DNA from: an uncultured Clostridia bacterium
GTDB taxonomy: Bacteria > Bacillota > Clostridia > TANB77 > CAG-508
DNA length: 64,000 nucleotides
Direction: 5' to 3'
Assembly: GCA_947601495.1 (NCBI GenBank)
Contig: CANQGE010000001.1
Coordinates: forward strand, 31,731 to 95,730
Shown: positions 1 to 64,000 of the stretch, piece by piece
How positions within the stretch are numbered: the stretch's first letter is position 1
Layout of the letters: each line of letters starts with the position of its first letter
The notes under the pieces: generated by a model
Database searches by the model: none
What the model saw: only the letters and a program-made list of their open reading frames with translations
Told to the model about the DNA's origin: nothing
Position numbers and translations under genes: made by a program

Positions 1-245
1 ATACCTATTAAATATCCTGTATTAAACGTTGTATCTGCTTTATGATTATAACTTTGAATAGCATCTATTAAAACTATTATTCCTAAAATAATATATATGC
101 CTAATAGCACATATTTTACAACAAATGATTCCTGAATTGTAAGTAATGTCATATCTTGTGGAACCTTTTTTGTAAAAATAACAATTAAAATTCCAAATAA
201 TATGTTAGTAAATGCTAAGCATAAATTTACAATTTTTCCTCTCAT
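1..245 (-). CDS. hypothetical membrane protein, N-terminal part only (gene continues past left edge)
   Basis: ATG (rc of 243-245) lies 7 nt downstream of GAGGA (rc of 253-257). Translation MRGKIVNLCLAFTNILFGILIVIFTKK...LLGIYIILGIIVLIDAI is TM-like. Absent from the ORF track because it is truncated by the window edge. Confidence 0.45.
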   Translation of the reverse strand, partial: MRGKIVNLCLAFTNILFGILIVIFTKKVPQDMTLLTIQESFVVKYVLLGIYIILGIIVLIDAIQSYNHKADTTFNTGYLIG

Positions 246-266
246 TATTTTTTCCTCACGTAAATT

Positions 267-947
267 TTATTTCTTTTGTATTTCTTCAAAAACAGCCTTA
301 TAAATTTCTTCATGTATATCTTCTCTAGTTCTTATTTCATCTTCTTTAACACATTTTATTTCATTCCAATTATATTCTTTTACTAAACTACAAGCTGCAT
401 TATAAGAATCTTCTAAGTGCTTTTGATCTCTTTCATGTATATCTTTTTTACTATCGTGTGTAAATTTGTTTTCTCTATTTGTTATTAACTCTCTAACTTT
501 TTCAGGTGGCATATTTAAGAAAAATACTTTTGTTGGAACTGGAAGTCCAAAAATATTAAATTCTAAATCAAATAACCACTTTAAAAATTTGTCTCTTTCT
601 TTTTTATCAGAAATTTTACCAGCTTGATGAACCATATTAGCTGTTGTATATCTATCTGCTAATATTATTCCATCATTTTCATAATATTGTTTTAAATCTT
701 TTATATATGTTGCATATCTATCTACAGCATAAAAAGTTGAAGCAATATAAGGGCTTATTTCTTTAGCATTTTCTCCAAATTCTCCAGATAAATACATTTT
801 TACAAGTGATGATGAAGGACTATCATAATTTGGAAAACTAACTGTTTTATAACTTATTCCATCTTGCTTTAAATGATTTTTTAGTAACTCAAATTGAGTT
901 TGTTTTCCACTTCCATCTGTTCCATCAATAACAAATAACTTTCCCAT
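267..947 (-). CDS. tmk: thymidylate (dTMP) kinase family protein
   Basis: 226-aa ORF with P-loop IDGTDGSGKQTQ and a DRY-type motif (ILADRYTTANMVHQ). AGGGGA RBS upstream. Confidence 0.8.
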   Translation of the reverse strand: MGKLFVIDGTDGSGKQTQFELLKNHLKQDGISYKTVSFPNYDSPSSSLVKMYLSGEFGENAKEISPYIASTFYAVDRYATYIKDLKQYYENDGIILADRYTTANMVHQAGKISDKKERDKFLKWLFDLEFNIFGLPVPTKVFFLNMPPEKVRELITNRENKFTHDSKKDIHERDQKHLEDSYNAACSLVKEYNWNEIKCVKEDEIRTREDIHEEIYKAVFEEIQKK

Positions 948-957
948 AATATTTCCC

Positions 958-2559
958 CTATTTTTTACTTATTCTATTAAATAATGGTTCTACATTTTCA
1001 AGTTTTAGTCCAGAGCTAACCTCTGTAAATTCCCATTTAGGTTCTTTTAAATCTAAATAGTTTCTAATTTTTTGACAGGCTGTTGGCATAACTGGTTCAA
1101 AAAGATTTGCTAAATTAGCAATAATTATGCTACATGTATAGATAGTATTGTTGAAAGAATCTATATTTTCTTTTCTTGCAACCCAAGGTTTATTTTCATC
1201 ATAAAACTTGTTTCCAAGTTCAACTAAATCCATAACCTTTTTTATTGCTTCTCTAAATTCTAGTTTTTCAATTAATTCGCCAACTTCTTTATATGTTTTT
1301 TCAATATTAACTTTTATTTCTTCATCTAATTTTCCAATAGGAATTTCTTCTAATTCTTTAAATCTTAATGTTCTATTAACTAAATTTCCAAATTTATTTA
1401 ATATTTCGCCATTATGTGTTTTTTCAAAATCTTCTATTGTAAAGTTTGTATCTTTTTTCTCTGGTCCATTTGCTAATAAATGATATCTTAAAGAATCTGA
1501 ATCATACATATCTAATGCTTCTAAGGCTGTCATTCCTATTCCTTTACTCTTAGAAAATTTTTGATCATTAAAATTTAAATATTCTGCTGAAACTATTGTA
1601 TCTACTAAATGGTAGTTTTCTTCTTGTCCTAACAATAAGGCATTTAAAATTATGCTATGGAACATAATGTTATCTTTTCCATGGCACATATATATTTTAT
1701 TATTATGTCCTTCTTTCCAAAAATCTTCCCATGTGCAGTCTGTTCTATTTTCACATAGTTTCATTGTATCTGTAAGATATCCCAAAACTGCATCAATCCA
1801 AACATACATTCTTTTATCTTCATAACCTGGAATAGGAATATCTACTCCCCAATTTAAATCTCTAGTAACAGCTCTATCCATTAAGCCTTGTTTTAAATAT
1901 TTTAAAGTTTCATTTTGAGCATTTATTCTCCATTCACCTTTTACTTTTTCTGTATGCTCTTCTATTTGTTTTTGAAATTTTGAAAGAGCTAAATATAAAA
2001 CTTTATTATTTCTCTCAGAAACTTTTGAACCACATTCAATACAATTTCCTGTTTTTAATTCTTCGTTTGTTGGAACATGAAGACAATTATCACATTGGTC
2101 ACCTTTAGTTTCTGCACCACATTCAGGACAAGTAAGAACAATTTCTCTATCTGATAAGAACTTACCACATGTTTCACAATATGTTTGTGGTTCTATTTTT
2201 TCATAAATATATCCATTATCATATAATTTTTTAAATAATATTTTTACTTTTTCTTTATGATATTCATCAAAAGTTCTTGAATATAAATCATAAGAAAATT
2301 GATAACCCTTAAAGATTTTGTTAAATTCTTCATCATATTTACTTGCTATTTGTTTTGGTGAAATTTTTTCTTTTCTTGCTCTTTCAGTAATTGGAGTTCC
2401 ATGGCAATCTGATCCAGAAACATAAAGAACATTTTCTCCTTTTAGTCTATAATATCTTGCCAAGAAATCTCCTGATATAAGTCCAGCAATATGTCCTAAA
2501 TGCAAAGAGCTATTTGCATATGGCCATGCTCCACCTATAAGTATATTTTTTCTATTCAT
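958..2559 (-). CDS. metG: methionyl-tRNA synthetase
   Basis: 533-aa ORF with a class I HIGH-type motif (SLHLGHIAG) and a KMSKS-type loop (KFSKSKG). Four CxxC zinc knuckles (CETCGK, CPECGA, CDNC, CIECGS) are typical of MetRS. GGAGA RBS. Confidence 0.95.
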   Translation of the reverse strand: MNRKNILIGGAWPYANSSLHLGHIAGLISGDFLARYYRLKGENVLYVSGSDCHGTPITERARKEKISPKQIASKYDEEFNKIFKGYQFSYDLYSRTFDEYHKEKVKILFKKLYDNGYIYEKIEPQTYCETCGKFLSDREIVLTCPECGAETKGDQCDNCLHVPTNEELKTGNCIECGSKVSERNNKVLYLALSKFQKQIEEHTEKVKGEWRINAQNETLKYLKQGLMDRAVTRDLNWGVDIPIPGYEDKRMYVWIDAVLGYLTDTMKLCENRTDCTWEDFWKEGHNNKIYMCHGKDNIMFHSIILNALLLGQEENYHLVDTIVSAEYLNFNDQKFSKSKGIGMTALEALDMYDSDSLRYHLLANGPEKKDTNFTIEDFEKTHNGEILNKFGNLVNRTLRFKELEEIPIGKLDEEIKVNIEKTYKEVGELIEKLEFREAIKKVMDLVELGNKFYDENKPWVARKENIDSFNNTIYTCSIIIANLANLFEPVMPTACQKIRNYLDLKEPKWEFTEVSSGLKLENVEPLFNRISKK

Positions 2560-2590
2560 TAATTTTCTCCTTTTTTAATTTCAAGTTATT

Positions 2591-3967
2591 CTAATATCTC
2601 CTGCCATAAGGGTCTGATGGTCCCAAAACATGTAGTTCTTCTTCATCTTCTTCGTCTTTACTTTGTGGTTTTTCTGCTGGTTTTTCTGTTGGTGTTTCTT
2701 CAGGTGTTTCTTCTTTTACTTCTTCTTCAGCTTCTGATTTTTCTCTTGCTTCTATTTTGTCCATTATTTCGTCTCTTTTGCCCATATCTGTTTCAATTTC
2801 TGATCTAATTGTAGGAAGTTTTAATCCATATTTATCAAATAATTTTAATCTATCATCATTGATTTCTTGCATTTTTTCGATTTTTTCTGCTTTTGAAAGA
2901 TTTGTAACATTTTTTATTGAATCTTGTTTATTTTCTAATTCTTCTAAGTTTTGTGCCAATAATTCCTTGTCTTCTCTTCTTAAGTCTCTAGGTTCAGTAA
3001 CTAAATCTGCAACTATTTGATGCCCGTCCATATCTTTATAATATACTTTCGTACCTTTATCTTCCGCATTATCAACTACAGAAGCAGTTTTATATTCATC
3101 CATTACTTTTGTTGCATCTTCATCATATCTTCTTTCATCTATAACTCTTTCACCTTGTACAAATACTATTCTGTCATTTCCTGTTGAAATATCTCCACTA
3201 GAAAAAGCTAAACAATAAACTGGTCCACCATTATCTTGTAATCCTGCTGTATCAATTAATTGATCTGAAATGCTAGAAGGATTTCTTGCTATTAAAACAT
3301 GTTTTAAAGTTGCACCTTCTCTTTCTTTTATTTCATCTACTTTATCTTTTACATTTTCTGGTATGTTTACTTCTTCTTCCTCTTTTTCTTCTTCTGAAAG
3401 TTCTGCATCTTTTTCCTTAGTTTCTTCTTCCTTACCTTTATCTCTTTCCTCTTCTTCTCTATCTATTTCTTTTACTTGAAGATTTGGATTATTTTCTTTT
3501 ATTTTTTTAATAGTTTCTTCTTCATTTTCGGGAATTAATGTATCTTCTGCTATTTGTTTTTCCATTTCTTCTGGGGAATCTGGAAATAATGCATTTTCGA
3601 CTTCTTCTACTGATACATTTGCTTCAACTGCATATTTAAATACTTGTTTTTTCATTCGTGGAGTTAGCATAAAATTTTGTGAGTTTTCATCATCACCAAT
3701 AAAATCAACAGCCATATCTTCACCTTTGTCATTTACAGTTAATATTTGTGTTTCTCCATTTGGTAACAATATTTGAACTTTTCCAATTTTTTCTACTGTT
3801 CCGTCTCTTTTTTGAATTTCTTTTACTTCTACTAAATCAATATTAGATGGATCTATATCTCTTACCCTCATAGTTTTTTTACCATCTGATGATACATATG
3901 TATCTGCATTTTCATAAACTTTTGCAAGTAAAAATTGTCTTTGTAAATAATTATCTATATCGTTCAT
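2591..3967 (-). CDS. hypothetical, highly acidic protein
   Basis: 458-aa ORF with an AAGGAGA RBS. It has long E/D/K-rich blocks, no signal peptide or TM segment, and no motif I recognise. Confidence 0.6.
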   Translation of the reverse strand: MNDIDNYLQRQFLLAKVYENADTYVSSDGKKTMRVRDIDPSNIDLVEVKEIQKRDGTVEKIGKVQILLPNGETQILTVNDKGEDMAVDFIGDDENSQNFMLTPRMKKQVFKYAVEANVSVEEVENALFPDSPEEMEKQIAEDTLIPENEEETIKKIKENNPNLQVKEIDREEEERDKGKEEETKEKDAELSEEEKEEEEVNIPENVKDKVDEIKEREGATLKHVLIARNPSSISDQLIDTAGLQDNGGPVYCLAFSSGDISTGNDRIVFVQGERVIDERRYDEDATKVMDEYKTASVVDNAEDKGTKVYYKDMDGHQIVADLVTEPRDLRREDKELLAQNLEELENKQDSIKNVTNLSKAEKIEKMQEINDDRLKLFDKYGLKLPTIRSEIETDMGKRDEIMDKIEAREKSEAEEEVKEETPEETPTEKPAEKPQSKDEEDEEELHVLGPSDPYGRRY

Positions 3968-4092
3968 ATTTAGTCTCCTTTGATTTTAAATTTATATTTA
4001 TATTATATAAGTATATTTTTACAATTTCAACAATTTTATTAACTTTTTAATAACAAAATTGCTTATTTTAAAATTTTTATATCTCATATTCT

Positions 4093-4131
4093 ATAAAAAA
4101 ACCTAAATTGAAAAAACATCAATTTAGGTTT
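4093..4131 (-). terminator. rho-independent terminator after the 1135-aa gene
   Basis: Perfect 12-bp stem AACCTAAATTGA / TCAATTTAGGTT (4100-4111 / 4119-4130), followed by a U-run on the minus strand. Confidence 0.8.
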
Positions 4132-4136
4132 TATTT

Positions 4137-7100
4137 TTATAAGTTTTTATTGTATTTTGTTTTAGGATATAAATTATCACCTAATAGTTCTTCTTCTATT
4201 CTAGCTTCTTCTTTTTGCTTTTCTCTTTCTTCTTCTCTTTGCTTTCTTATTTCCTCTTGTTTTCTCATTTTTTCTTCTTTTAGTTTTTGTCTTTCAATTT
4301 TTCTTTTTTCAGCTTTTTCTTTTCTTAGTTTATTTCTTTCTTCCCTTAATTTTCTTTGTTCTTCTTGTTTTTCTTTTTTATCTATAGATAATATATTTTC
4401 CTCATCTTTTTCTATTTCATACATTCCAGAATTTTCTGTTTCTGCACTCTCAACATCAATATCGCTTTTACTATCGAATTTTTCTATAATGCTTTCATAA
4501 AATTGCCTATTTTCCATTGATTTGTTAAACTCTTCTTCAGTTTTAAATTTTGAATCAATTTCATATATTTTTGAGAAATGAATCATAGATAATTTATCTG
4601 TTATGTTTATTCTATTTGTAAGCCAAATATTATTTAACTTATATTCAAGTTCAATATTAGATTCTTTTAATTCAGCTATTCTTAATCTTTTACATCTTAA
4701 ATCATATTCTTCTGATTTTTCATCTGGAAGTCTATCATAATTTTTTGACATACAATAAGCATAAGTATCTGCTCTATTAGAAACTACTTTTTCTTTTATC
4801 CAAACAGAATCATCATAATCGCAAAGAGTTGTATAAACTAAGGTATCTATTCTTTGAGCTTGCCTTTTGGTTATACCATATAATCCCATTAAGCCTTGCA
4901 TTCTATCACGTATTAGTGAAGGAGAATAATGTTTTTTCTCAAATCCGTCGTTTTTATCTATTCCTCGTATAATTTTTTCTACAAATATTTTTTCACTAAA
5001 TACTCTACAATATCCCTCTTCTGCATCAACAAAAATTAATACTGCACCATTTTTTTTGTTTGTTTCTACATTTTTTTTATCTTTTTTATGTTCTTTTTTT
5101 AATTCTCTTCTCTCTGCTTTTGCTCTTTCTAATTCTCTTTTCTCTGTTTCTCTTCTTTCTGCCTCTTGTTTTTCTTTTTCACGTTTTTCTATTTCTCTTT
5201 TTTCTGCTTCTATTCTTTCTTGTTCTATTCTTTCATTCTTTTTTGCTTCTAATTCTTTATTGTTCTCTTTTAAAATAGTTTCATTTTTTTCTTTCTGAAT
5301 ATTTTTAAAATCATTCTTTTTATTTATTTCATTTTCATTTTGAAATTCATCAAAAGTTTCCTGACCTTCGTAAGTATCTGAATTATTTTCTTTCTCTACA
5401 TCTAAATTTTCATCTAAGCTGTCAAATGATAATTGTGTGTTTTCTTCAGTTTCAATGTTGTTTAGATATATTTTGTCAAATTCTTTTTCTTTTTTTCTTT
5501 CTTCTATTTTTTCTTTAATACCTAATCCAAAATTTACTGTACTTGTTTTTACTTTATTAAAAGAGTTACTTACTACAGCTACGGTTTTTTCTTTTAAATT
5601 TTTTAATGATTTTGCAATATTTTCAAAATAATTATTAACTTTAAAACTTGATTCTGCATTATTAACTCTATTAGAAGAATTATTTATTAAAACAATGTTG
5701 TTTACATTTGTTTTTTTAGGATTTTTATTATAAATATTATTTTTATCTACAATTTCAATTTCTGGAATTATTGTTTTTATACTATCTTCTATATTGATAA
5801 TTTTTTCTTTATTTTCATTATTAGTTTTATCGTTTAAGTTTTCTTTACTTTCTGCTTTTTGCTCTTCCTTTTTATTATCATTATCTTTTACTTCGTTTGA
5901 CTCATCTTTTTCTTCTTTTTTATCTTTATTTTTATTTTCAATTTTATTTTCTTTATCTTCTAACTTATTATTATCTAATTTTTCTACGATAACTTCTTCT
6001 TTATTTTCAGACTGCTTTTTCTGTTCTATTTTATCTATTTTTGCTGCCATAAGAAGTTTTTGTTTTTTCTCTTCTTGTTTTTCTTTCGCAAAATCTTTTA
6101 ATTTATTAATTAGATTTTTTAAATTTTCTATAATTTTAGAAACGTTTAATTTTAAAAATGAAAATACTTTAATAGAAGTTGTTTTTATGTCTTGGAAAGA
6201 TATTTTTCTTCTAAATTTAGTTTTGTTTATTATAATTCCCATTGGATTTCCACCAACATTTTGAATATCTTTCTTAGCTTTAAATAAATCCTCTTTTTTA
6301 GTTTTCTTATAGTCCGATACTATTATTGTTGAATTAACAGCTCTAGTTAAAATTAAAGAATTCATATTGTTTAACACAGAAGTTCCATCTATTAAAACTA
6401 AATCATAAAAAACACTTAAGTCTTTTATTAATTCTTGTAATCTTTCAGAAGTAAGCAATTCTGTTGAATTTGGTGGTACTGTTCCTGAAGTAATCAAATT
6501 TAAATTTTTTATTCCTGTTTCATTTATAAAATTGTTTGTAAGTTTTTTTATTTCCATTCCATTAGAATCTAAACTTGATAAGTAATTAGAAAATCCAAGA
6601 TTGTTTGGTATGTTAAATATTTTATTTTGTCTACCATTTTGCATATCTGAATCTATTATTATTACTTTTTTTCCACTTTCTGCAAAAATTACACCAAGAT
6701 TAGCTGTAATGTAACTTTTTCCTTCACCATCTAAAGGACTTGTTATAAGTATTATGTTTTTCTCTTTATTATTAACGTTTATAAATTGAATATTAGTTCT
6801 AAGATTTCTAAATGCTTTTAAAGTTATTGATTTGCTTCCTGAAGTAGTTGATATTAATTCATTTTTAATTTTATTTGATTTATTTTTTTTGCAATTTATT
6901 AAAGGAATTTCAATTAATTTTTTTAAATTTATTTCATTATCGATGTTCTCATTAATTTTAATATTTCTGTCTATAATCGCTACAGCAAAAATATAACCAG
7001 AGCTTACTAAAATACCAATTATAAGAGAAATAAACGCACATAATATTATTGAAATATTTGTTGTAACTTTATTTATATGAGGACTATCAACTATATATAT

Positions 7101-7544
7101 TTCTCTATTTTCATACATTTCATCTAGTTTATCTGAAAGAATATCTATCAATTTTTGGTTTTCTTTTATTGAATTATTTTCATCAGTATTTTTTACTTGA
7201 ATTTGAAATGTATCTGAATTTGAATTTATTTTTATATCTATGCCTTTTCTTAGTTCTTTATTGCTTAAATTCAAATTTAAATCATCTTTTATTTTTTGAA
7301 TAGAGGAATCACTTTTTAATAGTTCTTTAAAAGTATGTATAAGTTTGGAAGTAATTTCTATGTTTTCTCTACTTTCGCTTTGTCCATTTTCAGTTACTTC
7401 TGATTTTATTAATAAAGCTTTTGATACTGAAATATATTCTTTTTTACTTAAGCATAGAGAAAGAACTATACCAATAATTAGTATAGATATTACAATTAAT
7501 ATTACATGTATTTTCTTTTCTTTTAATTTTTCCAAAAATATCAT
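4137..7544 (-). CDS. fused Wzz-like chain-length module + BY (bacterial tyrosine) kinase P-loop domain with long C-terminal extension
   Basis: 1135-aa ORF with two TM segments (aa ~12-32 and ~165-190) bracketing a Wzz-like loop. BY-kinase motifs follow: Walker A SPLDGEGKS, Walker A' VIIIDSDM, Walker B DLVLIDGTS. After that come ~650 aa of K/E/N-rich low complexity, one globular region (aa ~830-1035) and a charged coiled-coil tail. Confidence 0.7.
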   Translation of the reverse strand: MIFLEKLKEKKIHVILIVISILIIGIVLSLCLSKKEYISVSKALLIKSEVTENGQSESRENIEITSKLIHTFKELLKSDSSIQKIKDDLNLNLSNKELRKGIDIKINSNSDTFQIQVKNTDENNSIKENQKLIDILSDKLDEMYENREIYIVDSPHINKVTTNISIILCAFISLIIGILVSSGYIFAVAIIDRNIKINENIDNEINLKKLIEIPLINCKKNKSNKIKNELISTTSGSKSITLKAFRNLRTNIQFINVNNKEKNIILITSPLDGEGKSYITANLGVIFAESGKKVIIIDSDMQNGRQNKIFNIPNNLGFSNYLSSLDSNGMEIKKLTNNFINETGIKNLNLITSGTVPPNSTELLTSERLQELIKDLSVFYDLVLIDGTSVLNNMNSLILTRAVNSTIIVSDYKKTKKEDLFKAKKDIQNVGGNPMGIIINKTKFRRKISFQDIKTTSIKVFSFLKLNVSKIIENLKNLINKLKDFAKEKQEEKKQKLLMAAKIDKIEQKKQSENKEEVIVEKLDNNKLEDKENKIENKNKDKKEEKDESNEVKDNDNKKEEQKAESKENLNDKTNNENKEKIINIEDSIKTIIPEIEIVDKNNIYNKNPKKTNVNNIVLINNSSNRVNNAESSFKVNNYFENIAKSLKNLKEKTVAVVSNSFNKVKTSTVNFGLGIKEKIEERKKEKEFDKIYLNNIETEENTQLSFDSLDENLDVEKENNSDTYEGQETFDEFQNENEINKKNDFKNIQKEKNETILKENNKELEAKKNERIEQERIEAEKREIEKREKEKQEAERRETEKRELERAKAERRELKKEHKKDKKNVETNKKNGAVLIFVDAEEGYCRVFSEKIFVEKIIRGIDKNDGFEKKHYSPSLIRDRMQGLMGLYGITKRQAQRIDTLVYTTLCDYDDSVWIKEKVVSNRADTYAYCMSKNYDRLPDEKSEEYDLRCKRLRIAELKESNIELEYKLNNIWLTNRINITDKLSMIHFSKIYEIDSKFKTEEEFNKSMENRQFYESIIEKFDSKSDIDVESAETENSGMYEIEKDEENILSIDKKEKQEEQRKLREERNKLRKEKAEKRKIERQKLKEEKMRKQEEIRKQREEEREKQKEEARIEEELLGDNLYPKTKYNKNL

Positions 7545-7639
7545 TTTTTTCCTCTCTTATCTACTAAATAAAAAATAAAAGACGCAAATAAAAATTATTC
7601 ACATCTTTTGTATGGTATTTTCTTATAAAATTCTTAATC

Positions 7640-7668
7640 ATTATAGCAAACTTTCTTTAAAAATTCAA
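7640..7668 (-). promoter_or_regulatory. sigma-A type promoter for the Wzz/BY-kinase gene
   Basis: On the minus strand: TTGAAT (rc of 7663-7668), a 17-nt spacer, then TATAAT (rc of 7640-7645), about 90 nt upstream of the start codon. Confidence 0.45.
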
Positions 7669-7783
7669 TACTTTTAAAGTATTTATTTAAAAATTTTTAT
7701 GCTAATTTTGACATCTTATTTTTTAAAGTTTACTATTTTTATAGATTACTATTTAAACTCTGTTTTAAAACAATTGGAACGCC

Positions 7784-7810
7784 AAAAAGCACACTGTAAA
7801 GTGTGCCTTT
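7784..7810 (-). terminator. rho-independent terminator after the 142-aa surface protein gene
   Basis: Stem GCACACT / AGTGTGC with a 4-nt loop, followed by UUUUU on the minus strand. Confidence 0.75.
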
Positions 7811-7834
7811 TATATTTTAAAAATTAATTTCTAA

Positions 7835-8263
7835 TTAAACATTATAATCTGATACTTTCTTATAAGCATATAATGCTGAAGCAACAAGTGCAATTGTTAC
7901 AAATACCATAGATGATCCATTTCCTGCATATGGTAATGAAGAACTTACTTTATTTGTGTTTGAATTTGTTGAATTAGTATTACTAGAAGTATTAGTGTTT
8001 GTGTTGTTTACTGTATTATTAGCACTTGGTGAACCAACTGTTGCTGGAATAAGTGTTCCGTTTGTGTTTGAATTTGTGTTCTCATCTGTAGCTTCATTAT
8101 TAACTGCTCCTGCTTCTTCGTTTGTTGAAGTTGTATTTGTATCTGCAACTAATTGTTGACCTTCTGTAGCAGAAACTAATGAACTTATACTAGCAAATGT
8201 GAAAGTTATTAATACGATAAGTACTAAACTTACTAAAAATTTTTCTTTTCTTAATTTAACCAT
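7835..8263 (-). CDS. small secreted N/T/S-rich protein with LPxAG-type C-terminal sorting signal
   Basis: 142 aa with an N-terminal signal/TM segment (LVSLVLIVLITFTFASISSLVSA) and a low-complexity Asn/Thr/Ser spacer. The C-terminus reads LPYAG + hydrophobic stretch (SSMVFVTIALVASALYAY) + KK, the layout of a sortase substrate. Confidence 0.6.
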   Translation of the reverse strand: MVKLRKEKFLVSLVLIVLITFTFASISSLVSATEGQQLVADTNTTSTNEEAGAVNNEATDENTNSNTNGTLIPATVGSPSANNTVNNTNTNTSSNTNSTNSNTNKVSSSLPYAGNGSSMVFVTIALVASALYAYKKVSDYNV

Positions 8264-8397
8264 TTTTCCATCTCCCTATTACTTAACATCTGAACATATT
8301 ATAACATTACGATATATTCAATGCAAGTATTTTTTGTATTTTTTTGTTTTTTAATATTCTTGAAATATTGTAATATTTTTGTAATATTTGTCGTTTT

Positions 8398-9492
8398 TTA
8401 GACATTAAACTTAAATAAAACAATATCTCCATCTTTCATTACATAATCCTTACCTTCTGATCTAACTAATCCTTTTTCTCTAGCTTGAACCATTGATCCT
8501 GAAGCACTCATTAAATCATCATATGATACAACTTCTGCTTTAATAAATCCTCTTTCTATGTCTGAATGTATTTTTCCAGCTGCTTGAGGAGCCTTTGTGC
8601 CTATTTTTATTGTCCATGCTCTAACCTCCGGTTCTCCAGCTGTTAAGAAAGACATTAATCCTAATAATTTATAGCTTGCTTTTATTAATTTATCTAATCC
8701 TGATTCTTTAAGTCCAAGTGCTTCAAGCATTTCTTGTTTTTCATCTTTTTCTAAAGAACTTAATTCTTCTTCAATTTTTACACAAAGTGAAATAACTTCA
8801 GCTCCTTCTTTAGAAGCGTACTCTATAACTTTCTTTACATTTTCATTAGAATTTGGATTTTCTATTTCACTTTCTGAAATATTTGCAACATAAAGTACTG
8901 GCTTCATAGTTAGTAAAAAGCTTTCTCTTAAAACTTCTTTTTCTTCATCTGTATAGTTTAATGTTCTTGCGCATTTTCCAGAATTTAAAGTTTCTTTTAC
9001 TTTTTCCAAAGTATCTATTTCAAATTGATATTTTTTATCAGCTTTTAAAAGTTTTTTTGCTCTTTCTAGTCTTTTTTCTATTGTTTCCAAATCTGCAAAA
9101 ATTAATTCAAGATTTATTGTTTCAATATCACGAACTGGATCAACACTTCCATCAACATGTACTATATTGTCGTTTTCAAAACATCTAACTACTTGAATTA
9201 TGCTATCTACTTCTCTAATGTGTGATAAAAACTTGTTTCCTAAGCCCTCACCTTTACTAGCTCCTCTTACTAAACCTGCTATATCAACAAATTCTACAAT
9301 TGCATTTGTTACTTTTTGAGGTTTATAAATTTCTGCTAGTTTTTCTAATCTTTCATCTGGTACTGCTACTACTCCAACGTTTGGTTCTATTGTACAAAAT
9401 GGATAATTTGCACATTCTGCACCTGCATTTGTTATGCTATTAAATAGCGTACTTTTTCCTACATTAGGAAGTCCAACAATTCCTATTTTCAT
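8398..9492 (-). CDS. ychF: ribosome-binding ATPase YchF
   Basis: 364 aa with G1 motif GLPNVGKSTLFN, an OBG-type GTPase core and the conserved C-terminal YchF domain (...VRAWTIKIGTKAPQAAGKIHSDIERGFI...). Confidence 0.95.
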   Translation of the reverse strand: MKIGIVGLPNVGKSTLFNSITNAGAECANYPFCTIEPNVGVVAVPDERLEKLAEIYKPQKVTNAIVEFVDIAGLVRGASKGEGLGNKFLSHIREVDSIIQVVRCFENDNIVHVDGSVDPVRDIETINLELIFADLETIEKRLERAKKLLKADKKYQFEIDTLEKVKETLNSGKCARTLNYTDEEKEVLRESFLLTMKPVLYVANISESEIENPNSNENVKKVIEYASKEGAEVISLCVKIEEELSSLEKDEKQEMLEALGLKESGLDKLIKASYKLLGLMSFLTAGEPEVRAWTIKIGTKAPQAAGKIHSDIERGFIKAEVVSYDDLMSASGSMVQAREKGLVRSEGKDYVMKDGDIVLFKFNV

Positions 9493-9562
9493 ATTTTACC
9501 TTCTTTTTTAATATATATTTTATTGTATTATAATTTATTTTAAGTTTTAATTAAAATAAAAA

Positions 9563-9638
<76 letters not shown>

Positions 9639-9678
9639 ATCTTTTCATAAAAATACATGGCATAAAATATGCCATATA

Positions 9679-10323
9679 CTAGTCTTCATTATCTAAACAT
9701 TTAATTGCTTTTTTTCTAATACGTTGAATTGCATTGTCTACAGATTTTACAGGAGAATTTAATTTATTTGCTATTGAAACATAACTATCTCCTTGTATGT
9801 ATTTATCTAGAACTTGTTTTTCAAATGTGCTTAAGTTTTTATCAATTCTATTTTCTACAAATTTTATGTATTCTTTTTTAGTGATTGTTTCTAATGGATC
9901 TTCCACAAGTTTTGTGTCTAGGATGTCCATAATAGAAGTATCTTCATTATCATCATAAGCTGCTATGTTTAGTGAATATGAAGAATTAAGTGGCATATGT
10001 TTTTGTCTATTTGAACTTTTTATTGCTGTTATTAATTGTCTTTCTATGCACAAATTTGCAAAAGTTTTAAATGAATTATTTTTTTCTAAATCGAAAGATT
10101 GTATTGCTTTAAATAATCCAATCATTCCTTCTTGAAGCATATCATCATTTTCAGCACCGATTAAGAAAAATCTATTTGCTTTCATGCTTGCAAGTCCTCT
10201 ATATTTTTCTAATAAATAATTCTGCGCTTCTAAATCGCCTAATCTAATTTTTTTGATTAGTTCTTCGTCTGACATATTTTGGTATTTACTACTCATTAAA
10301 CTATATAGCGCTTTATTAGACAT
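9679..10323 (-). CDS. sigH: RNA polymerase sporulation sigma factor SigH (Spo0H)
   Basis: 214-aa sigma-70 family protein. N-terminal ...EELIKKIRLGDLEAQNYLLEKYRGL... and ...FKTFANLCIERQLITAIK... fit the SigH subfamily. The C-terminal region 4 is an HTH. Confidence 0.85.
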   Translation of the reverse strand: MSNKALYSLMSSKYQNMSDEELIKKIRLGDLEAQNYLLEKYRGLASMKANRFFLIGAENDDMLQEGMIGLFKAIQSFDLEKNNSFKTFANLCIERQLITAIKSSNRQKHMPLNSSYSLNIAAYDDNEDTSIMDILDTKLVEDPLETITKKEYIKFVENRIDKNLSTFEKQVLDKYIQGDSYVSIANKLNSPVKSVDNAIQRIRKKAIKCLDNED

Positions 10324-10357
10324 TTATATATAGAACCTCCATGCAAGTTATAGCTGT

Positions 10358-10386
10358 ATTATATGTTCAAATGCTTGATATGTCAA
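10358..10386 (-). promoter_or_regulatory. consensus sigma-A promoter upstream of sigH
   Basis: On the minus strand: TTGACA (rc of 10381-10386), a 17-nt spacer, then TATAAT (rc of 10358-10363), followed by a GGAGG RBS. Confidence 0.65.
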
Positions 10387-10403
10387 GTATTTGAAAGAAA
10401 AAG

Positions 10404-10440
10404 AATAAAAAAAGGCAGATTTTTTTTAAATCCGCCTTTA
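10404..10440 (-). terminator. rho-independent terminator after rny
   Basis: Stem AAAGGCGGA / UCUGCCUUU (one G-U pair) followed by a U-run on the minus strand, immediately after the rny stop codon. Confidence 0.65.
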
Positions 10441-10443
10441 TTT

Positions 10444-11985
10444 TTATTTTGCATAATCAATTACTCTAGATTCTCTAATAACATTTACTTTAATCTGTCC
10501 TGGATATTCCATTTCATTCTCTACTTTTTTAGCAACATCTCTAGCCATAATAACCATATCTGCATCAGATACCTTTTCTGGTTTTACAATTAATCTAACT
10601 TCACGTCCAGCTTGAATTGCAAATGATTTTTCAACACCTTCAAATGAATCTGCTATTTCTTCAAGTTTTTCTAATCTCTTAATGTAAGATTCTAATGTTT
10701 CTCTTCTTGCTCCTGGTCTTGAAGCTGATATAGCATCTGCTGCTTGTACTAAAACTGCTTCTAAAGTAAGTGGTTCAACATCTCCATGATGTGCTTCAAC
10801 TGCATTAATTACGTTTTCATTTTCTTTATATTTTCTAAGAATTTCAACGCCTAATTCAACATGTGTTCCTTCCATATCATGGTCTAATGCTTTTCCTAGG
10901 TCATGTAATAAACCAGCACGTCTTGCTATTTTTGAATTTATACCTAATTCTTCTGCCATTATTCTAGCTAAATTAGAAACTTCTATTGAATGATTTAATA
11001 CATTTTGTCCATAGCTTGTTCTATATTTTAGCTTACCAATTAATTTTATTATATCTGGATGAAGATTATTTACACCTGTTTCTAAAGCTGCTCTTTCTCC
11101 TTCTTCCTTAATTGTTTGGGCTACTTCTTCTTTTGCCTTTTCAACCATTTCTTCTATTTTTGCAGGATGAATTCTACCATCTTCAATTAATTTTTCAATT
11201 GCAATTCTAGCAACTTCTCTTCTTAGTGGGTCAAATCCAGAAATAATAACTGCTTCTGGAGTGTCATCAATAATTAAATCAATTCCGGTAAGAGTTTCTA
11301 ATGCTTTAATGTTTCTTCCTTCTCTTCCTATAATTCTTCCTTTCATTTCGTCATTTGGAAGAGCAACAACAGATACCGTTGTTTCAGAAGTATGATCAGC
11401 TGCACATTTTTGAATTGCAAAACTAATTATTTCTCTTGCATTCTTTGTAGCTTCTTCTTTTGCCTTTGCTTCTTGGTCTCTAATAATTGCAGCCTTTTCC
11501 TGTGTAATTTCTTTATCCAAATTACTTAATAATTGTTGTTTTGCTTGTTCTTCAGTTAAACCTGAAATTCTTTGTAATTCCTCTGATTGTTTATTACAAA
11601 TTTCTTCCAATTCTTGTTTTTTCTGTTCATTTTCTGCATATTTTCTTTCAAGTTCTCTTTCTTTTCCTTCACAAGCTGTTACTCTTTTTTCTAAGTTTTC
11701 TTCTTTTTGAATTAGTCTTCTTTCTTGTGTTTGAATGTCACCTCTTCTTTCTTTAATCTCTTGCTCTAAATCATTTCTTATTTGTAGTACTTCCTCTTTT
11801 GCTTTAATTAATTCTTCTTTTTTTAAATTTTCGGCTTCTACTTTTCCGTTTTCAATTAATCTTTTAGCTTCATTTTCCGCACTTTGAATTTTAGACTCTG
11901 CAGTTCTTTTTCTAATAACCATTCCTACTGGAATGAAAATTATAGCTGAGATTAGAAGAGTGGCAATGATTGAAATTGTTTGCAT
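10444..11985 (-). CDS. rny: ribonuclease Y
   Basis: 513 aa with an N-terminal TM anchor and coiled coil, a KH domain ([15 protein letters not shown]) and an HD domain ([11 protein letters not shown]). Confidence 0.95.
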
Positions 11986-12091
11986 AATTACATTTACCTC
12001 TTTTCTATTAAATTTTCAATGTACAACAAAATTATTCCATAAACTAAGTTATCATTTATATAATTTATATTGTATTTTTTCCTACATTAAT

Positions 12092-12120
12092 ATTTTATAT
12101 GTATTATTGCAATGTGTCAA
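12092..12120 (-). promoter_or_regulatory. candidate sigma-A promoter for rny
   Basis: On the minus strand: TTGACA (rc of 12115-12120), a 17-nt spacer, then TAAAAT (rc of 12092-12097). The leader would be about 100 nt. Confidence 0.4.
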
Positions 12121-12150
12121 GTTTTTTTCTTGGAAAATTATGTAAATTTT

Positions 12151-13083
12151 CTATTCAAACATTTTATTTATAGCCTTTTCAAAAACATTTTTTGCAATTT
12201 TATATCCAGAAGGAACTATTTCTGAAAATTTATTCATGCAAACATTTCCATTTATTTCCATAACAAAAATTTTTTCATCAGATGTAACTGCTATATCAAT
12301 ACTTGCAAAATTAATGTTTATAGCATTTCCTGCTTGAATTGCAACTTTTTTAATTTCTTCAATGTATTTATCATTTTCATCAATTAAAATTGGTTCTGCT
12401 CCGTTATTTAAATTATGTTTCCAGCATACTGTAACTTCTTCATTTTTTAAAGGTATTTTATTTAAATCTAAATCTTTACAAATTGGAAGATTCATTTTAT
12501 CATATTTAATGCTAATTAATTCACCTATATTATGAACTCCATCGCCTACAACATATGCTTTTTTCTTTTTATATGCATATATTACTTCACCGCTTAAAAA
12601 TATAACTCTATATTCATAGTCTATATCCATATATGGACAGGCGCTTAAAGTATCATTATCTTCAAATAGTTTAGAAACAATTTTTCTTACTTCATCTTCA
12701 GTTGAGCAATAATATACATCTTTTCCCTCATATGAATTATTTGCTTTTATTACCAATTTATTATTTGAACTTTTAAGCAAATTAATTGCTTCATCTAAAA
12801 ATTTTTGATTATAATATGCACTTCTAGTTTTAGGATTAAATATTATTTTATGTGGTATAGTTGATATATTGTTTTCATGTAGCACTGCATAAGTTGCAAA
12901 TTTATCTGATGCAATGTTATATGATGTTGTACTATTTAAATCCAATTGATATCCTATTATGTGTCTCTTCTTTCCATCTTTTATTAGTTCTTTAATCCAG
13001 CCATAAGAAAGTTCTTTTTGGGTAATATTTTTTTCATTACAAATCTCATTAATTATTTTATAAAATGGTTTATGCTTTTCCAT
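12151..13083 (-). CDS. ATP-grasp fold protein (RimK/ligase-like), function unknown
   Basis: 310 aa. The C-terminal half shows an ATP-grasp-like pattern (..EYRVIFLSGE.., ..HNLNNGA.., ..IDIAV...IFVMEINGN..). AAGAGGA RBS. Confidence 0.5.
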   Translation of the reverse strand: MEKHKPFYKIINEICNEKNITQKELSYGWIKELIKDGKKRHIIGYQLDLNSTTSYNIASDKFATYAVLHENNISTIPHKIIFNPKTRSAYYNQKFLDEAINLLKSSNNKLVIKANNSYEGKDVYYCSTEDEVRKIVSKLFEDNDTLSACPYMDIDYEYRVIFLSGEVIYAYKKKKAYVVGDGVHNIGELISIKYDKMNLPICKDLDLNKIPLKNEEVTVCWKHNLNNGAEPILIDENDKYIEEIKKVAIQAGNAININFASIDIAVTSDEKIFVMEINGNVCMNKFSEIVPSGYKIAKNVFEKAINKMFE

Positions 13084-13167
13084 ATATCATTCCTCTTATA
13101 TATTTTGTTATTTATATATAAAAAGCGAACTTTAAATTTATATTTTAAAAATTCGCTTTTGTGTAAA

Positions 13168-15204
13168 TTATTTTAATTTAGTTACAATTTTTAGAATTTC
13201 AGAATCGCTCCAAGCCTGTGAGAAAGTTCCACCAGGGTTAAAAGGTAATTCTGCATCATATACTTCTGAAAGAGTTCCAACTCCTTGAGAATTATTTATT
13301 TCCACTTTAAAAGTATTGTAAACTTTTTCTATAAATTTTTCGTATTCTATTTTTAATTTTTCTTTTTCTAATCTATCTTTTTCAAATTCTATTATATTCT
13401 TAAAGCTATCATTATATAGTCCTAAAAGCCAAATCCAAATTGTTCCTTGATGATATGCTGAATCTCTTTCAAAAACATTTCCTTCATAATGTGGAATATA
13501 TCCTTCCTCATCTTTTGCAAGGGTTTTTAATCCATACTTAGTAAGCAATTTACTTGTTACTGTTTTAAATATTGTTTTTCCAATTTCAGAAGAAGGTTTT
13601 ATAACTGGATATGTTGTTGATATTGCAAATAATTGATTTGGTCTAATTTTTTCATCTCCAATAACATCATATAAAGACTTTTTCTTTTTATTATAAAATT
13701 GTTTTTCAAATTCTTTCTGATGCTCTACTGCTGTTTTTTTATAAATGTCAGCTAGTTCTTTTTCATCAAATCTTTTTGCTAAATTTTCCAAAGTTTTTAA
13801 TGCATTATAGTAAAGTGCATTTAATTCAACAACTTTACCATTTCTAGGTGTAACTGCTTTGTTTCCAATTTTAACATCCATCCATGTATTTTGGGTGTCT
13901 GGAGTTCCAGAGCATAAAAGTCCATCATTTGCAATATAGATGTTGTTATTATCTTGATTAATTCCTGATTGATAATATTTAATTATTTCTTTTAACTTTT
14001 CATATATATTATTTTTTATGAAATCATAATCTTTTGTATATTGTAAAAATTTATTTACTTGCTCAAATAGTAATAGTGATGCATCTGCACTATTATATAG
14101 AGGTCTATTATCAAAACCAGAGTAACCGTTTGGAACTAGTCCAAATTTAACATCTCTAGTAAAAGTTAATAATATTTCTTTTGCTAAATCATATCTTTTA
14201 GTTATTAAAAATGCTCCTTCAAAGGCAATTAATGAATCTCTTCCCCAATCTAAAAACCATGGAAATCCTGCTATAATTGAATGTGTTCCAAATGAAGGTC
14301 TATTTATAACAAAGCTATCTAAGGCAATTACAAGGTCTTTTACTAATTCGTTGTAGTCTTTCTCTTTTTTAGTTAATTTGCTTTTTTCTTTTAATAGTTT
14401 TGTGTTATTTACAACAGTTTCAATTCTTTTTATTTCATTTTGTATTACTTTATTTGCATCAACTTGTTCTGTATTATCTTCTAATGAAGCTACGAAAGTT
14501 ATTTCTTTAGTTTCACGAGGTTTAATTTTTATTTCATATCTACCAGGAATAATTAAATTTTCTTTTGGGAAAAATCCTCTTTCTTCCTCTTTTATATAAA
14601 ACATATCTCTAAATACATCATTATAATGTTTTATGTATTCGCCTTCATTAGAAAAAATATAAAGAGGGAAGCTTGCATTTCCATCTATTTCTAATCTAAC
14701 TTTATTATTATCATTTTTTTGTTTTAACTCAAATTCGTGGTTTGTAGTCATTTGATGGAAGTCTCTAAAATTAACAATAGGCGTTAATTTCAAAAGAGAC
14801 TCTTTTTTTCCATTTTTTATTTTATATTGTACGACTACTGTATTTCTTCCATATATCATTGATATAGTTTTCACTATTTTTACATCTTCAATTTTATAAG
14901 TGAAAACAGGCAAAAATTCTTTTTCAAATGATTCTAAATTTTTATATCCTTCTGAAATATAGTTTTCACATACATTTGTAAATAAGTTGTACTCATCTCG
15001 ATCAATTAATATGCTTTCATCAAGTTTTGAAAGTAATAAATGCCTTTGTGCTGGTGGATTTAAAGGTGCTACTAGTAGTCCATGATATCTTCTAGTATTT
15101 GCTCCAATAACTGTTGATGAAGCAAAACCTCCTATTCCATTTGTTATAATCCATTCTTTATTTAAAGCATTTTTTAAATCGATTTGTTTTTTTAATAGTT
15201 TCAT
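13168..15204 (-). CDS. glycogen debranching enzyme (amylo-alpha-1,6-glucosidase, archaeal/GDE_C type)
   Basis: 678 aa. N-terminal GDE_N-like (ITNGIGGFASSTVIGANTRRYHGLL) and C-terminal (alpha/alpha)6 GDE_C-like (GFPWFLDWGRDSLIA, ...YHQGTIWIWLLG...). Confidence 0.85.
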   Translation of the reverse strand: MKLLKKQIDLKNALNKEWIITNGIGGFASSTVIGANTRRYHGLLVAPLNPPAQRHLLLSKLDESILIDRDEYNLFTNVCENYISEGYKNLESFEKEFLPVFTYKIEDVKIVKTISMIYGRNTVVVQYKIKNGKKESLLKLTPIVNFRDFHQMTTNHEFELKQKNDNNKVRLEIDGNASFPLYIFSNEGEYIKHYNDVFRDMFYIKEEERGFFPKENLIIPGRYEIKIKPRETKEITFVASLEDNTEQVDANKVIQNEIKRIETVVNNTKLLKEKSKLTKKEKDYNELVKDLVIALDSFVINRPSFGTHSIIAGFPWFLDWGRDSLIAFEGAFLITKRYDLAKEILLTFTRDVKFGLVPNGYSGFDNRPLYNSADASLLLFEQVNKFLQYTKDYDFIKNNIYEKLKEIIKYYQSGINQDNNNIYIANDGLLCSGTPDTQNTWMDVKIGNKAVTPRNGKVVELNALYYNALKTLENLAKRFDEKELADIYKKTAVEHQKEFEKQFYNKKKKSLYDVIGDEKIRPNQLFAISTTYPVIKPSSEIGKTIFKTVTSKLLTKYGLKTLAKDEEGYIPHYEGNVFERDSAYHQGTIWIWLLGLYNDSFKNIIEFEKDRLEKEKLKIEYEKFIEKVYNTFKVEINNSQGVGTLSEVYDAELPFNPGGTFSQAWSDSEILKIVTKLK

Positions 15205-15224
15205 TAGTACTTTACCTCTTCTTT

Positions 15225-16805
15225 TTATTTCTTTCGTTTACCGTCATCTGCTCTTTTTGATTTAGTTTTATTAAGTTCTCTTTGAGTTTGCTCTAGTTTT
15301 TCAATTTGATTTGCAACTTTTCTATTTTCAAGTATTCTAGCATCCGTAGTTTGAATAGATTTAACTCTTTCACTATATTTTTCTTTAAACTTACTCTCTC
15401 TATTTTTTCCTTCTTGATGTTTTGATGTGTTTTGATTAAATATTCCTTTTTTAGAAACCTTTACTAATGCTTTTTGCTGTTTCTGTTGTAATTTTTTCTG
15501 TTCTTTTAATACAGATTGTAATAATAAATATTGAGTATCATTTTGCATGTCATGGAATTTAAGATCGTTACAAACCATTTCTATTATTATTGAAGCAACA
15601 ATATCTGAATTGTGCATAATTTTTCCATCTTTAATACATGACATATTTCTTTGAATAAGTTTTACATTAAATTCACTTAGTTTCTTATTATCTATATCTA
15701 CTAAATCTGAACCTTCTTTATTATATTTTCTTATGTATTCTGGTATAACTTCTCCAGTATCTGCCAAGCAATAGTCTATAATTCCACTACCAATATGTTC
15801 TTGTAAAACTCTTAAGTGATCTGATACTGCAAAGTCATCTGTTTGACCAGGTTCTGTCATAATATTAGAAATATAATATTTTGTAGCTTTGCTATCTTTT
15901 ATTTCTCTTGCTATATTCCTTATTAATAGGCTAGGTAGAACATTTGTATATAAACTACCAGGGCCAATAATTATAACATCCGCACTTGCTATTGCTTCTA
16001 ATACTCCTGGTGCTGGTTTGCAATTTGAAGGAGAAATATATATTCTATTTATTCTTTCTTTTTTACTTGCTACTATTTCTGCTATTTTATCTTTTTGATC
16101 AATAGTTGTTCCATCAGCAAGTTCTGCATGTACACTAATTTCATCAAGAGTAGCAGGAATAACTGTTCCAGAAATATTTAATACATCTTTGCTTTTTGAA
16201 ATTGCTTCTGCTATATTTCCATATATTTCAGTCATAGCAACAAAGTAAATATCACTAAAATTTAAACCTCTTAAACGTTCATGTCTAAAGTTTAAGTCCA
16301 TAAGACTTTTCATTTCGTTTTGATTACTTGAAATAGATATTAAAGCATCTTTAATATCTTTTCTTGCATTCATAGAAGTGTTTCCATAATCAGACATAGT
16401 TACTATTGCTGTGATATTATTAGTATAATGCTTAAATCCTTCGATTATATTATTTAAACCTTGTCCACCGCCTATAATAACAACTTTTGGTCCTTCTTCA
16501 TAAACATTTCTATTAAATATTAAAGATTTTATATTAGATTGAGCTTGTCTTCCTTTTTCAGAAGTGTTATTTGCCTCTATAATTAGCTCTAAACTTCTTT
16601 TTTGTATAAAAATAACACTAGTAACAATTGCAATAAATCCAATAATAAATATAACTATTGTTTTTCCTAATTCGAAGAAAGATATTTCTTCTGATGTTAA
16701 TATTTTTGCTATTCCATAACAAGTAAGTACAACACCAACAATTATTAAAAGAATCCATCTTTTTACTTTTGTACTTGCCTTAAACCATTCAAAAAAAGAT
16801 TTCAT
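15225..16805 (-). CDS. yvcK: YvcK/CofD-family (gluconeogenesis factor-like) protein with N-terminal membrane anchor and basic C-terminal tail
   Basis: 526 aa with two N-terminal TM segments. The UPF0052/YvcK core is present (VVIIGGGQGLNN...TAIVTMSDYG...IIIGPGSLYTNVLP). The last ~90 aa are K/Q/E-rich. Confidence 0.8.
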   Translation of the reverse strand: MKSFFEWFKASTKVKRWILLIIVGVVLTCYGIAKILTSEEISFFELGKTIVIFIIGFIAIVTSVIFIQKRSLELIIEANNTSEKGRQAQSNIKSLIFNRNVYEEGPKVVIIGGGQGLNNIIEGFKHYTNNITAIVTMSDYGNTSMNARKDIKDALISISSNQNEMKSLMDLNFRHERLRGLNFSDIYFVAMTEIYGNIAEAISKSKDVLNISGTVIPATLDEISVHAELADGTTIDQKDKIAEIVASKKERINRIYISPSNCKPAPGVLEAIASADVIIIGPGSLYTNVLPSLLIRNIAREIKDSKATKYYISNIMTEPGQTDDFAVSDHLRVLQEHIGSGIIDYCLADTGEVIPEYIRKYNKEGSDLVDIDNKKLSEFNVKLIQRNMSCIKDGKIMHNSDIVASIIIEMVCNDLKFHDMQNDTQYLLLQSVLKEQKKLQQKQQKALVKVSKKGIFNQNTSKHQEGKNRESKFKEKYSERVKSIQTTDARILENRKVANQIEKLEQTQRELNKTKSKRADDGKRKK

Positions 16806-17722
16806 TATTTTTCATCTCCTAAAACTATTATTTCCAATTCTAAATCTGTGTTAAATTTTTCTTTTACTGTTTTTCTTATATGATTAATTAATTCTAAAAC
16901 ATCATTTGCCTTTGCTTTTCCTTTATTTATGATAAATCCAGCATGTTTTGTAGAAATTTCTGCATCTCCTATGCTATATCCTTTTAACCCACACTCATCT
17001 ATTAATTTTGCTGTTGGAGCTTCTAATGTTCTCTTAAAAATGCTACCTGCATTAGGATATTCAAGAGGTTGATGCTCTTTTCTTGAAATTGAATATTCAT
17101 TTATTTTTTCCTCAATTTCTTTTTTATTTCCTTTTTTTAATTTTAATGTTGTATCAATAATTATGCCTTCTAATTCTTCAAAAGCACTATGTCTATATTT
17201 GAAATCATGTTCATCAAAATTTATAGTTTTTATTTTTCCATCCAAGGTAACATATCTTGTTTTCACAACTATATCTTTCATTTCTCTGCCATAAGCTCCT
17301 GCATTCATTCTTATAGCTCCACCTATAGTTCCTGGTATTCCAGATAAAAATTCTAGTCCTTCAATTTCTTCTTTTAAAGCTATTGCAGATAATGTTGATA
17401 AAGACATTCCAGATTCTACTGTAATAAATACTTCATTTTCATTTTTTCTAATTTTAAAATTTTTAATGTCTAACTTTAAAACAGCTCCTTTTATTCCTTC
17501 ATCTTTTACTAATACGTTTGTGCCATTTCCTAAAATTACAAATTTTATTTTATGTTCTTTTAAAACTTTTAAAACTTTTTTTAATTTCTCAATTGAATCT
17601 ATTATTATAAAATAGTCTGCTTTTCCACCAATTTTAAATGATGTATGCTTAGACATAGGCTCATTTTTGAAAAAGTTATTTTTATTTATTATCTCTAGTA
17701 ATTGTTCATCAAGATCTATCAT
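16805..17722 (-). CDS. murB: UDP-N-acetylenolpyruvoylglucosamine reductase
   Basis: MurB FAD-binding and C-terminal domains (TSFKIGGKADYF, GNGTNVLV, AGSIFKR). I prefer the ATG at 17722 (RBS AGGGA 9 nt upstream) over the TTG at 17728 used by the ORF track. Confidence 0.9.
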   Translation of the reverse strand: MIDLDEQLLEIINKNNFFKNEPMSKHTSFKIGGKADYFIIIDSIEKLKKVLKVLKEHKIKFVILGNGTNVLVKDEGIKGAVLKLDIKNFKIRKNENEVFITVESGMSLSTLSAIALKEEIEGLEFLSGIPGTIGGAIRMNAGAYGREMKDIVVKTRYVTLDGKIKTINFDEHDFKYRHSAFEELEGIIIDTTLKLKKGNKKEIEEKINEYSISRKEHQPLEYPNAGSIFKRTLEAPTAKLIDECGLKGYSIGDAEISTKHAGFIINKGKAKANDVLELINHIRKTVKEKFNTDLELEIIVLGDEK

Positions 17723-17859
17723 ATGCAAATTTCCCTTCTTGCAATTATATCACTAATTATTATATGCTAAATGCACACACAGTAATACTATCATTTTTCT
17801 GCTTTTTTTACAATACAAAAAGCAAATTTGTAACATTCAATTTATATTCTTATTATAAA

Positions 17860-17893
17860 TAAAAAAATAAAGGGATAGAAAACTTCTATCCCC
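17860..17893 (-). terminator. rho-independent terminator after the GT2 gene
   Basis: 9-bp stem GGGATAGAA / TTCTATCCC (17872-17892) followed by a U-run on the minus strand. Confidence 0.75.
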
Positions 17894-17915
17894 GATTATT
17901 TATTTAATTTACAAA

Positions 17916-19157
17916 TTAACTAATTGTTTCTTGTTTTACTTCTTTAATGTCTATATCTCTAACGTGCTCAATTTTTTCCCATTTTGTATTAGGTTTTACA
18001 ATACATTTAATGTTTATAGCTATCCAAGAACCTAAGAATAGTGGATAACAGATAATTGCACCAAGCATAGGTTTAATTTTTCTTTTATCTAATGCCATAA
18101 TAGCTGTTCCTGTAATAACTGGTAAAATAAATGTTGCAATTAAATATCTTCCATAGTTTCCTATTAATTCAGCAGCTGTCATTTCAGAACCTAGATATAA
18201 TAAGCCATTTATTCCTAATAAAACAAAAGTTAATATCATCATAGGAATTCCAAACATATATAATAAACCATCAAAGTTCATAAGAGTTTTATGTTCTACT
18301 ACACCTTTTGCTAAATCTTTAGTGTAGTTTTTCATACATTGAAGATGTCCAACTGTCCATCTAGAACGTTGTGACCAACTTTGAGCAAAATGAACTGGTT
18401 GTTCGTCATATACTATTGCATCTGTTGCCCATCCTATTTTTCTTCCTTTTGCAATATTTATTAAAGAAAATTCAATATCTTCTGTTAAAGTAACTGTTTG
18501 CCATCCATTAGGTTTTATTAAATCAAATTTAACCATAAAACCTGTTCCATTTATTAATGGTGATAATCCTAAATTATATCTTGCTAAGTGATAAAATCTG
18601 TTCATCATCCAATAAAAAATTGCATATCCTCCGGCAATCCAAGAATCTGTAGGATTTTTAATATCTCTATATCCTTGAACAATTTCTTCACCTTGGCAAA
18701 GTTTTTTATTCATATTTTTCAAAAAGTTTTTATCAACAATATTATCTGCATCAAATACGCAAAAAGCATCATAATCTGCATTTTCTTCTATTTTTTGTTT
18801 TAAAAACCAATTTAAAGCAAATCCTTTAGTTTTGTTTGTTTCATCAAATCTTTTTAGGACTTTTGCTCCTGCTTCTTTAGCAATTTCAGCTGTTGCATCT
18901 GTGCAGTTATCTGCAATAACAAATATATCATAAAGATTTTCTGGATAGTCTTGAGCTTTTAGGCTTTCAACTAAATTTTTAATAACTGTTTCTTCGTTAT
19001 GTGCTGGAACTATTGCCATAAATTTGTGGTTTTTTTCAATTAGTAATTTTTTATCTTTTAGTTTTATTAATGAACAAAAACTAACTACAATTTGATATGC
19101 CCAATATATAGTTATTAACCATATCAAAGCTTGTTGTAAAAGATATAAATACTTCAT
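17916..19157 (-). CDS. membrane-embedded processive family-2 glycosyltransferase (polysaccharide synthase-like)
   Basis: GT2 signatures: VPAHNEE, IADNCTD, DxD (VFDADN) and the QxxRW motif (QRSRW). TM segments lie at the N-terminus and in the C-terminal third. I prefer the ATG at 19157 (AAGAGG RBS 6 nt upstream) over the TTG at 19175. Confidence 0.8.
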   Translation of the reverse strand: MKYLYLLQQALIWLITIYWAYQIVVSFCSLIKLKDKKLLIEKNHKFMAIVPAHNEETVIKNLVESLKAQDYPENLYDIFVIADNCTDATAEIAKEAGAKVLKRFDETNKTKGFALNWFLKQKIEENADYDAFCVFDADNIVDKNFLKNMNKKLCQGEEIVQGYRDIKNPTDSWIAGGYAIFYWMMNRFYHLARYNLGLSPLINGTGFMVKFDLIKPNGWQTVTLTEDIEFSLINIAKGRKIGWATDAIVYDEQPVHFAQSWSQRSRWTVGHLQCMKNYTKDLAKGVVEHKTLMNFDGLLYMFGIPMMILTFVLLGINGLLYLGSEMTAAELIGNYGRYLIATFILPVITGTAIMALDKRKIKPMLGAIICYPLFLGSWIAINIKCIVKPNTKWEKIEHVRDIDIKEVKQETIS

Positions 19158-19423
19158 TTTTAACCTCTTTTCCAATCGTTTGTATTATATAGATTTTTCC
19201 ATATCTATACACCTTTTTCATTATAGCATTTTGTGGAAAATTTTTCAAGTTTTTTTGTAAAATTTAATAATTTCTAAAATTCAACATTTTCAAGGGTTTT
19301 CATACTTTTATTATACTTTTTTTAAAGAATTTTATTATCCAATTATATGTAAAATTTTTAAATTTATTTATTGCTTTATTTTATTAGTTTTTTGTATTAT
19401 ATTTCATTATTTGTAAAAAAATG

Positions 19424-19474
19424 ACTAAAAAAAGAAATTTATTTTGAAGTAATTCTTCAAATTATAAATTTCTT
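19424..19474 (-). terminator. long-stem rho-independent terminator after pnp
   Basis: AAGAAATTTATTTTGAAG / CTTCAAATTATAAATTTCTT stem with a 2-nt bulge, followed by UUUUUUU on the minus strand. Confidence 0.6.
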
Positions 19475-19495
19475 TTTTAATTTCTTTATTATTTT

Positions 19496-21604
19496 TTATT
19501 CTTCGCTATATAAGTCTTTTCTTGTTAAATTAATTCTGCCTTGGTCGTCTATTTCATAAACTTTAACAGTTACTTCATCTCCAAGTTTTAAGACATCTTC
19601 TACTTTATTTATTCTTTCTTTTGCTATTTTAGAAATGTGAAGTAATCCTTCTTTTCCTCCGCCTAAATCTATAAATGCACCAAATGTAGCTATTCTTGTA
19701 ACTTTTCCTGTATAGATTCCATCAACTTCAATTTCTCTTGTTATTTCTTCTATGATACTTTGAGCAGATCTTGCTTTTTCTATATCATCTGAATAAATAA
19801 ATACAGAACCATCTTCTTCAATATCAATTTTAACTCCTGTTTCTTCAATAATTTTATTAATAACTTTTCCGCCAGAACCAATAACATCTTTAATTTTTTC
19901 TGGATTAATTTGCATATTAATAATTTTTGGAGCATATTTTGAAATTTCTTTTCTAGGTTCAGAAATTTGTGGAAGCATTATTTCATCTAAAATGTATGTC
20001 CTTGCTTTTGCTGTTCTCTCAAATGCTTCTTCAATAATTTCATAGCTTAATCCATCAACTTTTATATCTACTTGAATTGCTGTTATTCCATCTTTTGTTC
20101 CACCAACTTTAAAGTCCATATCGCCAAAGAAATCTTCAATTCCTTGAATATCTGTAATAACAACATATTTGCTTGGATCATTTTCATCAGTAATTAATCC
20201 TGTTGAAATACCTGCAACTGGTTTCTTTATTGGAACACCAGCATCCATTAATGCCAATGTTGATGCACAAATGCTTCCTTGTGATGTAGAACCATTTGAA
20301 CTTAAAATTTCAGATACAACTCTTATTGAATAAGGAAATTCTTCTACACTTGGAAGTACTGGAACTAATGCTTTTTCAGCTAATGCACCATGTCCAATTT
20401 CTCTTCTTCCAGGTCCACGAGAAGCTTTTACTTCTCCAACACTATATCCTGGAAAATTATATTGATGCATATATCTTTTTGATTCTTCTGTATCTAGTCC
20501 ATCTAATAATTGCTCTTCGCTTTTCATTCCTAATGTAACTATTGACATTACTTGTGTTCTTCCTCTATTAAATAAACTACTACCATGAACTCTAGGAATT
20601 AATCCAACTTCACAAGATAATGGTCTTATATCATATATTCCTCTACCATCAACTCTTTTTCCTTCTTCTAGTATTAGTTTTCTAACAGTTTTCTTCTCTA
20701 ATTTATATATAGCATCTGCTATAGCTGTTTTATCTTCTTCAGCTTTTTCTTCACCAAATTTTTCAATATACCAATTTTTAACATCTTCTGAAAGCTTGTC
20801 TATTTTTTCATCTCTTTCTGGTTTATCTGGTGTTTGAACATCTTGTTTCATTCTTTCAGAAAATTCATTTGCTATTACTTCATAAACTTCTTCATTTACA
20901 GCAAAAGATGTATATTCAAATTTTGGTTTTCCTATTTCATCTTTTATTCCTTGTATAAATTCACATACTTTTTTAATTTCTACATGTGCTGTTTTAATTG
21001 CATCTAACATTGTTTTGTTTGGTATTTCATCAGCACCTGCTTCTATCATTGCTATTTTATCTTTAGTTCCTGCAACAGTTAATGTTAATCTACTATTTTT
21101 TCTTTGTTCTTCAGTAGGATTTATAACTATTTGGTCATTAACATATCCAACTGCAACAGCTGCTGTTGGTCCTCCAAATGGTATATCAGATATTGAAAGT
21201 GCAGCAGAAGTTCCTATCATACTGCAAACTTCTGGTGAGCAATCTTGCTCTACTGATAAAACTAAACAGCTAACAACAACATCATTTCTAAAATCTTTTG
21301 GGAACAATGGTCTAATTGGTCTATCTATTGCTCTTGCTGTTAAAATTGCTTTATCTGTTGGTTTTCCTTCTCTTTTTGTAAAGCTTCCAGGTATTTTTCC
21401 AACAGCATATAATCTTTCTTCATAATCTACTGAAAGTGGGAAAAAGTCTATTCCTTCTTTTGGTTCTTTTGAAGCTGTAACATTAACAAGTACAGTTGTT
21501 TCGCCATATCTTACAAGTACGCTTCCATTGGCAAGTCCTGCCATTTTTCCTGTTTCTATAGTAAGTGTTCTTCCTGCTAATTCCATACTATAAGTTTTAA
21601 ACAT
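19496..21604 (-). CDS. pnp: polynucleotide phosphorylase
   Basis: 702 aa with two RNase PH domains (GDMDFKVGGT), a KH domain and an S1 domain (GKVTRIATFGAFIDL). AGGAGGA RBS. Confidence 0.97.
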   Translation of the reverse strand: MFKTYSMELAGRTLTIETGKMAGLANGSVLVRYGETTVLVNVTASKEPKEGIDFFPLSVDYEERLYAVGKIPGSFTKREGKPTDKAILTARAIDRPIRPLFPKDFRNDVVVSCLVLSVEQDCSPEVCSMIGTSAALSISDIPFGGPTAAVAVGYVNDQIVINPTEEQRKNSRLTLTVAGTKDKIAMIEAGADEIPNKTMLDAIKTAHVEIKKVCEFIQGIKDEIGKPKFEYTSFAVNEEVYEVIANEFSERMKQDVQTPDKPERDEKIDKLSEDVKNWYIEKFGEEKAEEDKTAIADAIYKLEKKTVRKLILEEGKRVDGRGIYDIRPLSCEVGLIPRVHGSSLFNRGRTQVMSIVTLGMKSEEQLLDGLDTEESKRYMHQYNFPGYSVGEVKASRGPGRREIGHGALAEKALVPVLPSVEEFPYSIRVVSEILSSNGSTSQGSICASTLALMDAGVPIKKPVAGISTGLITDENDPSKYVVITDIQGIEDFFGDMDFKVGGTKDGITAIQVDIKVDGLSYEIIEEAFERTAKARTYILDEIMLPQISEPRKEISKYAPKIINMQINPEKIKDVIGSGGKVINKIIEETGVKIDIEEDGSVFIYSDDIEKARSAQSIIEEITREIEVDGIYTGKVTRIATFGAFIDLGGGKEGLLHISKIAKERINKVEDVLKLGDEVTVKVYEIDDQGRINLTRKDLYSEE

Positions 21605-21633
21605 TTTACATTCCTCCTATAAATTAATTTTAT

Positions 21634-21709
21634 TTATTTGAAATGTAACCTCTACAATATAGTATTTTGCTTAAAAATAATACATTGTACAAGCTACTCT
21701 TTCAAATAA
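21634..21709 (-). promoter_or_regulatory. imperfect leader hairpin directly upstream of the pnp RBS
   Basis: Outer pairs TTATTTGAAA (21634-43) / TTTCAAATAA (21700-09) and inner pairs TACAAT..TATT / AATA..ATTGTA, separated by a 9x10 internal loop. The structure ends about 15 nt before the pnp RBS. Confidence 0.35.
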
Positions 21710-21837
21710 ATAACCATAAGTATTTTACTATATTAACATAAAAAAATCAAGATAATATTTATTTCTAAGTTCTATCATTTGCATTTGTATATTTTTTAAT
21801 TATTAATTTTATTTTTAGCTATTATTATTTAAATAGC

Positions 21838-21991
21838 TATCTAATATAGTTTATATAATTTAAAGGTAACGCGTAAGCGACCAACCGAAGCGAAAGCGAA
21901 GGGCGATTGGAGCAATCTTCATTTTGTTAATTTTAAAAAAAGAAGATTGCGACACCAAGTTACCGATAAATTATATAAACTATATTAGATA
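21838..21991 (-). repeat. long-hairpin element A: 25-bp perfect AT stem + 98-nt GC-rich core (copy 1 of a 2-copy family)
   Basis: The inverted repeat 21838-21862 / 21967-21991 is perfect. Core 21866-21963 is 91/98 identical to the reverse complement of 44554-44651. It contains a 9-bp helix GCAATCTTC/GAAGATTGC. The strand given is the one sharing sense with copy B. Confidence 0.85.
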
Positions 21992-22045
21992 ATGGTATTT
22001 TAATTAAACAGATATAATAAACTTAAAATAAAATTTTTGCTTCAA

Positions 22046-22075
22046 AATAAAAAACTCGGAACAAATCCGAGCTTT
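22046..22075 (-). terminator. rho-independent terminator after rpsO
   Basis: Stem CTCGGA / TCCGAG (22055-60 / 22066-71) followed by UUUUUU on the minus strand. Confidence 0.75.
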
Positions 22076-22078
22076 TAA

Positions 22079-22342
22079 TTATTTTCTTAAGTTTAATTTT
22101 TTAACTATTTCTCTATATCTGTTAACATCTTTCTTAGCTAAATAGTTTAATAAATTTCTTCTTTTACCAATCATTTTTAATAATCCTCTTCTAGAGTGAT
22201 TATCTTTTTGATGAACTTTTAAGTGTTCTGTTAATTCTGATATTCTTTCTGATAAAAGAGCAATTTGTACTTCTGGTGATCCAGTATCATTTTCTTCTCT
22301 CTTATAAGTATTAATAATTTCTTGTTTTCTTTCTTTAGTCAT
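22079..22342 (-). CDS. rpsO: 30S ribosomal protein S15
   Basis: The conserved S15 sequence starts at [14 protein letters not shown]...[10 protein letters not shown]. The ATG at 22342 has a GGAGGA RBS 8 nt upstream. The ORF-track start at 22375 adds 11 unsupported residues. Confidence 0.95.
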
Positions 22343-22478
22343 TATCTTTATCCTCCTATTTATTTTATTTGCCATAAGCTGAGTATAAAGTAGGTTTTTC
22401 CTTTAAACTAAGTTTGTGGTATTTTTTAACATAGCTATTGTACAATATTTTTTTTAAAAAATCAAGCATTTAGAAAAA

Positions 22479-23120
22479 TTAATCTAATTCTTCGCGTTCT
22501 TTTTCTTTTTTTGCTATATATAAAACTAATTCAACCACAGCAATAACTGTCATTAAGTTTACTATTACAGGTGATACTGGGATTCTTACTATTGCTATTA
22601 GGCTTGCTATAGCAAGTTCTGTTAAAGCAACTAGTACAAATAGTTTTCCTAACAATTCAAATGTATTCATTTTTCTAAATCTAATAACTAAATATGCAAC
22701 AATTACTACTACTGAAATAATTACTGGTTTTATATATGGTCTAATTAAATCTCTTATTCTTACATTTGAAACTTTCATTCTTTCAATATTTTCTGCTTCA
22801 AGCTCTGTTCCATATTTTTCATTTATTTTAGTTACTAAATTGTTTCTTTCTTCATCTGTGATAGATTGTGAGCTTATATTAAATGAATCTCTAAAGAAAT
22901 CTACACTTCTTACAACTACTGCTTTTTTTCCAAAAACTTCTTTACATATATCTTTTACTTCTTTTATATTTGTTTCTTTTCCTATAAATATATTTATTGA
23001 TTCATGTTGTTCTAACATTAAATATACATTAAATCCTTTCAATGCTACTACAACTAGTCCTGCAACTATTAAAAGAATCAAGCCCAATATAATTATTTTT
23101 TTGCTTCCATTTAATTCCAT
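22479..23120 (-). CDS. SecF-like membrane protein (divergent, only 4 predicted TM segments)
   Basis: Start at MELNGSKK (ATG 23120, GGAG RBS 7 nt upstream). Layout is TM1, a ~100-aa loop, then 3 TM segments. It sits at the syntenic position downstream of queA-tgt and directly after the SecD-like gene. The canonical GYSxNDTxVxFDRxRE motif and the last two TM segments are missing. Confidence 0.45.
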   Translation of the reverse strand: MELNGSKKIIILGLILLIVAGLVVVALKGFNVYLMLEQHESINIFIGKETNIKEVKDICKEVFGKKAVVVRSVDFFRDSFNISSQSITDEERNNLVTKINEKYGTELEAENIERMKVSNVRIRDLIRPYIKPVIISVVVIVAYLVIRFRKMNTFELLGKLFVLVALTELAIASLIAIVRIPVSPVIVNLMTVIAVVELVLYIAKKEKEREELD

Positions 23121-23145
23121 TGTTTTTCTCCTTTTATAAACTATT

Positions 23146-24573
23146 TTAAACATTTATAATAAACAAATAATTGTATAATGCTTGAAGGAATAATCCCCAG
23201 AATAGAATCATTCCTATACTGCTTATAACCACACTAGACATAAATGTAAATATTATAGAAATTGCACAAATAGGTATAATTGCTAAATACATTTTTTTCA
23301 TAGTTTCTAATAAAGCTATTTTCTTCATTTGGTTAGATTCTAATCTCTTTAAATATTTGATAACAAAAATATAATTTATAATTACTACAGCTACAGTAGC
23401 TATCAAAGCATTTACTGTTATTGCAACATTTGTATATCTTAATATAAGATTTAATAATCCTAAATATCCTAAAGTTAGTATAGAAGCTTTTAATCCTTCT
23501 AATTTAAATCTAATTATTAAATATAAACTTACAACAGCTATAGCTACTATAGTTACTATTTCTGCTACTAATTTTACATCATTAGTTAAAACAGAATTAA
23601 TACGATTATCTGAGCTCAATGTGTATTTTAAAGGTAAAGCATCATCATTTAAAATGTCTACTATCATTGATACACTTTGTGCAACTTCTTTATATTCATC
23701 AAAATCTTCTGTTGCTTGTCCCATAGGAATTTGTAACACGCCTGTTGCTAGTTCTTCGCCGAAATAAGTTGTACTAATAACTTGGTCGTCCATCTTTATA
23801 GAAATATAATTTGTTGTTTCTGTTCCATCTTCTGCTGTAACAGTTTGATATTTATTACTAATATCTTTTAATTTATCTTTTCCATCTTTTTCAAATGTTA
23901 GTTGTAAATATGCTTGGTATGAATTATTATTATTTGATGCTAACATTTTAGCTTCTTTTAAAGTTGAATCATCCATTAATATTAATCCATTTTGATAATC
24001 GATAATTTCAATTTTTCCAACTGTAGAAACTAAGGCTTGTTCAAGTGATAAATTTTCATTATCTGGTAATTCTATAATTATTTCTCCAGTAATACTATCT
24101 AGTCTTATATTATATTCATATACATCCATTTTTTCTAATCTAGATTGAATTACTTTTTTTGCTTTTTCGAAGTTTTCTTTTGTTATACTAGAATCTTCAT
24201 TTGCTTTTATTGTTCTTGTTTCTTTAGTATAGCCTTCTACTTCTGTCTTATCTTCTTCTGGTTCTTCAGTTTTTTCTGCTGATTGATCATTGGTATCTAA
24301 AGAAATTTCTGTATTTGAAGGAGTTTCTTCTTTTACTTCTCCTGCATAATTTCCACCAGCATCTACATATATTTCTTTTTCTTCTTCTGAGTTATCTAAT
24401 ACATAATGTAATTCTCTTTTTCCATCTAGCTCCATTCCTAGATTAAAATCTGGTAATATGTTTCTCCAAATTCCATAATTCTTAACATATAGTCCAACAA
24501 AAGCTACTACTGCTATTAATATTGCACCTAATAGTATTGTTATTGTTTTTACTGTTTTTAAATTCTTTTCCAA
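23146..24573 (-). CDS. SecD-like membrane protein (divergent)
   Basis: 475 aa: TM1, a large extracytoplasmic domain and 5 C-terminal TM segments. LGMELDGKRE resembles the SecD LGLDLxGG start. ISIKMDDQVISTTYFGEELATGVLQI resembles the P1 (IAIVLDGKVISAP...I.GG) segment. The TM4 motif MAVDANV is replaced by AVVIINY. Confidence 0.5.
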   Translation of the reverse strand: MEKNLKTVKTITILLGAILIAVVAFVGLYVKNYGIWRNILPDFNLGMELDGKRELHYVLDNSEEEKEIYVDAGGNYAGEVKEETPSNTEISLDTNDQSAEKTEEPEEDKTEVEGYTKETRTIKANEDSSITKENFEKAKKVIQSRLEKMDVYEYNIRLDSITGEIIIELPDNENLSLEQALVSTVGKIEIIDYQNGLILMDDSTLKEAKMLASNNNNSYQAYLQLTFEKDGKDKLKDISNKYQTVTAEDGTETTNYISIKMDDQVISTTYFGEELATGVLQIPMGQATEDFDEYKEVAQSVSMIVDILNDDALPLKYTLSSDNRINSVLTNDVKLVAEIVTIVAIAVVSLYLIIRFKLEGLKASILTLGYLGLLNLILRYTNVAITVNALIATVAVVIINYIFVIKYLKRLESNQMKKIALLETMKKMYLAIIPICAISIIFTFMSSVVISSIGMILFWGLFLQALYNYLFIINV

Positions 24574-24585
24574 AGTTATTACCTC

Positions 24586-25245
24586 CTATAATAAGTTTGT
24601 ATCATTTATAATTAATTCAAACCATAAACCTAAATATTTTGCTGCTCTTTTGCTCATTTTTGTTCTATCCATAAATATTTCAAAATAATCTATAACAGGA
24701 CAAATTTTTGTATCTATTGTTAAATTTAATATTGCTTTTCTTTCTTCAACATCAATTTTGAGCTCCGAATTTGTAACTGCATAATTTACTTCATCGTGTT
24801 TATCGAATAAACTTCTATCTTTTTTTGAAACTCTGCTTCTATGTGCATCAGATTTGTCTGCTAAAATAAGGGCCGCCGATATGTCGCTAACTGCTGTACC
24901 AGTTAATTCATCATGGTTTCCTATTGCCATCATAATTTCAGTTCTATCAGATGCTTCCATGTTCATATCTTTTAAAATATTATAAGCAAGAATCGCTCCG
25001 GTATGTGCATGGTCTACTCTGTTTACAGAATTACCAATATCATGCATATAGCCAGCAATCCTTGCAAGTTCTATTCTATGTTCATCATATCCTAGAGTTC
25101 TAAGTATGTTTCCTGCTCTTTCAGCAACTACAGATACATGTCTATTAGAATGTTCTGTATATCCTAAAACGTCTAATTGCTTTTGAGCATTTTTTATTAG
25201 TTCTTTTACTTCTACATTATTAACAACATCCTCAAAAGTTACCAT
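24586..25245 (-). CDS. HD-domain phosphohydrolase
   Basis: 219 aa with H...HD metal-site pattern (HSNRHV, YMHDIGN, GNHDE). AGGGAGGA RBS. Confidence 0.75.
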   Translation of the reverse strand: MVTFEDVVNNVEVKELIKNAQKQLDVLGYTEHSNRHVSVVAERAGNILRTLGYDEHRIELARIAGYMHDIGNSVNRVDHAHTGAILAYNILKDMNMEASDRTEIMMAIGNHDELTGTAVSDISAALILADKSDAHRSRVSKKDRSLFDKHDEVNYAVTNSELKIDVEERKAILNLTIDTKICPVIDYFEIFMDRTKMSKRAAKYLGLWFELIINDTNLL

Positions 25246-25345
25246 ATATCCTCCCTTGATTTTGTCTTATGTAAATTCTTGAATCATTATTCTTGTAAAT
25301 TGTATATTAAATTTTTAAAAATATCAACTATTTTAAATAAAATAT

Positions 25346-25699
25346 TTATTTAAAATTTACACCTATTATTCCACCAATTGCTCCTCCTAAGATTCCAAGA
25401 GCCATCATTATTATCGAATTAATATTTAAATTAAATTTTAAGTTTATAATACTTGATATCAAATATAGGATAACCATATATATAAATCCTAATATACTTC
25501 CATATAAAATTCCTTTTTCTTTTTTTATTCTTGAAATTCTAAATCCGCAAACTAAAAGTGAAAAGCTCACAATAGCAATTGTTACTGGAACAATTACAGT
25601 TTCACTTAAAGACGTTTCACTAAGCAAAATTGATAAGATAAAAATTAAAGCTACTGAAATTAGAATTGATAAAAAAGTTTCTCTAAAAAAATATTTCAT
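25346..25699 (-). CDS. small multi-pass membrane protein (YrzE-like position)
   Basis: 117 aa with 3-4 predicted TM segments and an AGGAGGA RBS. It lies between tgt and the secD-like gene, as small membrane genes do in other Firmicutes. Confidence 0.55.
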   Translation of the reverse strand: MKYFFRETFLSILISVALIFILSILLSETSLSETVIVPVTIAIVSFSLLVCGFRISRIKKEKGILYGSILGFIYMVILYLISSIINLKFNLNINSIIMMALGILGGAIGGIIGVNFK

Positions 25700-25733
25700 A
25701 AAATCCTCCTAAAAAATTTTTTAATTTAATTTT

Positions 25734-25922
25734 TTATTAACTATATAATATAACTGAATTGCAGCTATCGCTTTTGAAAGTAATTGAGTTAGAATTGCTT
25801 AATATATTTTACGGAAAGAGTTCACAAACTTGTGGAAGGGTGCCGTAAAATGTATTTAGCAATTCTACGAAAATTAGCTTGAACAAGATAGCGAAAATGA
25901 AGTTATATTATATAGCTAATAA
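25734..25922. repeat. long-hairpin element C: 189-nt imperfect palindrome with GC-rich tip
   Basis: Outer arms TTATTA(A/G)CTATATAATATAACT (25734.. / ..25922). Apical stem TAGAATTGCTTAATATATTTTACGG (25790-25814) / CCGTAAAATGTATTTAGCAATTCTA (25843-25867) has 2 mismatches. The 28-nt tip AAAGAGTTCACAAACTTGTGGAAGGGTG is about 46% G+C (about 50% with the flanking ACGG/CCGT pairs). Confidence 0.75.
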
Positions 25923-25967
25923 AGCTTATTTCTAAGTAAAAGTTTTTAAGCAAAAGTATATTTTTAA

Positions 25968-26006
25968 ACAAAAAAATACTTCTATAAAATTATATTTATA
26001 GAAGCA
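25968..26006 (-). terminator. rho-independent terminator after the WG-repeat protein gene
   Basis: 10-bp stem CTTCTATAAA / TTTATAGAAG (25979-88 / 25995-26004) followed by a U-run on the minus strand. Confidence 0.7.
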
Positions 26007-26037
26007 TTTTTTATAACTATTTAATATATCTTTTCTA

Positions 26038-27621
26038 TTAATTTGATGTATTTGAATTTGAAACTTTATTAGTTGTATTTTCAGTATTTGTAGAAGAATT
26101 TTTGTCAGTAGTTGTATTTGAAACTTTATTTTCATTAGAAGTTGTTTCACTTTCAGTATCGCTATTTTTTTCTTCATTCTCTTCTTTTTCATCTATGTTT
26201 ATAAGATTTTGTTCTTCTAAGAAATCTCTTAAAGGTCTTGCCTGTCCATCATGTTCCATATAATATGTTGTTTCTCCTGATTTTGTAATTGCATATATTT
26301 TAGTGCAAACACAAGGTAATACTATTCTTTCCTCAGTTATATCATATATTCCATATAGTTCATCTTTCTTTATAACAATTCCTTTTATTCCAACAGATGG
26401 TGGTATAAGAAGAACATTTTCTTCATGTCCTGATGTAGTTTCTTTTGAACCAGTTTTATATCCTAAATCATCTATTGTAATTGATAATATTAAATCTCCT
26501 TCTGTATTACATAATCCATATAAATCATCTTTTTGAACAGGTATAACTTCTCCAAAAAGTAATGATGAATTTTCAATATCGTCTAGTTCAAATTCAGAAG
26601 TATCAAAACCTATTGCATCATTTTCTGCATGAATAAGAGTTTTTCCATTTCTATTTACAACTCCAAATTCTCCATCTTTTTCTACTAAATAAAGTTGTTT
26701 TTCATCATCTAGCAAAGAAATATTTTCAAATTCTGACGGAGCAATTACTGTTCCACCATCTGAGTTTAATATTCCCATTGTTCCATTTGATGCAGTTACA
26801 TAAAATTCTTTTACATTTTGAACAAATTTTATATCATTATATTTTACACCTATTACTTCTCTGCCATTTTCGCTTAAAGAAATTACGCCATATAAATTAT
26901 CTTTTGAACCTTCTGTACCTTTTGAAACTATAACAAAATCATACAAAATTGATTTTAAGTTTTCATAATATCCACTTATTTGTGTATATCCAAGTTGAGC
27001 AATAGAAGATTTTGCTTGTTTAACTATATAATCTAAAGTATAAAATCTATATCTATATGGTTTCCAATCAATTCTTAAATTAAGCATTTCTGCAGCATCT
27101 TCTTTTGAAACATATATTTTTCCATCAATAAATTTTAAAGGATTTATTAAATCAAAGTTTTCGCAATAACCACTTTTATTTTTTGTAGTTACAACTATAT
27201 CTGCGATAGTAATTTTTTGACTAGTTGAAACCGTTGAAATATATTTTTGATATTTATTTTCATTAACTGACATTGCAACTATTTCAAAATCATTTTGTAA
27301 ATAGCAACTATCAGCATTTTCATTATATTTATTATATTCACCTTGATTATATGTATAGTTTAATAGAGTGGCTAATTCATTAGCATTTAAATATACTGTT
27401 CCTTCAATTTCTTTATAGAAATCATCTGGAAAGCTTTGTTGCTGATTATTATCTATAAATACTTTGTCTGTAACTGAATCTTGATATTGTAAAAGTAGAA
27501 TCATTGCAACAAGTCCTACTATTAAAAGTGCACATAATACTATAGAAAGCATAACTCCTTTTCTGTTTCTAGTATTTTTTTCCATTTTTTCTCTGTACAA
27601 ATCGCTTTCTTCTAAGTTCAT
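26038..27621 (-). CDS. membrane-anchored repeat protein (WG/KWG-like repeats) with N/T/S-rich tail
   Basis: 527 aa with one N-terminal TM segment (GVMLSIVLCALLIVGLVAMILLL). Aromatic-Gly units recur (LYGVISLSENGRE, EFGVVNRNGK, LYGLCNTEGD, LYGIYDITEE). The C-terminus is low complexity. Confidence 0.55.
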   Translation of the reverse strand: MNLEESDLYREKMEKNTRNRKGVMLSIVLCALLIVGLVAMILLLQYQDSVTDKVFIDNNQQQSFPDDFYKEIEGTVYLNANELATLLNYTYNQGEYNKYNENADSCYLQNDFEIVAMSVNENKYQKYISTVSTSQKITIADIVVTTKNKSGYCENFDLINPLKFIDGKIYVSKEDAAEMLNLRIDWKPYRYRFYTLDYIVKQAKSSIAQLGYTQISGYYENLKSILYDFVIVSKGTEGSKDNLYGVISLSENGREVIGVKYNDIKFVQNVKEFYVTASNGTMGILNSDGGTVIAPSEFENISLLDDEKQLYLVEKDGEFGVVNRNGKTLIHAENDAIGFDTSEFELDDIENSSLLFGEVIPVQKDDLYGLCNTEGDLILSITIDDLGYKTGSKETTSGHEENVLLIPPSVGIKGIVIKKDELYGIYDITEERIVLPCVCTKIYAITKSGETTYYMEHDGQARPLRDFLEEQNLINIDEKEENEEKNSDTESETTSNENKVSNTTTDKNSSTNTENTTNKVSNSNTSN

Positions 27622-27635
27622 AAAAATCCCTCACT

Positions 27636-28784
<1,149 letters not shown>

Positions 28785-29810
28785 TTATTTTATTAACATT
28801 GCATCTCCGAAACTAAAAAATTTATATTCTTTTTCTACTGCTTCTTTATAAGCCTTCATAATAAAATCTTTTCCAGCTAAGCTAGAAACTAACATTATTA
28901 ATGTAGACTCTGGCAAATGGAAATTTGTTATTAAGCTATCTATGCATTTAAATTTATATCCTGGATAAATAAAAATGCTTGTGTCTGCTTCTATTTCTTC
29001 TACTAATCCGTCTTTATCTGCAACAGATTCTAATACTCTACAAGAGGTTGTTCCTACTGCTACTACTTTTTTTCCTTCAATTTTTGTTTTATTTATTTTA
29101 TCTGCATCTTCTTTTTTTATGTAATAATGTTCAGAATGCATTTTATGCTCTTCAACATTTTCTACTTTTACTGGTCTAAAAGTTCCTATTCCAACATGAA
29201 GAGTTACGTTTGCTATTCTTACACCTTTTTCTTCAATTTTCTTTAATAGTTCTTCAGTAAAATGTAATCCGGCAGTTGGTGCAGCAGCAGAGCCATCATA
29301 TTTAGCATAAACTGTTTGATATTTCTTTTGGTCTTCTTTTGTTGCTTCTGTAATGTATGGTGGAAGTGGCATAAGTCCAACTTGATCTAATATTTCATTA
29401 AAAATTCCTTTATATTCGAATTTAACTTTTCTATTTCCACCTTCTAAAACATCTAAAACAGTAGCTTTTAAAATTCCATCACCAAAATATACTACTGAAT
29501 TTGGTCTTAATTTATTTCCAGGTCTTACCATTGCCTCCCAAATATCGCCATCAATTCTCTTTAATAGTAAAAATTCTACTTGGGCTCCTGTATCTTTTTT
29601 TCCATATAGCCTTGCTGGAATAACTTTTGTGTTATTTATTACTAAGCAATCTCCTGGATTCAAATAATCAATTATATCTTTAAAGACTTTATGCTCTATT
29701 TTATTTTCTTTTTTATCTAGAACCATAAGTCTTGCTTCATCTCTTTTATCATATGGGTGTTGTGCAATTAATTTCTCTGGTAGTTCATAATTAAAGTCTG
29801 AGACTTTCAT
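28785..29810 (-). CDS. queA: S-adenosylmethionine:tRNA ribosyltransferase-isomerase
   Basis: 341 aa; [19 protein letters not shown]..., [10 protein letters not shown] and FFSFGDAM are characteristic of QueA. Confidence 0.97.
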
Positions 29811-29884
29811 TTTAAAATCCTTTCTAAATATTTTTTATTAAATATATTTTTAAATTTATATATAACTTTAAATTTTAATCTTTT

Positions 29885-30086
29885 AATTAGCAAAATTATA
29901 TTATTCAATTAAGTTTTTCCGTTCCAGCTAATTCTTATAGAAATTCTAAAATTATAAAATGCGCCTCTTTCGCTGCTCAAATCTTCGATTTGCCTTCGAA
30001 CATCCCTCATTTTATAATTTAAGAATTTCTATATAAGAATTACTCTCAATCCAAAACTTAATTTCATAATATAAATTTTGCTAATT
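29885..30086. repeat. long-hairpin element D: 202-nt hairpin (two ~30-bp AT stems, internal loop, 46-nt GC-rich tip)
   Basis: Basal stem AATTAGCAAAATTATATTAT..AATTAAGTTTT / AAAACTTAATT..ATAATATAAATTTTGCTAATT. The internal loop is TCCGTTCCAGC vs CTCTCAATCC. Upper stem TAATTCTTATAGAAATTCTAAAATTATAAAATG / CATTTTATAATTTAAGAATTTCTATATAAGAATTA. The tip 29962-30007 is about 50% G+C. Confidence 0.75.
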
Positions 30087-30090
30087 TTAG

Positions 30091-30684
30091 TTAATTTGAA
30101 ATTTTATTAATTATTTCTTCAATTTTCAATCTCAAATCACAATTTTTTGTATTATAAATCACAAAATCTGATTTTTCTATATAAAACTTATCTTCATTTT
30201 GTATATTAAGTCTGCTTTTAGCTGTTTTACTATCAATATTATCTCTTTTGCAAATTCTTTCAATTTTTAAGTTTTCATCTGCAATTAAAGAAATTACAAA
30301 ATCACAATATTTTTGTATTCCAGATTCAAAAAGCAGAGGTGCATCAATTATTACAAATTTAACTTTTGAATCGTTTATATTTTTTATTCTGTTTAATATT
30401 TCATCAACCACAAACTTAAAAGTTAAACTATTTAATTTTTGGCGAGAAGCATCTTCACTATATATTTTATCAGCTAAAGCTTTTCTATTTAAATTGCCAT
30501 CTTTTAGAAAAACTTCTTCACCAAAAGTATTTTTTATTGCTTTTAAATAATCTGTTCCTAAAGTGCTCATTTCTTTAGCGATTTTGTCTGCATCTAAAAC
30601 TACAACATCTTCGCGTTCATTTAAAATTTCACTTAAAGTAGTTTTTCCACTTCCAGAAGTTCCAGTAACTCCAATAATTTTCAA
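30091..30684 (-). CDS. coaE: dephospho-CoA kinase
   Basis: 197 aa with P-loop GVTGTSGSGKTT. TTG start with a GAGGGA RBS. Confidence 0.9.
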   Translation of the reverse strand: MKIIGVTGTSGSGKTTLSEILNEREDVVVLDADKIAKEMSTLGTDYLKAIKNTFGEEVFLKDGNLNRKALADKIYSEDASRQKLNSLTFKFVVDEILNRIKNINDSKVKFVIIDAPLLFESGIQKYCDFVISLIADENLKIERICKRDNIDSKTAKSRLNIQNEDKFYIEKSDFVIYNTKNCDLRLKIEEIINKISN

Positions 30685-30699
30685 AATTTTTCCCTCACT

Positions 30700-31134
30700 T
30701 TATAAAGTTTTTATTGCACTTGTTGCTAAAAAATCACATCTATTATTAAATTCATTATCACTATGACCTTTTACCTTTATGAATTCTACTTCATGCTTTT
30801 TTACTAAACTATAAAGTTCTTCCCAAAGTTCTTTATTTTTTACTAAACTTTTTCCAGATGTTTTCCAATTATTTTTTTCCCAGTTTTCAAGCCACTTTTG
30901 ATTAAAAGCATTAACAACATAAGCACTGTCACTATAAACTTTAACTATGCATTTCTCTTTTAATAATTTTAAAGCTTCTAAAACTGCTGTGATTTCCATT
31001 ATGTTATTAGTTGTTTCTTTGCTTGCTCCAGAAATTTCTTTTTTTACATCATTATATATTAAGATGGCTCCCCATCCTCCAGGGCCTGGGTTTCCAGAGC
31101 ATGCACCATCTGTGTAAATTGTAACTTCTTTCAT
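30700..31134 (-). CDS. rnhA: ribonuclease HI
   Basis: 144 aa; [23 protein letters not shown] and SDSAYV carry the RNase H DEDD residues. Confidence 0.92.
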
Positions 31135-31251
31135 AAAAATAACCCTTTTATTTTATAATAAATAATATTTATATAATTATTTGTAATTTAAACAAATATG
31201 TGATATTATACCAGTAAATTTAAAATATTACAATATAGGTGGTGATATATT

Positions 31252-32484
31252 TTGGATGGAATTTTAGGAATAGTATCTGAATATAATCCTTTCCATAATG
31301 GACATCTACATCATTTAGAACTTTCTAAAAAAATAACTAAAGCAGCTTTTACTGTTGTTGTTATGAGTGGAAATTTTGTTCAACGTGGCGATACCTCACT
31401 TATAAACAAATGGGTAAAAACAGAAATGGCATTAAAAGCTGGTGTTGACTTAGTAATTGAACTTCCTACAATTTACTCAATTTCTAGTGCTGAAAATTTT
31501 GCTGATGGCGCAGTAAAAATTTTAAATAGTTTGGGAGTTGTAGATTATATTTCTTTTGGAAGTGAAATTGGTGAAATAAGTCCTTTAAATGATGTTGCAA
31601 ATATTTTATATAGAGAGCCTAAAGAATTTTCTTCTTTAATTACTGCTCAATTAAAATCAGGTCTATCTTATCCTAAAGCAAGAGAAATTGCCCTTTCGCA
31701 ATTTTTTGGAAGTTCAAAAATATATTCAGAAATTCTAAACAATCCAAATAATATCTTAGGTGTTGAATATTTAAAATCTTTAAAAAAACACAGAAGTCAC
31801 ATAAGACCACTTACAATAAAAAGAGATTATAATGACTATAATGATAAAACAGAAAAAAGCGGAATCGCAAGTGCTACAGCTATTAGAACAATGATTCAAG
31901 CAGGTAAAAATGTGCATTATGTTGTACCTTATGAAACATACGAACTTTTGGATCAAGAAATAGAAAACGGTAGAATTATTAAAGATTTATCTGTTTTCGA
32001 AAAAGAAATAATTTATACATTAAGAAAAATGACTTTATCTGAAATAGCAAATTTACCAGATGTTTCTGAGGGATTAGAAAATAAAATAAAATTAGCAGCA
32101 AACACATGTAATAACCTTGAAGATTTAATCAAAAAAATAAAATCTAAACGATATACTCAAAGTAGAATTCAACGTATTTTATTATATGCTCTTCTTGAAA
32201 TTTCTCAAAAAGATATGAATTCTTCTAAAAAAGTAAATCCATATATTAGAGTTTTGGGATTTAATAAACATGGAAAAAGAATTATTTCTGCAATAGCAGA
32301 AGCAAATCCAAAACTAAACATTATAGTATCTGTAAAGAAATTTATGGAAAATTCAAATGACAATTCTTTAAGAAATATGATTTCAAAAGATATATTAGCT
32401 ACAAATATTTATACTTTAGGTTACAAAGCAGACCCTATTGCAAACTTAGATTATACTCATAAAGTAATAGAATATAATGAATAG
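31252..32484 (+). CDS. tmcAL: tRNA(Met) cytidine acetate ligase (YlbM/UPF0348 nucleotidyltransferase)
   Basis: 410 aa; N-terminal GIVSEYNPFHNGHLHHL is typical of the family. TTG start after a GGTGGTGA RBS. One of only two plus-strand genes. Confidence 0.85.
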   Translation: MDGILGIVSEYNPFHNGHLHHLELSKKITKAAFTVVVMSGNFVQRGDTSLINKWVKTEMALKAGVDLVIELPTIYSISSAENFADGAVKILNSLGVVDYISFGSEIGEISPLNDVANILYREPKEFSSLITAQLKSGLSYPKAREIALSQFFGSSKIYSEILNNPNNILGVEYLKSLKKHRSHIRPLTIKRDYNDYNDKTEKSGIASATAIRTMIQAGKNVHYVVPYETYELLDQEIENGRIIKDLSVFEKEIIYTLRKMTLSEIANLPDVSEGLENKIKLAANTCNNLEDLIKKIKSKRYTQSRIQRILLYALLEISQKDMNSSKKVNPYIRVLGFNKHGKRIISAIAEANPKLNIIVSVKKFMENSNDNSLRNMISKDILATNIYTLGYKADPIANLDYTHKVIEYNE

Positions 32485-32516
32485 AAGAAGTAATGTTATT
32501 TCATTACTTCTTTTAT
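32485..32516 (+). terminator. terminator hairpin after tmcAL, overlapping the 3' end of convergent spoIIP
   Basis: Perfect 11-bp stem AAGAAGTAATG / CATTACTTCTT (32485-95 / 32502-12) with loop TTATTT, followed by a short T-rich run (TTATT). Confidence 0.6.
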
Positions 32517-33650
32517 TACATTTGCTAAATATTTCATACTGCTATTGCACTGTTCTAAAGTATTTCCTGTTGCTCCAACTTCTATTATGCATGCTCCATT
32601 TGCCACATGCTGATTGTATCTTGAATCTCTTAGTATTATTGGTTTAAAAAAACCCGGATACATTTCATTTGCTTTTTCCTGAATTTTTACTGCCAATTTT
32701 AAATTATTTATCCAGTTTGGATGCTCTAATCCTCCTCCATCACTTCCCATAACAAACATAACTTGAGCTACAACATCATCTCCTATTTGTACACAAGGTG
32801 CATAAGAACTATTATTTCCTAACGCATCTCTATGTAAATCTATTACAAATTCAGTATCATTGTTATTTGCAAGCATACTTTGAATTGTAGATAGTCCTCT
32901 AGTATATGAACCTGTGTATGCTGGATAATCGTGATATGTTGTATTATGAGTTACATTAAATCCAAATTCTGTAAGATAATTTGTAAGTTCAGTTCCAACT
33001 CTTGCCACACTTTTTTCTAAATCTATTGTTCTAAAATTTCCACTAGCGACATAATTGTTTTCTACTGTAGGAGTGTAACTTTCACAAGTATGTGTATGAT
33101 AAATTATAATGTTCTTTTTATTTGAAAAATCTATATTTGGATTTAGCATTTCTTGTGTAAGTGGATATTTAGATTCATTCTTTATTTTCACACTATTATA
33201 TGTATCTGTAAACTTATCAATTTTGTTATTGTCATCTATAACTTTTGTTGGGAGTAAGACATTTTCTAAATCATTTAAACTACTATTGTTTAAATTACTA
33301 TCACCATTTGTTTTGCCTAAATTAACATTATTCTCTTGGATTTCTGAATCCACTTGCTTTTCTTCTGAATTCAAAATTTTAATTTCTGACATTAACAATT
33401 TTTTAAATACACTTACATTTTCATTTTTAGTTTGTTCGTTTGAAAAAGATTTAGAAATTATAAGTGTATTATCTAATATTTTTTCTACGCCAAAATTAGA
33501 AAAATATTTTTCTTTAACAGCTGAAATATTTTTTGTAGTTTTAACTGCTCCTATAACTTTCCATAACACAAATAAAATAATTAAAAGTACTATACATTTT
33601 TTTATGAACTTAATTATATCTTTTAGGTTTATAACAGCTAAATTAATCAT
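32496..33650 (-). CDS. spoIIP: stage II sporulation protein P
   Basis: Has the SpoIIP signature IIIYHTHTCESY and DLHRDA. I prefer the ATG at 33650 (MINLAV..., GAGGA RBS) over the GTG at 33662. Confidence 0.88.
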   Translation of the reverse strand: MINLAVINLKDIIKFIKKCIVLLIILFVLWKVIGAVKTTKNISAVKEKYFSNFGVEKILDNTLIISKSFSNEQTKNENVSVFKKLLMSEIKILNSEEKQVDSEIQENNVNLGKTNGDSNLNNSSLNDLENVLLPTKVIDDNNKIDKFTDTYNSVKIKNESKYPLTQEMLNPNIDFSNKKNIIIYHTHTCESYTPTVENNYVASGNFRTIDLEKSVARVGTELTNYLTEFGFNVTHNTTYHDYPAYTGSYTRGLSTIQSMLANNNDTEFVIDLHRDALGNNSSYAPCVQIGDDVVAQVMFVMGSDGGGLEHPNWINNLKLAVKIQEKANEMYPGFFKPIILRDSRYNQHVANGACIIEVGATGNTLEQCNSSMKYLANVIKEVMK

Positions 33651-33712
33651 ATTTTTCCTCACTTACAAACAAGTATATTAATTTGAAATACAAATTATTA
33701 CTTAATTTAAAT

Positions 33713-33752
33713 TAAAAATGAACTTAAAATATTTCTAATATTCTAAGTTCAT
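33713..33752 (-). terminator. rho-independent terminator after hisS
   Basis: 14-bp stem GAACTTAAAATATT / AATATTCTAAGTTC (one mismatch) followed by UUUUU on the minus strand. Confidence 0.65.
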
Positions 33753-33828
33753 CTTCTATTTTAATTGTATTTTACTTTTCTATTAATATAATTAATTTAG
33801 CTGTTGTTTAATCTTTATTTTAAGAAGT

Positions 33829-35067
33829 TTATTTTTCTATAGCTTTAATAATTTCTTCAAGATTTAAGCTTATTTCGCTTTCTACACCAGTTTTCATTTC
33901 CTTAATTTTTGCTTTTCCTGATTGTAGTTCATTTTCACCTATAACTAAAAGATATCTTGCATTTATTTTATTTGAATATTTCATTTGTGAGCCAAAGCTT
34001 CTTTCACAAATATCTTTTTCAATTATATATCCTTTGCTTCTTAATTCTTGAGATAACTCTAAAGCTTTTTGATTTTCATTTTGTCCTGCTGACAAAATAT
34101 ATAAATCTGGCTTTTTATCTTCTTCTTCATTTTTATACATTTCCATAAGTCTTTCAACTCCAAGTGCAAATCCTATTGCTGAAGTTTTAGGACCACCAAG
34201 TTCTTGAACTAACTCATCATATCTTCCACCACCTAAAACAGTAAGAGATGTGGTTTCATCTATAAATTCAAAAACAGTTTTTGTGTAGTAATCTAGTCCT
34301 CTAACAATACTACTATTTATTTCATAATCTAATTTTAAATTTTTAAGAGTTTCTTGAACATTTTCAAAATGTTCTTTACATTCTTCACACAAATAATCTA
34401 TCATTTTAGGAGCATTTATGTTTAGTTCTTTACACTTTCTTTCTTTGCAATCTAAAATTCTCATTGGATTTTTTTCAAATCTGCTTTTACAAGTATCACA
34501 ATATTGTTCTAAATTTTTTCCTATAAATTCTTTTAGAACTTTTTGATATTCTTGTCTACATTTTGGGCATCCTATACTATTTAATGTTAGTTTTATATTT
34601 GGTATGTTTAGCTTTTTAAATATTTCATTTGCCATTAAAATTATTTCTACATCTGCTAAATAACTACTGCTACCTATTATTTCTGCACCAATTTGATGAA
34701 ATTCTCTTAGTCTTCCTTTTTGTACATTTTCATATCTATACATAGCCATATTGTACCAAAGTTTTGTTGGACTTGGCATGCTTCCCATTCCATTTTCCAA
34801 ATAAGCTCTAATAACTCCTGCAGTACCTTCTGGTCTTAATGTTATACTTCTACCACCTTTATCTTCAAAAGTGTACATTTCTTTTTGAACAACATCTGTT
34901 GTTTCTCCAACACTTCTTTGAAACAATTCTGTATGTTCAAAAACTGGAACTCTTATTTCTTTAAAATTATAGCTGTCAAATATTTTTTTCAATTTATTTT
35001 CTACTTCTTGCCATTTAAAAGATTCTTCTGGCAATAAGTCTTTAGTTCCCTTTGGTTTTTGTATCAT
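33829..35067 (-). CDS. hisS: histidyl-tRNA synthetase
   Basis: 412 aa with class II motifs (LRPEGTAG, REFHQIG, GGGRYD) and an anticodon-binding C-terminus. Confidence 0.96.
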   Translation of the reverse strand: MIQKPKGTKDLLPEESFKWQEVENKLKKIFDSYNFKEIRVPVFEHTELFQRSVGETTDVVQKEMYTFEDKGGRSITLRPEGTAGVIRAYLENGMGSMPSPTKLWYNMAMYRYENVQKGRLREFHQIGAEIIGSSSYLADVEIILMANEIFKKLNIPNIKLTLNSIGCPKCRQEYQKVLKEFIGKNLEQYCDTCKSRFEKNPMRILDCKERKCKELNINAPKMIDYLCEECKEHFENVQETLKNLKLDYEINSSIVRGLDYYTKTVFEFIDETTSLTVLGGGRYDELVQELGGPKTSAIGFALGVERLMEMYKNEEEDKKPDLYILSAGQNENQKALELSQELRSKGYIIEKDICERSFGSQMKYSNKINARYLLVIGENELQSGKAKIKEMKTGVESEISLNLEEIIKAIEK

Positions 35068-35138
35068 TTCTTTCTCCCATCATTATAAATTTTTTATTGT
35101 TTAATTTTATGTTATTCATTATATAGTCTTTTAAATTT

Positions 35139-35789
35139 CTAAAAATCTTTTGGTTTTAATTCTAAATATATGTTTCTTTCATCTTGTATCATTGTAATTT
35201 TACCATGTCCTGGATATACAATTGTTTCATCTGGAAGTGGCATTAATTTATTAGTTATTGAATCTATAATTTCTGCAAAACTTCCAGTTGGAAGGTCTGT
35301 TCTTCCCCATGTTCCAGAAAATAATGTATCTCCTGTAAAAACAAGTCCTTGTTTTTCAGAATATAAACTTAGTCCTCCTTTTGTGTGTCCTGGTGTTGCT
35401 ATAACTTTGAATTCTATGTTTCCTACATGAATTAAATCTTCATCATCAACACGAGAATCTGCCTCTAATTCAGGCTTTTCCATTCCTATGTAACTTGCTA
35501 AATTTATACTATCATCAAATAATCCTTCACTATCTTCTCTACTAACAAGAACTTTTCCACCTTTTAATCTTTTAAGTTCTTGAGCTCCACCTATATGGTC
35601 TGCATGGCAGTGAGTTAAAAATATATATTTTAAATTAGCTTGCAATACATCTAAAGTTTCTGCTATTTTTTCTGGTTCTCCTCCTGGGTCTACAACCATT
35701 GCTTCTTTTGTTTCTTCATCACAAACAATATAGCAATTTGTAAGTATATCTTTTTGTTTTGTTTGTACATGTAATCTTTTTAATAACAT
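35139..35789 (-). CDS. MBL-fold metallo-hydrolase
   Basis: 216 aa with the HxHxDH motif (THCHADHIGG), a downstream His (TPGHTKG) and Asp (TGDTLF). Confidence 0.85.
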   Translation of the reverse strand: MLLKRLHVQTKQKDILTNCYIVCDEETKEAMVVDPGGEPEKIAETLDVLQANLKYIFLTHCHADHIGGAQELKRLKGGKVLVSREDSEGLFDDSINLASYIGMEKPELEADSRVDDEDLIHVGNIEFKVIATPGHTKGGLSLYSEKQGLVFTGDTLFSGTWGRTDLPTGSFAEIIDSITNKLMPLPDETIVYPGHGKITMIQDERNIYLELKPKDF

Positions 35790-35800
35790 TTGTATTCTCC

Positions 35801-37999
35801 TTATCCTCTTTTTCTATTAACTTCATAAACGTTTTCAATATTTTTAAATGCAACTAATAGTTTGTTTAAGTTGTCTATATTTTCAACCTCAAGAGAAACA
35901 TTAATAATAGCAATGTTTTCTTTTGTAGTTCTCGTATTAACTCCCATAAGTTTTACTTTATAATTTTCAATTTGCTTTATAATATCTCTTAATAATCCAC
36001 TTCTATCTGTTGCTAAAATTTCTATTTCAACTTTGTAAATTCCATTTACATCATCAAACCAATATACATCTATCATTCTGTCTTCTTCATTAAATAAGTC
36101 TTTTACATTAGGGCAATCTGTACGATGAACTGAAACTCCTCTACCTTTTGTAATATATCCTATTATATCGTCTCCTGGCAAAGGGTTACAGCATTTTGAA
36201 AGTTTTACTAAGCAGTTATCTATTCCTTTTACAACAACACCTGTTTTTGAAGGTCTACTAACAAATGTTTTTGTTTTAGATAGCTCTTCTATTTTTTGCT
36301 CAAAATCTTCATCTTCGTGCTCTTTTCTATATTCATCAAGAAGTCTTGCCATAAGTTTATTTACAGAGATTCCACCAAAACCAATGCTAGCATATAAATC
36401 ATCTACTGTTTGGAATTTGTATCTTTCTAATACCAAATTAATCCATTCTGGCTTTACTAAATCAGAATATTTTATTCCTATTTTCTTAACTTCTTTATCA
36501 ACAATGTCTTTTCCTCTTTCAATGTTTTCAGCTCTTTGAGCTTTTTTAAACCATTGATTAATTCTTGTTTTAGCAGAAGAACTTTTTACAAATTTTATCC
36601 AGTCTCTACTTGGTCCTTTAGATTGCTCTGAAGTAATTATTTCTACTATATCTCCATTTCTAAGAGGAGTTATAATAGGCATCATTTTACTATTTATTTT
36701 GCAACCTACCATTTTATGTCCTATTTGTTCATGTATGCTGTATGCAAAATCTATTGGAGTAGCTCCTTTTGGTAAAACTTTAATCATTCCTTTTGGTGTA
36801 AAAATATATACTTCATCTTCAAACAACTCTGTTTTTAATGTGTTTAAAAATTCATCTGGATTTTCAGTATTTTTCTGCCACTCTAAAGTTTCACGAAGCC
36901 AAGCTAATTTATCATCTGTAACAACTACAGATTCTTTAGTTCCTTTATTGCTTGCTTCTTTATAAGCCCAGTGAGCCGCTATACCAAACTCTGCTGTTCT
37001 ATGCATGTCCCAAGTACGTATTTGAACTTCAAATGGAGTTCCTTTTGGTCCTAAAAGAGTTGTATGTATAGATTGATACATATTTTTCTTAGGAACAGCA
37101 ATATAATCTTTAAACCTTCCTGGCATAGGTGTATACATTTCATGCACAATTCCAAGCACAGCATAACAATCTTTTACAGTATCTACTAGTATTCTTAAAG
37201 CAAATAAATCATAAATTTGATCTAGTGTTTTATTATCTCTTTTCATTTTTCTATAAATACTATATAAGTGTTTTGCTCTACCTGTTACATCTGCTTTAAT
37301 TCCTTGATTTTTGATTTCTTCTTTTAAATCTGACTGTATTTTTTCTAGGAATTTTAGTCTTTCTTCTCTTTTTTTATCTAGTCCATTAACAATTTCATGA
37401 TACTCATCTGGATGTAAATATTTAAAACTTAAATCTTCTAATTCCCATTTTAAAGAATAAATACCTAGTCTATTTGCAAGAGGTGCATATAAATCTTGTG
37501 TTTCTTGTGCATTTGCAATTTGTCTGTCTCTAGGCAAATATTTTAAAGTTCTCATATTGTGAAGTCTATCTGCTAGTTTTATTAATATAACTCGTATATC
37601 TTTTCCCATTGCAAGAAACATTTTTCTATAATTTTCAACTTGCTCTTCTTCTCTAGTTGTATATCTTAAAGTTCCAAGTTTTGTAACACCTGAAACCATT
37701 TCAGAAATAGTTTCTCCAAATTCATTTTTTAAATCTTCTTGAGTTATACCAGTATCTTCTACAACATCATGTAAAAGAGCAGCACATAAAGTTTCATCAT
37801 CTAATTCTAGAGTAGATAATATGTATGCAACATTTAAAGGGTGAATCATATATGGTTCACCAGACCTTCTAAGTTGTTCCCCATGATTTTTCTTAGCAAA
37901 TTCATAAGCTCTTCTTATAAGATCTTCATTTACATTTGCATAATTTTCTTTTTGTTTTTCAATTATATCATCTATTGTTATTTGCTTAGTTTCAGACAT
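35801..37999 (-). CDS. relA: bifunctional (p)ppGpp synthetase/hydrolase (RSH)
   Basis: 732 aa with an HD hydrolase domain (HDVVEDT), a synthetase domain (GRAKHLYSIYRKM, YQSIHT), and TGS and ACT C-terminal domains. Confidence 0.95.
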   Translation of the reverse strand: MSETKQITIDDIIEKQKENYANVNEDLIRRAYEFAKKNHGEQLRRSGEPYMIHPLNVAYILSTLELDDETLCAALLHDVVEDTGITQEDLKNEFGETISEMVSGVTKLGTLRYTTREEEQVENYRKMFLAMGKDIRVILIKLADRLHNMRTLKYLPRDRQIANAQETQDLYAPLANRLGIYSLKWELEDLSFKYLHPDEYHEIVNGLDKKREERLKFLEKIQSDLKEEIKNQGIKADVTGRAKHLYSIYRKMKRDNKTLDQIYDLFALRILVDTVKDCYAVLGIVHEMYTPMPGRFKDYIAVPKKNMYQSIHTTLLGPKGTPFEVQIRTWDMHRTAEFGIAAHWAYKEASNKGTKESVVVTDDKLAWLRETLEWQKNTENPDEFLNTLKTELFEDEVYIFTPKGMIKVLPKGATPIDFAYSIHEQIGHKMVGCKINSKMMPIITPLRNGDIVEIITSEQSKGPSRDWIKFVKSSSAKTRINQWFKKAQRAENIERGKDIVDKEVKKIGIKYSDLVKPEWINLVLERYKFQTVDDLYASIGFGGISVNKLMARLLDEYRKEHEDEDFEQKIEELSKTKTFVSRPSKTGVVVKGIDNCLVKLSKCCNPLPGDDIIGYITKGRGVSVHRTDCPNVKDLFNEEDRMIDVYWFDDVNGIYKVEIEILATDRSGLLRDIIKQIENYKVKLMGVNTRTTKENIAIINVSLEVENIDNLNKLLVAFKNIENVYEVNRKRG

Positions 38000-38017
38000 T
38001 TTAAATCCCCTTTTAGT

Positions 38018-39706
38018 CTAATATGATTTTCTCATATCTTTCATATTTATTTGCACATTTTTAATTCCATTAAAGGTATTTGTCTCTAGTACCCCAATTA
38101 TATCTACTTTATCACCAATTAAATATTCTTCCGAATATTTGCCCATATTAAATCCTATTGCATTAATAATTGTATTATTATCTTTTAGTGTTAGTTTTAG
38201 ATGTTTTCCTTCTGATAATGCTCTAATTGAATCTATTTTCAAATTTTTATAAATAAAAATAGGTGTTTTATTTGATTCTCCAAAAGGTTCAAGTAATTTT
38301 AAACTTTCTATATTTTCTAAAGAAATATCTTTTAAATTAATTTCTTTATCTATTTTTATAACTGGCATTATTTCAGCTATTTCTGCTTCTTCGGCAATCT
38401 TTTCAAATTTAGCTTTGAAATTTTCAAATTGACTCTTTTTTAAACTTAAGCCAACTGCCATTTCGTGTCCACCATATTTTTCTAAGTAGTCACTTGATTT
38501 GCAAAGTGCATCATGTAGGTCAAAACCTGGAATACTTCTTCCTGAGCCTTTACCATTTTCTCCTTCAAAACATATTAATATACTTGGTTTGAAATATAGC
38601 TCAGTTATTTTAGAAGCTACTATTCCTATAACTCCGTGGTGCCAATTTTCTGAGCCAAGTACAATTGTTTTTTTCTCATCAATTTTATCTTTTTCAATTT
38701 TAGAAATTGCTTCTTCAAAAATTTTTTTCTCTATTGTTTGTCTTTGCTTATTATATGAATCTAATTTTTCTGTTATTTTATTTGCTTCTACTATATTTTC
38801 TGTTAAAAATAAATTTAATGCATCTCTTTCATGTCCCATTCTTCCACAAGCATTAATTCTAGGAGCTATTCCAAATGAAACTGTATTTGAATTTATTTCA
38901 CTATATCCTGCTACTTTTAATAAAGCTTTTACAGCGGGGGAATTAGTTTGCTTAACTAGTTTTAGTCCAAGTTTTGCTATAACTCTATTTTCATCAATTA
39001 AAGGAACTATATCTGATATTGTTCCAATGCAAACAATATCTAAATATTTTAAGTATTCTTTTTCATCTAATTTTAATTTCATTCCTATAGCTTGTATTAA
39101 TTTAAAAGCTACTCCAACACCTGCTAAGCTGTTAAAAGGATATTTATTATCTTTTCTTTTACAATCTATTACAGCTAAGGCTTTAGGAAGTTCATCTAGT
39201 GGTTCGTGGTGGTCTGTGATAATAACTTCCATCCCCAAACTATATGCATAGTTTACTTCTTCTGTTCCGGAAATTCCACAATCAACAGTTATAATTAATT
39301 TATATCCTTCATCTGCAATTTGTTTTATTGCTTCTTGATTTAGTCCATATCCTTCATCTAGACGATTTGGTATATATGTTCCAACATTTAATCCTAATTC
39401 TTTTAGAAATTTTGATAAAACAGTTATACTTGTAATTCCATCAACATCATAATCACCATATATCATAATTTTTTCTTGTTTTTTTATGCCTTCTATAATT
39501 CTATCAACAGCTATTTTCATATCTGGCATTAAATATGGGTCATGAAAGTCATTTCTTGTAGGATTTAAAAAAACTTTTATGTCTTCATCGTCTGTTATAT
39601 CTCTATTTACTAAAACTGTTGCTAATAATTCTGATATTTCAAATTTTTCAGAAATTTCTTTAATTTTCTTCTCATCAGAATTATAATATTCCCACTTTTT
39701 GTTCAT
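38018..39706 (-). CDS. recJ: single-stranded-DNA-specific exonuclease RecJ
   Basis: 562 aa with DHH motifs (GDYDVDGITS, TVDCG, ITDHH) and DHHA1 (GGHEMAVG). Confidence 0.95.
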   Translation of the reverse strand: MNKKWEYYNSDEKKIKEISEKFEISELLATVLVNRDITDDEDIKVFLNPTRNDFHDPYLMPDMKIAVDRIIEGIKKQEKIMIYGDYDVDGITSITVLSKFLKELGLNVGTYIPNRLDEGYGLNQEAIKQIADEGYKLIITVDCGISGTEEVNYAYSLGMEVIITDHHEPLDELPKALAVIDCKRKDNKYPFNSLAGVGVAFKLIQAIGMKLKLDEKEYLKYLDIVCIGTISDIVPLIDENRVIAKLGLKLVKQTNSPAVKALLKVAGYSEINSNTVSFGIAPRINACGRMGHERDALNLFLTENIVEANKITEKLDSYNKQRQTIEKKIFEEAISKIEKDKIDEKKTIVLGSENWHHGVIGIVASKITELYFKPSILICFEGENGKGSGRSIPGFDLHDALCKSSDYLEKYGGHEMAVGLSLKKSQFENFKAKFEKIAEEAEIAEIMPVIKIDKEINLKDISLENIESLKLLEPFGESNKTPIFIYKNLKIDSIRALSEGKHLKLTLKDNNTIINAIGFNMGKYSEEYLIGDKVDIIGVLETNTFNGIKNVQINMKDMRKSY

Positions 39707-39776
39707 TCCTTTCCTCCTAAAATAAATTTTTCCTTAGTATTATATAACAAAATGTAAATAAAAGATAGTTTTTAAA

Positions 39777-39816
39777 TAAAAAAAATAGAAACTGGACAAA
39801 AAATATCCAGTTTCTT
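39777..39816 (-). terminator. rho-independent terminator after the ylbF-like gene
   Basis: Perfect 10-bp stem AGAAACTGGA / TCCAGTTTCT followed by a long U-run on the minus strand. Confidence 0.8.
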
Positions 39817-39819
39817 TTT

Positions 39820-40152
39820 TTATAATACATCTTTAATAGATTCTCCAATAATTTTATTGACATCAGCAATTAAAACATTAAATCTAACTTCTTTGTCAAA
39901 GTAATCTTTAACTTGAGCATTTTGAACTAATATTTGATAAAGTTCTTGTAATTTTTTCATTTTTTCATCACTTTGCTTTTCGCCTTGCATAGCAAGAAGT
40001 TGCTCTTCATAACGAATTTTTTCAAATTCATCAACCTGTTTTTTTAATTCAGGCATAGCAAGCAATTCTGTTTTTACTTTTTTATACTCATTATATTCTC
40101 TTGATTCTTTAAGAGCTCTCGCTAAATTATTTACTTCATCATAAACATTCAT
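39820..40152 (-). CDS. YlbF/YmcA-family regulatory protein
   Basis: 110 aa, all-helical. MNVYDEVNNLARALKESREYNEYKKVK... resembles the UPF0342/YlbF family. Confidence 0.6.
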   Translation of the reverse strand: MNVYDEVNNLARALKESREYNEYKKVKTELLAMPELKKQVDEFEKIRYEEQLLAMQGEKQSDEKMKKLQELYQILVQNAQVKDYFDKEVRFNVLIADVNKIIGESIKDVL

Positions 40153-40175
40153 TAAAATTTTCTCCTTTTACATCC

Positions 40176-41765
40176 TTAATAATAAACCATATAATCAATT
40201 TCTGGGAATATATCATCTTTGTTAAATATATCTAATAAATATTTTGGGTCTATTTTATCATTTTTTATTTGATAATATAGCTTCGTAAATCTTCCTATAT
40301 GGTCTTTAATTGCTTTATGTGCATATTCTACCATTGTTCCATTTGTAATTATAAATAGCCAGTCACTACTTTGTGCAAGTAAAAGTTCTCTTGCACATTG
40401 ATTTAATGCTTGTCTTCTTAATGTATCTCCTTCATTTGGGAACATGCTTGCAAGTTCACACATTCTATCTCCAGCTTTATGTAAGTGTCTATGTGCATAG
40501 TCATTTGTTTGATTTAGCCAAACTTCACTATAGCCATTTGCTCCCCAACTTGATCTACAAGGTGTAGAAACTTGCATTTCAGGATACATATCTATATATT
40601 CACTAGGTGTAATTAATTTAAAATTACATTCATCATAATAGATTTTTTTAAATAATATATAAAGCCAATATGGTCCCTCATACCACCAATGTCCATAAAG
40701 CTCTGCATCATATGGACAAGTAATAATTGGTGGAACGTCCATATAGCTTGCTAAATGGTCTATTTGAGCAGTTCTGCAATCCATAAAATGTCCTGCTTGC
40801 TTTTCAGCAGAATCTTTTGCCCATTGAATATCATAATAATCTTTATTATCTGTTTTTCCAGTAATTCTATAATATTTTATACCTGTGTTTACTCTTGCAC
40901 CATTACTTGCTATATATGGTTTTATATAGTCATAATCTGTATCATAGCCAATATCTCTATAGAATTCTCTATAGTTGAAATCGCCTGGATATCCAGAAAT
41001 TGAACTCCAAACCTGTCTTGATGATTCTAAATCTCTTGCAAATGCTACTAATCCACCATGAGAAACTATTGGTGCATAAGTTCCATAAATTGGAGTTGGA
41101 TCTGCATATAAAACTCCGTGTGTTTCAACTATTGCATATTCTATTCCAAATTCTTTAAGATACTTATCTGCTTCTGGAACATATCCACATTCTGGAAGCC
41201 AAATTCCTCTAGGATTTCTTCCAAAGAATTTTTTATATGTTTGAACACCAACTGCAATTTGTGCTCTAACAGTTTTTTCATTTACATATAAAATTGGAAA
41301 ATATCCATGAGTTGCTCCACAAGTGATAATTTCCAATACTCCAATGTCTTGAAAATGTTTAAATCCAGAAATTAAATTACAATCATAAACATCTTGAAAT
41401 ACATGTAAATCATTTGTGTATCTATCTAAATAGTAATGTGATAAGTTGTTTAATCTTTTATCGTAAACTGTTCTTTTAACTTCTTTTTCACATAATTCTA
41501 TATGTTTATTTAAATATTTAATATATCTTTCTTTTAAAAGTTTATTATCTAACATATTTAAAAGCGGTGGAGTCATTGTCATTGTGATTCTAAAATCTAC
41601 ATGTTCTTCTTCTAATTTTTTAAAATTTAGTAAAAGTGGTATATATGTTTCAGATATTGCTTCAAAAAGCCATTCTTCTTCTAAGTAGCCTTCACTTTCT
41701 GGATGATGAATATATGGCAAATGAGCATGTAAAACAAAATTGACATATCCTTTAATATTTTTCAT
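40176..41765 (-). CDS. GH57-family 1,4-alpha-glucan branching enzyme
   Basis: 529 aa. N-terminal FVLHAHLPYIHHPE, and WLPECGY and HGYFP segments typical of GH57 branching enzymes. Confidence 0.85.
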   Translation of the reverse strand: MKNIKGYVNFVLHAHLPYIHHPESEGYLEEEWLFEAISETYIPLLLNFKKLEEEHVDFRITMTMTPPLLNMLDNKLLKERYIKYLNKHIELCEKEVKRTVYDKRLNNLSHYYLDRYTNDLHVFQDVYDCNLISGFKHFQDIGVLEIITCGATHGYFPILYVNEKTVRAQIAVGVQTYKKFFGRNPRGIWLPECGYVPEADKYLKEFGIEYAIVETHGVLYADPTPIYGTYAPIVSHGGLVAFARDLESSRQVWSSISGYPGDFNYREFYRDIGYDTDYDYIKPYIASNGARVNTGIKYYRITGKTDNKDYYDIQWAKDSAEKQAGHFMDCRTAQIDHLASYMDVPPIITCPYDAELYGHWWYEGPYWLYILFKKIYYDECNFKLITPSEYIDMYPEMQVSTPCRSSWGANGYSEVWLNQTNDYAHRHLHKAGDRMCELASMFPNEGDTLRRQALNQCARELLLAQSSDWLFIITNGTMVEYAHKAIKDHIGRFTKLYYQIKNDKIDPKYLLDIFNKDDIFPEIDYMVYY

Positions 41766-41800
41766 TGAATTTTTCCTTTCAGTTTAATGTTAAAATCTTT

Positions 41801-42745
41801 TTATTTAAAAGTTGAACTTGAAAGTTTTGAAGATGGATTTGCCATATCAAACATACCTTCAGAAAGTTCTTCATCATATTGTTTTTGATAGAAGTCATTT
41901 ACATCGAATTTCTTTCCTAAGATAGTTTTTGTTTTTCTTAAATCTTTAACAAATTCTCTATTTGTTTTTACATCTCTAAAAGTAACACGATTTGATAAAT
42001 ATTCTAGTAGTACATGATCATTTGGTGCTTCTAAAACATTTGAATTTGCAAAAGGCAAATAATCTGTTTGAAGATTTATGTGATTTTCTTTTACCTTTTC
42101 CACATTTATAGCTTGATTTCTATCTATAAATTTTCTTCCAAGTTGAATTGTGTATTTTGTTTTTGGGTCATCTATATCTATGTACCAACTATTAGCAAAA
42201 TCGTTTATAGGTACCTCTTTTACATACTTTTTATCTTCATTATATACTAATAAAACAGGATAAGTAATTTCAAAGAATTTTTCTCCAAATGCATTTAAAT
42301 ATCTATCTCTATCACTATCAGCGACGTCCCAATATACGAATAATTTTTTAGGAGTTTGAGCAAGAATTTTTACAATAGTTTCATTATATCTGTATGGTAA
42401 ATCGTAGTATTCTAATATGTAATCTTTTTTAATATTTTTCTTTTCAGTTTTTTCTTTTTTCGCAGAAGAAGCTGTTGTTTTTGCGTTTTCTTTTTCAGTA
42501 GCAATTGAATCTTCTTCAGCCTCTTGCATAGAAATTATTTTTGATAAAAACTGCTTTATTTTTTCAATTACAGCATTTTCATTAATGTTCTTTGCTTTTT
42601 CTAATTTTTCTTTCTTGCTTCTTTCCCTAATTTTTTGAACTAATTCGTTAGGATTAGAAAAAATATTTTTTTGTGAAAAATCCTCAATTTTTAAAATGTC
42701 ATCACTATTCTTTTCAAACTCTTCATTTTTTAGCATTTTACCCAT
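41801..42745 (-). CDS. DUF4912-like protein (partner of GH57 branching enzymes)
   Basis: YDLPYRYNETIVKILAQTPKKLFVYWDV... matches my memory of DUF4912. The start is probably the ATG at 42745, directly after AAGGAGG. The ORF-track TTG at 42829 has no RBS. Confidence 0.6.
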   Translation of the reverse strand: MGKMLKNEEFEKNSDDILKIEDFSQKNIFSNPNELVQKIRERSKKEKLEKAKNINENAVIEKIKQFLSKIISMQEAEEDSIATEKENAKTTASSAKKEKTEKKNIKKDYILEYYDLPYRYNETIVKILAQTPKKLFVYWDVADSDRDRYLNAFGEKFFEITYPVLLVYNEDKKYVKEVPINDFANSWYIDIDDPKTKYTIQLGRKFIDRNQAINVEKVKENHINLQTDYLPFANSNVLEAPNDHVLLEYLSNRVTFRDVKTNREFVKDLRKTKTILGKKFDVNDFYQKQYDEELSEGMFDMANPSSKLSSSTFK

Positions 42746-43090
42746 TTTCCTCCTTAGTAATTCCCTGTAAAATATTAGTATAAGTCCAATAATAATTAAT
42801 ATTATATCTTTAATGTAAAAAAACTTCAATAGAAAAAATAAAATAAATTTTTTTTAAATTTTTTGTAATATAATCTTATAATTGTAACTAAAATGTAATA
42901 GAAATACGCGATTTTTTTGTCAAAAAATGTTTACTTTTGTTTTGGTTTTATATAAAATATATGAAGAATTAAGAAAATAATTTTTGAATTTTTTTCTTAA
43001 ATAATCAAGATTTGAAATAATTTTTTTTAAATTCAAAACTACTTGACAAAATTAAAATAACAAAAGATATGAAAGGAGCACTTTTTTACA

Positions 43091-44377
43091 ATGAAAATTT
43101 TAATGCTATCATGGGAATATCCACCAAGAGTTGTTGGAGGTATATCAAGAGTGGTTTATGACTTATCACACAAATTATGTATGCAAGGTCATAAAGTTAC
43201 CGTTATTACTTATAAAGATGGTAATGTACCATATTTTGAAGATGATGATGGTGTTGATGTTTACAGAGTAGATAATTTTATGATTGCTCCTAATAATTTT
43301 ATAGATTGGGTTATGCAACTTAATTTCAATATGATAGCAAAAGCTGGAGAAATTATTGCACAACAAGGAAACTTTGATGTTATACATGCTCATGATTGGC
43401 TTACTGCTTATGCTGGAAAAACATTAAAATTTGCATATAATACTCCTCTTGTAGCTACTATACATGCTACTGAAGCTGGTAGAAATAGCGGTATTAGAGG
43501 TGATATGCAAAAATATATTAATGATACTGAATGGATGCTTACTTATGAATCTTCAGAAGTTATCGTTAATAGTAATTATATGAAAAACGAATTACAAAGA
43601 CTTTTTGGTCTTCCTTATGAGAAAATAAATGTAGTACCTAATGGTGTTGATCTTACTTTATTTAATGGAATTGATAGAGACTATGAATTTAGAAGAAGAT
43701 TTGCCATGGATAATGAAAAAATTATTCTATTCATGGGTAGATTAGTTTATGAAAAAGGTATTCAAACACTTATTTCTGCTATGCCTAAAATCTTAGACAA
43801 TTATCATGATGCAAAATTAGTTATCGCAGGAAAAGGCGGAATGATTAATGAATTAAGAAATCAAGTTAATTTCCTTGGATTAGGAAATAAAGTTTATTTC
43901 ACAGGACACTTAGCTTCTAAAGATGTTCAAAAAATGTACAAGTGTGCTGATGTTGCTGTATTCCCTAGTACATATGAACCTTTTGGAATTGTAGCTATTG
44001 AAGCTATGCTTTCTGGAACACCAGTAGTTACTTCTGATGTTGGTGGATTAAATGAAATTGTAGAACATGGAGTAAATGGAATGAAAAGTTATGCTGGAAA
44101 TCCAAACTCTCTTGCAGATTCTATTCTTGCATTATTATTTAATCCAGAATTATGCAACACAGTTTCAAAAAATGCAAAAGAAAAAGTTAAAGCTCAATAT
44201 AATTGGACTAAAATTACAGAAGAAACTCACTTCACTTATGAAACAGCTATTTGTGAAACTATTGCAGAAAGACAAAAGAAACAAATTGCTCAAGAAGAAG
44301 CTCGTAATCAAATTAAAAAATCTAAAGAAGTTACAAACCTACTTTCATTCAAGAAAACTCACGAGGCATTTGCATAA
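43091..44377 (+). CDS. GT4-family glycosyltransferase (glycogen synthase-like)
   Basis: 428 aa. N-terminal MKILMLSWEYPPRVVGGISRVV and the C-terminal E-x7-E region (STYEPFGIVAIEAMLSGTPVV). Divergent from the GH57/DUF4912 operon. Confidence 0.8.
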   Translation: MKILMLSWEYPPRVVGGISRVVYDLSHKLCMQGHKVTVITYKDGNVPYFEDDDGVDVYRVDNFMIAPNNFIDWVMQLNFNMIAKAGEIIAQQGNFDVIHAHDWLTAYAGKTLKFAYNTPLVATIHATEAGRNSGIRGDMQKYINDTEWMLTYESSEVIVNSNYMKNELQRLFGLPYEKINVVPNGVDLTLFNGIDRDYEFRRRFAMDNEKIILFMGRLVYEKGIQTLISAMPKILDNYHDAKLVIAGKGGMINELRNQVNFLGLGNKVYFTGHLASKDVQKMYKCADVAVFPSTYEPFGIVAIEAMLSGTPVVTSDVGGLNEIVEHGVNGMKSYAGNPNSLADSILALLFNPELCNTVSKNAKEKVKAQYNWTKITEETHFTYETAICETIAERQKKQIAQEEARNQIKKSKEVTNLLSFKKTHEAFA

Positions 44378-44408
44378 GATTTTAATAAAATATGTTTATA
44401 ATAATATA

Positions 44409-44445
44409 AAAACTCTTAGGAATTATTTTCTTAAGAGTTTTTTTG
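44409..44445 (+). terminator. rho-independent terminator after the GT4 gene
   Basis: Stem AACTCTTAGGAA / TTCTTAAGAGTT (one mismatch) followed by TTTTTT. Confidence 0.75.
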
Positions 44446-44454
44446 ATAAGAAAA

Positions 44455-44521
44455 ATTGCTTAATATTATTAACATTGCTTAATAATATTATTAAATATTA
44501 ATCAATACTATTAATCAATAC
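44455..44521. repeat. two pairs of short tandem direct repeats
   Basis: ATTGCTTAATATTATTAAC / ATTGCTTAATAATATTATTAA (44455-44494), then TATTAATCAATAC x2 (44496-44521), abutting the left arm of element B. Confidence 0.7.
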
Positions 44522-44527
44522 TATTGT

Positions 44528-44677
44528 GAATGCTTAAAAAATATAATTTAATAGTAACTTGGTGTCGCAATCTTCTTTTTTATAAATAAACAAAAGGAAG
44601 ATTGCTCCAATCGCCCTCCGCTTATGCTTCGGTTGGTCGCTTACGCGTTACTATTTAATTATATTTTTTAAGCATTC
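44528..44677 (+). repeat. long-hairpin element B: second copy of the 98-nt GC-rich core, inverted relative to element A
   Basis: Core 44554-44651 is the reverse complement of 21866-21963 at 91/98 identity. The outer stem GAATGCTTAAAAAATATAATTTAATA / TATTTAATTATATTTTTTAAGCATTC is 26 bp with one mismatch. Confidence 0.85.
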
Positions 44678-44714
44678 ATAATATTTTTTGCAATTAATTT
44701 TAAAAATTATTTTA

Positions 44715-44975
44715 TTACTTCTTTTTGAGGTAAAGAAAAAGAACTCTTATTTGAGTTCTCCGTAACATTTCTTCTAATATTTTCTCTGCTACTATCAAAG
44801 GTGTTTGTTTTGGATTTGGTATTGCGCTGATTTTCTCCAAGTATTCTATTTGTTTCTCCCTCGGAAGCTTTTGAGCTTTCTCTACCATATTGTCCAAATA
44901 TTCCATTCGTTCCTTTTCTGTTCTCTGAAAACTTGTTAGACAACTGAATATTGTTCCTGATGGGTAATATACCAT
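44715..44975 (-). CDS. hypothetical small protein in a locally GC-enriched patch (reading frame uncertain)
   Basis: 86-aa ORF with an ATG preceded by AGGGGAAG at good spacing. The helical-looking segment is MEYLDNMVEKAQKLPREKQIEYLEKISAI.... A second frame (44707..44943, TTG start) is also open. G/C-ending codons are more frequent than in neighbouring genes. Confidence 0.3.
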   Translation of the reverse strand: MVYYPSGTIFSCLTSFQRTEKERMEYLDNMVEKAQKLPREKQIEYLEKISAIPNPKQTPLIVAEKILEEMLRRTQIRVLFLYLKKK

Positions 44976-45006
44976 TATTTTTCTTCCCCTTTAATCATTA
45001 ACATTA

Positions 45007-45672
45007 TTATCTAAGAAAATAATAAATTCCATATAAAATTAACATATGAGCTGGATAAAAACAGTAATAGAAATATTTTATTTTCTTTCCTAATTTTCCA
45101 TTATATAGCATCATTATAACTAGTGGTATTATATATCCAACTATATATATTGAATATATTTTTAAATTTGCTCCTATACTAAATAAGTATACTGAAATTA
45201 AAAGTATATATGGAATTGGGAAAAGTACTCTATGATCTTTAAAAATGTAAATTATTAAAACTAAGGTTATTCCAAACCAGCCATAGTCAACATTTAATAT
45301 TTCTCCTAATGCAATTATTAATATGCATAAAGGTATTGACAAATATTTTTTCTCTATTTTTGAATATGCTAAAATTGCTAATAATCCAAGTAGTAGCGTA
45401 AACATTATGTTTAGCATTTTCCACTCGCCTACAAGTGTTCTAAATAACATAAATGGTAATTGCGATATTAATCCAAAAATAAAAAGTCTTTTCATATAAG
45501 ATTTTAAATTACTTGTATGTACAAATCCTTCTGTAATTAAAAAAGCAAATAGTGGAAACGCTACTCTTCCTAAAATTATTGTTAGTAAATTTTGAGTTAC
45601 TGGCAAAGCATATTTTACATGGTCTAGTACCATTGTTATACAAGCTATAATTTTTATTACAAAAACACTCAT
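45007..45672 (-). CDS. TraX-family membrane protein
   Basis: 221 aa, polytopic. N-terminal IKIIACITMVLDHV... is typical of the TraX family. Confidence 0.7.
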   Translation of the reverse strand: MSVFVIKIIACITMVLDHVKYALPVTQNLLTIILGRVAFPLFAFLITEGFVHTSNLKSYMKRLFIFGLISQLPFMLFRTLVGEWKMLNIMFTLLLGLLAILAYSKIEKKYLSIPLCILIIALGEILNVDYGWFGITLVLIIYIFKDHRVLFPIPYILLISVYLFSIGANLKIYSIYIVGYIIPLVIMMLYNGKLGKKIKYFYYCFYPAHMLILYGIYYFLR

Positions 45673-45675
45673 AAT

Positions 45676-46116
45676 TTATCCTAATAATTCCTTTACAACT
45701 TCATTAATAGTTTTTCCATCTGCTCCAGCACCTATTCTTGCTTTAGATTCTTTCATAACCATTCCCATATCTTTTAAAGAAGTAGCTCCAACATCTTTTA
45801 TTACTTTTTCTACTTCTACTTTTATTTCTTCTTTTGAAAGCTGTTTTGGTAAATATTCTTGCAAAATAGAAATTTCTTCATTTGTTTGATTTATTAAATC
45901 TTCTCTTTTGGCTTTTTCAAAATCTACAAGTGCATCTTTCTTTCCTTTTACTTCTTTTGCAATTATTTCAATTATTTTTTCATCTTCAACTTTTATTCCT
46001 TTGTCTTTTTCAATTTGTAAAATTGCAGCTCTAACCATTTGTATAGTGTTTTTTCTTACTTCATTTTTTTCTTTCATAGATTGTTTTAAATCTTCCATTA
46101 ATTTATCTTTTAACAT
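45676..46116 (-). CDS. yqeY: GatB/YqeY domain protein
   Basis: 146 aa; MLKDKLMEDLKQSMKEKNEVRKNTIQMVRAAI... is the YqeY pattern. Confidence 0.85.
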   Translation of the reverse strand: MLKDKLMEDLKQSMKEKNEVRKNTIQMVRAAILQIEKDKGIKVEDEKIIEIIAKEVKGKKDALVDFEKAKREDLINQTNEEISILQEYLPKQLSKEEIKVEVEKVIKDVGATSLKDMGMVMKESKARIGAGADGKTINEVVKELLG

Positions 46117-46172
46117 ATGTTCTCCCTCTCTTTCTTATATTACTTTACTACAAAATATTCTTTTTATCAATA

Positions 46173-46667
46173 TCAAAATGTTATTAAATCTAAATAACTT
46201 AAAACTGAAACTTCCACAATTCGTTCTAATAGCTCTTTATATTCTTTTATTCTAAAATTAACAAATCCTTCAATTACAATTTTTTTGTTTTCTAACAAAT
46301 AATCTTTTATAGAATTTCTTAAAAGATCACTTTTATATCCTATTTTTTCATCTGGTAATTCTAGAACTTTTTTTGTTATTTCAAAAATGTAATTTCTTTC
46401 AAGGCTACTTAAATAAAAATAATTTTTTTCAACACTTTTTCTAATAAAATCTTCTTCATAAAATTTTTCAATACACCTTTTAATAATTATTGCAACTATT
46501 TCATAAAATTCATTAATGTAATCTTTTTCTAAATAATGAATGAATAAATTATCATATGTTTTAAATCTATAATTAGACATGCAAATATTTATTGGTAAAA
46601 GTTCAAATTGCTTTATTAAAAAATCTATTTTTTCCTCACTAATAGTTTTTATACATATTGTTTTCAA
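46173..46667 (-). CDS. YtxC-like sporulation protein (short form)
   Basis: 164 aa. ...IVIEGFVNFRIKEYKELL... resembles the YtxC family core. TTG start with an AGAGG RBS. It ends at two closely spaced TGA codons. Confidence 0.45.
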   Translation of the reverse strand: MKTICIKTISEEKIDFLIKQFELLPINICMSNYRFKTYDNLFIHYLEKDYINEFYEIVAIIIKRCIEKFYEEDFIRKSVEKNYFYLSSLERNYIFEITKKVLELPDEKIGYKSDLLRNSIKDYLLENKKIVIEGFVNFRIKEYKELLERIVEVSVLSYLDLITF

Positions 46668-46742
46668 TTAAATACCTCTTCTTAAATTAAAATTTATTAA
46701 TTTATATTATTCATATTTTTCCTTTAGTGTGTTTAGATTATT

Positions 46743-46782
46743 CAAAAAAAAGAACTAAAATTATTTTATAATTTTAGCTCTT
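46743..46782 (-). terminator. rho-independent terminator after the 171-aa gene
   Basis: Stem GAACTAAAATTA / TAATTTTAGCTC (one G-U pair) followed by a U-run on the minus strand. Confidence 0.65.
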
Positions 46783-46807
46783 TTTAAAACAATATGTTTC
46801 TTATATT

Positions 46808-47323
46808 TTAATTATCAGTTGCCTTACTATTAACATTTTGGAATGCAACATGCTCTACATTTTTATCTAATGCAACAAACATATATACATACCATTTGTC
46901 TGATAAAGACCCTGCCAAAGTTTCAAATTTATAAGTGTATCCAATTGTAGCTTCTGTTTTACCTGAATTGTACTCTAAAGTATCTATTGAATGAATATAA
47001 TCCTTAGATGTATCTTCATATAAAACAACAACAGCTAAGTTATTTTCTTTAAAGAAATCTTCTGTATAAGTTTCAGTTAAAGTTGATTTTTTAAAAGTTA
47101 CTTCATTTGTTATTGCATCATTTACTTGATTTTTCTTAATAAATTTTGTAAAAGAATCATAATCTGTTATAAGAGTATTTTCTGCATTTACACTTGACCT
47201 TGTAACATTATATTCTACTTTTTTTGGCTTTCTTATTACTGCAAAGTATATAACTCCAATAGCCACAACTACTATAAGAGCAATAATAATTATTGTTTTT
47301 TTACTTGTTCCATTATTTTCCAT
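46808..47323 (-). CDS. hypothetical membrane-anchored protein
   Basis: 171 aa with one N-terminal TM segment (TIIIIALIVVVAIGVIYFAVI) and an AAGGGGA RBS. No motif recognised. Confidence 0.55.
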   Translation of the reverse strand: MENNGTSKKTIIIIALIVVVAIGVIYFAVIRKPKKVEYNVTRSSVNAENTLITDYDSFTKFIKKNQVNDAITNEVTFKKSTLTETYTEDFFKENNLAVVVLYEDTSKDYIHSIDTLEYNSGKTEATIGYTYKFETLAGSLSDKWYVYMFVALDKNVEHVAFQNVNSKATDN

Positions 47324-47409
47324 TTTCTTTTCCCCTTTTAAATTACTATAACTATCATAACTTATAAAAAAGAAAAAAACAAGTTTTAGTTAAATTTTTT
47401 ACAAAAACG

Positions 47410-48288
47410 TTATAAACTATTATTTATTCCTTCTGAAACAATATTTGTTATGCTATCTATTAATGTATCTATTTCTTTTGGAGTTACTATAAAATTAAAA
47501 TTATTTAATTTCATTTTATCAATTAGTTCATTCTCATTAACTTCAAAATCACATACTTTTAAAGTGTCTAATACAATTGTTGCTGCATCTAAAACCGTTG
47601 GAACTCCAATGCTTATTACTGGTATTCCTAAAGTTTCCTCAGATAAATCTGTTCTTTTATTTCCAACTCCCCCTCCTGGTGCTATGCCAGTATCAGAAAT
47701 TTGTATAGATTTATTTATTCTATCTATATTTTTTGAACACAAACTATCTATTGCAATAATTAATTTTGGCTTGATATTATCTACTATTCCCTTTACTATT
47801 TCAACAGTTTCCATTCCAGTTGTTCCTAAAACTCCTGGCGTTATTGCACTAACGCTTCTTGTATTTTTATCTATAATTTCTGGTAAATACATTTTAATAT
47901 GCCTTGTTATTTCTATGTTTTGAACTACTTTTGCACCTAATGAATCTGGTGTTGCATATAAATTTCCTAAACCTACTATTAATATTTCATCATTTGAATT
48001 TACATGTTTTTTAATTATTTCTCTTAATTCATTTGAAAAAACATTTACAATTTTTTCTTCTTTTTCTGTAGTTATATTATTTATTTTTTTAACATCAATT
48101 GTTGTATAATTTCCTCTTTTTTTGTCCAGTGCTCTTTCTCCATCTTCATTTATTATTTTAACTCTCGTAACTACAATATCATCTATTTTTTCTTCTTCAC
48201 ATTCTATTCCCTCTACTTCGCTTTCTAATTTATTAGCAGTTCTATATAAGTCTCTTCTTTCAACAGCCATATCTGTTCTAAAAAACAT
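47410..48288 (-). CDS. gpr: germination (spore) protease GPR
   Basis: 292 aa with peptidase A25 features: N-terminal RTDMAVE, GLGN.YATPDSLG and IAIDSL. Confidence 0.9.
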   Translation of the reverse strand: MFFRTDMAVERRDLYRTANKLESEVEGIECEEEKIDDIVVTRVKIINEDGERALDKKRGNYTTIDVKKINNITTEKEEKIVNVFSNELREIIKKHVNSNDEILIVGLGNLYATPDSLGAKVVQNIEITRHIKMYLPEIIDKNTRSVSAITPGVLGTTGMETVEIVKGIVDNIKPKLIIAIDSLCSKNIDRINKSIQISDTGIAPGGGVGNKRTDLSEETLGIPVISIGVPTVLDAATIVLDTLKVCDFEVNENELIDKMKLNNFNFIVTPKEIDTLIDSITNIVSEGINNSL

Positions 48289-48326
48289 AATTTAAGTCTC
48301 CTCTCATTAAAACAAATTTACTATTT

Positions 48327-48358
48327 AATATTTTCCTACATTTTAATTTTTTTATGCA
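48327..48358 (-). promoter_or_regulatory. candidate forespore (sigma-F/G type) promoter for gpr
   Basis: On the minus strand: TGCATA, 16 nt, then GGAAAATATT, about 30 nt upstream of the RBS. This resembles the GCATR-N15-GGnnAnAnT forespore consensus. Confidence 0.3.
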
Positions 48359-48377
48359 AAATAGAATTTTAAATAAA

Positions 48378-48420
48378 ACAAAAAAATCTTTTTGCTTTTT
48401 TTAGCAAAAAGATTTTTTTA
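48378..48420 (-). terminator. rho-independent terminator after yebC (symmetric, A-run/T-run on both sides)
   Basis: Perfect stem ATCTTTTTGC / GCAAAAAGAT flanked by A7 and T7 runs. Confidence 0.8.
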
Positions 48421-48438
48421 ATATTTTATTATATTTAA

Positions 48439-49164
48439 TTATTCTTCCCAATTGTGGAAAACTTCTAATACATCATCTAAATCTTCAAGATTATCTATTA
48501 ATCTTTGCATTTTTTCTGCATGATTCTCATCTAATGATACATAAGTATTTGGAACCATTTGAACTCCAGCTTCTAAAAATGTTAAGTTATTTTTAGTTAA
48601 TTCTTCTGTTACAGCTGTAAAATCACTTGGTGCTGTTGTTATTTCATAAACTTCTTCTTCAGAAGAAAAATCTTCTGCACCAGCTTCAATAGCAAGCATC
48701 ATTAAATCATCTTCACTTAATTTACATTCTGATTTTTCTATAACTATAACGCCTTTTTTCTCAAACATATATGATACACAACCTGTTGTTCCTAAGTTTC
48801 CTCCAGCTTTATCAAAAACATGTCTTACATCTGCTGCAGTTCTATTTTTATTATTTGTTGATGCATTAACAATAACTGCAACACCGCTTGGTCCATATCC
48901 TTCATATGTTATTTCATCATAAGTTTCATTACTTCCTGCTCCAGAAGCCTTTTTTATAGCATTATTTATTGTATCATTTGGCATGTTGTTTGCTTTACAT
49001 TTTGCAATAACATCTTTTAATTTTGAATTTCCTGCTGGGTCAGGTCCACCTTGTTTTACAGCTATTAATAATTCTCTTCCTAATTTTGTAAATATTTTTC
49101 CTCTTGCAGCATCTGCTTTTCCTTTTTTGGCTTGTATGTTATGCCATTTGCTATGTCCTGACAT
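48439..49164 (-). CDS. yebC: YebC/PmpR-family transcriptional regulator
   Basis: 241 aa; [32 protein letters not shown] is the family hallmark. Confidence 0.95.
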
Positions 49165-49323
49165 TAAATTTCTCCCCTTTCAAATTCATTTTTATTTAAG
49201 CTTTTCAATTATAGCACATTTCATCTATTTTGTCTATTTTTTTAATTTACTTATAGCATCTTTTTATCTATATTTTCAAATTGTTTATAACATTTTTTCA
49301 TCTATGCTCTTTAAAATTATAGT

Positions 49324-50382
49324 TTAAGGATATTTCTTTTTAATTTCTACTATTTTATCAAATTTATTTTCTAAAATATTAACAAATGCATCTGTAACTT
49401 CTGGGTCAAACTGTGTTCCTCTGCAATTAATAATTATTTTTTTAACCTCATCAATATCTAATTCATCTCTATATGAACGCCTAGATGTCATTGCATCAAA
49501 TGCATCTGCAACAGCTACCACTCTAGCTAAAAATGGAATATCTTTTCCTTTTAATCCTTGTGGATATCCTGTTCCATCATACTTTTCGTGATGATATGTA
49601 ACTATAGGTAAGATATCTTTAAAAATAGTAGCATTTGCTATTATTTGTCTACCAATAGATGGATGTTTTTTTATTTCATTATATTCTTGCTCTGTTAATT
49701 TAGATGGCTTTGTTAAAATAGAATCTGGAATTCCTATTTTTCCTATATCATGGAATAATCCACCTATTTTTAAAGTTGATATGTCTTTATTATAAAGATT
49801 TAGCTCTTCTCCAATTAATACAGAATAAGCAGATACTCTATCTGAATGGCCTCTTGTGTAACTATCTTTTGCCTCTACTGTATATCGTAGCAATTTTATT
49901 GTTTCTAAATATGCTTTTTCAAGTTTTTCATTTGCTGCTTTTAATTCTATATTCATGTTTTTAATCATTTGTAATTGGTCTATAGACTTAAAAGCAGATT
50001 CAATTAATAATAATAACTGATCAAACTTGTCATCTTTTTCACAATATGCTTGGATTGACAATTTTTTAATTGTTTCTAAAGGAGGAACAAGGTCTTTATG
50101 TCCAGTTAATAAAATTATGTATAATTCTGGATTAAATTTTCTGATTTCTTCAACAACTGTATCACCATGAATTGGTGACATCATGTAGTCTAGTAACATT
50201 AAATCAAAATGTTCATTTTTTACTTTTTCTATAGCTTCATAAGGATCTGTACATCCAACTAAAGTATAGCCAGAATGTTTTAAGAATACAGTTAATGAAT
50301 CTATAATTCCACTTTCATCATCTACAGCAATAATTTTATATTGATTGTTATTATTGTCCACTTTTTCAGACAAATGCCTCAT
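49324..50382 (-). CDS. response regulator with HD-GYP (c-di-GMP phosphodiesterase-type) output domain
   Basis: 352 aa with a REC domain (KIIAVDDE...DLMLLDYMMSP...TGH) followed by HD-GYP (FHDIGKIGIP, HHEKYDGTGYPQGL). Confidence 0.85.
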   Translation of the reverse strand: MRHLSEKVDNNNNQYKIIAVDDESGIIDSLTVFLKHSGYTLVGCTDPYEAIEKVKNEHFDLMLLDYMMSPIHGDTVVEEIRKFNPELYIILLTGHKDLVPPLETIKKLSIQAYCEKDDKFDQLLLLIESAFKSIDQLQMIKNMNIELKAANEKLEKAYLETIKLLRYTVEAKDSYTRGHSDRVSAYSVLIGEELNLYNKDISTLKIGGLFHDIGKIGIPDSILTKPSKLTEQEYNEIKKHPSIGRQIIANATIFKDILPIVTYHHEKYDGTGYPQGLKGKDIPFLARVVAVADAFDAMTSRRSYRDELDIDEVKKIIINCRGTQFDPEVTDAFVNILENKFDKIVEIKKKYP

Positions 50383-50396
50383 CGTTTGTTTCCCCC

Positions 50397-51482
50397 TTAA
50401 ACATTATTGTTATTTAATGGTATATAAATAAAAAATTCTGTTCCTTTATTAGATGTTTCAAATTTCATATCTCCATTAAATTTTGCTTTTATCATTGAAT
50501 ATGACATAAATAATCCAAGTCCTGTGCCTTCTTTTCCTTTTGTTGTAATCATTTCTTTAAAAAGTTTATCTTTAACAATTTCTGGAAGTCCTGATGCATA
50601 ATCTTTTACTGAAATAATTAATGTATTATTTTCTAATTTTGCCTTTAATTCAATTGATTTATTTGGTACATTTTTATATGCCTGTATAGCATTTGATATT
50701 AAGTTATTTAAAACTTGTACTAAACTATTAATATTTCCCCTTAATACTATGTTATTACTTACTTTGTTTTCAATGTTTAAGTTTATTAAAGCATTTTGAA
50801 GTTCATGTTTCATTAATATACTTGTATGACTAAATAGTTCTTCTATTGTAAATTCTATCATATCATCTCCTGAAAGATTTACAGCTTGTCCTTTAACTGT
50901 TGTAATTACTTCAGACATATATGATAATTGTCCTCTCATTTTTACAAGCCAATTCTTCATATCTCCAGCAATATCATGCATATCTTTATCATTTACTGTT
51001 GGATCTTCAATTGAAGAATCAAACTCATCTACTAAATCATTTAGTCCTTCTAATCCACCAGATATTGAGAAAATTGGTGTTTTTAAACTGTGTGCTATTC
51101 CACCAACCATTTGTCCTAAAGAAGCTAAACGTTCTTTTTCTACTAACATTTCTTGATTTTCTTTTATTATTTCCATATCTTTTTTATGTTGTGTTATATC
51201 TTTAAAAAGTATTAATATTCCCAAAAACTGATTATTAGCTATAATAGATGTTACTTCAACATTAAAATATTTTTCAAGTTCAGCAATATGCATTTCGAAT
51301 CTATCGGTTTCATAAGTGTTTTCAATTTTTTTAATGCTTTCTTCTATTTTCTCAGTATCAATATGAAGATGAATTTCATTTGCTAATAAATTTAACTTTT
51401 TTCCACGAATATTATATTCTTTTTTTATTTGAAATGTTTTCAAAAATGTTTCATTAAAGTCAGTAATAATTCCGATTTTCAT
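50397..51482 (-). CDS. sensor histidine kinase, cytoplasmic part (partial PAS + HisKA + HATPase_c); likely 3' fragment of a split gene
   Basis: 361 aa with H-box GGIAHSLKTP, N-box NLISNAIQAY and G-box GTGLGLFMS. The N-terminus (MK)IGIITDFNETF is the middle of a PAS fold. Confidence 0.8.
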   Translation of the reverse strand: MKIGIITDFNETFLKTFQIKKEYNIRGKKLNLLANEIHLHIDTEKIEESIKKIENTYETDRFEMHIAELEKYFNVEVTSIIANNQFLGILILFKDITQHKKDMEIIKENQEMLVEKERLASLGQMVGGIAHSLKTPIFSISGGLEGLNDLVDEFDSSIEDPTVNDKDMHDIAGDMKNWLVKMRGQLSYMSEVITTVKGQAVNLSGDDMIEFTIEELFSHTSILMKHELQNALINLNIENKVSNNIVLRGNINSLVQVLNNLISNAIQAYKNVPNKSIELKAKLENNTLIISVKDYASGLPEIVKDKLFKEMITTKGKEGTGLGLFMSYSMIKAKFNGDMKFETSNKGTEFFIYIPLNNNNV

Positions 51483-52221
51483 TTACTATAATATAACTGT
51501 CTGAAATTCTATCTACTATTCTTTGAAGTGCAATTGGAGCTATTTTAAATAAATCAAATTTAAATATTGCAAATGTGAAACATATAATCGTTACAGATAA
51601 AGTAATTGGTGTTGTATATATTGTTATTTCAACTAATTGCATACTTCCTAATATATTAACAACAAGTGGTACTAATGCTCCAAGAATTATTAATATTGCC
51701 TGTCTTGAAAAGAAACCTGCGTTTTTAATTGAATATCTTAGTAAAATAATTAATGAAGCTATAAATAGACCATATGTATAAAATGTATGTACATAAAAAT
51801 ACCAACCATATTCTGTAGAAACCTCTACAGAATATTCTTTATAGACTAAATGATGAAAATCATTTGTGCACACTAATATAGTTGTTAAAATTGGTATAAT
51901 AAATAATAATATATGTGATTTTTTGAAAGTTACTTTATTAGTTCCAAATCCTAATGCCATATAAAAAAATGCAACTGGTAAAAAGCATAAACTGAAATAA
52001 TAAATGTTGAAAAAATACTTCATTGGGATATTAAGCTTGTCCATAAACAATATTTGAAGTATCATTGCTCCTACCCACAATAACATAAGTGAAAAAATAA
52101 TTCCAAAAGTTTTATGTAATTGGCTTTTATTTTTTTGCTTTCTTACAAAACTATGAAGTCCTATTAATATTAAACAAATTAAAATTAACATGATTAAAAC
52201 TACTGTGTCGTGAGTAAGCAT
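51460..52221 (-). CDS. 7-TM sensor module of a histidine kinase (5' fragment of the split gene)
   Basis: 253 aa with about 7 TM segments. It ends ...IVDRISDSYIIVNENRNYY*, the start of a PAS fold, and overlaps the next ORF by 23 nt in another frame. Confidence 0.7.
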   Translation of the reverse strand: MLTHDTVVLIMLILICLILIGLHSFVRKQKNKSQLHKTFGIIFSLMLLWVGAMILQILFMDKLNIPMKYFFNIYYFSLCFLPVAFFYMALGFGTNKVTFKKSHILLFIIPILTTILVCTNDFHHLVYKEYSVEVSTEYGWYFYVHTFYTYGLFIASLIILLRYSIKNAGFFSRQAILIILGALVPLVVNILGSMQLVEITIYTTPITLSVTIICFTFAIFKFDLFKIAPIALQRIVDRISDSYIIVNENRNYY

Positions 52222-52223
52222 TT

Positions 52224-55200
52224 TTATAATATCCTCCTTAGTACTTTAACAAAATTAACTAAATATGCATTTGTAATTCTTGGCCATATAAACAAACTTT
52301 TTATTAAATATTTGATTGTAAAGTTTGATTTTATTTCCATCTCAGTATTATATTGTATATGCATGTTTTCATCAAAATCATCTATAATTATTTTTAACAA
52401 GTCTTTTGTTTCTTCGTTTTCTAACATATTATTTATTTTATCTATAAATTCTTTTTCTGGCAATACCTCTATTGGATAATTTAATTTTTTTAATACTCTT
52501 AAGCATCTTGATACAGTTACTGTTTTTTGATTGCATAAATGAAATACCCTATTTGAATCGGTTTTATGAGTTATTATTTTACATACAGATTTTGCAGCAT
52601 AATCTACTGGTGTAAACTCTAATTTATTATGCAACATATATTCTGGGATAATTTTTATTTTTACAAATGATGCCAATCTATTAAGAAATGCATTATCTGA
52701 TAAATTCTCTTGAAATAATCCATCTTTATAGCGGGGCATCAAATTTCCCATACGTAATATGTAACCATCTAATCCATTACTTATTGCCTCTAAAATTTGT
52801 ACTTCTGCTTTAAATTTAGTATATGTGTATATGTTTTCAGGATCTTGTCCTATGTATAAATCTGATTCATCAAATGTTACTTTTTTCTTTTTCAAAAGTT
52901 TTGGATAAGAATTATCTAATGTTCTTCCAGCTACACCCATTGTAGAAATATGGTATAGCTTTTTATTAAAGCTTTTACAAAAATCTATAATATATTTAAC
53001 ACTAACAACATTTGTGTTATAGAAATCATTATAATTTCCATAATGTGCAACATTTGCAGCACTATTTATTACAATATCTATAGAATTTGCTAAATTTAGT
53101 AAATCTTCTTGATTTAATCCAAAACCTGGTTTTAATATATTTCCATTAATTACAAAAATTCTATTATTTAATAAGTTATCATATTTGTTTCCAAAATAAT
53201 AATTTAACTTTTGATGTAATTTAGCAACTGCTGTAATTCCAGGTTCATCTCTAACAATGCAATAAACATTTGTATTTTTGTAATCTAAAAGTTTTCCTAA
53301 AATGTGAATCCCCAAAAATCCAGTACTTCCTGTTAGCAAAATATTTTTTGGATAGCATACATTTATTTTTTCACTTTTTTTACTTTTTTTCAATACTTTT
53401 ATGAAATTATCTGATAAATTTTGCACTTTTTCAAACATACTATTTTTATTACCAGATTCTATTATTTGTGTTAATTCAGCTACACTTGGATAGCGGAAAA
53501 TATCTTGATAAGTAAGATTACTTGTTATTTTTTGTAATTCAATATTTAAGTTCATTGCTAATAGTGAATCTCCACCCAATTCGAAAAAGTTATCATTTAT
53601 ACCTACTGGTTTAGTATTTAATATCTTTTCAAAAAATGAAACTAATTTCTTTTCTAAGGCCGTTTTCGGTGGTACATATTCATTTTTACTACTATTTAAT
53701 ATTTCATTTGGTAATGGAAGAGATTTCTTATCTATTTTTCCATTTGGAGTATATGGAAGGTCATCTAGTGAAACATAATATGAAGGCACCATATATCTTG
53801 GAAGTGAGCGAGATAAATAAGTTCTAAGGTCATTTATAACAACTCTTTTCTTAGTTACAAAATATGCTGATATAAATTCTCTGCTTTGCATTACTTGTTT
53901 TACAACAACTGCTTTTTTTATGTTTGGATATTTTAAAATTAGTGATTCTATTTCTTCAAGTTCTATCCTTAATCCTCTAATTTTTATTTGATGATCTGAA
54001 CGTCCTAAGCAAATAATGCTTCCATCTGGTTCATATTTTCCTAAATCTCCACTCTTATACATTAATACATTAGGCATAAATGGATTTTTAATAAAGCTTT
54101 GATCTGTAAGTTTTTTATTGTTTAAATATCCCTTTCCAACACACTCACCTGATATGTATATATCTCCAACTATTCCTACTGGAACTGGATTTAGTTTTTT
54201 ATCTAATATATACATTTGTGAATTACTAATTGGTGTTCCTATTGTTATTATTTCTTTATCCATTTTAGATAATGTACAATAGTGAGTTTCACTTGGTCCA
54301 TATCCGTTATAAACAACTATATGTAACTCTTCTAGTTTTTTTAAAATGTTTTGTGGTAATTGCTCACCCGCAAGTATTACATATTTCAAATTTTTAAGTT
54401 CTGGCATTTCTTCTAAGTTATTTAAGAAAATCTGCATAACAGATGGTGTTGATTGTAATACTGTTGCATTATGTTTTTCTATTAAATTATTTAATAATTG
54501 TGGTGTTGTTTGTTCATTTTCGTTTGATATTACAAGTTTTATACCTCTTTGTAAAGAAATAAGTGATTCATATACGAATAAATCAAAGCTTATTGTTGTA
54601 ATAGAAATAATAGTATTATTTTCTGGTTCTTTTAAATAATCTACATTGTTATTACAGTAATTTGCAAAATTTGATATAACTCTATGTGGAATCATTACTC
54701 CTTTAGGCTTTCCGGTTGAACCTGATGTGAATATGCAATATATTAAGTCTTCTGGCTCATTAACACATGGTAAATTTTCTATGCATTTTTTATATTTTTC
54801 ATTAATACCATCTATACATATTGTATTTGAAAAATTAAGTTTATTTTTCAAATGCTTTTGAGTTAATAAAATTTTTGCCTTGCTATTTTCAAGCATATAA
54901 TTAATTCTATCTTCAGGATATGTTGGATCTATTGGAATATATGCTCCTCCAGCTTTAATTGTGGCTATCATTGCAATTATAACTTCTATTGAACGATTTG
55001 CCATAATGCCAACAAGACTATTTCTAGTAATTCCTTCATCTCTTAAAAAATGTGCCAAAGAATTTGCTTTTTCGTTTAAATCTTTAAAAGTTATTGTAGA
55101 ATTTTCAAATGCTACTGCTATATTATTTGGCGTTTTTTCTACTTGTTCTTCAAATAGTTGAATTACAGTTTTATTTTTTTCGTATTCTAAATTTGTATTG

Positions 55201-55685
55201 TTAAAATCAAATAAAATATGATTTTTCTCCGCTTCTGGAAGAACACATATATTTTCAATTTTTATTTCAATATTTTCTAATATAGTATTTATTATTTGCA
55301 AATAATGACAAGACATGTTTTTAATAAATTCTTCACTAAAGAGCTTTGTTGCATATTCAAAAGAAAGCTTTATTTCATTATCTTGTGGAAAAGCTTCTAA
55401 TGATAAATCAAATTTAGATATTTCTGCATCTAATAAATTATATGTTGCTTCCATTCCATCAAAATTAATATTAGAATAATGATTATTTTGATATATAAAC
55501 ATTACATCAAATAATGGATTTCTACTAATATCTCTTTTTATATTTAACTTATTAACAAGTGTATCAAATGGATACATTTGATATGTGTATGCATTTAACA
55601 CATTTTCTTTTACTTTTAAAATAAATTCTTTAAAACTTAAATCTTCTTCTACTTGATTTCTTAAAGCAAGAGTGTTAACAAACAT
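52224..55685 (-). CDS. non-ribosomal peptide synthetase, 3' fragment: C-terminal half of C domain, A, T, terminal thioester reductase (R)
   Basis: 1153 aa. A-domain cores are [25 protein letters not shown] and PNGKIDKK; T is FFELGGDSL. The R domain has [15 protein letters not shown] (NAD(P) Rossmann) and a YxxxK-type site. Confidence 0.9.
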   Translation of the reverse strand: [1153 protein letters not shown]

Positions 55686-58600
55686 ACCAATTATTTTTTG
55701 TAGTTCTATTCTGTCTCTTCCTACAATTGGCGAACCAACAATTATATCTTTTCCGAGAAGTATATTTTGAAAGTAATATGTAATAACATGATAAAAGTAT
55801 CATATATGGTGTCACATCTAATGATTTAGCCAAATCGTTTATTTTTTCTAATGTTTCTGAATTAATAGAAGAATAAATTTTCTTTCCTTCAAAAGATTGT
55901 ACTGCTGGTCTTGGATATGTTGTTGGTAAATTTAATACTGGAATTTCATCATCTGTTTTAAATTCGTTTAACCAGTAATTTTCTGCCTCTTTAAAAGAAT
56001 CTGTTTTCAAGTATTTTTCTTCATAAGCAGTAAAATCTTTATAAGTAATTTCTAAATCTTCTAATGAATTATTATTATATAAATTCATTAATTCTTCTGC
56101 TAAAATTGATAAAGATGCTCCATCAGATATAATATGATGCATATCTACTAATATTGCAGATTCATCATTTGTAAATTTAATAAGTTTAGTTCTAAATAAT
56201 GGTGCTTCGCTTAAATTAAATGGTTTTATAAATTTTTTATAAATATTTGCAAAATCTTTTAAATCTGCATGTTTTTCAATATCTAATTTAAAATCTACAC
56301 TAGGTATTATTTGTGTGACTACATCTTCCTCATGTATAACGAATTTTGTTCTTAAGCTTTCATGTCTATTTATTAAATCTTTAAAAGCTTTTTCCAATCT
56401 TTCAAAATCAACATTTCCTTTTATCATGATGCTTCCAGGAATATTATATAAAATGTTGTTTTCTCCTGCTACTTTACTTGCATAATATATTCTTTTTTGA
56501 GCAGATGATAAAGGATAGAATTCTGCTTCTGGTATTTTTTCTAATGTAATCACATTGCTATTTTTAGTTTTTTTACTTATTACATCAGACAAATCTTGTA
56601 TTATAGGATTTTCAATTATATCTCTTGAAAGTATTTCAACATTAAATTTATTTTGAATTTGTATGCTTAAATTTATTGCATATAATGAATCTCCGCCTAA
56701 GTCAAAGAAAGAATCATCCATACTAACTTCTGAAATATTAAACTGAGATTTAATTAATTTAATTAATTCATTATCTATTTCATTTCTAGGTAAAATTATT
56801 TGTTTATATGTTGTTTCATATTTTGGTTCTGGTAATTTTTTTCTATCTATTTTTCCATTTGGAGTATATGGAAGATTTTCTAATTCTACAAAATATTGTG
56901 GCACCATGTATGCAGGTAAAAATTTTTCTAAATGTTTACGAATTTTATCTGCTTTAATGCTTTCTTTAGAAGTATAATATGCACATAAAAACTCATGTGA
57001 ATTTTCATCTACTTTTTTCACTACAACACAAGAATGAATTTCTGATAATTCAAGAATTTTATCTTCTATTTCTCCTAGTTCAATCCTTAATCCTCTAATT
57101 TTTACTTGATGGTCAACACGTCCAAAACAAGTAATATTTCCATTTGGATTATATATACCAATATCCCCAGTTTTATACATAATAGTATTTGGTATAAATT
57201 TATTATTTATAAAACTTTTATCTGTTAATTCTTTATTGTTTAAATATCCTTTTCCAACGCCATCACCGGAAATATATATTTCACCTGCTACTCCAATAGG
57301 CAATAAATTTTGATTATCATCTAAAATATATATTTGAGTATTATCTAAAGGTTTTCCTATTGTTATTTCACTATTATTCATTTTTGTTAATGTGGAAAAT
57401 ACCGTTGTTTCACTAGGTCCATATCCATTATAAATTGTACAATCACATATTTTATTTAAACTGTTTACTAAGTGAAGTGGCAATTGTTCACCTGCAAGAG
57501 TAATATATTTTAAATTCTTTAAATGTGGTATTTTATCTATATTATTAACTAATAACTGCATTCTAGAAGGTGTAGACTGAATAATTGTTACATCTTCTTT
57601 TTCAATTAATTTATTTAATAAATTTGGATCTGTTTGTTCTTTTTCATTTGCGATAACAAGTTTTAATCCTTTTTGTAGTGATATAAGTGTTTCAAAAATA
57701 AATATATCAAAACTTACTGTTGTTATTGAAACAACAGATTGATGAGATGGATTTTTTAAATATTCAATATAATGGTTACAATAATTTGTTAAATTTGATA
57801 ATGCTTTATGTTTTAGCATAACTCCTTTAGGAAGTCCTGTTGAGCCAGATGTGAAAATAACATAAGATAAATCATCTGGCTTATTTATTTTTTCTAAATT
57901 AGAAGAATTTGAAGAATAAATTGCATTATCTAATTCAGTAAATACTTTATTGCTAAATTCTACTTTGTCATCTAATTTCTTTTGAGTAAGTAATACTTTA
58001 GCTTCACTATTTTTAAGCATATACTGTATTCTATCTTCAGGATATGTTGGGTCAATTGGAATATAGGCCCCTCCTGCTTTTAAAACTGCTAAAATTGAAA
58101 TAATCATTTCAAGTGAACGATTATCCATTATTCCAACTAAATCATTATTTTTTATATTTTTGCTACTTCTTAAATAATATGCTAAACTATTTGCTCTTTT
58201 ATTTAGTTCATCAAATGTTAAAGAATCATTTTCAAACACTAGTGCTATATCATTTGGAGATTTTTTTACTTGTTCTTCAAATAAATTTACAATTGTTTTA
58301 TTTTTTAAATATTCTACATTTGTATTATTAAATGAATTTAATATTTTTAATTCATCTTCTGGAATTATTGTTATATCTTTTAATAAAATATCTGGTTTTG
58401 AAATTATTTGATTTAAAATATGCAAAATACGATTATGCATAGTTTCTATTTCAGACTCGCTATATTTATCTATTTTATAGTCATATGCAATTTGAAGAGT
58501 ATTCTGCTCATTCCATTCAAAAATGTGTATTTCCATATCATTTAAAATAGATTTATTGAAAATCCAACTTGTTTTATGTGGCAAAATATCATTATTTTCA

Positions 58601-64000: not shown

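Follow-up and report, generated by a model that had tools for sequence, protein, structure and literature searches.

Two copies of a hairpin element in an AT-rich clostridial contig

The window considered here, a 64,000-nucleotide (nt) stretch of contig CANQGE010000001.1 from an uncultured Clostridia bacterium (26.2% G+C), carries in the spacer between rpsO and pnp a complete hairpin element consisting of arms, clamp, and core (copy 1; positions 21838 to 21991, plus strand; 130.8 bits over 21854 to 21975 with the family covariance model). It is flanked by the rpsO terminator (22050 to 22076, minus strand), which a terminator scan placed outside the element, as a prior sequence-only reading of this DNA had maintained, and by a conserved pnp promoter-like block (about 21677 to 21750, minus strand). 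The family "sense" orientation of its core is on the plus strand, antisense to rpsO and pnp. As described in that reading, the AT-rich arms form a perfect 25-bp inverted repeat, with the 5' arm at 21838 to 21862 and the 3' arm at 21967 to 21991 (no strand assigned to either). In the 5' arm, the outer part is locus specific, and the inner part has the A/T-only box and subsequent T-run that are typical of the family.

Within the arms, the 5-bp clamp P1 is formed by GTAAC (21866 to 21870, plus strand) and GTTAC (21959 to 21963, plus strand). Judged by its letters, the core carries two predicted mini-hairpins of the GCGN(N)AGC motif, which was defined previously (PMC13037366). The first, of the type GCGNNAGC, here GCGTAAGC (GC-GTAA-GC), occupies 21871 to 21878 on the plus strand. 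The second, GCGAAAGC (21890 to 21897, plus strand), lies with a symmetric GNA/GNA internal loop inside P2 (21885 to 21902, plus strand), in which CC (21885 to 21886) faces GG (21901 to 21902). The P4 hairpin (21912 to 21950, plus strand) has the previously noted 9-bp helix GCAATCTTC (21912 to 21920)/GAAGATTGC (21942 to 21950) and an AT-rich apical loop (21921 to 21941), which is indeed 21 nt long but includes one G and is not purely A/T. It is followed by the single-stranded 3' core segment GACACCAA (21951 to 21958, plus strand), whose alignment columns are at least 90% conserved. The non-loop part of the core has a G+C content of 51%, rather than the earlier estimate of 55%.

Copy 2 (44522 to 44683, minus strand; core, 44554 to 44651, minus strand; 126.7 bits) lies between the convergent ends of a glycosyltransferase gene (44377, plus strand) and an 86-aa open reading frame (44715, minus strand), and an orthologue in the same orientation was found at L023:6944-7106. 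On either side of the core, the arms reach ~32 nt farther out, and 22 bp of them are perfectly paired (44527 to 44548/44657 to 44678); this long inverted repeat had gone unreported, and copy 1 has an unrelated outer sequence. The reported identity of 91 of 98 positions between the cores at 21866 to 21963 (plus strand) and 44554 to 44651 (minus strand) was reproduced. When mapped on the family consensus structure, all seven differences fall, as had been predicted, at unpaired core positions: 27 and 28 in the loop of the second small hairpin, 34 in an internal loop, 56 at the mismatch directly above the 9-bp helix, and 64, 69, and 70 in the apical loop. The two copies are far beyond chance: the 26-mer at the start of the core occurs twice in the window versus never in 100 shuffles, and the next-best covariance-model match in the window scores only 21 bits. 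The hairpins fold to as low as −60 kcal/mol (z of about −10) on either strand.

Family size, host range, and database searches

Counting beyond this genome with the covariance model, we obtained 143 strongly conserved copies from at least 16 species: the 2 in the window, 95 scoring at least 47 bits in 16 species-level metagenome-assembled genomes (MAGs) of uncultured gut Clostridia, and 46 scoring at least 60 bits in 41 metagenome contigs. The latter contigs often terminate within the repeat, and the family thus breaks metagenome assemblies of these gut Clostridia. The density is ~1 copy per 50 kb, with at least 26 copies in a single MAG (Lapin-015__bin83), and elements are about 135 to 190 bp long, typically ~160 bp. 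The model found no match in 14 high-GC loci that share a chance 18-mer with the element. As far as seen, only one clade of gut Clostridia carries the repeat; its members are very AT-rich, uncultured, and spore forming. It is an uncatalogued, multicopy, noncoding, palindromic repeat and not a two-copy oddity.

A known RNA family was rejected as the source: no Rfam family matched the element, the only window match at the gathering score in Rfam 15 being one tRNA, and searches of 21700 to 22120 at E values of up to 10 gave only chance-level hairpin matches (E ≥ 0.07). Likewise, a phage or plasmid origin was rejected, as blastn searches of phage and plasmid collections recovered no match to the element and four pattern scans of viral contigs gave only four chance matches, in high-GC coding DNA. 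One open frame crosses copy 1, but single-base indels between the copies leave no reading frame, and a coding element was dismissed accordingly. We also observed sister families, in which the same AT-arm chassis surrounds other GC-rich cores; these, too, have no match in Rfam.

A conserved, structured core within freely varying arms

Across the family, the order from the outside inward is a variable outer arm, an A/T-only box (often ATATAT), TTTTT-AA, the covarying 5-bp clamp, and an asymmetric GC-rich core with two GCGN(N)AGC motifs and the covarying 9-bp helix. Every copy has inverted arms, with outer arms unrelated from copy to copy, and the A/T-only box, which lies at a fixed distance in both arms, is common to the other core families. 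Within a genome, identity is 95% in the core, 73% in the clamp, 71% in the apical loop, and 56% in the inner arms; between genomes, and across genera, the core retains 85% identity. As the arms are variable and the center is conserved, a role of the arms as classical terminal repeats for transposase binding is excluded.

Covariation is real in the family alignment, with double changes at 25 of 32 pairs and a paired fraction of 85% of cells; shuffles gave 72% and slid controls no more than 44%. Both sides have changed in 33 to 43 sequences at four of the five P1 pairs (GTAAC/GTTAC is elsewhere GCACC/GGTGC, ATTCC/GGAAT, and others), in 26 and 32 sequences at two P4 pairs, and in 3 sequences in P2 (C:G to A:U). 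The P4 apical loop varies in length and tolerates an 85-nt insertion in L052. Of 45 metagenome copies that were not selected on that half of the core, 43 have the mini-hairpin motif at site 1 and 33 have it at site 2; variation in the motif is confined to the N positions, and 7- and 8-nt forms interchange.

These properties are in part those of a structured noncoding RNA gene or module with the core sense strand as the functional strand, folding as a small three- or four-way junction that includes two GNRA-type hairpins; the AT arms would pair into a stem that RNase III cuts to release the core, as in the processing of rRNA precursors. Several observations speak for such an RNA, which would be new since Rfam holds no model: a GC-rich island within a 26% G+C genome, the strong P1 and P4 covariation, GCGN(N)AGC reading as GNRA-type loops (GUAA, GAAA, and GCAA) that differ at the N position, purine-rich unpaired segments on one strand only, the varying length of the P4 loop, and a core sequence kept between genera. 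Nevertheless, we regard it as unlikely, and a stand-alone RNA as less likely than a palindromic DNA repeat. GCGN(N)AGC is far more stable as DNA than as RNA, and the 7-nt GCGNAGC forms, which are common among the copies, are hyperstable as DNA and weak as RNA (PMC13037366). There is no preference for G-U over A-C: arm mismatches comprise 30 of the G-T and T-G types versus 31 of the A-C and C-A types, and core helix mismatches about 7 versus 8. Since these counts are balanced, they are uninformative on the functional strand, and a strand call from them was dropped.

Signals for independent expression also argue against an RNA gene. The window copies have no promoter or terminator of their own above background; a −35-like TTGCGA at the 3' end of the core and a −10-like box in the arm have wrong or inconsistent spacing, the 3' inner arm is A-rich and not U-rich, and the only intrinsic terminator called by the scan was the separate rpsO one. 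The covariation itself can also be produced at the DNA level by template switching (PMC8604942, PMC8794818). Template switching between inverted repeats homogenizes arms and inverts the spacer (PMC8604942), and perfect hairpins are created and maintained through it (PMC8794818). Between the homologous arms of L062 and L096, there are four swaps of T-A to A-T, all of them compensated.

Genomic contexts

All 87 full copies are intergenic, and copies are dispersed rather than arrayed. They face gene 3' ends more often than 5' ends (91 versus 72) and lie closer to them (median distance, 47 versus 114 nt), with most copies being shortly past stop codons (lower quartile, 10 nt) and some inside operons. 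Relative to codirectional neighbors, the core has no fixed orientation ("++" 24 and "--" 31 in genomes; 10 and 20 in metagenomes), which counts against the RNA alternative, and with such mixed orientation roughly half of the copies would point the wrong way to act in cis within the host mRNA. Clustering of neighbors in the genome and metagenome sets revealed no consistently recurring protein; a linked transposase, reverse transcriptase, or recombinase was thus rejected as a partner, and the earlier statement that none of these is near the window copies holds. An Rpn/YhgA-like multicopy gene adjoins copies in one MAG only.

The element could instead be maintained by the host in cis in either orientation, as a bidirectional transcription barrier, as a stabilizer of mRNA 3' ends (a domesticated REP-like function), or as a cruciform site for a chromosomal protein. 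In keeping with this proposal are the placement past stop codons and inside operons, the great stability of the hairpin on both strands, the scarcity between divergent genes (7 and 2 copies) relative to convergent ones (14 and 3), the occupancy of several sites in many species (including those upstream of ftsE, in rpsO-pnp, and in accB-fabZ), and the exact placement of copy 1 in the gap that separates the rpsO terminator from the pnp promoter. We still consider it decidedly unlikely: a plain hairpin would suffice, so that the conserved asymmetric core is left unexplained, the native terminators of the window are simple AT hairpins of 9 to 17 bp, a T-run after the arms is not the rule, related genomes lack the element at the same sites, and copies decay. 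Nothing points to copy 1 regulating rpsO or pnp.

Site polymorphism, decay, and inversion of the core

Orthologous sites were found filled and empty in L004 versus L018 and in L080 versus L091. In the empty sites, the whole hairpin is gone and there is no preexisting palindrome; the genomes compared are only 70 to 82% identical, so that the boundaries are approximate and the difference may be either a gain or a loss. The paralogues at L049:7491-7654 and L049:2361-2523 have 94% of the outer arm sequence in common, within unrelated flanks. Decay, which counts against the RNA alternative as well, is seen as internal deletion (L069), truncation with nesting (L070), and a tandem triplet (L043). Flanking direct repeats match the length distribution of shuffled flanks, so that no target-site duplication was detected, although a 2-bp TA duplication could escape notice in such AT-rich DNA. 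A search of ~0.8 Mb of loci for an autonomous relative, in the form of a gene enclosed by inverted repeats of 17 bp or more bearing the arm signature, was negative, and the only Y1 transposase encountered was an ordinary IS200 TnpA in L017 that has no flanking copies.

One conceivable origin of the locus-specific outer arms, namely, insertion of the element into the loop of an existing terminator hairpin, was rejected as a general rule, because the empty sites lack a palindrome and paralogues at unrelated loci share the whole arm. The native 9- to 17-bp AT terminators and the A/T-runs in some outer arms had given this idea its appeal.

Within the species, copy 1 is present in 8 of 8 contigs and copy 2 in both informative ones, all in the window orientation, and a scan of metagenomes with an empty-site pattern for copy 1 gave zero matches. 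In a second strain (97% identity over 5.2 kb), the 474-nt rpsO-pnp spacer differs at three positions, all of them unpaired core positions and all changed toward the family consensus. This is suggestive of gene conversion between copies, with loop-focused mutation as an alternative.

Comparison of orthologues showed the core to be inverted at 7 of 10 shared sites. These include pairs with homologous flanks and arms (L049/L075, L010/L055, and L062/L096), the rpsO-pnp site, and, by comparison of neighboring genes, the Lon-like, acyl-CoA-synthetase-like, and accB-fabZ sites; upstream of ftsE, the orientation is constant in 5 of 5 genomes. The center has thus flipped in situ, repeatedly during evolution, which is a further point against a functional RNA strand.

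Flipping of a directional core between inverted repeats at so many shared sites, together with the fixed-distance A/T-only box in both arms, which could be a crossover site, is also what a programmed invertible switch (inverton) might show, where a recombinase would flip the core to alter the expression of a neighboring gene. A large serine recombinase gene, moreover, adjoins one copy site in four contigs. We find this explanation very improbable, given that arm sequences differ between copies and so offer no common recombinase binding site, that the core has no promoter, that most copies have no invertase nearby, that copy 1 has a single orientation in eight same-species assemblies, and that the neighbors are housekeeping genes of every kind and not surface or phase-variable genes. 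Described invertons (PMC11892184) resemble the present family in having a segment that occurs in both orientations between inverted repeats (here between species), but they possess family-conserved repeats, a nearby invertase, and an internal promoter, none of which is seen here.

A probable mobile or formerly mobile palindromic DNA repeat

Intergenic dispersal, presence/absence at orthologous sites, arm-sharing paralogues, decay, the lack of a fixed orientation, and inversion in situ are all observed. With moderate confidence, we lean toward interpreting the element as a nonautonomous, mobile or formerly mobile palindromic DNA repeat, akin in type to REPINs, MITEs, and mitochondrial GC clusters, and as behaving more like a small selfish element than like a regulator of genes. 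The structured RNA offered as an alternative in the sequence-only reading is weakened by the near-random orientation, flipped cores, absence of G-U preference, and lack of a promoter or terminator in the window copies. Its preferred wording, a novel MITE-like element rather than a terminator, is right in outline, given the dispersal and site polymorphism. The element is not a canonical MITE, since the arms vary between copies, the center is conserved, and target-site duplication is undetectable.

Certain observations run against a mobile repeat: a mobilizing enzyme was not found among the neighbors and loci searched, nor was an autonomous relative or a target-site duplication detected, conservation resides in the center and not in the arms, opposite to MITEs and REPINs, the eight same-species contigs include no strain-level empty site, cross-genus conservation of the core with one-strand purine-rich segments and GNRA-type loops looks like that of a functional RNA, and some sites keep one orientation in many genomes.

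In the mechanism that we propose for the mobile repeat, the AT arms would stay complementary through arm-to-arm template switching or recombination on DNA and not through selection at the RNA level, and the same process would flip the core. The asymmetric GC-rich core would then be the sequence-specific module. It may become single stranded at the replication fork or by cruciform extrusion from the easily melted AT arms, and could fold into a junction of two GCGN(N)AGC mini-hairpins and the 9-bp helix, the predicted recognition target of a putative trans-acting protein that mobilizes the element. REP, ERIC, and Correia elements act as 3' exonuclease blocks or RNase III sites. Where transcribed, the −60-kcal/mol hairpin may similarly be an orientation-independent 3' exonuclease block or RNase III site, probably as a side effect and not as the reason for the existence of the element.

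Comparison with known systems

The Correia/NEMIS, ERIC, RUP, and BOX repeats are intergenic, palindromic, multicopy sequences of 100 to 200 bp that occur in either orientation and are often cotranscribed, with RNA hairpins that are cut by RNase III or stabilize the upstream mRNA. They have conserved terminal inverted repeats and, in Correia and RUP, short target-site duplications. The present family shares their size range, palindromic and intergenic character, copy multiplicity, and occurrence in both orientations; it differs in its nonconserved termini, the lack of a detectable duplication, and its GC-rich, asymmetric center. Similarly, it is small, noncoding, and multicopy, as MITEs are, but lacks their conserved terminal inverted repeats and has no detectable target-site duplication.

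REP/REPIN sequences, which are mobilized by RAYT transposases of the Y1/HUH type (PMC3116915, PMC3337134), are likewise short, noncoding, and extragenic, with tens to hundreds of copies. REPINs, too, form a long hairpin from two inverted halves, are nonautonomous and vertically persistent, lack target-site duplications, and are thought to act as single-stranded hairpins. Whereas REPINs conserve the inverted REP halves and vary the spacer, here the ~98-nt spacer is conserved and the arms vary. No RAYT-like gene flanked by copies was present in the loci examined, and the hosts are low-GC Clostridia rather than Proteobacteria.

Yeast mitochondrial GC clusters are GC-rich palindromic mobile islands with loop-focused changes, merging, and nesting, and without a known transposase (PMC4478555). 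These clusters and double-hairpin elements are comparable GC-rich islands in an AT-rich genome, being intergenic and multicopy with presence/absence polymorphism; the clusters further share the loop-focused substitutions, nesting and merging, and lack of a known transposase. On the other hand, they measure 30 to 60 bp, lack long AT arms, have putative short target-site duplications, and are organellar (PMC4478555), and there is no sequence relationship, so the likeness is one of analogy only.

Template switching (PMC8604942, PMC8794818) would explain complementary but locus-specific arms, compensated changes without G-U bias, and spacer inversion. It is, however, a mutational mechanism and not an element family, and it has mostly been described for short repeats with short spacers; here it would act on 30-bp arms with a 98-nt spacer. 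The GCGN(N)AGC mini-hairpin is known from the phage G4 and St-1 origins, RSF1010 ssiA, and phage N4 promoters (PMC13037366). The core resembles these ssi signals and hairpin promoters in having two such motifs on one strand with variation at the N positions, but the latter each occur once, within origins and promoters of phages or plasmids, and the likeness is in the sequence motif alone. Integron attC sites, finally, have R''(RYYYAAC)/R'(GTTRRRY) boxes at the hairpin base, a variable center, an integrase, and a cassette array, whereas here the base is variable, the center is conserved, the clamp covaries freely, and the copies are dispersed.

Implications

Unlikely, in our estimation, is a further possibility, that the hairpin elements and their sister families constitute a new class of bacterial element or that the sense-strand core is a new multicopy structured RNA. 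In the former version, the AT arms would serve to expose the core as a folded single strand, either through extrusion of a cruciform or at the replication fork, and the core mini-hairpins would be recognized by a putative primase-like, HUH-type, or structure-specific nuclease enzyme; in the latter, the core would be freed from an RNase III-cut precursor. If the new-class version holds, bacteria would have their own equivalent of the mitochondrial GC clusters, one with a defined molecular handle.

Few components of bacterial genomes are as poorly understood as small palindromic repeats, and this family reverses the usual pattern by having a conserved center and freely varying arms. It brings together, in one natural example, concerted evolution of inverted-repeat arms, flipping of the spacer, and persistence of a GC-rich module at 26% G+C. 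It also holds a caution for RNA discovery, in that DNA-level palindrome dynamics can yield strong "covariation" and GC-rich islands in AT-rich DNA. The family could serve as a lineage marker, and its two DNA mini-hairpins would offer a direct handle for finding the enzyme that recognizes them, if one exists.

Two copies in the window

The evidence best supports grouping the hairpin repeat with REPINs, MITEs, and mitochondrial GC clusters (PMC3116915, PMC4478555), as a palindromic repeat that is non-autonomous. The sequence-only reading had proposed a novel MITE-like element or a structured RNA; the MITE kind stands broadly, but the strict MITE definition does not, and at least one tested feature likewise departs from each of the strict definitions of REPIN, inverton, attC, and terminator.

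Searches of the window with R1, the covariance model of the family (family 1), recovered only two copies (130.8 and 126.7 bits; next match, 21 bits), and neither has a match in Rfam 15. Copy 1 spans 21838 to 21991, with a 98-nt GC-rich core at 21866 to 21963 on the plus strand, and the core of copy 2 lies at 44554 to 44651 on the minus strand; as first noticed, the cores agree at 91 of 98 positions. The seven differences (core positions 27, 28, 34, 56, 64, 69, and 70) had been predicted to be unpaired, and on the family consensus structure all are: a small hairpin loop holds two and the apical loop three, with one each in an internal loop and at a mismatch above a 9-bp helix (P4). The perfect 25-bp inverted repeat clamping copy 1 (21838 to 21862 and 21967 to 21991) was confirmed, and copy 2 is likewise clamped by 22 perfect base pairs (44527 to 44548 and 44657 to 44678). 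These AT-rich arms have about 12 nt of inner arm in common and are unrelated beyond it. Both strands of both copies are predicted to fold at about -60 kcal/mol (z of about -10 versus shuffles). The window has a G+C content of 26.2%, in line with the earlier estimate of about a quarter, and the non-loop core 51% rather than about 55%.

Copy 1 is flanked by rpsO (22079 to 22375, minus strand) and pnp (19496 to 21604, minus strand), to both of which its core is antisense. It lies between the rpsO terminator, which is indeed separate from it (called at 22050 to 22076, minus strand), and a pnp promoter-like block conserved with a sister species (about 21677 to 21750, minus strand) and is therefore outside both mature transcripts. 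Copy 2 is flanked by two convergent gene ends. A second strain of the window's species has 97% identity to the window across 5.2 kb (about 99% near rpsO-pnp) and differs at just 3 positions of the 474-nt rpsO-pnp spacer. All three are unpaired core positions (probability of about 0.009 if differences fell randomly across the spacer) and shift toward the family consensus, which hints at conversion between copies or loop-focused mutation.

Some neighboring features were recorded separately. Region 21605 to 21790, upstream of pnp and downstream of the element, is near-identical to Lapin-032__bin102 (L079), the rest of the rpsO-pnp spacer being wholly diverged; within it lie promoter-like sites together with a conserved, roughly 110-nt leader that may be regulatory for pnp. 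A 46-nt terminator-like hairpin after a glycosyltransferase gene (44398 to 44443; CTCTTAAG...CCTAAGAG with A- and T-runs) is precisely missing from a same-species contig (L106) that is elsewhere 98 to 100% identical to the window. Upstream of rpsO, two genes for membrane or surface proteins (22765 to 24600; L098:250-2250) differ by 5 to 8% between two same-species strains, versus about 1% for rpsO and pnp; this region is a local divergence hot spot.

Distribution and anatomy of the family

An 18-mer from the core matched at least 97 loci in a collection of species-representative genomes, and R1 identifies at least 95 copies scoring 47 bits or more across 16 species-level MAGs; Lapin-015__bin83 alone has at least 26. 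The MAGs are classified as uncultured Clostridia, Clostridium, or Eubacteriales and come from the gut of rabbit, goat, buffalo, and mouse. Among the matches listed, 14 high-GC loci were chance matches to the 18-mer, and R1 found no copies in them. In metagenomes, a search pattern anchored in the core's other half recovered 41 contigs, several terminating within the repeat; every one of the 41 bears a true copy (46 hits scoring 60 bits or more). Searches of phage, plasmid, and viral collections for the repeat were negative.

From the outside inward, the element consists of an outer arm, an A/T-only box, TTTTT-AA, a clamp (P1), and the asymmetric core. The outer arm (4 to 20 nt) is copy specific in sequence yet complementary to its partner. 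The A/T-only box, often ATATAT, lies at -10 to -17, and its distance from the clamp is 9 to 11 nt in 46/85 copies; next come TTTTT and then AA, and two positions out from the clamp an A-A mismatch recurs (column unpaired in 60/85). The 5-bp P1 covaries freely (GTAAC/GTTAC, GTGAC/GTCAC, GCACC/GGTGC, ATTCC/GGAAT, and AACCC/GGGTT), with 33 to 43 double changes at each of four pairs. The 5' part of the core reads GCGTAAGCG-ACCAACCG-N-AGCG-N(1-2)-AGCG-N-AGGGCGA-N-TGGAGCA and is followed by the 9-bp P4, two pairs of which show 26 and 32 double changes, with its AT-rich loop, and then by TGCGACACCAAG. Including the clamp, the near-perfectly paired arms have a median length of 36 nt (range, 20 to 61). 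Over the whole structure 85% of cells are paired versus 72% in column shuffles (0/500 reach the observed value), and pairing falls to at most 44% when partners are slid by 1 to 3 columns. A copy between spoVAD and spoVAC (L052:6978-7156) carries an 85-nt insertion in the P4 apical loop, so this loop is a tolerated insertion point.

The same MAGs contain other hairpins with this arm layout (variable outer arm, ATATAT box, and T-run) and GC-rich cores that are unrelated or just distantly related to family 1 (L072:6995-7140, L017:7314-7451, L056:6264-6395, L020:7217-7382, L041:3253-3356, L065:297-393, and L070 at about 1700-1870), none with a match in Rfam. The L072 and L017:7314 elements form one core family, and the former occupies a site orthologous to that of a family 1 copy in L017. 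Thus, we are dealing with a class of elements in this clade and not a single family.

Genomic placement and core inversion

All 87 full-length genome copies are intergenic. Relative to the core, flanking genes are "--" in 31 cases, "++" in 24, convergent in 14, and divergent in 7 (metagenome copies: 20, 10, 3, and 2). The gene ends facing the element comprise 91 3' ends (median distance, 47 nt; lower quartile, 10 nt) versus 72 5' ends (median, 114 nt), and many copies lie inside operons, after one gene's stop codon and ahead of the following ribosome-binding site (e.g., accB-fabZ and spoVAD-spoVAC). In the neighboring proteins compared across the genome and metagenome sets, none recurs in the manner of a linked enzyme. 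A domesticated, orientation-independent cis element is a possible reading of such elements, second in likelihood of three alternatives to the palindromic repeat.

In three orthologous pairs (L049/L075, L010/L055, and L062/L096), with flanks 85 to 92% identical and unusual arms that are clearly homologous, the core is reverse-complemented, and the inner stretch of the arms (approximately 13 nt, with the asymmetric A-A position) inverts along with it. At rpsO-pnp, the window's copy is antisense and that of Lapin-032__bin102 is sense, and neighbor-gene comparison revealed three further flipped sites (Lon-like ATPase, acyl-CoA-synthetase-like, and accB-fabZ). Orientation is unchanged between TraX and a glycosyltransferase (copy 2 and L023), upstream of ftsE (5/5), and beside a serine recombinase (4/4), making it polymorphic at 7 of 10 shared sites. 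A programmed inverton is possible but the least likely of the three alternatives: copy 1 has a single orientation across eight contigs of the window's own species, and flipping is therefore sporadic rather than a rapid switch.

RNA or DNA

The covariation is real, yet it is not decisive between RNA and DNA. Read as RNA, it would make the repeat a stand-alone structured RNA, a possibility that we rank first among the three alternatives. Against it, mismatches show no preference for G-U over A-C (30 versus 31 in the arms and about 7 versus 8 in the helices of the core), the elements are oriented nearly at random with respect to transcription, and the core inverts between orthologs. All three observations agree with DNA-level upkeep of inverted repeats. 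Template switching homogenizes inverted-repeat arms and inverts the spacer (PMC8604942), and it creates and maintains perfect hairpins with apparent compensatory changes (PMC8794818). Between L062 and L096, four T-A to A-T swaps in the arms are each mirrored on the opposite arm.

The asymmetric GC-rich core is not palindromic, so it needs another explanation. It holds two copies of the motif GCGNNAGC/GCGNAGC, which vary across the family at the N positions and by switching between 8-nt (GCGTAAGC, GCGAAAGC, GCGCAAGC, and GCGTTAGC) and 7-nt (GCGAAGC, GCGTAGC, GCGCAGC, and GCGGAGC) forms. Among 45 copies not selected for the motif-bearing half, the first motif is present in 43 and the second in 33. 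This motif is the definition of "mini-hairpin DNA," which is hyperstable as DNA and much weaker as RNA and occurs in primase sites of single-stranded phage origins, RSF1010 ssiA, and phage N4 hairpin promoters (PMC13037366). In RNA, the 8-nt forms would be GNRA-type loops; the motif is thus suggestive of single-stranded DNA but not proof of it.

Mobility and decay

Two comparisons of filled and empty orthologous sites (L004 against L018 and L080 against L091) show the entire hairpin, arms included, to be gone from the empty site, with no palindrome present. In one MAG, two copies separated by 5 kb have 94% of their outer arms in common despite unrelated flanks; the copied unit therefore includes the arms. 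Decay is seen as an internal deletion (L069) and as a truncated copy with a sister hairpin of different GC core nested inside (L070). At L043:2420-2886, three copies are arranged in tandem at a 162-bp period. The 3' end of the core is mutated in the first two, which have just the inner portion of the 3' arm; this suggests slippage duplication of the 5' arm, core, and inner 3' arm. Target-site duplications were not detectable at family copies, and the loci examined yielded no autonomous relative.

At L128:7958-10220, a gene for a large serine recombinase, which reads in two frames, ends about 60 nt from a family 1 copy, an arrangement also present in L056 (near 7087-7998), L125, and L130. After the recombinase gene come a polysaccharide deacetylase gene, apparently represented by its C-terminal part only, and then yqfC and yqfD, and the region could be a sporulation-type intervening element splitting a gene. 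A multicopy gene that, from its sequence by eye, we take to be Rpn/YhgA-type PD-(D/E)XK "transposase_31"-like (L011:548-1381, L013:4073-4572, L083:4305-5397, L061:535-1602, and L005:3153-4136) adjoins family 1 copies in Lapin-015__bin77 and not elsewhere. An IS200-type Y1 transposase gene (L017:4331-4918), whose 158-aa product shows HUH and Y motifs on inspection by eye, has no flanking hairpin elements, and upstream of it lies an Rfam STnc490 match of 50.7 bits, below the gathering score of 56.

For the palindromic repeat, we propose that the arms evolve in concert through DNA-level processes, the same processes flipping the core, and that the core may serve as the recognition module for a putative enzyme. 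Where transcribed, the element might act on the transcript as an exonuclease barrier or an RNase III site.

Follow-up and report, generated by a model that had tools for sequence, protein, structure and literature searches.

Stem-loop repeats are common in bacteria and poorly catalogued in the uncultured Clostridia of the gut. Gut bacteria are also known to carry invertible switches, such as the flgB and cwpV switches of C. difficile and the invertons of Bacteroides; attC sites, in turn, stand in cassette arrays next to intI and have the core sites RYYYAAC and GTTRRRY. The stem-loop intergenic repeats and MITEs described in bacteria include ERIC, Correia (CREE), RUP, bcr1, Clop-1 and Clot-1 (PMC2267715, PMC2229807). 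Copies of such a family have their terminal inverted repeats in common, and usually the element as a whole, and insertion is often accompanied by a target duplication (TA for Correia). REPs are 20–40-nt G+C-rich palindromes in which the arm sequence is conserved and the loop varies. Arm homogenization, lengthening by copying of the flanks and spacer inversion have been reported for inverted repeats (PMC8604942, PMC5941160, PMC13100816); template switching is known to invert the spacer as a side effect, whatever the inverted repeat (PMC8604942).

Here we analyse a 64-kb stretch of DNA from an uncultured Clostridia bacterium (hereafter, the window), in which an earlier note had pointed to four long hairpins, A to D, as products of one design. 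All four are real and far beyond chance (MFE z-scores of −6 to −9 against dinucleotide shuffles), and their description as strictly intergenic structures with A/T-rich closing helices and a G+C-richer tip is borne out: each lies between genes, and A/T-rich arms enclose a centre of higher G+C content. A strict inverted-repeat scan of the 64 kb (ungapped arms of at least 24 nt, at least 88% complementary, with a spacer of 20–160) returned only A, C and D, while 30 shuffles yielded no hit at all; B was missed because of its arm mismatches, the sole criterion that it failed. The four hairpins fall into three sequence families, namely A/D, B and C. On balance, we are inclined to regard them as three families of dispersed non-coding palindromic repeats of ∼150–220 bp, of the MITE or stem-loop-repeat kind, that occupy the intergenic regions of one AT-rich clade of gut Clostridia. 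The 23-kb range in which the earlier note had listed four hairpins contains one more, E (33633–33805, no strand assigned; fold z-score −7.2), which is all A/T and not a family member.

Element A comprises an outer imperfect palindrome (21793–22047), a near-perfect hairpin (21838–21991) and a core at ∼21866–21963 on the plus strand (covariance model score 111.9 bits, E-value 3e-30), whereas element D (∼44490–44715, core ∼44554–44651, 112.1 bits) has its purine-rich strand on the minus strand. The two are members of one family in reverse-complement orientation, with 89.5% identity over 124 nt and ∼112 bits each under a single covariance model; the purine-rich 'GCGTAAGCGACC...' strand of A is the plus strand, antisense to rpsO and pnp. 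The family combines a ∼95-nt conserved core, containing covarying stems, with long A/T arms. A single scan with an 18-mer from the core yielded 71 loci, 69 of them in metagenome-assembled genomes (MAGs) of AT-rich Clostridia; the closest reference MAG, GCA_947628085.1, had at least 30 exact matches to the 18-mer across 14 contigs, and further copies are present in Clostridia from rabbit, ruminant and mouse gut. In the loci fetched for comparison (referred to below by L-numbers), 83 matches to the covariance model were obtained; within the window, it matched A and D alone. Some 560 kb around the known copies, in loci fetched from related genomes, contained ∼10 additional copies. Two copies per 64 kb are therefore close to the density in the loci of relatives and do not constitute a local cluster. 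It is true of this window that no such hairpin occurs in the remaining 41 kb, but the locally active process that had been suggested to account for it is not supported, copies being spread over 14 contigs of the reference MAG. The suggestion of an element family fared better: A and D belong to a multi-copy family, B to a much larger one, and C has relatives.

The predicted fold of the A/D core is a four-way junction formed by a closing stem P1, two GC-GNNA-GC mini-hairpins and a covarying stem P2. Compensatory changes were found in all five aligned P1 pairs and in six P2 pairs (11 of the 22 pairs overall). About 45 core positions are invariant in the alignment, including the junction strands. 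The GUAA and GAAA loops of the core are GNRA-like, and a purine internal loop (A·A, GAA/UGA or AAA/AA), likewise conserved, lies 5–6 bp from the junction. The stem-proximal pentamers vary (GTAAC, GTGAC, GCACC, AACCC, GAGCT). The P2 loop, as judged by eye, is genome-specific even at orthologous loci, which would need inter-copy conversion or turnover to explain; in L045, it holds an extra insert of ∼100 nt. Every A/D copy is intergenic, with a mild bias in tandem gene contexts (27 antisense vs. 13 sense).

Element B (25733–25923, plus strand) carries the invariant motif GGAAAGAGTTCAC...GTGGAAGGGTGCC at 25813–25844. At least 120 loci with the B motif were found in human and animal gut metagenomes, and across these loci an 8 × 8 purine-rich internal loop is invariant; compensatory changes affect 41 of 49 pairs, and a second copy of the family is present in L014. 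B copies show no orientation bias (23 vs. 19) and often lie between convergent genes (29 of 82). Element C is a nested hairpin (29885–30086, core 29961–30008) with its purine-rich strand on the minus strand. It represents a third, rarer family, whose core motif resembles that of B; relatives are found in L209 and, in human-gut contigs, as the shell of a composite element. The composite, seen in ∼17 contigs, has a B-type hairpin at the tip of its C-type shell. Hairpin elements can thus nest in one another elsewhere, and tip insertion as such may occur. The cores of the families share motifs of the GAAGGG/GAAAGAG type, which resemble a Shine-Dalgarno sequence on one strand and an anti-Shine-Dalgarno sequence on the other. 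Between strains, B is identical at 190 of 191 positions and C at 202 of 202, compared with 93–98% identity for the adjacent genes, and the cores are nearly invariant across host species. Such conservation, above that of the flanking genes in the case of B and C, speaks for a function in addition to selfish persistence.

The earlier proposal to look for empty sites in related strains was productive for all four elements. Among four strains at ∼95% identity, A is present in the window and in L088 and absent from L002 and L087, and in the sister species (L005–L007) it is present in flipped orientation. B, C and D are absent from the sister species and outgroups (L005, L007, L089 and L084–86 for B and C); D is found in bin83 (L025) and is absent from L210 and L212, where only the shared terminator is left. 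No palindrome matching the arms was detected at the empty sites of A (L002, L087), B and C (L005, L084) or D (L210, L212). The empty-site pairs L056/L030 and L065/L072 were left out of this comparison, their divergence being too high to be informative. Two copies in one genome, L043:2464 and L043:7595, have the entire hairpin in common, from AAGCTCTTAG to CTAAGAGCTT, within unrelated flanks. It is the whole hairpin that is gained, lost and duplicated. No clear target-site duplication was seen at A, B, L031/L052 or the L043 pair, the A/T-rich flanks leaving short ones ambiguous. The short repeats AGC(T)AAAAAT at A were considered as a candidate and found unconvincing.

In the orientation of the neighbouring minus-strand genes, A lies 58 nt past the intact rpsO intrinsic terminator (22050–22076, minus strand), which is kept in strains with and without A, and is followed by a promoter-like site for pnp, TTGATT-17-TAAAAT (21722–21750, minus strand), in a block that is conserved across species; A is thus preceded by a terminator and followed by a promoter. 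B lies ∼48 nt past the intact terminator of a WG-repeat gene (25970–26012, minus strand), which was read from the sequence and is conserved in species that have no B. The placement of A, B and C 40–85 nt downstream of a terminator, as described earlier, thus holds for A and B but not for C, which has no terminator before it and starts 5–8 nt past the coaE stop codon. A candidate plus-strand terminator at C was rejected, as it is the start of queA. D is located between convergent genes; an intact bidirectional terminator (44408–44444), read from the sequence between the GT4 gene and the convergent genes, stands beside it, not inside it, and is conserved in L210 and L212, which have no D. The stop codon from which D was said to start at 4 nt belongs to an 86-aa ORF that has no Pfam match and is missing in the closest MAG. 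A, B and C are each positioned just upstream of genes.

A terminator scan flagged the adjoining terminators and none of the hairpins. The elements themselves are not intrinsic terminators, since their stems are A/T-rich, 20–40 bp long and enclose a 50–120-nt interior, as opposed to the G+C-rich stems of 5–14 bp followed by a T tract. Consensus scans for promoters inside the elements gave hits at the level expected from shuffles; a TATAAG-like box in the proximal arm was discarded as a promoter candidate because other subfamilies have no such box. All-against-all clustering of the ORFs within 2–2.5 kb of 70 A/D and ∼100 B copies revealed no recurrent neighbour protein or mobilizing gene and returned only orthologous housekeeping genes. 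Likewise, no transposase, recombinase or autonomous partner recurred near the A/D or B copies in the fetched loci.

The interiors of the elements occur in both orientations, as judged from assemblies of different strains or samples, not from cells of one clone. The interiors of both B and C are inverted in L088, a second strain of this species. At three orthologous loci, A-type cores differ in orientation from one species to the next, and the B-type part of the composite element is flipped from one human-gut sample to another. The inverted B of L088 also has the single arm mismatch corrected. Comparison of arms between copies gave identity at the random level (0.33–0.36) beyond ∼25 nt, whereas complementarity within a copy stays high to ∼35–40 nt. 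Isolated arm mismatches are equally often of the G·T type and of the A·C type (16 vs. 16; ∼41 vs. 33 in the B family); arm maintenance is therefore strand-symmetric, as expected for a DNA-level process. Hairpin E bears on the origin of arms: the first 20 nt of the spoIIP coding sequence recur, inverted, as its right arm, and the sister species keeps this coding start without the inverted copy. Part of the left arm of B (TTATTAGCTATA) is found once at the empty site in L005.

The insertion into hairpin targets raised in the earlier note can be cast as a model in which a cassette, made up of the core and the short arms next to it, enters the tip of a palindrome or terminator that was already there, with the distal arms as remnants of the old target. 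Several observations agree with this model: distal arms are unrelated between copies and complementary within a copy, some of them (including those of B-family copies) resemble terminator stems flanked by runs of A and T, the tip of the C-type shell holds a B-type hairpin in ∼17 contigs, the P2 loop of L045 has acquired its ∼100-nt insert, and TTATTAGCTATA is present at the empty site. However, none of the empty sites of A–D contains an arm-matching palindrome, each of the terminators beside A, B and D is intact and stands apart from the element, and the L043 pair shares complete arms within one genome; the single arm copy at the empty sites of B and E fits flank copying better than an old hairpin. 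For A–D, insertion into hairpins or terminators is accordingly not upheld, an origin of the arms of A, B and D from former terminators was rejected given the intact terminators next to them and the empty sites devoid of arms, and we consider the cassette model as a whole distinctly unlikely. For the class C group II introns or IS elements invoked along with it there is no evidence: the elements are ∼150–220 nt long and have no ORF and no Rfam intron match. Both orientations of a conserved segment between inverted repeats could also bring to mind programmed switches, by which a site-specific recombinase would phase-vary the neighbouring genes, the more so as orientation is polymorphic within species (B, C), between species (A-type) and between human-gut samples, and A, B and C stand just upstream of genes. 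Such switches are highly improbable here: the arms, which would have to serve as recombinase sites, differ from copy to copy, the neighbourhoods have no recombinase gene in common, there is no promoter signal within the elements, many copies lie between convergent genes, and template switching is known to produce spacer inversion at any inverted repeat (PMC8604942).

A role at the RNA level is a further alternative, which we regard as rather unlikely. According to this interpretation, A–D would be structured-RNA genes or modules, with the core acting as an RNA motif (protein-binding, a ribozyme, or a mimic of the Shine-Dalgarno or anti-Shine-Dalgarno sequence) and the stem as an RNase III, processing or stability determinant for the transcripts of neighbours. 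It draws on the four-way junction of A/D, with its covarying P1 and P2, invariant strands, GNRA-like loops and purine internal loop, on the 8 × 8 purine-rich loop that is invariant in at least 120 metagenome loci of the B family, on core conservation across hosts and that of B and C above the flanking genes, and on the mild antisense bias of A/D copies in tandem contexts. Nevertheless, neither arms nor stems show an excess of G·U over A·C, B has no orientation bias, and flipping of the interior between strains of the same species would swap the transcribed strand. In addition, A is placed between a terminator and a promoter and D beyond terminators, promoter-like sites are no more frequent than in shuffles, and no Rfam family matches. 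The processing or stability modules offered as an alternative in the earlier note are weakened by the lack of orientation bias, the flipping between strains and the lack of a G·U excess.

For dispersed repeats of the MITE or stem-loop kind, the reading that we favour, the following course of events may be envisaged. Intramolecular template switching, or recombination between the arms, would homogenize the arms, could lengthen them by copying flanking sequence and would invert the core. Spread to new sites would need a trans-acting enzyme, or recombination, that recognizes the folded core; such recognition would account for conservation of the core in place of the termini. The MITE-like interpretation has points against it, in that no autonomous partner, transposase or recurrent neighbouring gene was found, there is no clear target duplication, the termini are not conserved, the cores hardly vary across host species (with B and C better conserved between strains than the genes beside them) and the P2 loop is specific to each genome. 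It is conceivable, although we would put little weight on it, that the three families form one superfamily, an undescribed kind of mobile element whose identity would reside in the folded purine-rich core and which would spread as whole hairpins and nest in the tips of its own kind; arm-mediated flipping would then provide a heritable two-state switch between Shine-Dalgarno-like and anti-Shine-Dalgarno-like loops in the read-through transcripts of neighbours.

None of the three families has an entry in Rfam or was met in the literature searched. At the gathering threshold, Rfam 15 recognized one tRNA only in the window, and permissive scans of A–D and of a B-family member gave noise; literature searches by exact core sequence retrieved nothing relevant. 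As to a phage or plasmid origin, a pattern scan of IMG/VR gave a single chance match inside an ORF, and plasmid and phage collections had no match. The elements show plainly, in nature, how inverted repeats invert their spacer, correct their arms and lengthen them. In practice, they are a source of structural variation between strains, assemblies may be broken or wrongly joined at them, and annotation pipelines will mistake them for terminators, small RNAs or microRNA-like hairpins. Should the core prove to be a functional RNA or the module by which an enzyme recognizes the element, hundreds of natural variants are at hand to work it out.

Compared with other known systems, A–D differ from class C group II introns, which have RNA domains (e.g. 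domain V), are at least 600 nt long and insert just after a terminator stem: our elements measure ∼200 nt, lie 48–58 nt from intact terminators and have no Rfam intron match above noise. Elements derived from IS200/IS605 have subterminal hairpins, no long terminal repeats and a position 3′ of a fixed tetra- or pentanucleotide, whereas the arms here are 20–40 nt long and the hairpin flanks contain no fixed short motif. The likeness to attC sites lies in a conserved structure with a non-conserved stem sequence and in unpaired bases at fixed stem positions; however, A–D are scattered between housekeeping genes, and the sequence next to the stem differs among copies. Like invertons, they hold a segment within inverted repeats upstream of genes, and both orientations are found (between assemblies), but the arms are unrelated between copies, no recombinase recurs in the neighbourhood and promoter-like sites inside are at shuffle expectation; known invertons are locus-specific with recombinase-specific repeats, whereas here each genome has tens of copies of one core, their arms unrelated and their position often between convergent genes. 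Template switching at quasipalindromes and homogenization of inverted repeats (PMC8604942, PMC5941160, PMC13100816, PMC7202029) predict arm correction (B in L088), spacer inversion, arm growth (E) and strand-symmetric pairing, yet this process acts on any inverted repeat and leaves the conserved core and the spread to new loci unexplained. With the RAYT-mobilized REP/BIME/REPIN sequences, A–D share the character of dispersed palindromic intergenic repeats that often follow genes and can be insertion targets, although conservation is the reverse of that in REPs, residing in the centre and not in the arms. The ERIC, Correia, RUP, bcr1, Clop-1 and Clot-1 repeats resemble them in being short, non-coding, multi-copy, mostly intergenic long hairpins of strain-variable presence with no ORF. 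As expected of MITEs, A–D are short (less than ∼500 bp), non-coding, multi-copy and dispersed, with presence and absence at orthologous sites; conserved terminal inverted repeats shared with an autonomous IS were not seen in the fetched loci. No clear target duplication and no parent IS was found, and it is the centre that is conserved while the arms are at random-level similarity beyond ∼25 nt. The usual logic of MITEs is here reversed, with a conserved centre and free ends.

Most genes of the window, whose G+C content is ~26%, lie on the minus strand, and its nearest relatives, as judged by PNPase homologues, are uncultured Clostridia from the rabbit gut. The closest metagenome-assembled genome (MAG), GCA_947628085.1 (Lapin-015 bin83, hereafter bin83), is ~95% identical to it at the DNA level. 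Inverted-repeat detection and folding placed four long intergenic hairpins where the earlier note had described them: A (21838–21991, outer limits 21793–22047), B (25733–25923), C (29885–30086) and D (~44490–44715). These hairpins are real: their MFE z-scores range from −6 to −9 and no shuffled sequence folded equally well. A strict inverted-repeat scan of the 64 kb returned A, C and D only, and the same scan of 30 dinucleotide shuffles returned none. A fifth hairpin, E (33633–33805), consists entirely of A/T. The sole other notable inverted repeat outside the range flagged earlier is a short all-A/T palindrome in an intergenic spacer (60689–60747; 24-nt arms, 11-nt loop).

According to the Pfam assignments of the neighbouring genes, A is located between rpsO and pnp, B between the genes for a WG-repeat protein and a DUF3792 protein, C between coaE and queA, and D between a GT4 glycosyltransferase gene and convergent genes. 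The statement that A, B and C each follow an intrinsic terminator holds for A and B, which lie 58 nt and ~48 nt, respectively, downstream of an intact terminator in gene orientation, whereas C starts 5–8 nt after the coaE stop codon with a terminator-free gap between them. A thus has the rpsO terminator on one side and, on the other, a promoter-like site for pnp. Downstream of this site, a conserved pnp leader (21610–21720, minus strand) contains the stem GTAGCTTGTACAATGTATTAT...ATATTGTAGAGGTTAC, which is nearly invariant across species with genome identities of 84–95% and is probably an autoregulatory hairpin of pnp or an RNase III hairpin. One species (94% PNPase identity) has an insertion of four small genes in the rpsO–pnp interval (L082:7582–10000), and one of these genes gives a faint trypsin-like match. 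D does adjoin a stop codon, that of a doubtful 86-aa ORF (44715–44975, minus strand) that lacks a Pfam match and is missing from bin83, which has unrelated sequence at the same place (L025). The 3′ end of this ORF contains a terminator-like hairpin (44738–44761).

The suggestion that the hairpins form an element family proved correct in that A and D are the same element and all four are members of dispersed palindromic non-coding repeat families. The plus strand of A and the minus strand of D are 89.5% identical over 124 nt, beyond which their arms (the flanking A/T-rich inverted repeats) are unrelated. A search of the species-representative genome set with an 18-mer from the core, the conserved centre of the element, matched 71 loci; two of these are chance matches in G+C-rich genomes and the remainder are in AT-rich Clostridia MAGs from the guts of rabbit, goat, buffalo, mouse and others. 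The locally active process proposed in the earlier note was therefore a misreading, as bin83 has 30 matches to this 18-mer spread over 14 contigs. When 58 copies were combined into a covariance model, this model scored A and D at 112 bits each, with no further match in the rest of the window and 83 matches in the fetched loci. The consensus fold is a four-way junction with a closing stem, P1, in which all five aligned pairs covary and whose outward continuation is the long arm, and a stem, P2, with compensatory changes in six of its nine pairs. The core further contains two mini-hairpins of the GC-GNNA/GNA-GC type and a recurrent purine internal loop (A·A, GAA/UGA or AAA/AA) 5–6 bp from the junction, and ~45 consensus positions are invariant or nearly so. 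The P2 loop is apparently genome-specific, orthologous loci included, which suggests conversion between copies or their turnover. The covariance-model matches include a tandem triple with ~160 nt spacing (L038:2432–2858), and another family member lies between spoVAD and spoVAC (L045:6988–7147), the latter copy having an extra insert of ~100 nt in the P2 loop that carries its own hairpin.

Hairpin B has a second copy in bin83 with 80% identity and compensatory changes, and its invariant motif, GGAAAGAGTTCA-N4-14-TGGAAGGGTGCC, was found at no fewer than 120 loci in gut metagenomes; in an alignment of 38 family members, 41 of the 49 pairs show compensatory changes. A relative of C is found in a fetched locus (L209), and the half-cores of the C type are TGAGGAATGCTCACGG ... 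GAGTGAGAGAGGCTCA. In ~17 orthologous human-gut contigs such half-cores bracket a complete B-type element, so that one hairpin element is nested in the tip of another, as in L129:1700–1940, where a C-type shell carries a B-type hairpin in its tip. By eye, GGAAnGnGTTCAC ... GTGRAARGRG is common to the cores of B and C, and the A/D core has GAAGGGYG as a shared motif, at the 3′ side of a small hairpin. Such motif likeness offers a lead towards a superfamily that might unite the three, short of demonstrating one. None of the three families was matched in Rfam 15, in plasmid and phage collections or, when looked up by sequence, in the searchable literature.

Empty sites, sought at orthologous positions in syntenic loci fetched via PNPase and GT4 homologues, were found in related strains or species for all four hairpins. 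Strain L088 of the same species has A, as does the window, and strains L002 and L087, with otherwise identical flanks, lack it. B and C are found in 4/4 strains of this species and are derived, since they are absent from the sister species (L005, L007 and L089) and from more distant ones (L084–L086). D is absent from L210 and L212, where the shared terminator alone is left. Joined arms were looked for at the empty sites of A, B, C and D and found at none, which argues against the proposed insertion into pre-existing hairpins for these four, although nested copies do occur elsewhere. Two copies in bin83, located 5 kb apart, share the hairpin in its entirety, from AAGCTCTTAG to CTAAGAGCTT, and their flanks are unrelated; the duplicating unit is therefore the whole hairpin. 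At a cut-off of 0.8, this pair is the one convincing case of shared distal arms among 351 within-genome pairs, two more pairs reaching 0.8 with proximal arms merely ~0.7 identical. The region adjoining C varies between strains, as extra segments of ~70 nt (L002:1664–1735) and ~110 nt (L088:1400–1520), in part repeats of the TTAGCAAAAT arm start, separate C from the coaE stop codon. In the sister species, an A-type element is flanked by A/T-rich minisatellites (L005:9330–9500 and 9620–9830, also in L006 and L007) with units of the TTATTTATTAA type and GAATATAAAAATTAATTTAAAG, whose copy number differs between samples.

Inversion of the interior is frequent among these elements. B and C both have a reverse-complemented interior between unmoved outer arms in L088, a strain ~95.6% identical to the window; at three orthologous loci, the A-type core has one orientation relative to its flanks in one species and the opposite orientation in another, and the B element inside the composite has opposite orientations in L129 and in L115 and others, which come from different samples. 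Arm identity between copies in bin83 falls to the random level (0.33–0.36) past ~25 nt, and within copies the ungapped complementarity of the arms is 0.65–0.86 to ~35 nt, gapped alignments being nearly perfect. In L088, the single G/A mismatch of the B arms has become a perfect pair. Isolated arm mismatches are equally divided between the G·T and A·C types (16 each), indicating that a strand-symmetric process keeps the arms paired; the B-family counts are ~41 and ~33, respectively. In hairpin E, the first 20 nt of the spoIIP coding sequence, with the start codon, pair with an inverted copy of themselves located ~130 nt upstream, which makes up one arm; E could occlude the start codon in the mRNA. 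The sister species retains the spoIIP coding sequence and has a hisS terminator in place of the inverted copy, so arms can arise from copied flanking sequence. Flipping, arm correction and a flank-copied arm are all among the reported consequences of template switching at inverted repeats, which is known to homogenise arms, invert spacers and expand arms (PMC8604942, PMC5941160, PMC13100816).

As to function, all A/D copies are intergenic, 29 of 82 B copies lie between convergent genes, and B copies in tandem gene contexts show orientations of 23 versus 19; A/D orientation is mildly biased (27 versus 13, counts that are phylogenetically non-independent). Promoter-like sites are not enriched at the elements, and no recurrent protein was found among the neighbouring genes. 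Across host species the cores hardly vary, and a comparison of the window with L002 shows identity at 190/191 positions for B and 202/202 for C, against 93–98% for the flanking genes. Judging from these sequence comparisons, core invariance, conservation of B and C above that of their flanking genes and the apparently genome-specific P2 loop count against a purely selfish reading. Stem-loop repeat families of this kind have been catalogued in other bacteria (PMC2267715); the elements described here are of the same kind but have an unusual architecture, in which a conserved structured centre is combined with free arms.

Follow-up and report, generated by a model that had tools for sequence, protein, structure and literature searches.

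What is a long palindrome doing in the spacer between two genes of an AT-rich genome? The window, as we call the whole stretch of 64,000 nucleotides from an uncultured Clostridia bacterium analysed here, has a G+C content of about 26% throughout, and one of its spacers holds such a palindrome, element C. Small palindromic repeats are usually dismissed as genomic litter. We asked whether C is a chance palindrome, a part of the neighbouring gene, a remnant of a mobile element or an element with a function of its own.

A layered palindrome between two minus-strand genes

Element C is an imperfect palindrome of 191 nt (window 25733–25923), with about 30% G+C overall and 34% in its core, and the palindrome is real and far beyond chance. 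Folded as RNA, the plus strand reached −72.3 kcal/mol, against −33.5±3.6 for shuffled sequences (z −10.8), and the minus strand −61.6 kcal/mol (z −9.9); for both strands, 0 of 200 shuffles folded as well. With DNA parameters the z-scores were −8.6 and −8.8, and the two strands were about equal (−36.6 versus −35.4 kcal/mol). A scan for repeats recovered the arms of C as an inverted pair, both locally and over the whole window.

The AT-rich left outer arm (25733–25755) pairs with the right outer arm (25901–25923) over 23 bp with one A·C mismatch. Between these arms and the inner stem there is a middle stretch with partial mismatches, and the inner stem itself consists of 25 bp with one T·T and one T·G opposition, formed by its left half TAGAATTGCTTAATATATTTTACGG (25790–25814) and by 25843–25867. 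This layering agrees with the first-pass annotation, which had described arms with one mismatch, a decayed middle and a stem with two non-Watson–Crick positions. The stem ends in a tip of 28 nt (25815–25842, 'type 1' of the family described below), in which a purine-rich internal loop, AAAGAG / GGGTG, surrounds the mini-hairpin TTCACAA-AC-TTGTGGAA. The tip and its mini-hairpin had been seen before, with a G+C content given as about 46%; we counted 12/28 (43%).

The middle stretch is best described on the plus strand, which is the 'GA' (purine-mismatch) strand of the family. In a gapped ladder of arm against arm, an outer tandem G·A motif sets TGAA (25755–25758) against TGAA (25898–25901), and the same TGAA/TGAA motif is present in two other family members, D and L133. 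The left core block (25774–25785), TTGAAAG plus GTAATT, is nearly invariant in the family by alignments, ladders and pair table; its TTGAAAG lies opposite CTTGAAC (25878–25884) in the succession T-A, G·A, A·G, A-T, A-T, and its GTAATT pairs with AATTAGC (25872–25878). A third tandem G·A motif follows, TGAG (25785–25788) against CGAA (25868–25871). The right core block CGAAAATTAGCTTGAAC (25868–25884) is the best conserved stretch of the family and served as a search pattern. The first-pass annotation had ascribed to C the same design as elements A and B of the window. The likeness proved superficial: A and B have a non-palindromic, multi-stem, GC-rich core between Watson–Crick arms, whereas C is one continuous hairpin punctuated by G·A motifs.

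Both genes that flank C lie on the minus strand, and the GA strand of C is antisense to both. The upstream gene, coding for a WG-repeat protein of 527 aa, ends in a terminator hairpin (25971–26012, minus strand) that is conserved in relatives without C; the downstream gene encodes a DUF3792 membrane protein of 117 aa and starts at 25697–25710 on the minus strand (Shine–Dalgarno AGGAGG at 25705–25710, ATG at 25697–25699). Measured from the ends of C, the terminator is 47 nt and the ATG 33 nt away, in agreement with the placement between terminator and next gene noted earlier.

The left outer arm contains TATAAT at 25744–25749, and a promoter-like site on the minus strand, TAGAAA-16-TATAAT (25934 to 25907; 10/12 match), has its −10 TATAAT within the right arm. 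The number of promoter-like sites in the C region equals the shuffle expectation, however, and relative to the family core we found neither a promoter nor a terminator that was both convincing and constant in position. An outward promoter composed of TTGAAC and the right-arm −10 was rejected for inconsistent spacing and −10 boxes among the members; in 6 of 8 cases a convergent gene has its 3′ end towards the right arm. The short open reading frames inside C are 10–12 codons long and not conserved among members, and we rejected on the same ground the peptides MYLAILRKLA (after GAAGGG, in C) and MKISLN (in L133 and L137). Resemblances to Rex, CodY and CS-6 sites picked out by eye in C were likewise set aside as unconserved among members or ordinary for AT-rich DNA.

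The repeat family and the strand polarity of its hairpin

C is one copy of an undescribed small hairpin-forming repeat family of low-GC gut Clostridia. A paralogue of 203 nt, element D (29883–30085), lies in the coaE–queA spacer of the window; its GA strand is the minus strand and is sense to the neighbouring genes, its tip is of 'type 2', and covariance model R1 scores it at 107 bits. A full-length local alignment of C with the reverse complement of D scored 36, compared with 16.3±2.6 for shuffles. With a 30-nt pattern made from the C/D block we found nine loci in the metagenome collection, all in DNA of 23–28% G+C, comprising seven full-length copies and two partial ones (L134 and L135). Five of the full-length copies belong to the assembly JAAGKN01, accession GCA_011262095.1 (L132, L133, L136, L139 and L140), and L137 and L138 have one each; a profile search added a second copy in L138 (the two are called L138a and L138b). 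Profile and covariance-model searches gave E-values of 1e-21 to 1e-35, and model R1 recovered no further members over 301 kb of related loci. Beyond C and D the family thus stands at five sequence types, two of them partial, when the five JAAGKN01 copies are counted as one. Since the window's own genome has just two known copies, both diverged, the term 'repeat family' rests mainly on other assemblies.

A genome search for the tip of C, proposed in the first-pass annotation, showed the 22-nt tip sequence to be single-copy across GTDB species representatives, where it occurs only in the MAG CANQYM01 (uncultured Clostridia bacterium, rabbit). The earlier text had also named two findings that would speak against it: that C is unique and absent from all relatives, or that it matches a known repeat family. 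Neither describes C, which has exact copies in a sister lineage (see below), the paralogue D and the metagenome copies, and whose family is undescribed. Indeed, at Rfam 15 gathering thresholds the whole window gave tRNA-Thr only. In E-value mode the best match around C, a generic miRNA-precursor hairpin, scored 30 bits where the threshold is 80, and permissive searches around A and D returned only such generic hairpin matches, far below threshold. BLAST of C against plasmid and phage collections gave no match. On viral contigs the 30-nt family block was unmatched, and the 23 matches to a 16-nt block, not one of which the profile confirmed, were due to chance; a 16-nt pattern from the A/B core was too loose for use on viral contigs (at least 120 stretches, all by chance). 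A full-text literature search with conserved sequence strings returned unrelated eukaryotic papers only.

The members share a core of about 135 nt, flanked by outer arms that are AT-rich and lineage-specific. The near-invariant blocks of the core are CYTTGAAAGTAATT, TAGAAnTTCTTAA and TTTAGAAnTTCTAYGARAATTAGCTTGAAC, and between copies with arms only about 55–65% identical the core blocks are still about 90% conserved. Every copy has inverted arms; their sequences are weakly alike in C, D and L133 (ATTARY...TGAA; by reading, the left arm of C resembles the termini of the other two as ATTAGC/ATTAAC...TGAA) and unrelated in L137 and L138. The tips fall into two types. Type 1 (C, L133, L137, L138b and L135) has the consensus RYGG AAAnnG UUC[covarying hairpin]GRA(A) GGGUG CCRY, and type 2 (D and L138a) is built around AGGGA...GAGGCGC. 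Both types are found together in single genomes: the window has C and D, and L138b is accompanied by L138a.

The helices of the core covary. In a seven-sequence alignment, which represents six independent lineages only, the consensus hairpin has 44 pairs, 94.1% of the cells are standard pairs and 21 of the 44 pairs are changed on both sides. None of 500 shuffles reached the observed pairing and covariation values, and sliding the partners by 1–3 columns left 36–54% paired. Helix 3 of the family alone accounts for 24 pairs; half of these, 12, have changes on both sides, and 95% of its cells are paired. The mini-hairpin changes in step as well (CACAA/TTGTG, CAAG/CTTG, CAAT/ATTG), and so does the pair that closes the third tandem G·A motif, which is G-C in C and A-T (A-U) in other members, for example L133 and L138b. 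A family with covarying stems upholds the earlier view of C as a designed element and not a chance palindrome.

We found that the two strands of the hairpin are not equivalent. One and the same strand folds 7–15 kcal/mol better as RNA in six of six lineages, and model R1 gives all members 107–149 bits in the forward direction and 33–56 bits as reverse complements (C: 121 bits on the plus strand, 40 on the minus strand). The gapped ladder shows 9–12 G·A oppositions per element on the GA strand and 1–2 on the other, 62 versus 7 in total. Many of these are UGAA/UGAA tandem motifs flanked by Watson–Crick pairs, of which an element has up to four; C has four if the one in the purine apical loop is included. 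The helix of the GA strand is thus continuous because its non-Watson–Crick positions are stable G·A oppositions, and on the opposite strand the same positions are destabilising pyrimidine–pyrimidine mismatches. G·U counts were not clearly biased by strand (20 versus 13), and the outer arms are plain Watson–Crick palindromes without strand bias. An ungapped self-alignment used to count wobbles (G·T versus A·C) likewise showed no bias; it is misleading in the G·A regions, and the gapped ladder was used instead.

The first-pass annotation had taken the minus strand, with its pyrimidine stretches, for the functional one, a choice that the polarity of both the G·A counts and the model scores reverses in favour of the purine strand. 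As RNA but not DNA folding parameters separate the strands, a transcript of the purine strand is favoured, and the evidence leans towards RNA rather than single-stranded DNA as the working form.

Spread, empty sites and invariance of resident copies

The five JAAGKN01 copies are near-identical over a shared palindromic unit of about 345 nt, beyond which their flanks are unrelated; one lies between spoVAE and a convergent surface-protein gene and another between nth and a paralogous surface-protein gene. As judged from these units and their flanks, the family is shown to have spread within at least one genome. At the ends of C and D, and likewise of the five JAAGKN01 copies, we found no direct repeat that could be a target-site duplication. 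A search for an empty site of L136 through spoVAE homologues found differing neighbours, with homology ending at the spoVAE stop codon. We found no autonomous partner element: the JAAGKN01 terminus TTGTTRTTTGTAYGA is confined, among the loci examined, to the copies of the repeat, and the inspected ORF lists contained no transposase near any copy. Relative to the neighbouring genes, the CU strand is gene-sense in three cases and the GA strand in two, and about three copies lie between convergent genes.

For C and D themselves, the gene order coaE-queA-tgt-WG-DUF3792-HD-...-rpsO-pnp is conserved in relatives, and the spacers can be compared directly. The WG–DUF3792 spacer, which holds C, is 338 nt in the window and 16–157 nt in relatives; the coaE–queA spacer, which holds D, is 280 nt in the window and 1–47 nt in relatives. 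At least 10 related loci lack both elements in the orthologous spacers (L006, L009, L141–L145, L169, L170/171 and L172), of which L006, L009 and L169–L172 are 75–84% identical to the window in nucleotide sequence. The spacer comparison in related genomes that had been suggested earlier thus finds C exact in the sister lineage and absent at 84% nucleotide identity or less.

One element-free spacer carries a short match to C. The last 13 nt of the right arm (25911–25923), read on the minus strand, are TTTATTAGCTATA; these first 13 nt of C in the gene-sense direction stand directly before the Shine–Dalgarno sequence in the spacer of L170/L171 (0 of 300 shuffles). The 13-nt match could be what remains of a deleted copy, or it could be a target sequence that existed before insertion. 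The AAATTT-type stretch that the window, L169 and L141 have there is missing from L170, in keeping with a deletion of C; if L170/171 did lose the element, C would be older than the split between the window and L170 and would have been lost repeatedly. The thought that the outer arms of D were copied from its target was rejected, the relatives' spacers having no similarity to D; the match of L170/171 to C is the sole signal of this kind.

The sister lineage (MAG locus L173, also L174 and L175) is 94.3% identical to the window over 20 kb. Between the window and L173, 10.4% of four-fold degenerate sites differ (172/1657), as does 4.4% of the intergenic DNA outside C and D (76/1720, with 333 gap columns), and element A is missing from the sister lineage (a 221-nt gap). 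Over the 394 nt of C and D together, in contrast, there are 0 differences, against an expectation of 17 to 41 (Poisson probability of zero <1e-7). The 191 nt of C are present as an exact copy in L173, L174, L175 and L005, and the 203 nt of D in L173 and L174; of the five longest runs without a mismatch, those in these two elements alone are intergenic. At D the identity ends 3–8 nt outside the left end, beside a 68-nt indel, which argues against a recent recombination tract. These comparisons show that C and D appear to have entered spacers of this lineage and to have been held invariant since, and that the resident copies are evidently under strong constraint of the kind exerted by purifying selection. 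The letter-perfect retention of C in place probably reflects a function.

Function and place among known elements

The best explanation of these observations, to which we give a probability of about 0.6, is that C belongs to a MITE- or bcr1-like family of mobile structured repeats that is under purifying selection and works as a folded single strand, probably of RNA. An RNA hairpin would be made from the purine strand, and its G·A motifs and apical loop would serve as a protein-binding scaffold; in RNAs, tandem G·A motifs and internal loops of purines are typical sites of protein binding. For mobility, the outer arms would provide the inverted termini. At the C locus a purine-strand transcript would run antisense to the flanking genes, and the outer arms would bring −10-like boxes next to the DUF3792 gene. 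Effects on that gene, through the TATAAT of the arm or through a large hairpin in a read-through or leader transcript, are plausible as side-effects rather than as the family's reason.

More tentatively, C and D might encode structured non-coding RNAs of a new class, with a MITE-like mode of spread. The product would be a rod of about 135 nt whose in-phase UGAA/UGAA motifs bind a host protein, and the copies would be kept by use; it might be a sponge or scaffold for protein, or a regulator with purine loops that mimic Shine–Dalgarno or GGA sites.

The mobile structured repeat could instead act at the level of DNA, as a single strand or a cruciform, a possibility that we regard as unlikely. It would then serve a transposase, of HUH/Y1 or another type (REPIN/RAYT- or IS200/IS605-like), as a strand-specific substrate, or be a protein-binding or replication-related site, and a DNA-binding protein could recognise the six same-strand TGAA repeats, which are spaced at multiples of about 10 bp. 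Hairpin polarity is also a hallmark of top-strand-specific single-stranded-DNA transposition and of ssoA-type origins, and tandem sheared G·A pairs are stable in DNA too. The unbiased Watson–Crick outer arms are what is expected of terminal inverted repeats, the JAAGKN01 copies spread as whole units, and the searches for a promoter or terminator found none. However, no transposase was seen in the ORF lists near any copy; the GTAG/CGTC head and the short GC-rich unit of REPs are absent; the plasmid and phage collections held nothing similar; and the CS-6-like TAGCGA occurs in C only, unconserved and in the lower stem. Nor would mobility alone select for the invariance of single copies in place.

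The placement of family members in either orientation, beside unrelated genes and in some cases between convergent genes, argues against a dedicated 5′-UTR regulator of the downstream gene. On that reading, which takes up the anti-Shine–Dalgarno likeness of the first-pass annotation, C would be a cis-acting element of the DUF3792 gene, transcribed from the minus strand, whose anti-Shine–Dalgarno-like pyrimidine loops CACCCUUC and AACUCUUUCC sequester the AGGAGG or act as a C-rich seed, or whose hairpin stabilises the 5′ end of the mRNA. The short distance from C to the DUF3792 ATG is in keeping with this, as are the minus-strand orientation of the best promoter-like site, which lies at the upstream arm and would place the core hairpin in the 5′ UTR, and the two pyrimidine stretches, both of which are unpaired in the minus-strand fold. 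The mismatch-free tract also runs on for 115 nt into the gene start, but runs of 115 nt are common in the same comparison. By reading, the CCUUCC–AGGAGG pairing is imperfect, the mismatch polarity favours the opposite strand, and the relatives that keep the DUF3792 gene behind a 16–157-nt spacer do so with no element; altogether we consider a UTR element improbable. Least probable is an inert remnant of a mobile palindrome, a junk MITE whose hairpin is a by-product of its making, since this would suit the lineage-specific presence, the site beside a terminator, where insertions do little harm, the lack of a match to known RNA families and the mere two diverged copies in 64 kb, but not the 0 of 394 positions changed, the core blocks conserved despite arm divergence, the compensatory changes that keep the helices or the conserved G·A positions.

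The family joins three properties that are seldom shown together: spread, a strand-polar hairpin with conserved non-canonical positions, and letter-perfect resident copies. If it is transcribed, it would offer uncultured gut Clostridia a mobile route for acquiring structured RNAs, and the G·A-studded rod would point to an unknown binding protein. Metagenome assemblies also break at such elements, as in contig L003, whose end is at the palindrome centre, and the elements shift the geometry of promoters and terminators beside housekeeping genes such as queA and pnp.

REP and REPIN sequences are hairpin repeats that are long-lived genome residents and are believed to be processed in single-stranded form by an HUH enzyme, RAYT. 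REPs are GC-rich units of 20–40 nt with GTAG/CGTC heads, usually found in proteobacteria and at high copy, whereas the present elements measure 190–350 nt, are AT-rich and have no such heads, and we saw no RAYT. The ssoA origins are imperfect palindromes of about 150–200 nt that work in one orientation as a folded single strand; they are plasmid-borne and defined by an RSB site and by the CS-6 hexamer (TAGCGT/A) in a terminal loop. The CS-6-like TAGCGA of C (25888–25893) lies in the lower stem instead of a loop and is absent from the other members, and the family is without plasmid similarity. Since it did not show the defining features of REP/RAYT, ssoA or Rfam families that we tested, we do not count it as a member of any named family.

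Classical MITEs are closer. At 191 nt C lies within their size range (<~500 bp, non-coding), and like them the family has dispersed copies (at least five in JAAGKN01) and is present or absent between relatives, as the empty sites of C and D illustrate. To our knowledge, a fixed G·A mismatch polarity has not been described for classical MITEs. Correia/NEMIS of Neisseria, RUP of S. pneumoniae and ERIC/IRU and YPAL/RU-2 of enterobacteria are intergenic imperfect palindromes of 100–170 bp, and classical MITEs are dispersed, form long RNA hairpins if transcribed, and may carry promoters and affect their neighbours (PMC3184786, PMC2229807, PMC3049150). They have conserved terminal inverted repeats, while in the present family the interior is conserved and the termini drift; they make target duplications and mostly reach tens to hundreds of copies, while here no duplication was detected and the copy number is apparently low. 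A conserved interior, no detectable target duplication, the fixed G·A polarity and invariant single copies are thus the departures of the C/D family from the classical type.

The nearest analogue of the C/D family is bcr1 of the Bacillus cereus group (Group A bcr repeats). bcr1 is a small, non-coding Firmicute element of about 155 bp whose distribution is not conserved between related strains and whose RNA fold is kept by compensatory changes, and it is placed in a special mobile class (PMC3184786). The present family differs in several respects. bcr1 is flanked by 5-bp direct repeats, of which none were found here; its fold is two-stemmed and cruciform-like rather than a single long hairpin; repeated loss of stability is reported for its copies, whereas C and D are unchanged in place; and its hosts belong to the B. 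cereus group and not to uncultured Clostridia. Compared by description, the resemblance is a functional one only, and it lies in what the two share: a Firmicute host, a distribution not conserved between relatives, and compensatory changes that preserve the fold.

The A/B elements and palindrome E

Elements A (window 21838-21991) and B (window 44490-44715) are a family of their own, apart from C and D, the hairpin repeats in the spacers before the DUF3792 gene and between coaE and queA. The two share a GC-rich, non-palindromic core of about 100 nt, which is enclosed by AT-rich inverted arms that are unrelated in sequence. The core is closed by a GTAAC/GTTAC stem, and contains a GCAAYC..GRTTGC hairpin with a variable AT loop, a second hairpin (CCAATCG..CGGTTGG) and a mini-stem. 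Rfam returned no match for the A/B elements. The 94%-identical sister lineage lacks A, with a clean gap of 221 nt (window 21817-22037). In distant relatives, the rpsO-pnp spacer, the one that holds A in the window, also carries an A-type core, in the same orientation as in the window in L006 (7805-7930) and inverted in L170/L171 (17788-17886 in L170).

A long AT-rich palindrome, E (window 33633-33805), was unrelated to C/D by profile search. Its arms pair 33633-33653 with 33785-33805, and 33704-33733 with 33737-33766. E is not frozen, because it differs from the sister lineage by a 12-nt indel.

Edges and flanks of C/D-family copies

We noted that L170 and L171, relatives lacking C, keep the first 13 nt of C (TTTATTAGCTATA) at 13948-13960, orthologous to window 25911-25923, directly before the DUF3792 gene's Shine-Dalgarno sequence. 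These 13 nt are either what a deleted copy left behind or the sequence originally targeted. Beside D, the sister-lineage MAG locus L173 carries 68 nt of extra AT-rich DNA (~5545-5612, next to window 30097) 12 nt from the left end of D, as well as three substitutions no more than 8 nt from that end; D's own 203 nt are unchanged.

Two of the five copies in assembly JAAGKN01, L133 (~230-300) and L139, have about 70 nt of further left flank in common, with a GAGAA..TTCTC inverted repeat in it. Some copies may have a longer repeated unit, or this pair of sites may stem from a segmental duplication. Paralogous genes for LPXTG-type surface proteins adjoin the copies L136 and L140 of the same assembly.

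Neighbouring genes

Between queA and tgt, L169 (84% nucleotide identity) has an additional 433-aa gene (11037-12338) without a Pfam hit, which is missing from the window and from every other relative seen. Near C, a mechanically called 86-aa ORF (window 25932-26192, minus strand) is rich in lysine and isoleucine. It overlaps both the terminator and the WG-repeat gene's 3′ end, and almost certainly does not represent a real gene.

Assembly breaks and paired tip types

Hairpins of the C/D family break short-read assemblies. Position 1 of Logan contig ERR10663690_70523 (L003) is the exact centre of C's palindrome, and the start of the metagenome contig L135 also falls within a family member.

A 3.2-kb metagenome contig (L138) carries two family copies (855-1070, minus strand; 2379-2593, plus strand), one of type 1 and one of type 2, mutually inverted, 1.3 kb apart and flanking flippase-like ORFs. 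The window likewise holds one type-1 copy (C) and one type-2 copy (D), inverted and 4 kb apart. Copies with the two types of tip may move or function as a pair.

Follow-up and report, generated by a model that had tools for sequence, protein, structure and literature searches.

A lineage-specific foldback insertion between coaE and queA is inverted as a whole between strain lineages of a rabbit-gut Clostridia species

The spacer between coaE and queA in an uncultured rabbit-gut Clostridia MAG (~26% GC) carries a 202-bp foldback, element D, which is a lineage-specific insertion, is strongly conserved and inverts as a whole. The copy described here lies in a 64-kb stretch of DNA, which is called the window below. 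Relatives of the source organism include Candidatus Scatovivens, Clostridium sp. CAG:571 and CAG:492. On balance, we lean towards reading D as a DNA-level invertible palindromic element of the MITE/REPIN kind and not as a stand-alone small-RNA gene; its effect on the host, if any, would be an orientation-dependent one on the processing or translation of the queA-tgt mRNA.

Structure of element D and its place in the coaE-queA-tgt operon

The features of D and of the locus around it are the following.

29885-30086, no strand: element D, an invertible foldback of 202 bp, recognized by its hairpin (z of -10 to -14) and its strain copies
29885-29917 paired with 30053-30086: outer helix of D
29885-29896: left terminal inverted repeat of D, AATTAGCAAAAT, which holds one inversion breakpoint
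30075-30086: right terminal inverted repeat of D, ATTTTGCTAATT, which holds the other inversion breakpoint
29897-29917 paired with 30053-30074: remainder of the outer helix, given from its left arm, with a 1-nt bulge and a 2-3 nt mismatch
29918-29928, plus strand: left side of the internal loop, TCCGTTCCAGC, 11 nt of the 11 x 10 loop
30043-30052, plus strand: right side of the internal loop, CTCTCAATCC, 10 nt of the 11 x 10 loop
29929-29961 paired with 30008-30042: inner helix of D
29962-30007, plus strand: tip of D, 46 nt, asymmetric and GC-richer
30091-30684, minus strand: coaE (dephospho-CoA kinase), the upstream gene of the operon (Pfam CoaE, E = 2e-43)
28785-29810, minus strand: queA, the downstream gene (Pfam Queuosine_synth, E = 3.5e-144)
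27636-28772, minus strand: tgt, after queA (Pfam TGT, E = 1.4e-172)
29811-29884, minus strand: AT-rich spacer between D and queA, including the ribosome-binding site GAAAGGA; belongs to the inserted or expanded intergenic stretch
29951-29980, minus strand: promoter-like TTGAGC-18-TATAAT (10/12 matches), directed towards queA in the window orientation
29990-30018, plus strand: mirror promoter-like TTGCCT-17-TATAAT (10/12 matches), directed towards coaE (antisense)

The two-tier hairpin of 202 nt, with an internal bubble and a 46-nt tip, that the first-pass annotation had drawn at 29885-30086 is borne out by the coordinates and by the folds. Its outer arms correspond to inverted repeat I9 (26 nt, 88% complementary) and its inner arms to inverted repeat I6 (26 nt, 96% complementary). 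As RNA, the plus strand folds at -60.5 kcal/mol, compared with -16.8 +/- 3.1 for shuffles (z = -14.1), and the minus strand at -68.1 kcal/mol (z = -10.4); as DNA, the plus strand folds at -44.3 kcal/mol (z = -11.9). In each of these three tests, none of 200 shuffles folded as well as D. When a 220-nt fold was slid along the whole window, -60 kcal/mol or lower was reached at four places only, which are D and three other hairpins, elements A, B and C.

On the plus strand, the tip is C-rich (CCTCTTTC, CCTTC and CCCTC); its minus strand is purine-rich and Shine-Dalgarno-like (GAGGGATG, GAAGG and GAAAGAGG), and its center is a mini-palindrome, CAAATC-TTC-GATTTG. The C-rich motifs had been placed on the plus strand from the outset, and this asymmetry is real: the unpaired positions of D amount to 22 C and 1 G on the plus strand and to 22 G and 2 C on the minus strand, and all unpaired regions share one strand polarity. 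GGA motifs of the CsrA type occur in the purine-rich loops of D; any role for CsrA is speculation. Several other readings were tried and dropped. ORFs in the tip, 33 aa and 25 aa long, start from a palindromic AAAATG but have no ribosome-binding site, and their frame changes on inversion. A retron msr/msd reading could point to a TTAGC near the end of D, but there is no reverse transcriptase. An integron attC consensus and a tRNA-like T-arm in the tip were also considered from the sequence and discarded.

The flanking genes rnhA, coaE, queA and tgt were confirmed, all on the minus strand, as was the boundary of D set 4 nt past the coaE stop codon. The start of queA at 29810 is 74 nt from the other end of the element. 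No terminator-like site was found in 29700-30200; the hairpin of D is followed by AAAAGAUUAAAA, and the GC-rich stem with a U run of an intrinsic terminator was not seen there. Since coaE and queA are not separated by a terminator-like site and lie next to each other in sister species, D is probably co-transcribed. The plus-strand promoter-like site would face queA after inversion. It should be noted that promoter-like sites around D show no excess over shuffles, so that these sites are a lead only. As the two are roughly symmetric, inversion does not amount to a simple promoter ON/OFF switch.

Promoter-like hexamers in the tip would also suit an independent plus-strand small-RNA gene, either 6S-like or encoding a C-rich regulatory RNA. 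C-rich loops are typical of regulatory RNAs of Firmicutes, and the extended hairpin with its central bubble superficially recalls 6S RNA (Rfam RF00013). We nevertheless regard such a gene as highly improbable. The promoter-like sites fire outward from the tip, and transcripts from them would therefore exclude the hairpin; a terminator-like site is lacking as well. A search of the whole window with Rfam 15 at gathering thresholds returned one tRNA only (9566-9638), and the region 29780-30120 gave only chance hits at E <= 10, with 6S not among them; the best permissive match near D was to MIR8675, a plant miRNA precursor, at 22.4 bits compared with a threshold of 90.8 bits. The likeness to 6S raised by the first-pass annotation is thus unsupported, as no Rfam family, 6S included, reaches its gathering score in the D region. 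Unlike 6S, D has no covariance-model match and is far too AT-rich and too perfectly paired. Moreover, 6S is a conserved housekeeping RNA, whereas D is absent from the sister species, has no homologue in the sequences searched and has no fixed strand, as described below.

Orientation, insertion and conservation of D

ENA, NCBI and Logan assemblies yielded three strain lineages of the species. The gene-sense strand carries the purine-rich tip in the window lineage (the window, L001, L086, L087 and L098), and D has the same orientation in the L003 lineage (L003 and L097). In the L083 lineage (L083, L088, L089, L090, L095 and L096), the same site holds the reverse complement of all 202 nt, as seen in six samples/assemblies produced with two assemblers (metaSPAdes and Logan). 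D is 100% identical in L001, L003 and L097, and 99% identical but reverse-complemented in L083, L088, L089 and L090; L095 and L096 hold partial copies of the inverted form. Indeed, blastn gives a 202-nt match of 99% whose orientation is opposite to that of the surrounding collinear alignment (97.7%/95.3%). In the alignment, the tip, the internal loop and each arm mismatch from position 13 inward are reverse-complemented in L083, and the left side of the internal loop, TCCGTTCCAGC, moves across D as its reverse complement. Because the arm mismatches are flipped from position 13 inward, the crossovers lie within the outermost 11-12 bp repeat, AATTAGCAAAA(T).

At the consensus level, the orientation of D is fixed per lineage across 6 + 5 + 2 assemblies, a tally that leaves out four more contigs of the L003 lineage reported as similar, and there is no sign of rapid switching. 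D is an inverted-repeat-flanked segment that occurs in both orientations, as an inverton does, and it does so across strain lineages. The proposal that D acts at the DNA level is supported by this inversion of the whole element in place between strains. An independent plus-strand unit, the alternative offered alongside it, is weakened as a fixed arrangement: relative to the genes, the C-rich strand runs antisense in two of the lineages but sense in the other, which makes strand an unstable property of the locus.

Low-coverage contigs break within D, and one might therefore suspect that the apparent inversion is an assembly artifact of the palindrome. This is hardly credible, as the arm mismatches from position 13 of each end anchor the orientation for reads and k-mers. 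Six assemblies from different samples (metaSPAdes and Logan) are all flipped, while the other lineages are always unflipped, and the flipped copy has 2 SNPs of its own and lineage-specific flanks. The reproducibility of the orientation by lineage, in assemblies from two assemblers, rules out an artifact. The contigs that end inside D are those of L086, L087, L095, L096 and L098, all of low coverage, and they stop at the start of the second arm or at the mini-palindrome of the tip. Since low-coverage assemblies break inside D, such elements are expected to be often missing from MAGs or truncated in them.

In the nearest sister species (L004, L005 and L084, QueA 92-93% identical), the coaE-queA gap is 24-51 nt and contains no element; in the species that carries D it is 280-390 nt. 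This short, element-free gap shows D to be a lineage-specific insertion, with the presence/absence pattern at an orthologous site that is expected of a MITE. Elements A and B are likewise missing from the orthologous spacers of L084, so that these hairpins are recent insertions. They occur about once per 16 kb in the window. As a candidate target-site duplication, a possible AAATTT repeat around a larger inserted block is indistinguishable from chance in DNA of 26% GC. Among more distant relatives, expanded coaE-queA spacers of 150 and 225 nt with weaker hairpins were seen in L014 (3800-4010) and L017 (3730-4010), and L015 (3300-4010) has a spacer of 658 nt with an additional ORF. The coaE-queA spacer may be a recurrent insertion site.

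Between lineages, D differs at 0/202 and 2/202 positions, the latter being the 2 SNPs of the inverted copy, and the tip is 100% identical in all three. The adjacent D-queA spacer differs at 5 and 7 of ~75 positions (7-9%), and flanking DNA between lineages is ~4% different. A lack of conservation, named in the first-pass annotation as a ground for giving up the element, is therefore not the case within the species, where D is 99-100% identical. As judged from these alignments, the conservation points to constraint or to recent element-specific turnover. That an AT-rich 202-mer is kept nearly perfect argues for function or very recent turnover and is hard to fit with neutrality.

One way to account for a D that is far more conserved than the adjacent spacer is that it is a selected cis-acting RNA of the coaE-queA-tgt mRNA, either a processing/stability hairpin or a translational regulator working via its Shine-Dalgarno-like or anti-Shine-Dalgarno-like loops, whose inversion is incidental to its palindromic shape. 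Its position inside the operon with no terminator found, the single strand polarity of its unpaired regions and the retention, in a relative of element B from another host, of the B tip motifs with a compensatory stem change (see below) are all consistent with this. We consider it unlikely, because an RNA function tied to the sense strand would not be expected to survive inversion, yet a healthy lineage is fixed for the flipped form. In addition, sister species do without D, and the C-rich motifs could pair with the queA ribosome-binding site over only ~6 bp, including one G-U pair.

The stretch between the coaE stop codon and D is variable in length: 4 nt in the window (30087-30090), 72 nt in the L003 lineage (L003:3651-3722) and 115 nt in the L083 lineage (L083:9609-9723). 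It consists of degenerate direct copies, both of the coaE 3' end and, once or twice, of the beginning of the outer arm of D (AAATTAG[C/T]RAAAT). The coaE stop codon itself is TAA in the window and TAG in the L003 and L083 lineages.

Searches for relatives of D and other hairpins that flip

No copy of D other than the same locus in the same species was detected by blastn (word size 7) in the 64-kb window, which represents ~3-4% of the genome if a size of ~1.8 Mb is assumed (that of a related complete MAG), or in ~1.3 Mb of related loci. A fuzzy search of the same sequences with seven sub-parts of D found no other copy either. The terminal-repeat pattern was not found in viral contigs, a 22-mer of the tip had no copy elsewhere in JGI metagenomes, and plasmid and phage collections held no copy of D, the one match being a 33-nt chance hit in a Bacillus phage. 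The absence of related copies, which had also been listed beforehand as telling against D, thus holds in everything searched. In terms of MITE features, D has terminal inverted repeats (AATTAGCAAAAT/ATTTTGCTAATT) and folds back on itself in its entirety, and multiple related copies were not seen in the 64-kb window and ~1.3 Mb of related loci. Its arm sequences, which would recur in a REPIN, have no other copies in the searched sequence. No transposase or recombinase was found by a Pfam scan among the 26 ORFs of the window.

The three other strong hairpins of the window are the following.

21838-21991: element A, with a GC-rich core at 21856-21974 (minus strand)
25733-25923, no strand: element B, a second invertible hairpin, with the 21-bp inverted repeat TTATTAGCTATATAATATAAC
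about 44490-44715: element C, with a GC-rich core at 44543-44661 (plus strand)

Elements A and C share a core that reads GTGTCGCAA, a variable hairpin, TTGCTCCAATCGCACTC, a small hairpin and TCGTTTGGTCGCTTACGCGG, and that always lies inside long AT-rich arms differing from locus to locus. This core is widespread and multi-copy, with at least 80 loci from a metagenome scan; it has no match in Rfam, and of the 17 pairs in its alignment, 7 show compensatory changes. A covariance model of the family (R1), built from 45 members and run over the whole window with filters off, gives 97.5 bits for A, 95.5 bits for C and no match within 29885-30086 at E <= 10, which places D outside the A/C family. Relative to co-directional neighbor genes, members of the family show no strand bias (15 sense, 12 antisense); 14 lie between convergent genes and 4 between divergent genes. 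Such a pattern of strand and placement is what would be expected of selfish or DNA-level elements, and not of sense-strand RNA regulators.

Other hairpins were observed along the way. A conserved hairpin, GTAGCTTGTACAATG...TATTGTAGAGGTTAC, sits in an AT-rich stem at 21630-21713 (minus strand), directly upstream of the ribosome-binding site of pnp; it is separate from element A, is also present in the sister species L084 as well as in L078 and L079, and is probably a pnp leader structure. In related genomes, further long hairpins were seen in L048 (5061-5280), L054 (786-1085), L055 (1116-1415 and 7606-7905), L066 and L067, and some hairpins of these genomes are near-perfect palindromes around GGGACGG...CCGTCCC. 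The L030-type family has two copies 1.5 kb apart (L030:1061-1360 and 2601-2900).

D is not the only element that flips. Element B is inverted in the L083 lineage too (L083:13891-14106), with breakpoints in TTATTAGCTATATAATATAAC; element A is not flipped there. For element C, counterparts in other lineages were sought, and only the strain of the window itself came up. A partial relative of B was found in an alpine-shrew gut metagenome (L103:4171-4246). It keeps B tip motifs (GGAAAGAG and GGAAGGGTG; GGAAAGAGTTCA and GGAAGGGTGCC), and its stem shows a compensatory change from ACGG/CCGT to ATGG/CCAT. When the loci were compared all against all for short inverted matches lying within collinear alignments, two further cases emerged, both in human-gut metagenomes. 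In the first, an A/C member (L138:7435-7604) is inverted compared with L110, L129, L141, L170 and L171, with flanks sharing 99.7% identity with L141, 98% with L129 and 95-98% with L110, L170 and L171. In the second, an L030-type element (L151:402-600) is inverted compared with L173:10407-10605, with flank identity in the 98-99.7% range. A 10-nt bulge of its outer 5' arm is found in the 3' arm as the reverse complement, and the breakpoints fall within the outermost 16-22 bp. The four flipping families have unrelated termini, which makes a single sequence-specific invertase less likely and favors a structure- or end-driven process.

These observations bear on a programmed inverton, in which a dedicated site-specific recombinase encoded elsewhere would flip D (and B) and phase-vary the expression of queA-tgt. 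D is flanked by inverted repeats, occurs in both orientations with breakpoints at the terminal repeats, lies directly upstream of a gene start, is strongly conserved, has promoter-like hexamers in its tip and is preceded by degenerate extra copies of its terminal repeat. Moreover, the termini of B and D share an ATTAGC motif, and both elements are flipped in the L083 lineage. This explanation is distinctly unlikely all the same. The orientation is constant within lineages (6, 5 and 2 assemblies). The promoter-like sites are mirror images, leaving a similar site towards queA either way, and their count is not above that of shuffles. No recombinase was found among the 26 window ORFs, and the flipping elements of other species have unrelated termini. 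In addition, queA and tgt are housekeeping tRNA-modification genes, untypical targets of phase variation.

Possible consequences and comparison with known systems

For D as a DNA-level invertible element, the flip would most likely arise at the base of the hairpin or cruciform, where the terminal repeats could recombine or allow template-switching during replication. In the operon mRNA, D would form an interrupted double-stranded RNA hairpin with arms of ~66 bp, a predicted substrate of RNase III-type enzymes. Its orientation would set the loops of the mRNA, which are expected to be purine-rich and Shine-Dalgarno-like in the window and pyrimidine-rich and anti-Shine-Dalgarno-like in the flipped lineage. 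A broader idea, which we regard as a long shot, is that D, B, A/C and the L030-type elements form one undescribed class of invertible hairpins in low-GC gut Clostridia, each with long, fast-evolving AT-rich arms and a conserved asymmetric tip, and each flipping as a unit. The flip would then be functional, switching mRNA loops between Shine-Dalgarno-like and anti-Shine-Dalgarno-like/Rho-loading forms on housekeeping operons, here the queuosine genes.

Should the flips prove as general as they look in this small census, the long hairpin insertions of AT-rich gut Clostridia would be dynamic DNA and not static repeats, switching strand in place over the time that strains take to diverge. Annotation would then have to treat as unstable both the "strand" assigned to such an element and the small-RNA calls that depend on it. 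Inverton surveys would pick up these elements, although they are not classical switches. As for the mechanism, crossovers in the outermost 11-22 bp despite longer inner repeats need explaining. Located in front of queA-tgt, D could affect the queuosine modification of tRNA through its orientation.

MITEs and other foldback palindromic repeats (Correia, ERIC/IRU, Rickettsia palindromic elements and REPINs) resemble D in several respects. They are small (~100-250 bp), non-coding and intergenic, fold end to end into a long imperfect hairpin and are present in one lineage while the same site is empty in sisters; they are usually co-transcribed with neighboring genes, and several can occur per 64 kb, as in the window. 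REPINs also keep their hairpin through compensatory change (PMC3116915), another likeness. Unlike MITEs and REPINs, D has no second copy in the searched sequence, and no target-site duplication or partner transposase/RAYT was identified for it. REPINs conserve their arms (REPs), whereas the class of D conserves the asymmetric tip and varies the arms, and the REPIN literature that we searched makes no mention of in-place inversion of a whole element.

Invertons are inverted-repeat-flanked segments flipped by invertases, such as C. difficile cwpV and flgB and the Bacteroides promoters (PMC2784873, PMC11892184). D is like them in its size of ~200 bp, its short bounding inverted repeats, its location upstream of a gene, its two orientations and its breakpoints in the repeats. 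It departs from them in that its interior is near-palindromic, so that only ~25% of positions change on flipping; in its mirror-symmetric promoter-like sites; in the lack of an invertase near it, among the 26 window ORFs; and in its targets, which are housekeeping genes.

The small flip-flop inversions of non-coding chloroplast DNA, in the account of Kim & Lee 2005 given in PMC12928735, have boundary repeats of 11-24 bp, form a stem-loop and flip recurrently between close lineages with no dedicated enzyme. The terminal repeat of D (11-12 bp) fits the range given there. The chloroplast flips described in the same source concern loops of 5-50 bp, whereas D spans 202 bp with imperfect inner arms, and its crossovers fall in the outer repeat although longer perfect inner repeats (26 bp) are available. 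D also differs in being a recent insertion in a bacterial genome. By analogy, these hairpin-associated small inversions may be the closest known counterpart of the D flip.

Follow-up and report, generated by a model that had tools for sequence, protein, structure and literature searches.

Two hairpins that stand at separate places in the 64-kb window, i.e. the whole stretch of DNA that was analysed, are copies of a previously undescribed dispersed palindromic repeat of about 160 nt, which belongs to an uncultured AT-rich lineage of gut Clostridia. The repeat unit is the whole hairpin: two arms, each of about 36 nt, enclose an asymmetric, GC-rich core of some 88 nt that comprises a clamp P1, a hairpin P2 that varies, a 7-bp helix P3 that is fixed and has a CCCUNCGC loop, and a tail that is likewise fixed. 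Strains of one species have gained or lost copies, the arms accompany the core when the element is copied to a new locus, and copies can be amplified in tandem and stand in differing orientation at an orthologous site. We consider it probable that it represents a new family of short non-coding, REPIN/MITE-like, non-autonomous repeats that behave like selfish mobile DNA; as in MITEs, the copies are short (about 160 nt), non-coding and numerous, and they show insertion polymorphism within a species. All of the copies come from MAGs or metagenome contigs, and mobility is read from the comparison of these.

Copy B (44522-44683, plus strand) and copy A (21838-21991, minus strand) have the 88-nt core in common, and each is framed by an AT-rich inverted repeat of its own, 33-37 bp long (Table 1). 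The repeat finder paired 21853-21976 with 44541-44664 over 124 nt at 90% complementarity, which places the copies in opposite orientation, and two stretches of the core, 18 and 26 nt long, each have exactly two occurrences in the window, where 0 are expected by chance. The nhmmer matches run over 44536-44657 for copy B (E 2e-34) and 21980-21859 for copy A (E 4e-33). In the pairwise alignment, identity extends from ATATAATTTA through the GTAAC...GTTAC clamp and ends about 13 nt outside it, and the outer 12-20 nt of the two copies differ completely. The arms of copy A are 94% complementary over their 33 nt (inverted repeat I4), and those of copy B give 35 matches over 37/37 nt in an anchored extension alignment with a strict extension score. 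The original prediction had described two copies whose identity ends about 13 nt outside the clamp and whose distal flanks pair with themselves, and all of this was confirmed; the limits that it gave for copy B, 44528-44677, mark the right site and are too short, since the complementary arms reach to 44522-44683. When the whole hairpins were folded, copy B reached -56.2 kcal/mol and copy A -55.7 kcal/mol, with z of about -10 against dinucleotide shuffles. The opposite strand of copy B folds equally well (-55.7 kcal/mol, z -10.9) and the predicted stability of the core is alike on both strands (-27.2 vs -27.7 kcal/mol), so that stability gives no strand signal.

Table 1. Positions in the window of the two copies, their parts and their neighbours
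Feature	Position	Strand	Description
Copy B 5' arm	44522..44558	+	37 nt, AT-rich; inner part ATATAATTTAATAGTAAC includes clamp P1
Copy B 88-nt core	44559..44646	+	junction TTGGTGTC, helix P2, helix P3 with internal loop, 3' tail TCGCTTACGC
Copy B helix P2	44567..44605	+	GCAATCTTCTTTT / AAAAGGAAGATTGC with A/T loop; MFE fold prediction
Copy B helix P3	44607..44636	+	CCAATCG / CGGTTGG, one T.G pair; RNAfold and RNAalifold prediction
Copy B 3' arm	44647..44683	+	37 nt, followed by TTTTTT
Copy A 5' arm	21959..21991	-	33 nt; from inverted repeat and arm alignment of near-identical copy L004
Copy A 88-nt core	21871..21958	-	sense on minus strand, co-directional with rpsO and pnp
Copy A 3' arm	21838..21870	-	33 nt
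GT4 gene	43091-44377	+	upstream neighbour of copy B
Hairpin and T-run after GT4 gene	44402..44445	+	AAAACTCTTAGGAATTATTTTCTTAAGAGTTTTTTT; upstream of copy B, outside the repeat
rpsO intrinsic terminator	22050..22076	-	upstream of copy A; terminator scan and filled/empty alignment

The hairpin with a T-run that follows the GT4 gene is read as the intrinsic terminator of that gene, in which case copy B would not belong to the GT4 coding unit. This hairpin is not among the terminators listed by the scan, which gave, over 44380-44800, only a minus-strand one at 44761-44738; the hairpin is also present in relatives that have no copy B. For the GT4 protein no exact-sequence record was found and homologues were used instead, and the small ORF adjoining copy B (44715-44975) had no Pfam or PHROG match.

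A scan of the genome collection returned 62 loci, of which 50 were element-bearing loci from AT-rich Clostridia MAGs and 12 were GC-rich chance matches. About 39 matches fall in loci fetched from one rabbit-gut MAG (CANQYM01, Lapin-015 bin83), further copies were found in rabbit, goat-ileum and other MAGs, and a metagenome scan added a subfamily (M) of 11 copies, bringing the distinct sequences to 75 in all. The copies are strictly intergenic (0 of 64 inside an ORF of at least 100 aa), and at one locus (L037) three of them follow each other in tandem. Viral contigs, scanned twice, gave GC-rich chance matches only, and distant blastn against plasmid and phage collections gave no match.

In this family, what must be a helix and what must be a particular sequence are unusually cleanly separated. 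The clamp P1 shows covariation at all 5 pairs, while P2 varies across the family in both length and sequence, with changes on both sides in at least one sequence at 11 of its 13 pairs (both counts were taken on alignment columns). Pairing cells amount to 95.6% vs 89.1% in shuffles and 16 pairs carry double changes, values that were reached by 0 of 500 shuffles. P3 and its flanks are invariant among the copies retrieved with a pattern that itself fixed P3, and a scan in which five P3 pairs were left free returned only CCAGTCG/CGGTTGG and one TGGTTGG, both of which still pair through G.U. Three T.G pairs are conserved (alignment columns 17-124, 35-71 and 86-111), and these become C.A mismatches on the other strand. 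In copy B, P3 encloses the loop CCCTCCGCTTATGCTT, inside which a 2-bp mini-hairpin GC....GC is predicted. Both motifs on which the original prediction had relied are present in A and B; CGCCCU(N)CGC recurs throughout the family as a conserved motif whose N can be U, C, A or G, but C(UUCG)G is not conserved as a tetraloop, as UACG, UCCG and UUUG are also found at this position and the consensus fold assigns it to the start of the 3' strand of P3. With the gathering thresholds of Rfam 15 the whole window gave tRNA only, and permissive scans of both copies (E up to 10) gave only a sub-threshold Plastid-psbA hairpin and terminators. The core fits none of the hammerhead, twister, pistol, hatchet or HDV-like layouts in a by-eye comparison, with which the Rfam negatives agree.

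The arms belong to the element: they are of nearly constant length (median 36 nt), have a consensus in common, accompany the core to unrelated loci and are lacking at orthologous empty sites. The common consensus of the aligned arms, ..TATATATA.TTTTA.T.A.GT.AC, decays outward, such that the inner 22 nt or so are conserved and the outer 14 nt or so are variable; an outer motif, TTCTTATAG / CTATAAGAA, is frequent in a subset of the copies only. Past 40 nt the complementarity drops to the level seen for unrelated copies (mean score 9.56 vs 9.5). The copies L044 a and b, and likewise L021 and L046, have their full arms in common and different flanks. Within a copy the arms match at about 91% (1558 matched columns, 114 mismatches, 33 gaps), and the pairing is perfect in L019 (34/34), L036 (34/34) and L072 (36/36). 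The mismatches show no excess of G.U on either strand (23 vs 20), and the three closest pairs of copies differ mostly by changes in one arm. The original prediction had offered, as one of two explanations, that a long closing helix is maintained. As a pattern this holds, given the arm matching and the covariation at all of P1; selection at the RNA level is not demonstrated by it, since the closest pairs show one-arm changes and template switching offers a neutral route to the same pattern. Template switching during replication is a documented process of neutral homogenisation of inverted repeats (PMC8794818, PMC8604942).

Copy A is missing from two contigs of the same species (L077/L078) in which PNPase is 99% identical, and the rpsO-pnp spacer measures 259 nt there vs 474 nt in the window; the strains with the empty site keep the rpsO terminator and then go directly to the pnp leader. 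Copy B, which the window shares with bin83 (L028), is lacking in relatives with 92% and 87% identity in the GT4 protein. At the empty sites, L077/L078 for copy A and L011-L014 for copy B, neither half of the outer arms and no palindrome was found, the spacers of L011-L014 being too diverged to give an exact junction for copy B. The sole clean pair of filled and empty sites shows an imperfect direct repeat of 9-10 nt in low-complexity DNA (AGCAAAAAT / AGCTAAAAAT vs AGTAAAAAAT), which fits deletion between short repeats as well as insertion, and no recurrent target duplication was visible at about 45 other copies. The indel at A, of about 215 nt, is longer than the 154-nt hairpin, and its left part resembles an arm of the differently oriented copy in L080-82, so that the history of this site is not simple.

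These sites bear directly on the other explanation in the original prediction, namely that the outer stems are target DNA, AT-rich palindromes that already existed when a small core module entered their centre. The complete difference between A and B in their outermost stems would agree with this, as would the flank outside A with its likeness to the L080-82 arm, as if one hairpin had entered another, and the copy L067, which has a duplicated 3' arm and a remnant of a degenerate core. However, the empty sites have neither a palindrome nor any outer-arm sequence, the arms keep their length with no complementarity beyond 40 nt, and a family motif recurs in the outer arms, which accompany the core to other loci. 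Even the extra complementarity outside A, with a score of 13.5, stays below the 95th percentile of unrelated pairs (14.0), i.e. the outer palindrome is not significant. Since the arms belong to the element, insertion into pre-existing palindromes is not supported; the reading is largely refuted, and we regard it as most improbable.

The original prediction had also held that the sense of the core follows the upstream gene, hence that the element acts as RNA. Among copies of the main family that lie between co-directional genes, however, 18 are sense and 19 antisense, and relative to the upstream gene 24 copies point the same way and 31 the opposite way. At the orthologous loci L073 and L037 the flanks align in reverse while the element aligns forward, with one copy in the former and the three tandem copies in the latter, and the rpsO-pnp spacer of a related lineage (L080-82) carries its copy antisense to rpsO. 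Nor do the arms show any G.U excess, and the step from orientation to an RNA role is not supported. The added copies have the random orientation, yet not the non-complementary flanks, that the prediction had named as evidence against itself.

The corresponding interpretation is that of a structured non-coding RNA made from the sense strand, whether cis-regulatory, involved in processing, or a small RNA, in which selection on RNA folding keeps the helix. It would account for the covariation of P1 and P2 and for the high conservation of the P3 region across lineages, and the strand asymmetry of the three T.G pairs points the same way, as do the only P3 variants found once P3 was left free, which keep G.U pairing on the sense strand. 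In subfamily M, moreover, 9 copies lie between co-directional genes, and 7 of these have the sense orientation and stop 34-49 nt short of a start codon. Against it stand the orientations, which remain near parity when both sets are pooled (25 sense : 21 antisense) and differ between orthologous copies, the gain and loss of copies between strains, the equal stability of the core on both strands and the failure of Rfam to match even at E up to 10. The downstream genes are functionally unrelated (DHFR, GatA, RlmN, MnmE, GrpE, LepA, MurG and HrcA, as named from N-terminal sequences read by eye and with no family search). Promoter-like sites do not exceed chance (5 vs 3.2 expected and 3 vs 2.7 expected; none conserved in the core), and a general U-tract 3' of the copies is lacking, although copy B, L028 and a few others have a T-run. 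The RNA-level role that the prediction favoured is accordingly rated low beside a mobile repeat; we judge it decidedly unlikely. Two narrower candidates were also rejected, a riboswitch or leader of one pathway on account of the unrelated downstream genes and the 18:19 orientation, and an intrinsic (bidirectional) terminator because most copies have no T-run after the hairpin.

Parity of orientation, with opposite orientations at L073/L037 in two MAGs and of the rpsO-pnp copies in two lineages, is also what would be seen if the elements were invertons, where the 36-bp inverted repeats serve as recombination sites and the core, a short asymmetric segment between them, is flipped to change local expression. 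But conservation is lowest in the arms, where the recombinase would have its sites, the promoter-like sites of the core are not above chance, and no recombinase gene recurs near the copies. Flips between species are in any case to be expected, since long inverted repeats can recombine or undergo template switching with each other (PMC8604942). We hold an inverton to be very unlikely.

The core is kept across lineages whose proteins differ by 10-20%, which would also fit a function for the host. In bin83, core positions outside the search pattern differ from the consensus at 1.8% per site vs about 4% per site in the arms (the latter figure is arithmetic from the arm-mismatch counts), a difference compatible with some purifying selection on resident copies. 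It can be hypothesized that the element is useful to the host as DNA or RNA in either orientation, as proposed for REP/BIME, ERIC and Correia repeats, and that selection keeps the hairpin, which is compatible with mobility; it might serve as a protein-binding site, be a target of RNase III, stabilise mRNA ends or insulate genes from each other. The strictly intergenic location speaks for this, and so do subfamily M, in which the element fills nearly all of a short spacer between co-directional genes, and the TTTTTT 3' of copy B, downstream of the terminator-like hairpin of the GT4 gene. A perfect helix of 36 bp would be a substrate of RNase III in either orientation. Yet turnover between close strains is rapid, convergent 3' ends are not favoured among the spacers (6 convergent, 12 divergent, 37 tandem), most copies have no U-tract, and the closest pairs show one-arm decay and not maintenance. 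We consider such a host function unlikely.

For the mobile repeat, which we prefer, the following pathway can be envisioned. The element would spread in trans by means of a putative enzyme that recognises the conserved core, probably folded on a single strand. Such an enzyme may need the arms only as a helix, leaving their sequence free to drift, and arms that drift under the constraint of pairing would explain the unrelated-looking yet self-complementary outer stems of A and B. Complementarity could be kept in either of two ways: the hairpin may be needed during mobilisation, such that only hairpin-competent copies yield daughters, or template switching between the arms may make them symmetrical again, which can also invert the core. 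After insertion the arms would decay slowly by one-arm mutations. Against this reading, no ORF family of a transposase, recombinase or reverse transcriptase recurs beside the copies, the only recurrent families being orthologues of the window's own genes, and tblastn with an IS200 TnpA sequence, a query that serves as a lead only, found nothing at E <0.8 in about 1 Mb of locus sequence. No case of the core inside a longer coding element was seen in the same 1 Mb, which we estimate at about one fifth of the MAG and which is not a full-genome test.

A bolder version, which we rate as rather unlikely, is that the conserved asymmetric core is a new motif for recognition or cleavage of single-stranded DNA or RNA, and that the element is a new kind of mobile element of which the centre alone is fixed in sequence, one arm being synthesised anew from the other in each round of copying. 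The core (P1/P2/P3, the CCCUNCGC loop and the tail) might then be a ribozyme or the substrate of an HUH-like enzyme, and fold-back or 'rolling-hairpin'-like synthesis would give each daughter perfectly complementary arms at birth, whatever the mutations in the template arm. Re-synthesis of this kind would explain why the arms are of constant length and diverged, why they pair nearly perfectly in the youngest copies, and why one-arm decay follows later.

REP, ERIC and Correia repeats have been known for decades, and for most of them the means of spread and the persistence of the hairpin are still argued. REPINs are known mainly from Proteobacteria and are mobilised by RAYT (TnpA-REP) tyrosine HUH transposases, whose single-copy gene usually has the repeats on its flanks. 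These mobile repeats fold into hairpins in which compensatory changes are common, they form clusters in tandem, and they spread in trans (PMC3116915). The present element resembles REPINs in being short, non-coding, multi-copy and strictly extragenic, in occurring in both orientations and in tandem clusters with a long hairpin as the unit, and in having a less conserved part of the hairpin with frequent compensatory changes, where only length and pairing seem to matter. REPINs, however, conserve two inverted REP sequences of 16-25 nt in the arms around a free spacer, the reverse of the present layout, in which an asymmetric centre of 88 nt is conserved between free arms; in addition, the element has no REP-like palindrome headed by GTAG, and no RAYT (Y1 HUH) was found in the sequence searched, about one fifth of the MAG.

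The MITE-like repeats ERIC/IRU (127 bp), Correia/NEMIS of Neisseria, RUP/BOX of Streptococcus and bcr1 of the Bacillus cereus group are likewise intergenic long hairpins of 100-200 nt that occur in both orientations and are polymorphic in presence between strains. Transcripts of some of them are cleaved by RNase III or RNase E. In these families the terminal inverted repeats are conserved and the target duplication is a defined one (TA; TTTAT in bcr1), in contrast to the present element, where the termini are the most variable part, no consistent duplication was seen and the centre is a covarying multi-helix junction. The palindrome-associated elements derived from IS200/IS605, and other HUH substrates, come close in other respects, as they have imperfect hairpins that are recognised on one strand, conserved wobble or mismatch positions in these hairpins, no target duplication and no classical terminal inverted repeats. 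Their insertion is tied to an adjacent tetra- or pentanucleotide that is fixed, and to a single orientation with respect to replication, whereas the copies described here show no conserved flanking motif and no orientation bias relative to genes, and no Y1 transposase was found in the sequence searched.

The architecture is unlike that of classical MITEs and REPINs, with their conserved ends and free centre, which counts against the mobile-repeat reading; compared with the usual repeats it is inside out, with free arms around a conserved, covarying and asymmetric centre. Dozens of natural replicates, with filled and empty sites in one species, make two questions testable: whether compensatory changes in long stems come from selection or from template copying, and which enzyme reads the core. 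The element is also a marker of strain-level variation in an uncultured gut lineage, and it causes breaks in assemblies and gives rise to false calls of 'structured RNA'. The wider set of copies corrects two inferences that had been drawn from two copies, that orientation follows the upstream gene and that insertion is into palindromes.

Template switching during replication homogenises and extends the arms of inverted repeats and inverts their spacers (PMC8794818, PMC8604942, PMC13100816). Without any selection, this process (quasipalindrome correction) explains why diverged arms are still perfectly or almost perfectly complementary, as well as 'compensatory' changes of several bases at once and inversion of the spacer. 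It is a mutational process and not a family of elements, and it leaves the dispersal of the unit and the conservation of the core unexplained. In the present data, moreover, close pairs of copies differ mainly by one-arm changes that have gone uncorrected.

The repeat defines a new family of palindromic sequences dispersed through intergenic DNA. Its two copies in the very AT-rich window, A and B (see the table), were returned by a repeat finder as a 124-nt inverted match of 90% identity, with a flanking inverted repeat of its own at each copy. In the pairwise alignment, identity between A and B stops ~13 nt outside the GTAAC/GTTAC clamp, and both hairpins are predicted to fold at ~-56 kcal/mol (z ~-10), copy B equally strongly on either strand. 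The repeat match, the end of the alignment and the folds bear out the original prediction of two copies with diverged yet self-complementary stems, with the paired arms of B running slightly past the limits first given for them.

Features of the repeat and its surroundings (window coordinates unless a locus is named)
Feature	Coordinates	Strand	Position or content
Copy A	21838-21991	-	between rpsO terminator and pnp
Copy B	44522-44683	+	after the GT4 gene and a terminator-like hairpin
A/B inverted match	21853-21976; 44541-44664		124 nt
GT4 glycosyltransferase gene	43091-44377	+	upstream of copy B
Stretch beside copy B	44700-45000		~240 nt between copy B and TraX-family gene
Small orphan ORF	44715-44975	-	86 aa, beyond copy B
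Terminator-like hairpin	44761-44738	-	in the orphan-ORF stretch
TraX-family gene		-	beyond the orphan ORF
Second long hairpin	25733-25923		intergenic spacer, ~190 nt, rod-like
Copy of second hairpin	L016:1-186		different locus of rabbit-gut MAG bin83
Tandem duplication	53700-58340		~3.1 kb, families D1, D2, D3, D7
Tandem repeat copies	L037:2428-2874		three, head-to-tail, common arms
Single repeat copy	L073:5590-5785		orthologous to L037
rpsO-pnp spacer	L080:818-1500		antisense copy
Copy with two 3' arms	L067:850-1100		

In the family alignment, the core consists of the clamp helix P1, a junction (C-TTG-N-TG-TC), a hairpin P2 whose length and sequence vary widely, TCC, the 7-bp helix P3 (5' CCAATCG, 3' CGGTTGG), a tail (TCGC(T)T(A/G)CGC) and the 3' strand of P1; P3 encloses the loop CCCTNCGC..GC..TT with a mini-hairpin that reaches 4 bp in locus L054. 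Across 51 sequences, double changes were found at 5/5 pairs of P1 and 11/13 pairs of P2, and 95.6% of pairing cells were paired vs 89.1% after shuffling, the observed covariation being reached by 0/500 shuffles. The invariance of P3 holds in a set collected with a pattern that fixes P3; freeing five of its pairs in the search brought in no variants other than CCAGTCG/CGGTTGG and one TGGTTGG, which both still pair via G.U on the sense strand, and P3 was broken in four degenerate copies. The 'sense' strand has three conserved T.G pairs, and the predicted stability of the core is equal on both strands, so that these pairs do not fix which strand folds in vivo.

A pattern scan over one genome per species gave 62 loci, 50 of them AT-rich Clostridia MAG loci with the repeat and the other 12 GC-rich chance matches. 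One rabbit-gut MAG (CANQYM01 Lapin-015 bin83) accounts for ~39 matches within the loci retrieved from it, and further copies came from more rabbit MAGs, one goat-ileum MAG and other uncultured Clostridia. A profile built from the collected copies recovered additional ones in the same loci, outside the scan pattern, and a metagenome scan that allowed any base at five P3 pairs brought in one more subfamily, with 11 copies. Among named organisms, the nearest to the host (PNPase 92% identity) is labelled Candidatus Scatovivens faecipullorum at NCBI. No copy was found in the viral contigs, phage records and plasmid records searched, and neither gathering scores nor a permissive cut-off of E up to 10 brought an Rfam match to the repeat.

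In each copy, the 5' arm is nearly identical to the reverse complement of the 3' arm over ~36 nt (median 36, mostly 32-41; 1558 matches, 114 mismatches and 33 gap columns in total), and more than 40 nt from the core the complementarity of the flanks equals that of unrelated copies (mean score 9.56 vs 9.5). The inner ~22 nt share the consensus TATATATA-NN-TTTTA-TNA-GTGAC, while the outer ~14 nt are variable, with TTCTTATAG / CTATAAGAA recurring in a subset; judged from these alignments, the arms of A and B are therefore diverged forms of one ancestral arm, with conservation dropping outward. The L044 a/b copies, which lie on the same contig at a distance of 5 kb, have the complete arm in common and different flanks, as do two copies in different MAGs (L021/L046), so the arms travel with the core.

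This bears on how the repeat arrives at a site, since the original prediction had considered insertion into the centre of existing palindromes. In L077 and L078, whose PNPase is 99% identical to that of the window, the rpsO-pnp spacer measures 259 nt vs 474 nt in the window. Sequence to either side of the ~215-nt indel with copy A aligns cleanly, and at the empty site neither a palindrome nor any remnant of A's outer arms is present. Low-complexity DNA at the borders of the indel forms an imperfect direct repeat of 9-10 nt, which could be a target duplication or a deletion substrate. Copy B is found in the window and in bin83 (L028), with flanks ~94-96% identical, and is absent in relatives whose GT4 protein is 92% and 87% identical, their spacers (134 and 59 nt) being too diverged for an exact junction. 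The data from these sites argue against insertion into pre-existing palindromes, and the palindrome-target idea fails. Directly beside copy B lies a second indel, the ~240-nt stretch with the orphan ORF, which is missing from the near-identical L028; in the relatives L011-L014 the whole segment is missing. For the ORF, neither Pfam nor PHROG gave a match.

For the orientation counts, ORFs of 100 aa or more stood in for genes. All 64 copies fall outside these ORFs, and among the 55 with genes on both sides, 18 are sense and 19 antisense between co-directional neighbours, with 12 between divergent and 6 between convergent ones; without orthologous duplicates and tandem copies, a manual count gave ~16 sense vs ~16 antisense. 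At the orthologous loci L073 (bin83) and L037 (Lapin-032 bin102), both flanks align reversed and the element forward, from which it follows that the core has flipped; all three copies at L037, vs the one at L073, are flipped relative to the flanks. In contigs L080-82 (97% PNPase identity), the copy in the rpsO-pnp spacer runs antisense to rpsO and has different arms. It had been proposed that the sense follows the upstream gene, hence an RNA role; given the balanced counts, the flip and this antisense copy, the argument does not stand, and with only two cases the agreement at A and B is coincidental. The window flank just outside copy A resembles the arms of the L080-82 copy, so the rpsO-pnp site has a compound history. 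In L080-82, the spacer is 636-683 nt long and the copy sits amid AT-rich tandem arrays, of TTATTTA-type units on one side and ~21-nt units (GAATATAAAAATTAATTTAAA) on the other, with unit number varying among the three contigs. At L067, a copy is followed by ~42 nt with a degenerate core fragment (..TTTCCGCTTATGCAC..) and a second 3' arm, whose match to the 5' arm extends further outward than that of the first. The arrangement resembles a double insertion, either nested or partly deleted.

The sole place where an orientation bias might exist is the metagenome subfamily (L085, L092, L105, L107, L115, L118, L126, L128 and L131), with 7 sense vs 2 antisense, which is not significant and too few to call. 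Its element occupies nearly the whole short spacer between co-directional genes; in several loci the distance from the upstream stop to the core is 11-26 nt, and 34-49 nt separate the end of the element from the following start codon. A role as leader of a single pathway was ruled out, the downstream genes being unrelated; from their N-terminal sequences we take them to include DHFR, GatA, RlmN, MnmE, GrpE, LepA, MurG and HrcA. A general terminator was likewise ruled out, as a T-run is absent after most copies. No promoter was recognisable in the repeat, and the sequence collected around the copies contains no transposase-like gene.

As a description, the long maintained helix of the original prediction stands, while selection on one RNA strand is unsupported, since arm mismatches show no G.U excess on either strand (23 vs 20). 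In the three closest copy pairs the differences are mostly one-arm changes, with one properly compensated change, seen by eye in L044 a/b and missed by the script because of its register; resident copies seem to decay rather than undergo correction. Arm pairing is perfect in the copies that look youngest (34/34, 34/34 and 36/36), and together with the one-arm decay this implies that complementarity seems to be set in the lineage spawning new copies. Mobilisation may be limited to hairpin-competent copies, the same argument as was made for REPINs, whose hairpins commonly show compensatory changes (PMC3116915). A copying step may also re-create one arm from the other, and replication template switching may act on the arms. 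Template switching is documented to homogenise and lengthen inverted-repeat arms, invert spacers and produce multi-base 'compensatory' changes (PMC8794818, PMC8604942, PMC13100816). It is a neutral alternative and explains the core flips as well. At position 5 from the outer end of the arms, copy B and L028 have reciprocal mismatches at one pair (G opposite T in the window, A opposite C in L028), as if the arms had been exchanged; with the flips, this is a hint of recombination or template switching inside them.

REPINs and MITE-like repeats are closest in working to the Clostridia repeat. However, its conservation is inverted relative to theirs: the centre is asymmetric, covarying and constrained in sequence, whereas the arms are constrained in pairing and length only. 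The features that define MITEs (conserved termini, duplication, autonomous partner) and REPINs (REP doublet, RAYT) were not found or were equivocal, and we therefore file the repeat as a variant, a member of neither. The second, unrelated hairpin of the window (-71 and -61 kcal/mol on the plus and minus strands, respectively) has AT-rich outer arms (TATATAATATAAC...) around a GC-richer centre, no Rfam match and a 75%-identical copy in bin83; the lineage may have several families of this layout of AT arms plus a specific centre. The tandem duplication, of 71-77% identity at a spacing of 3115-3127, presumably holds paralogous genes.
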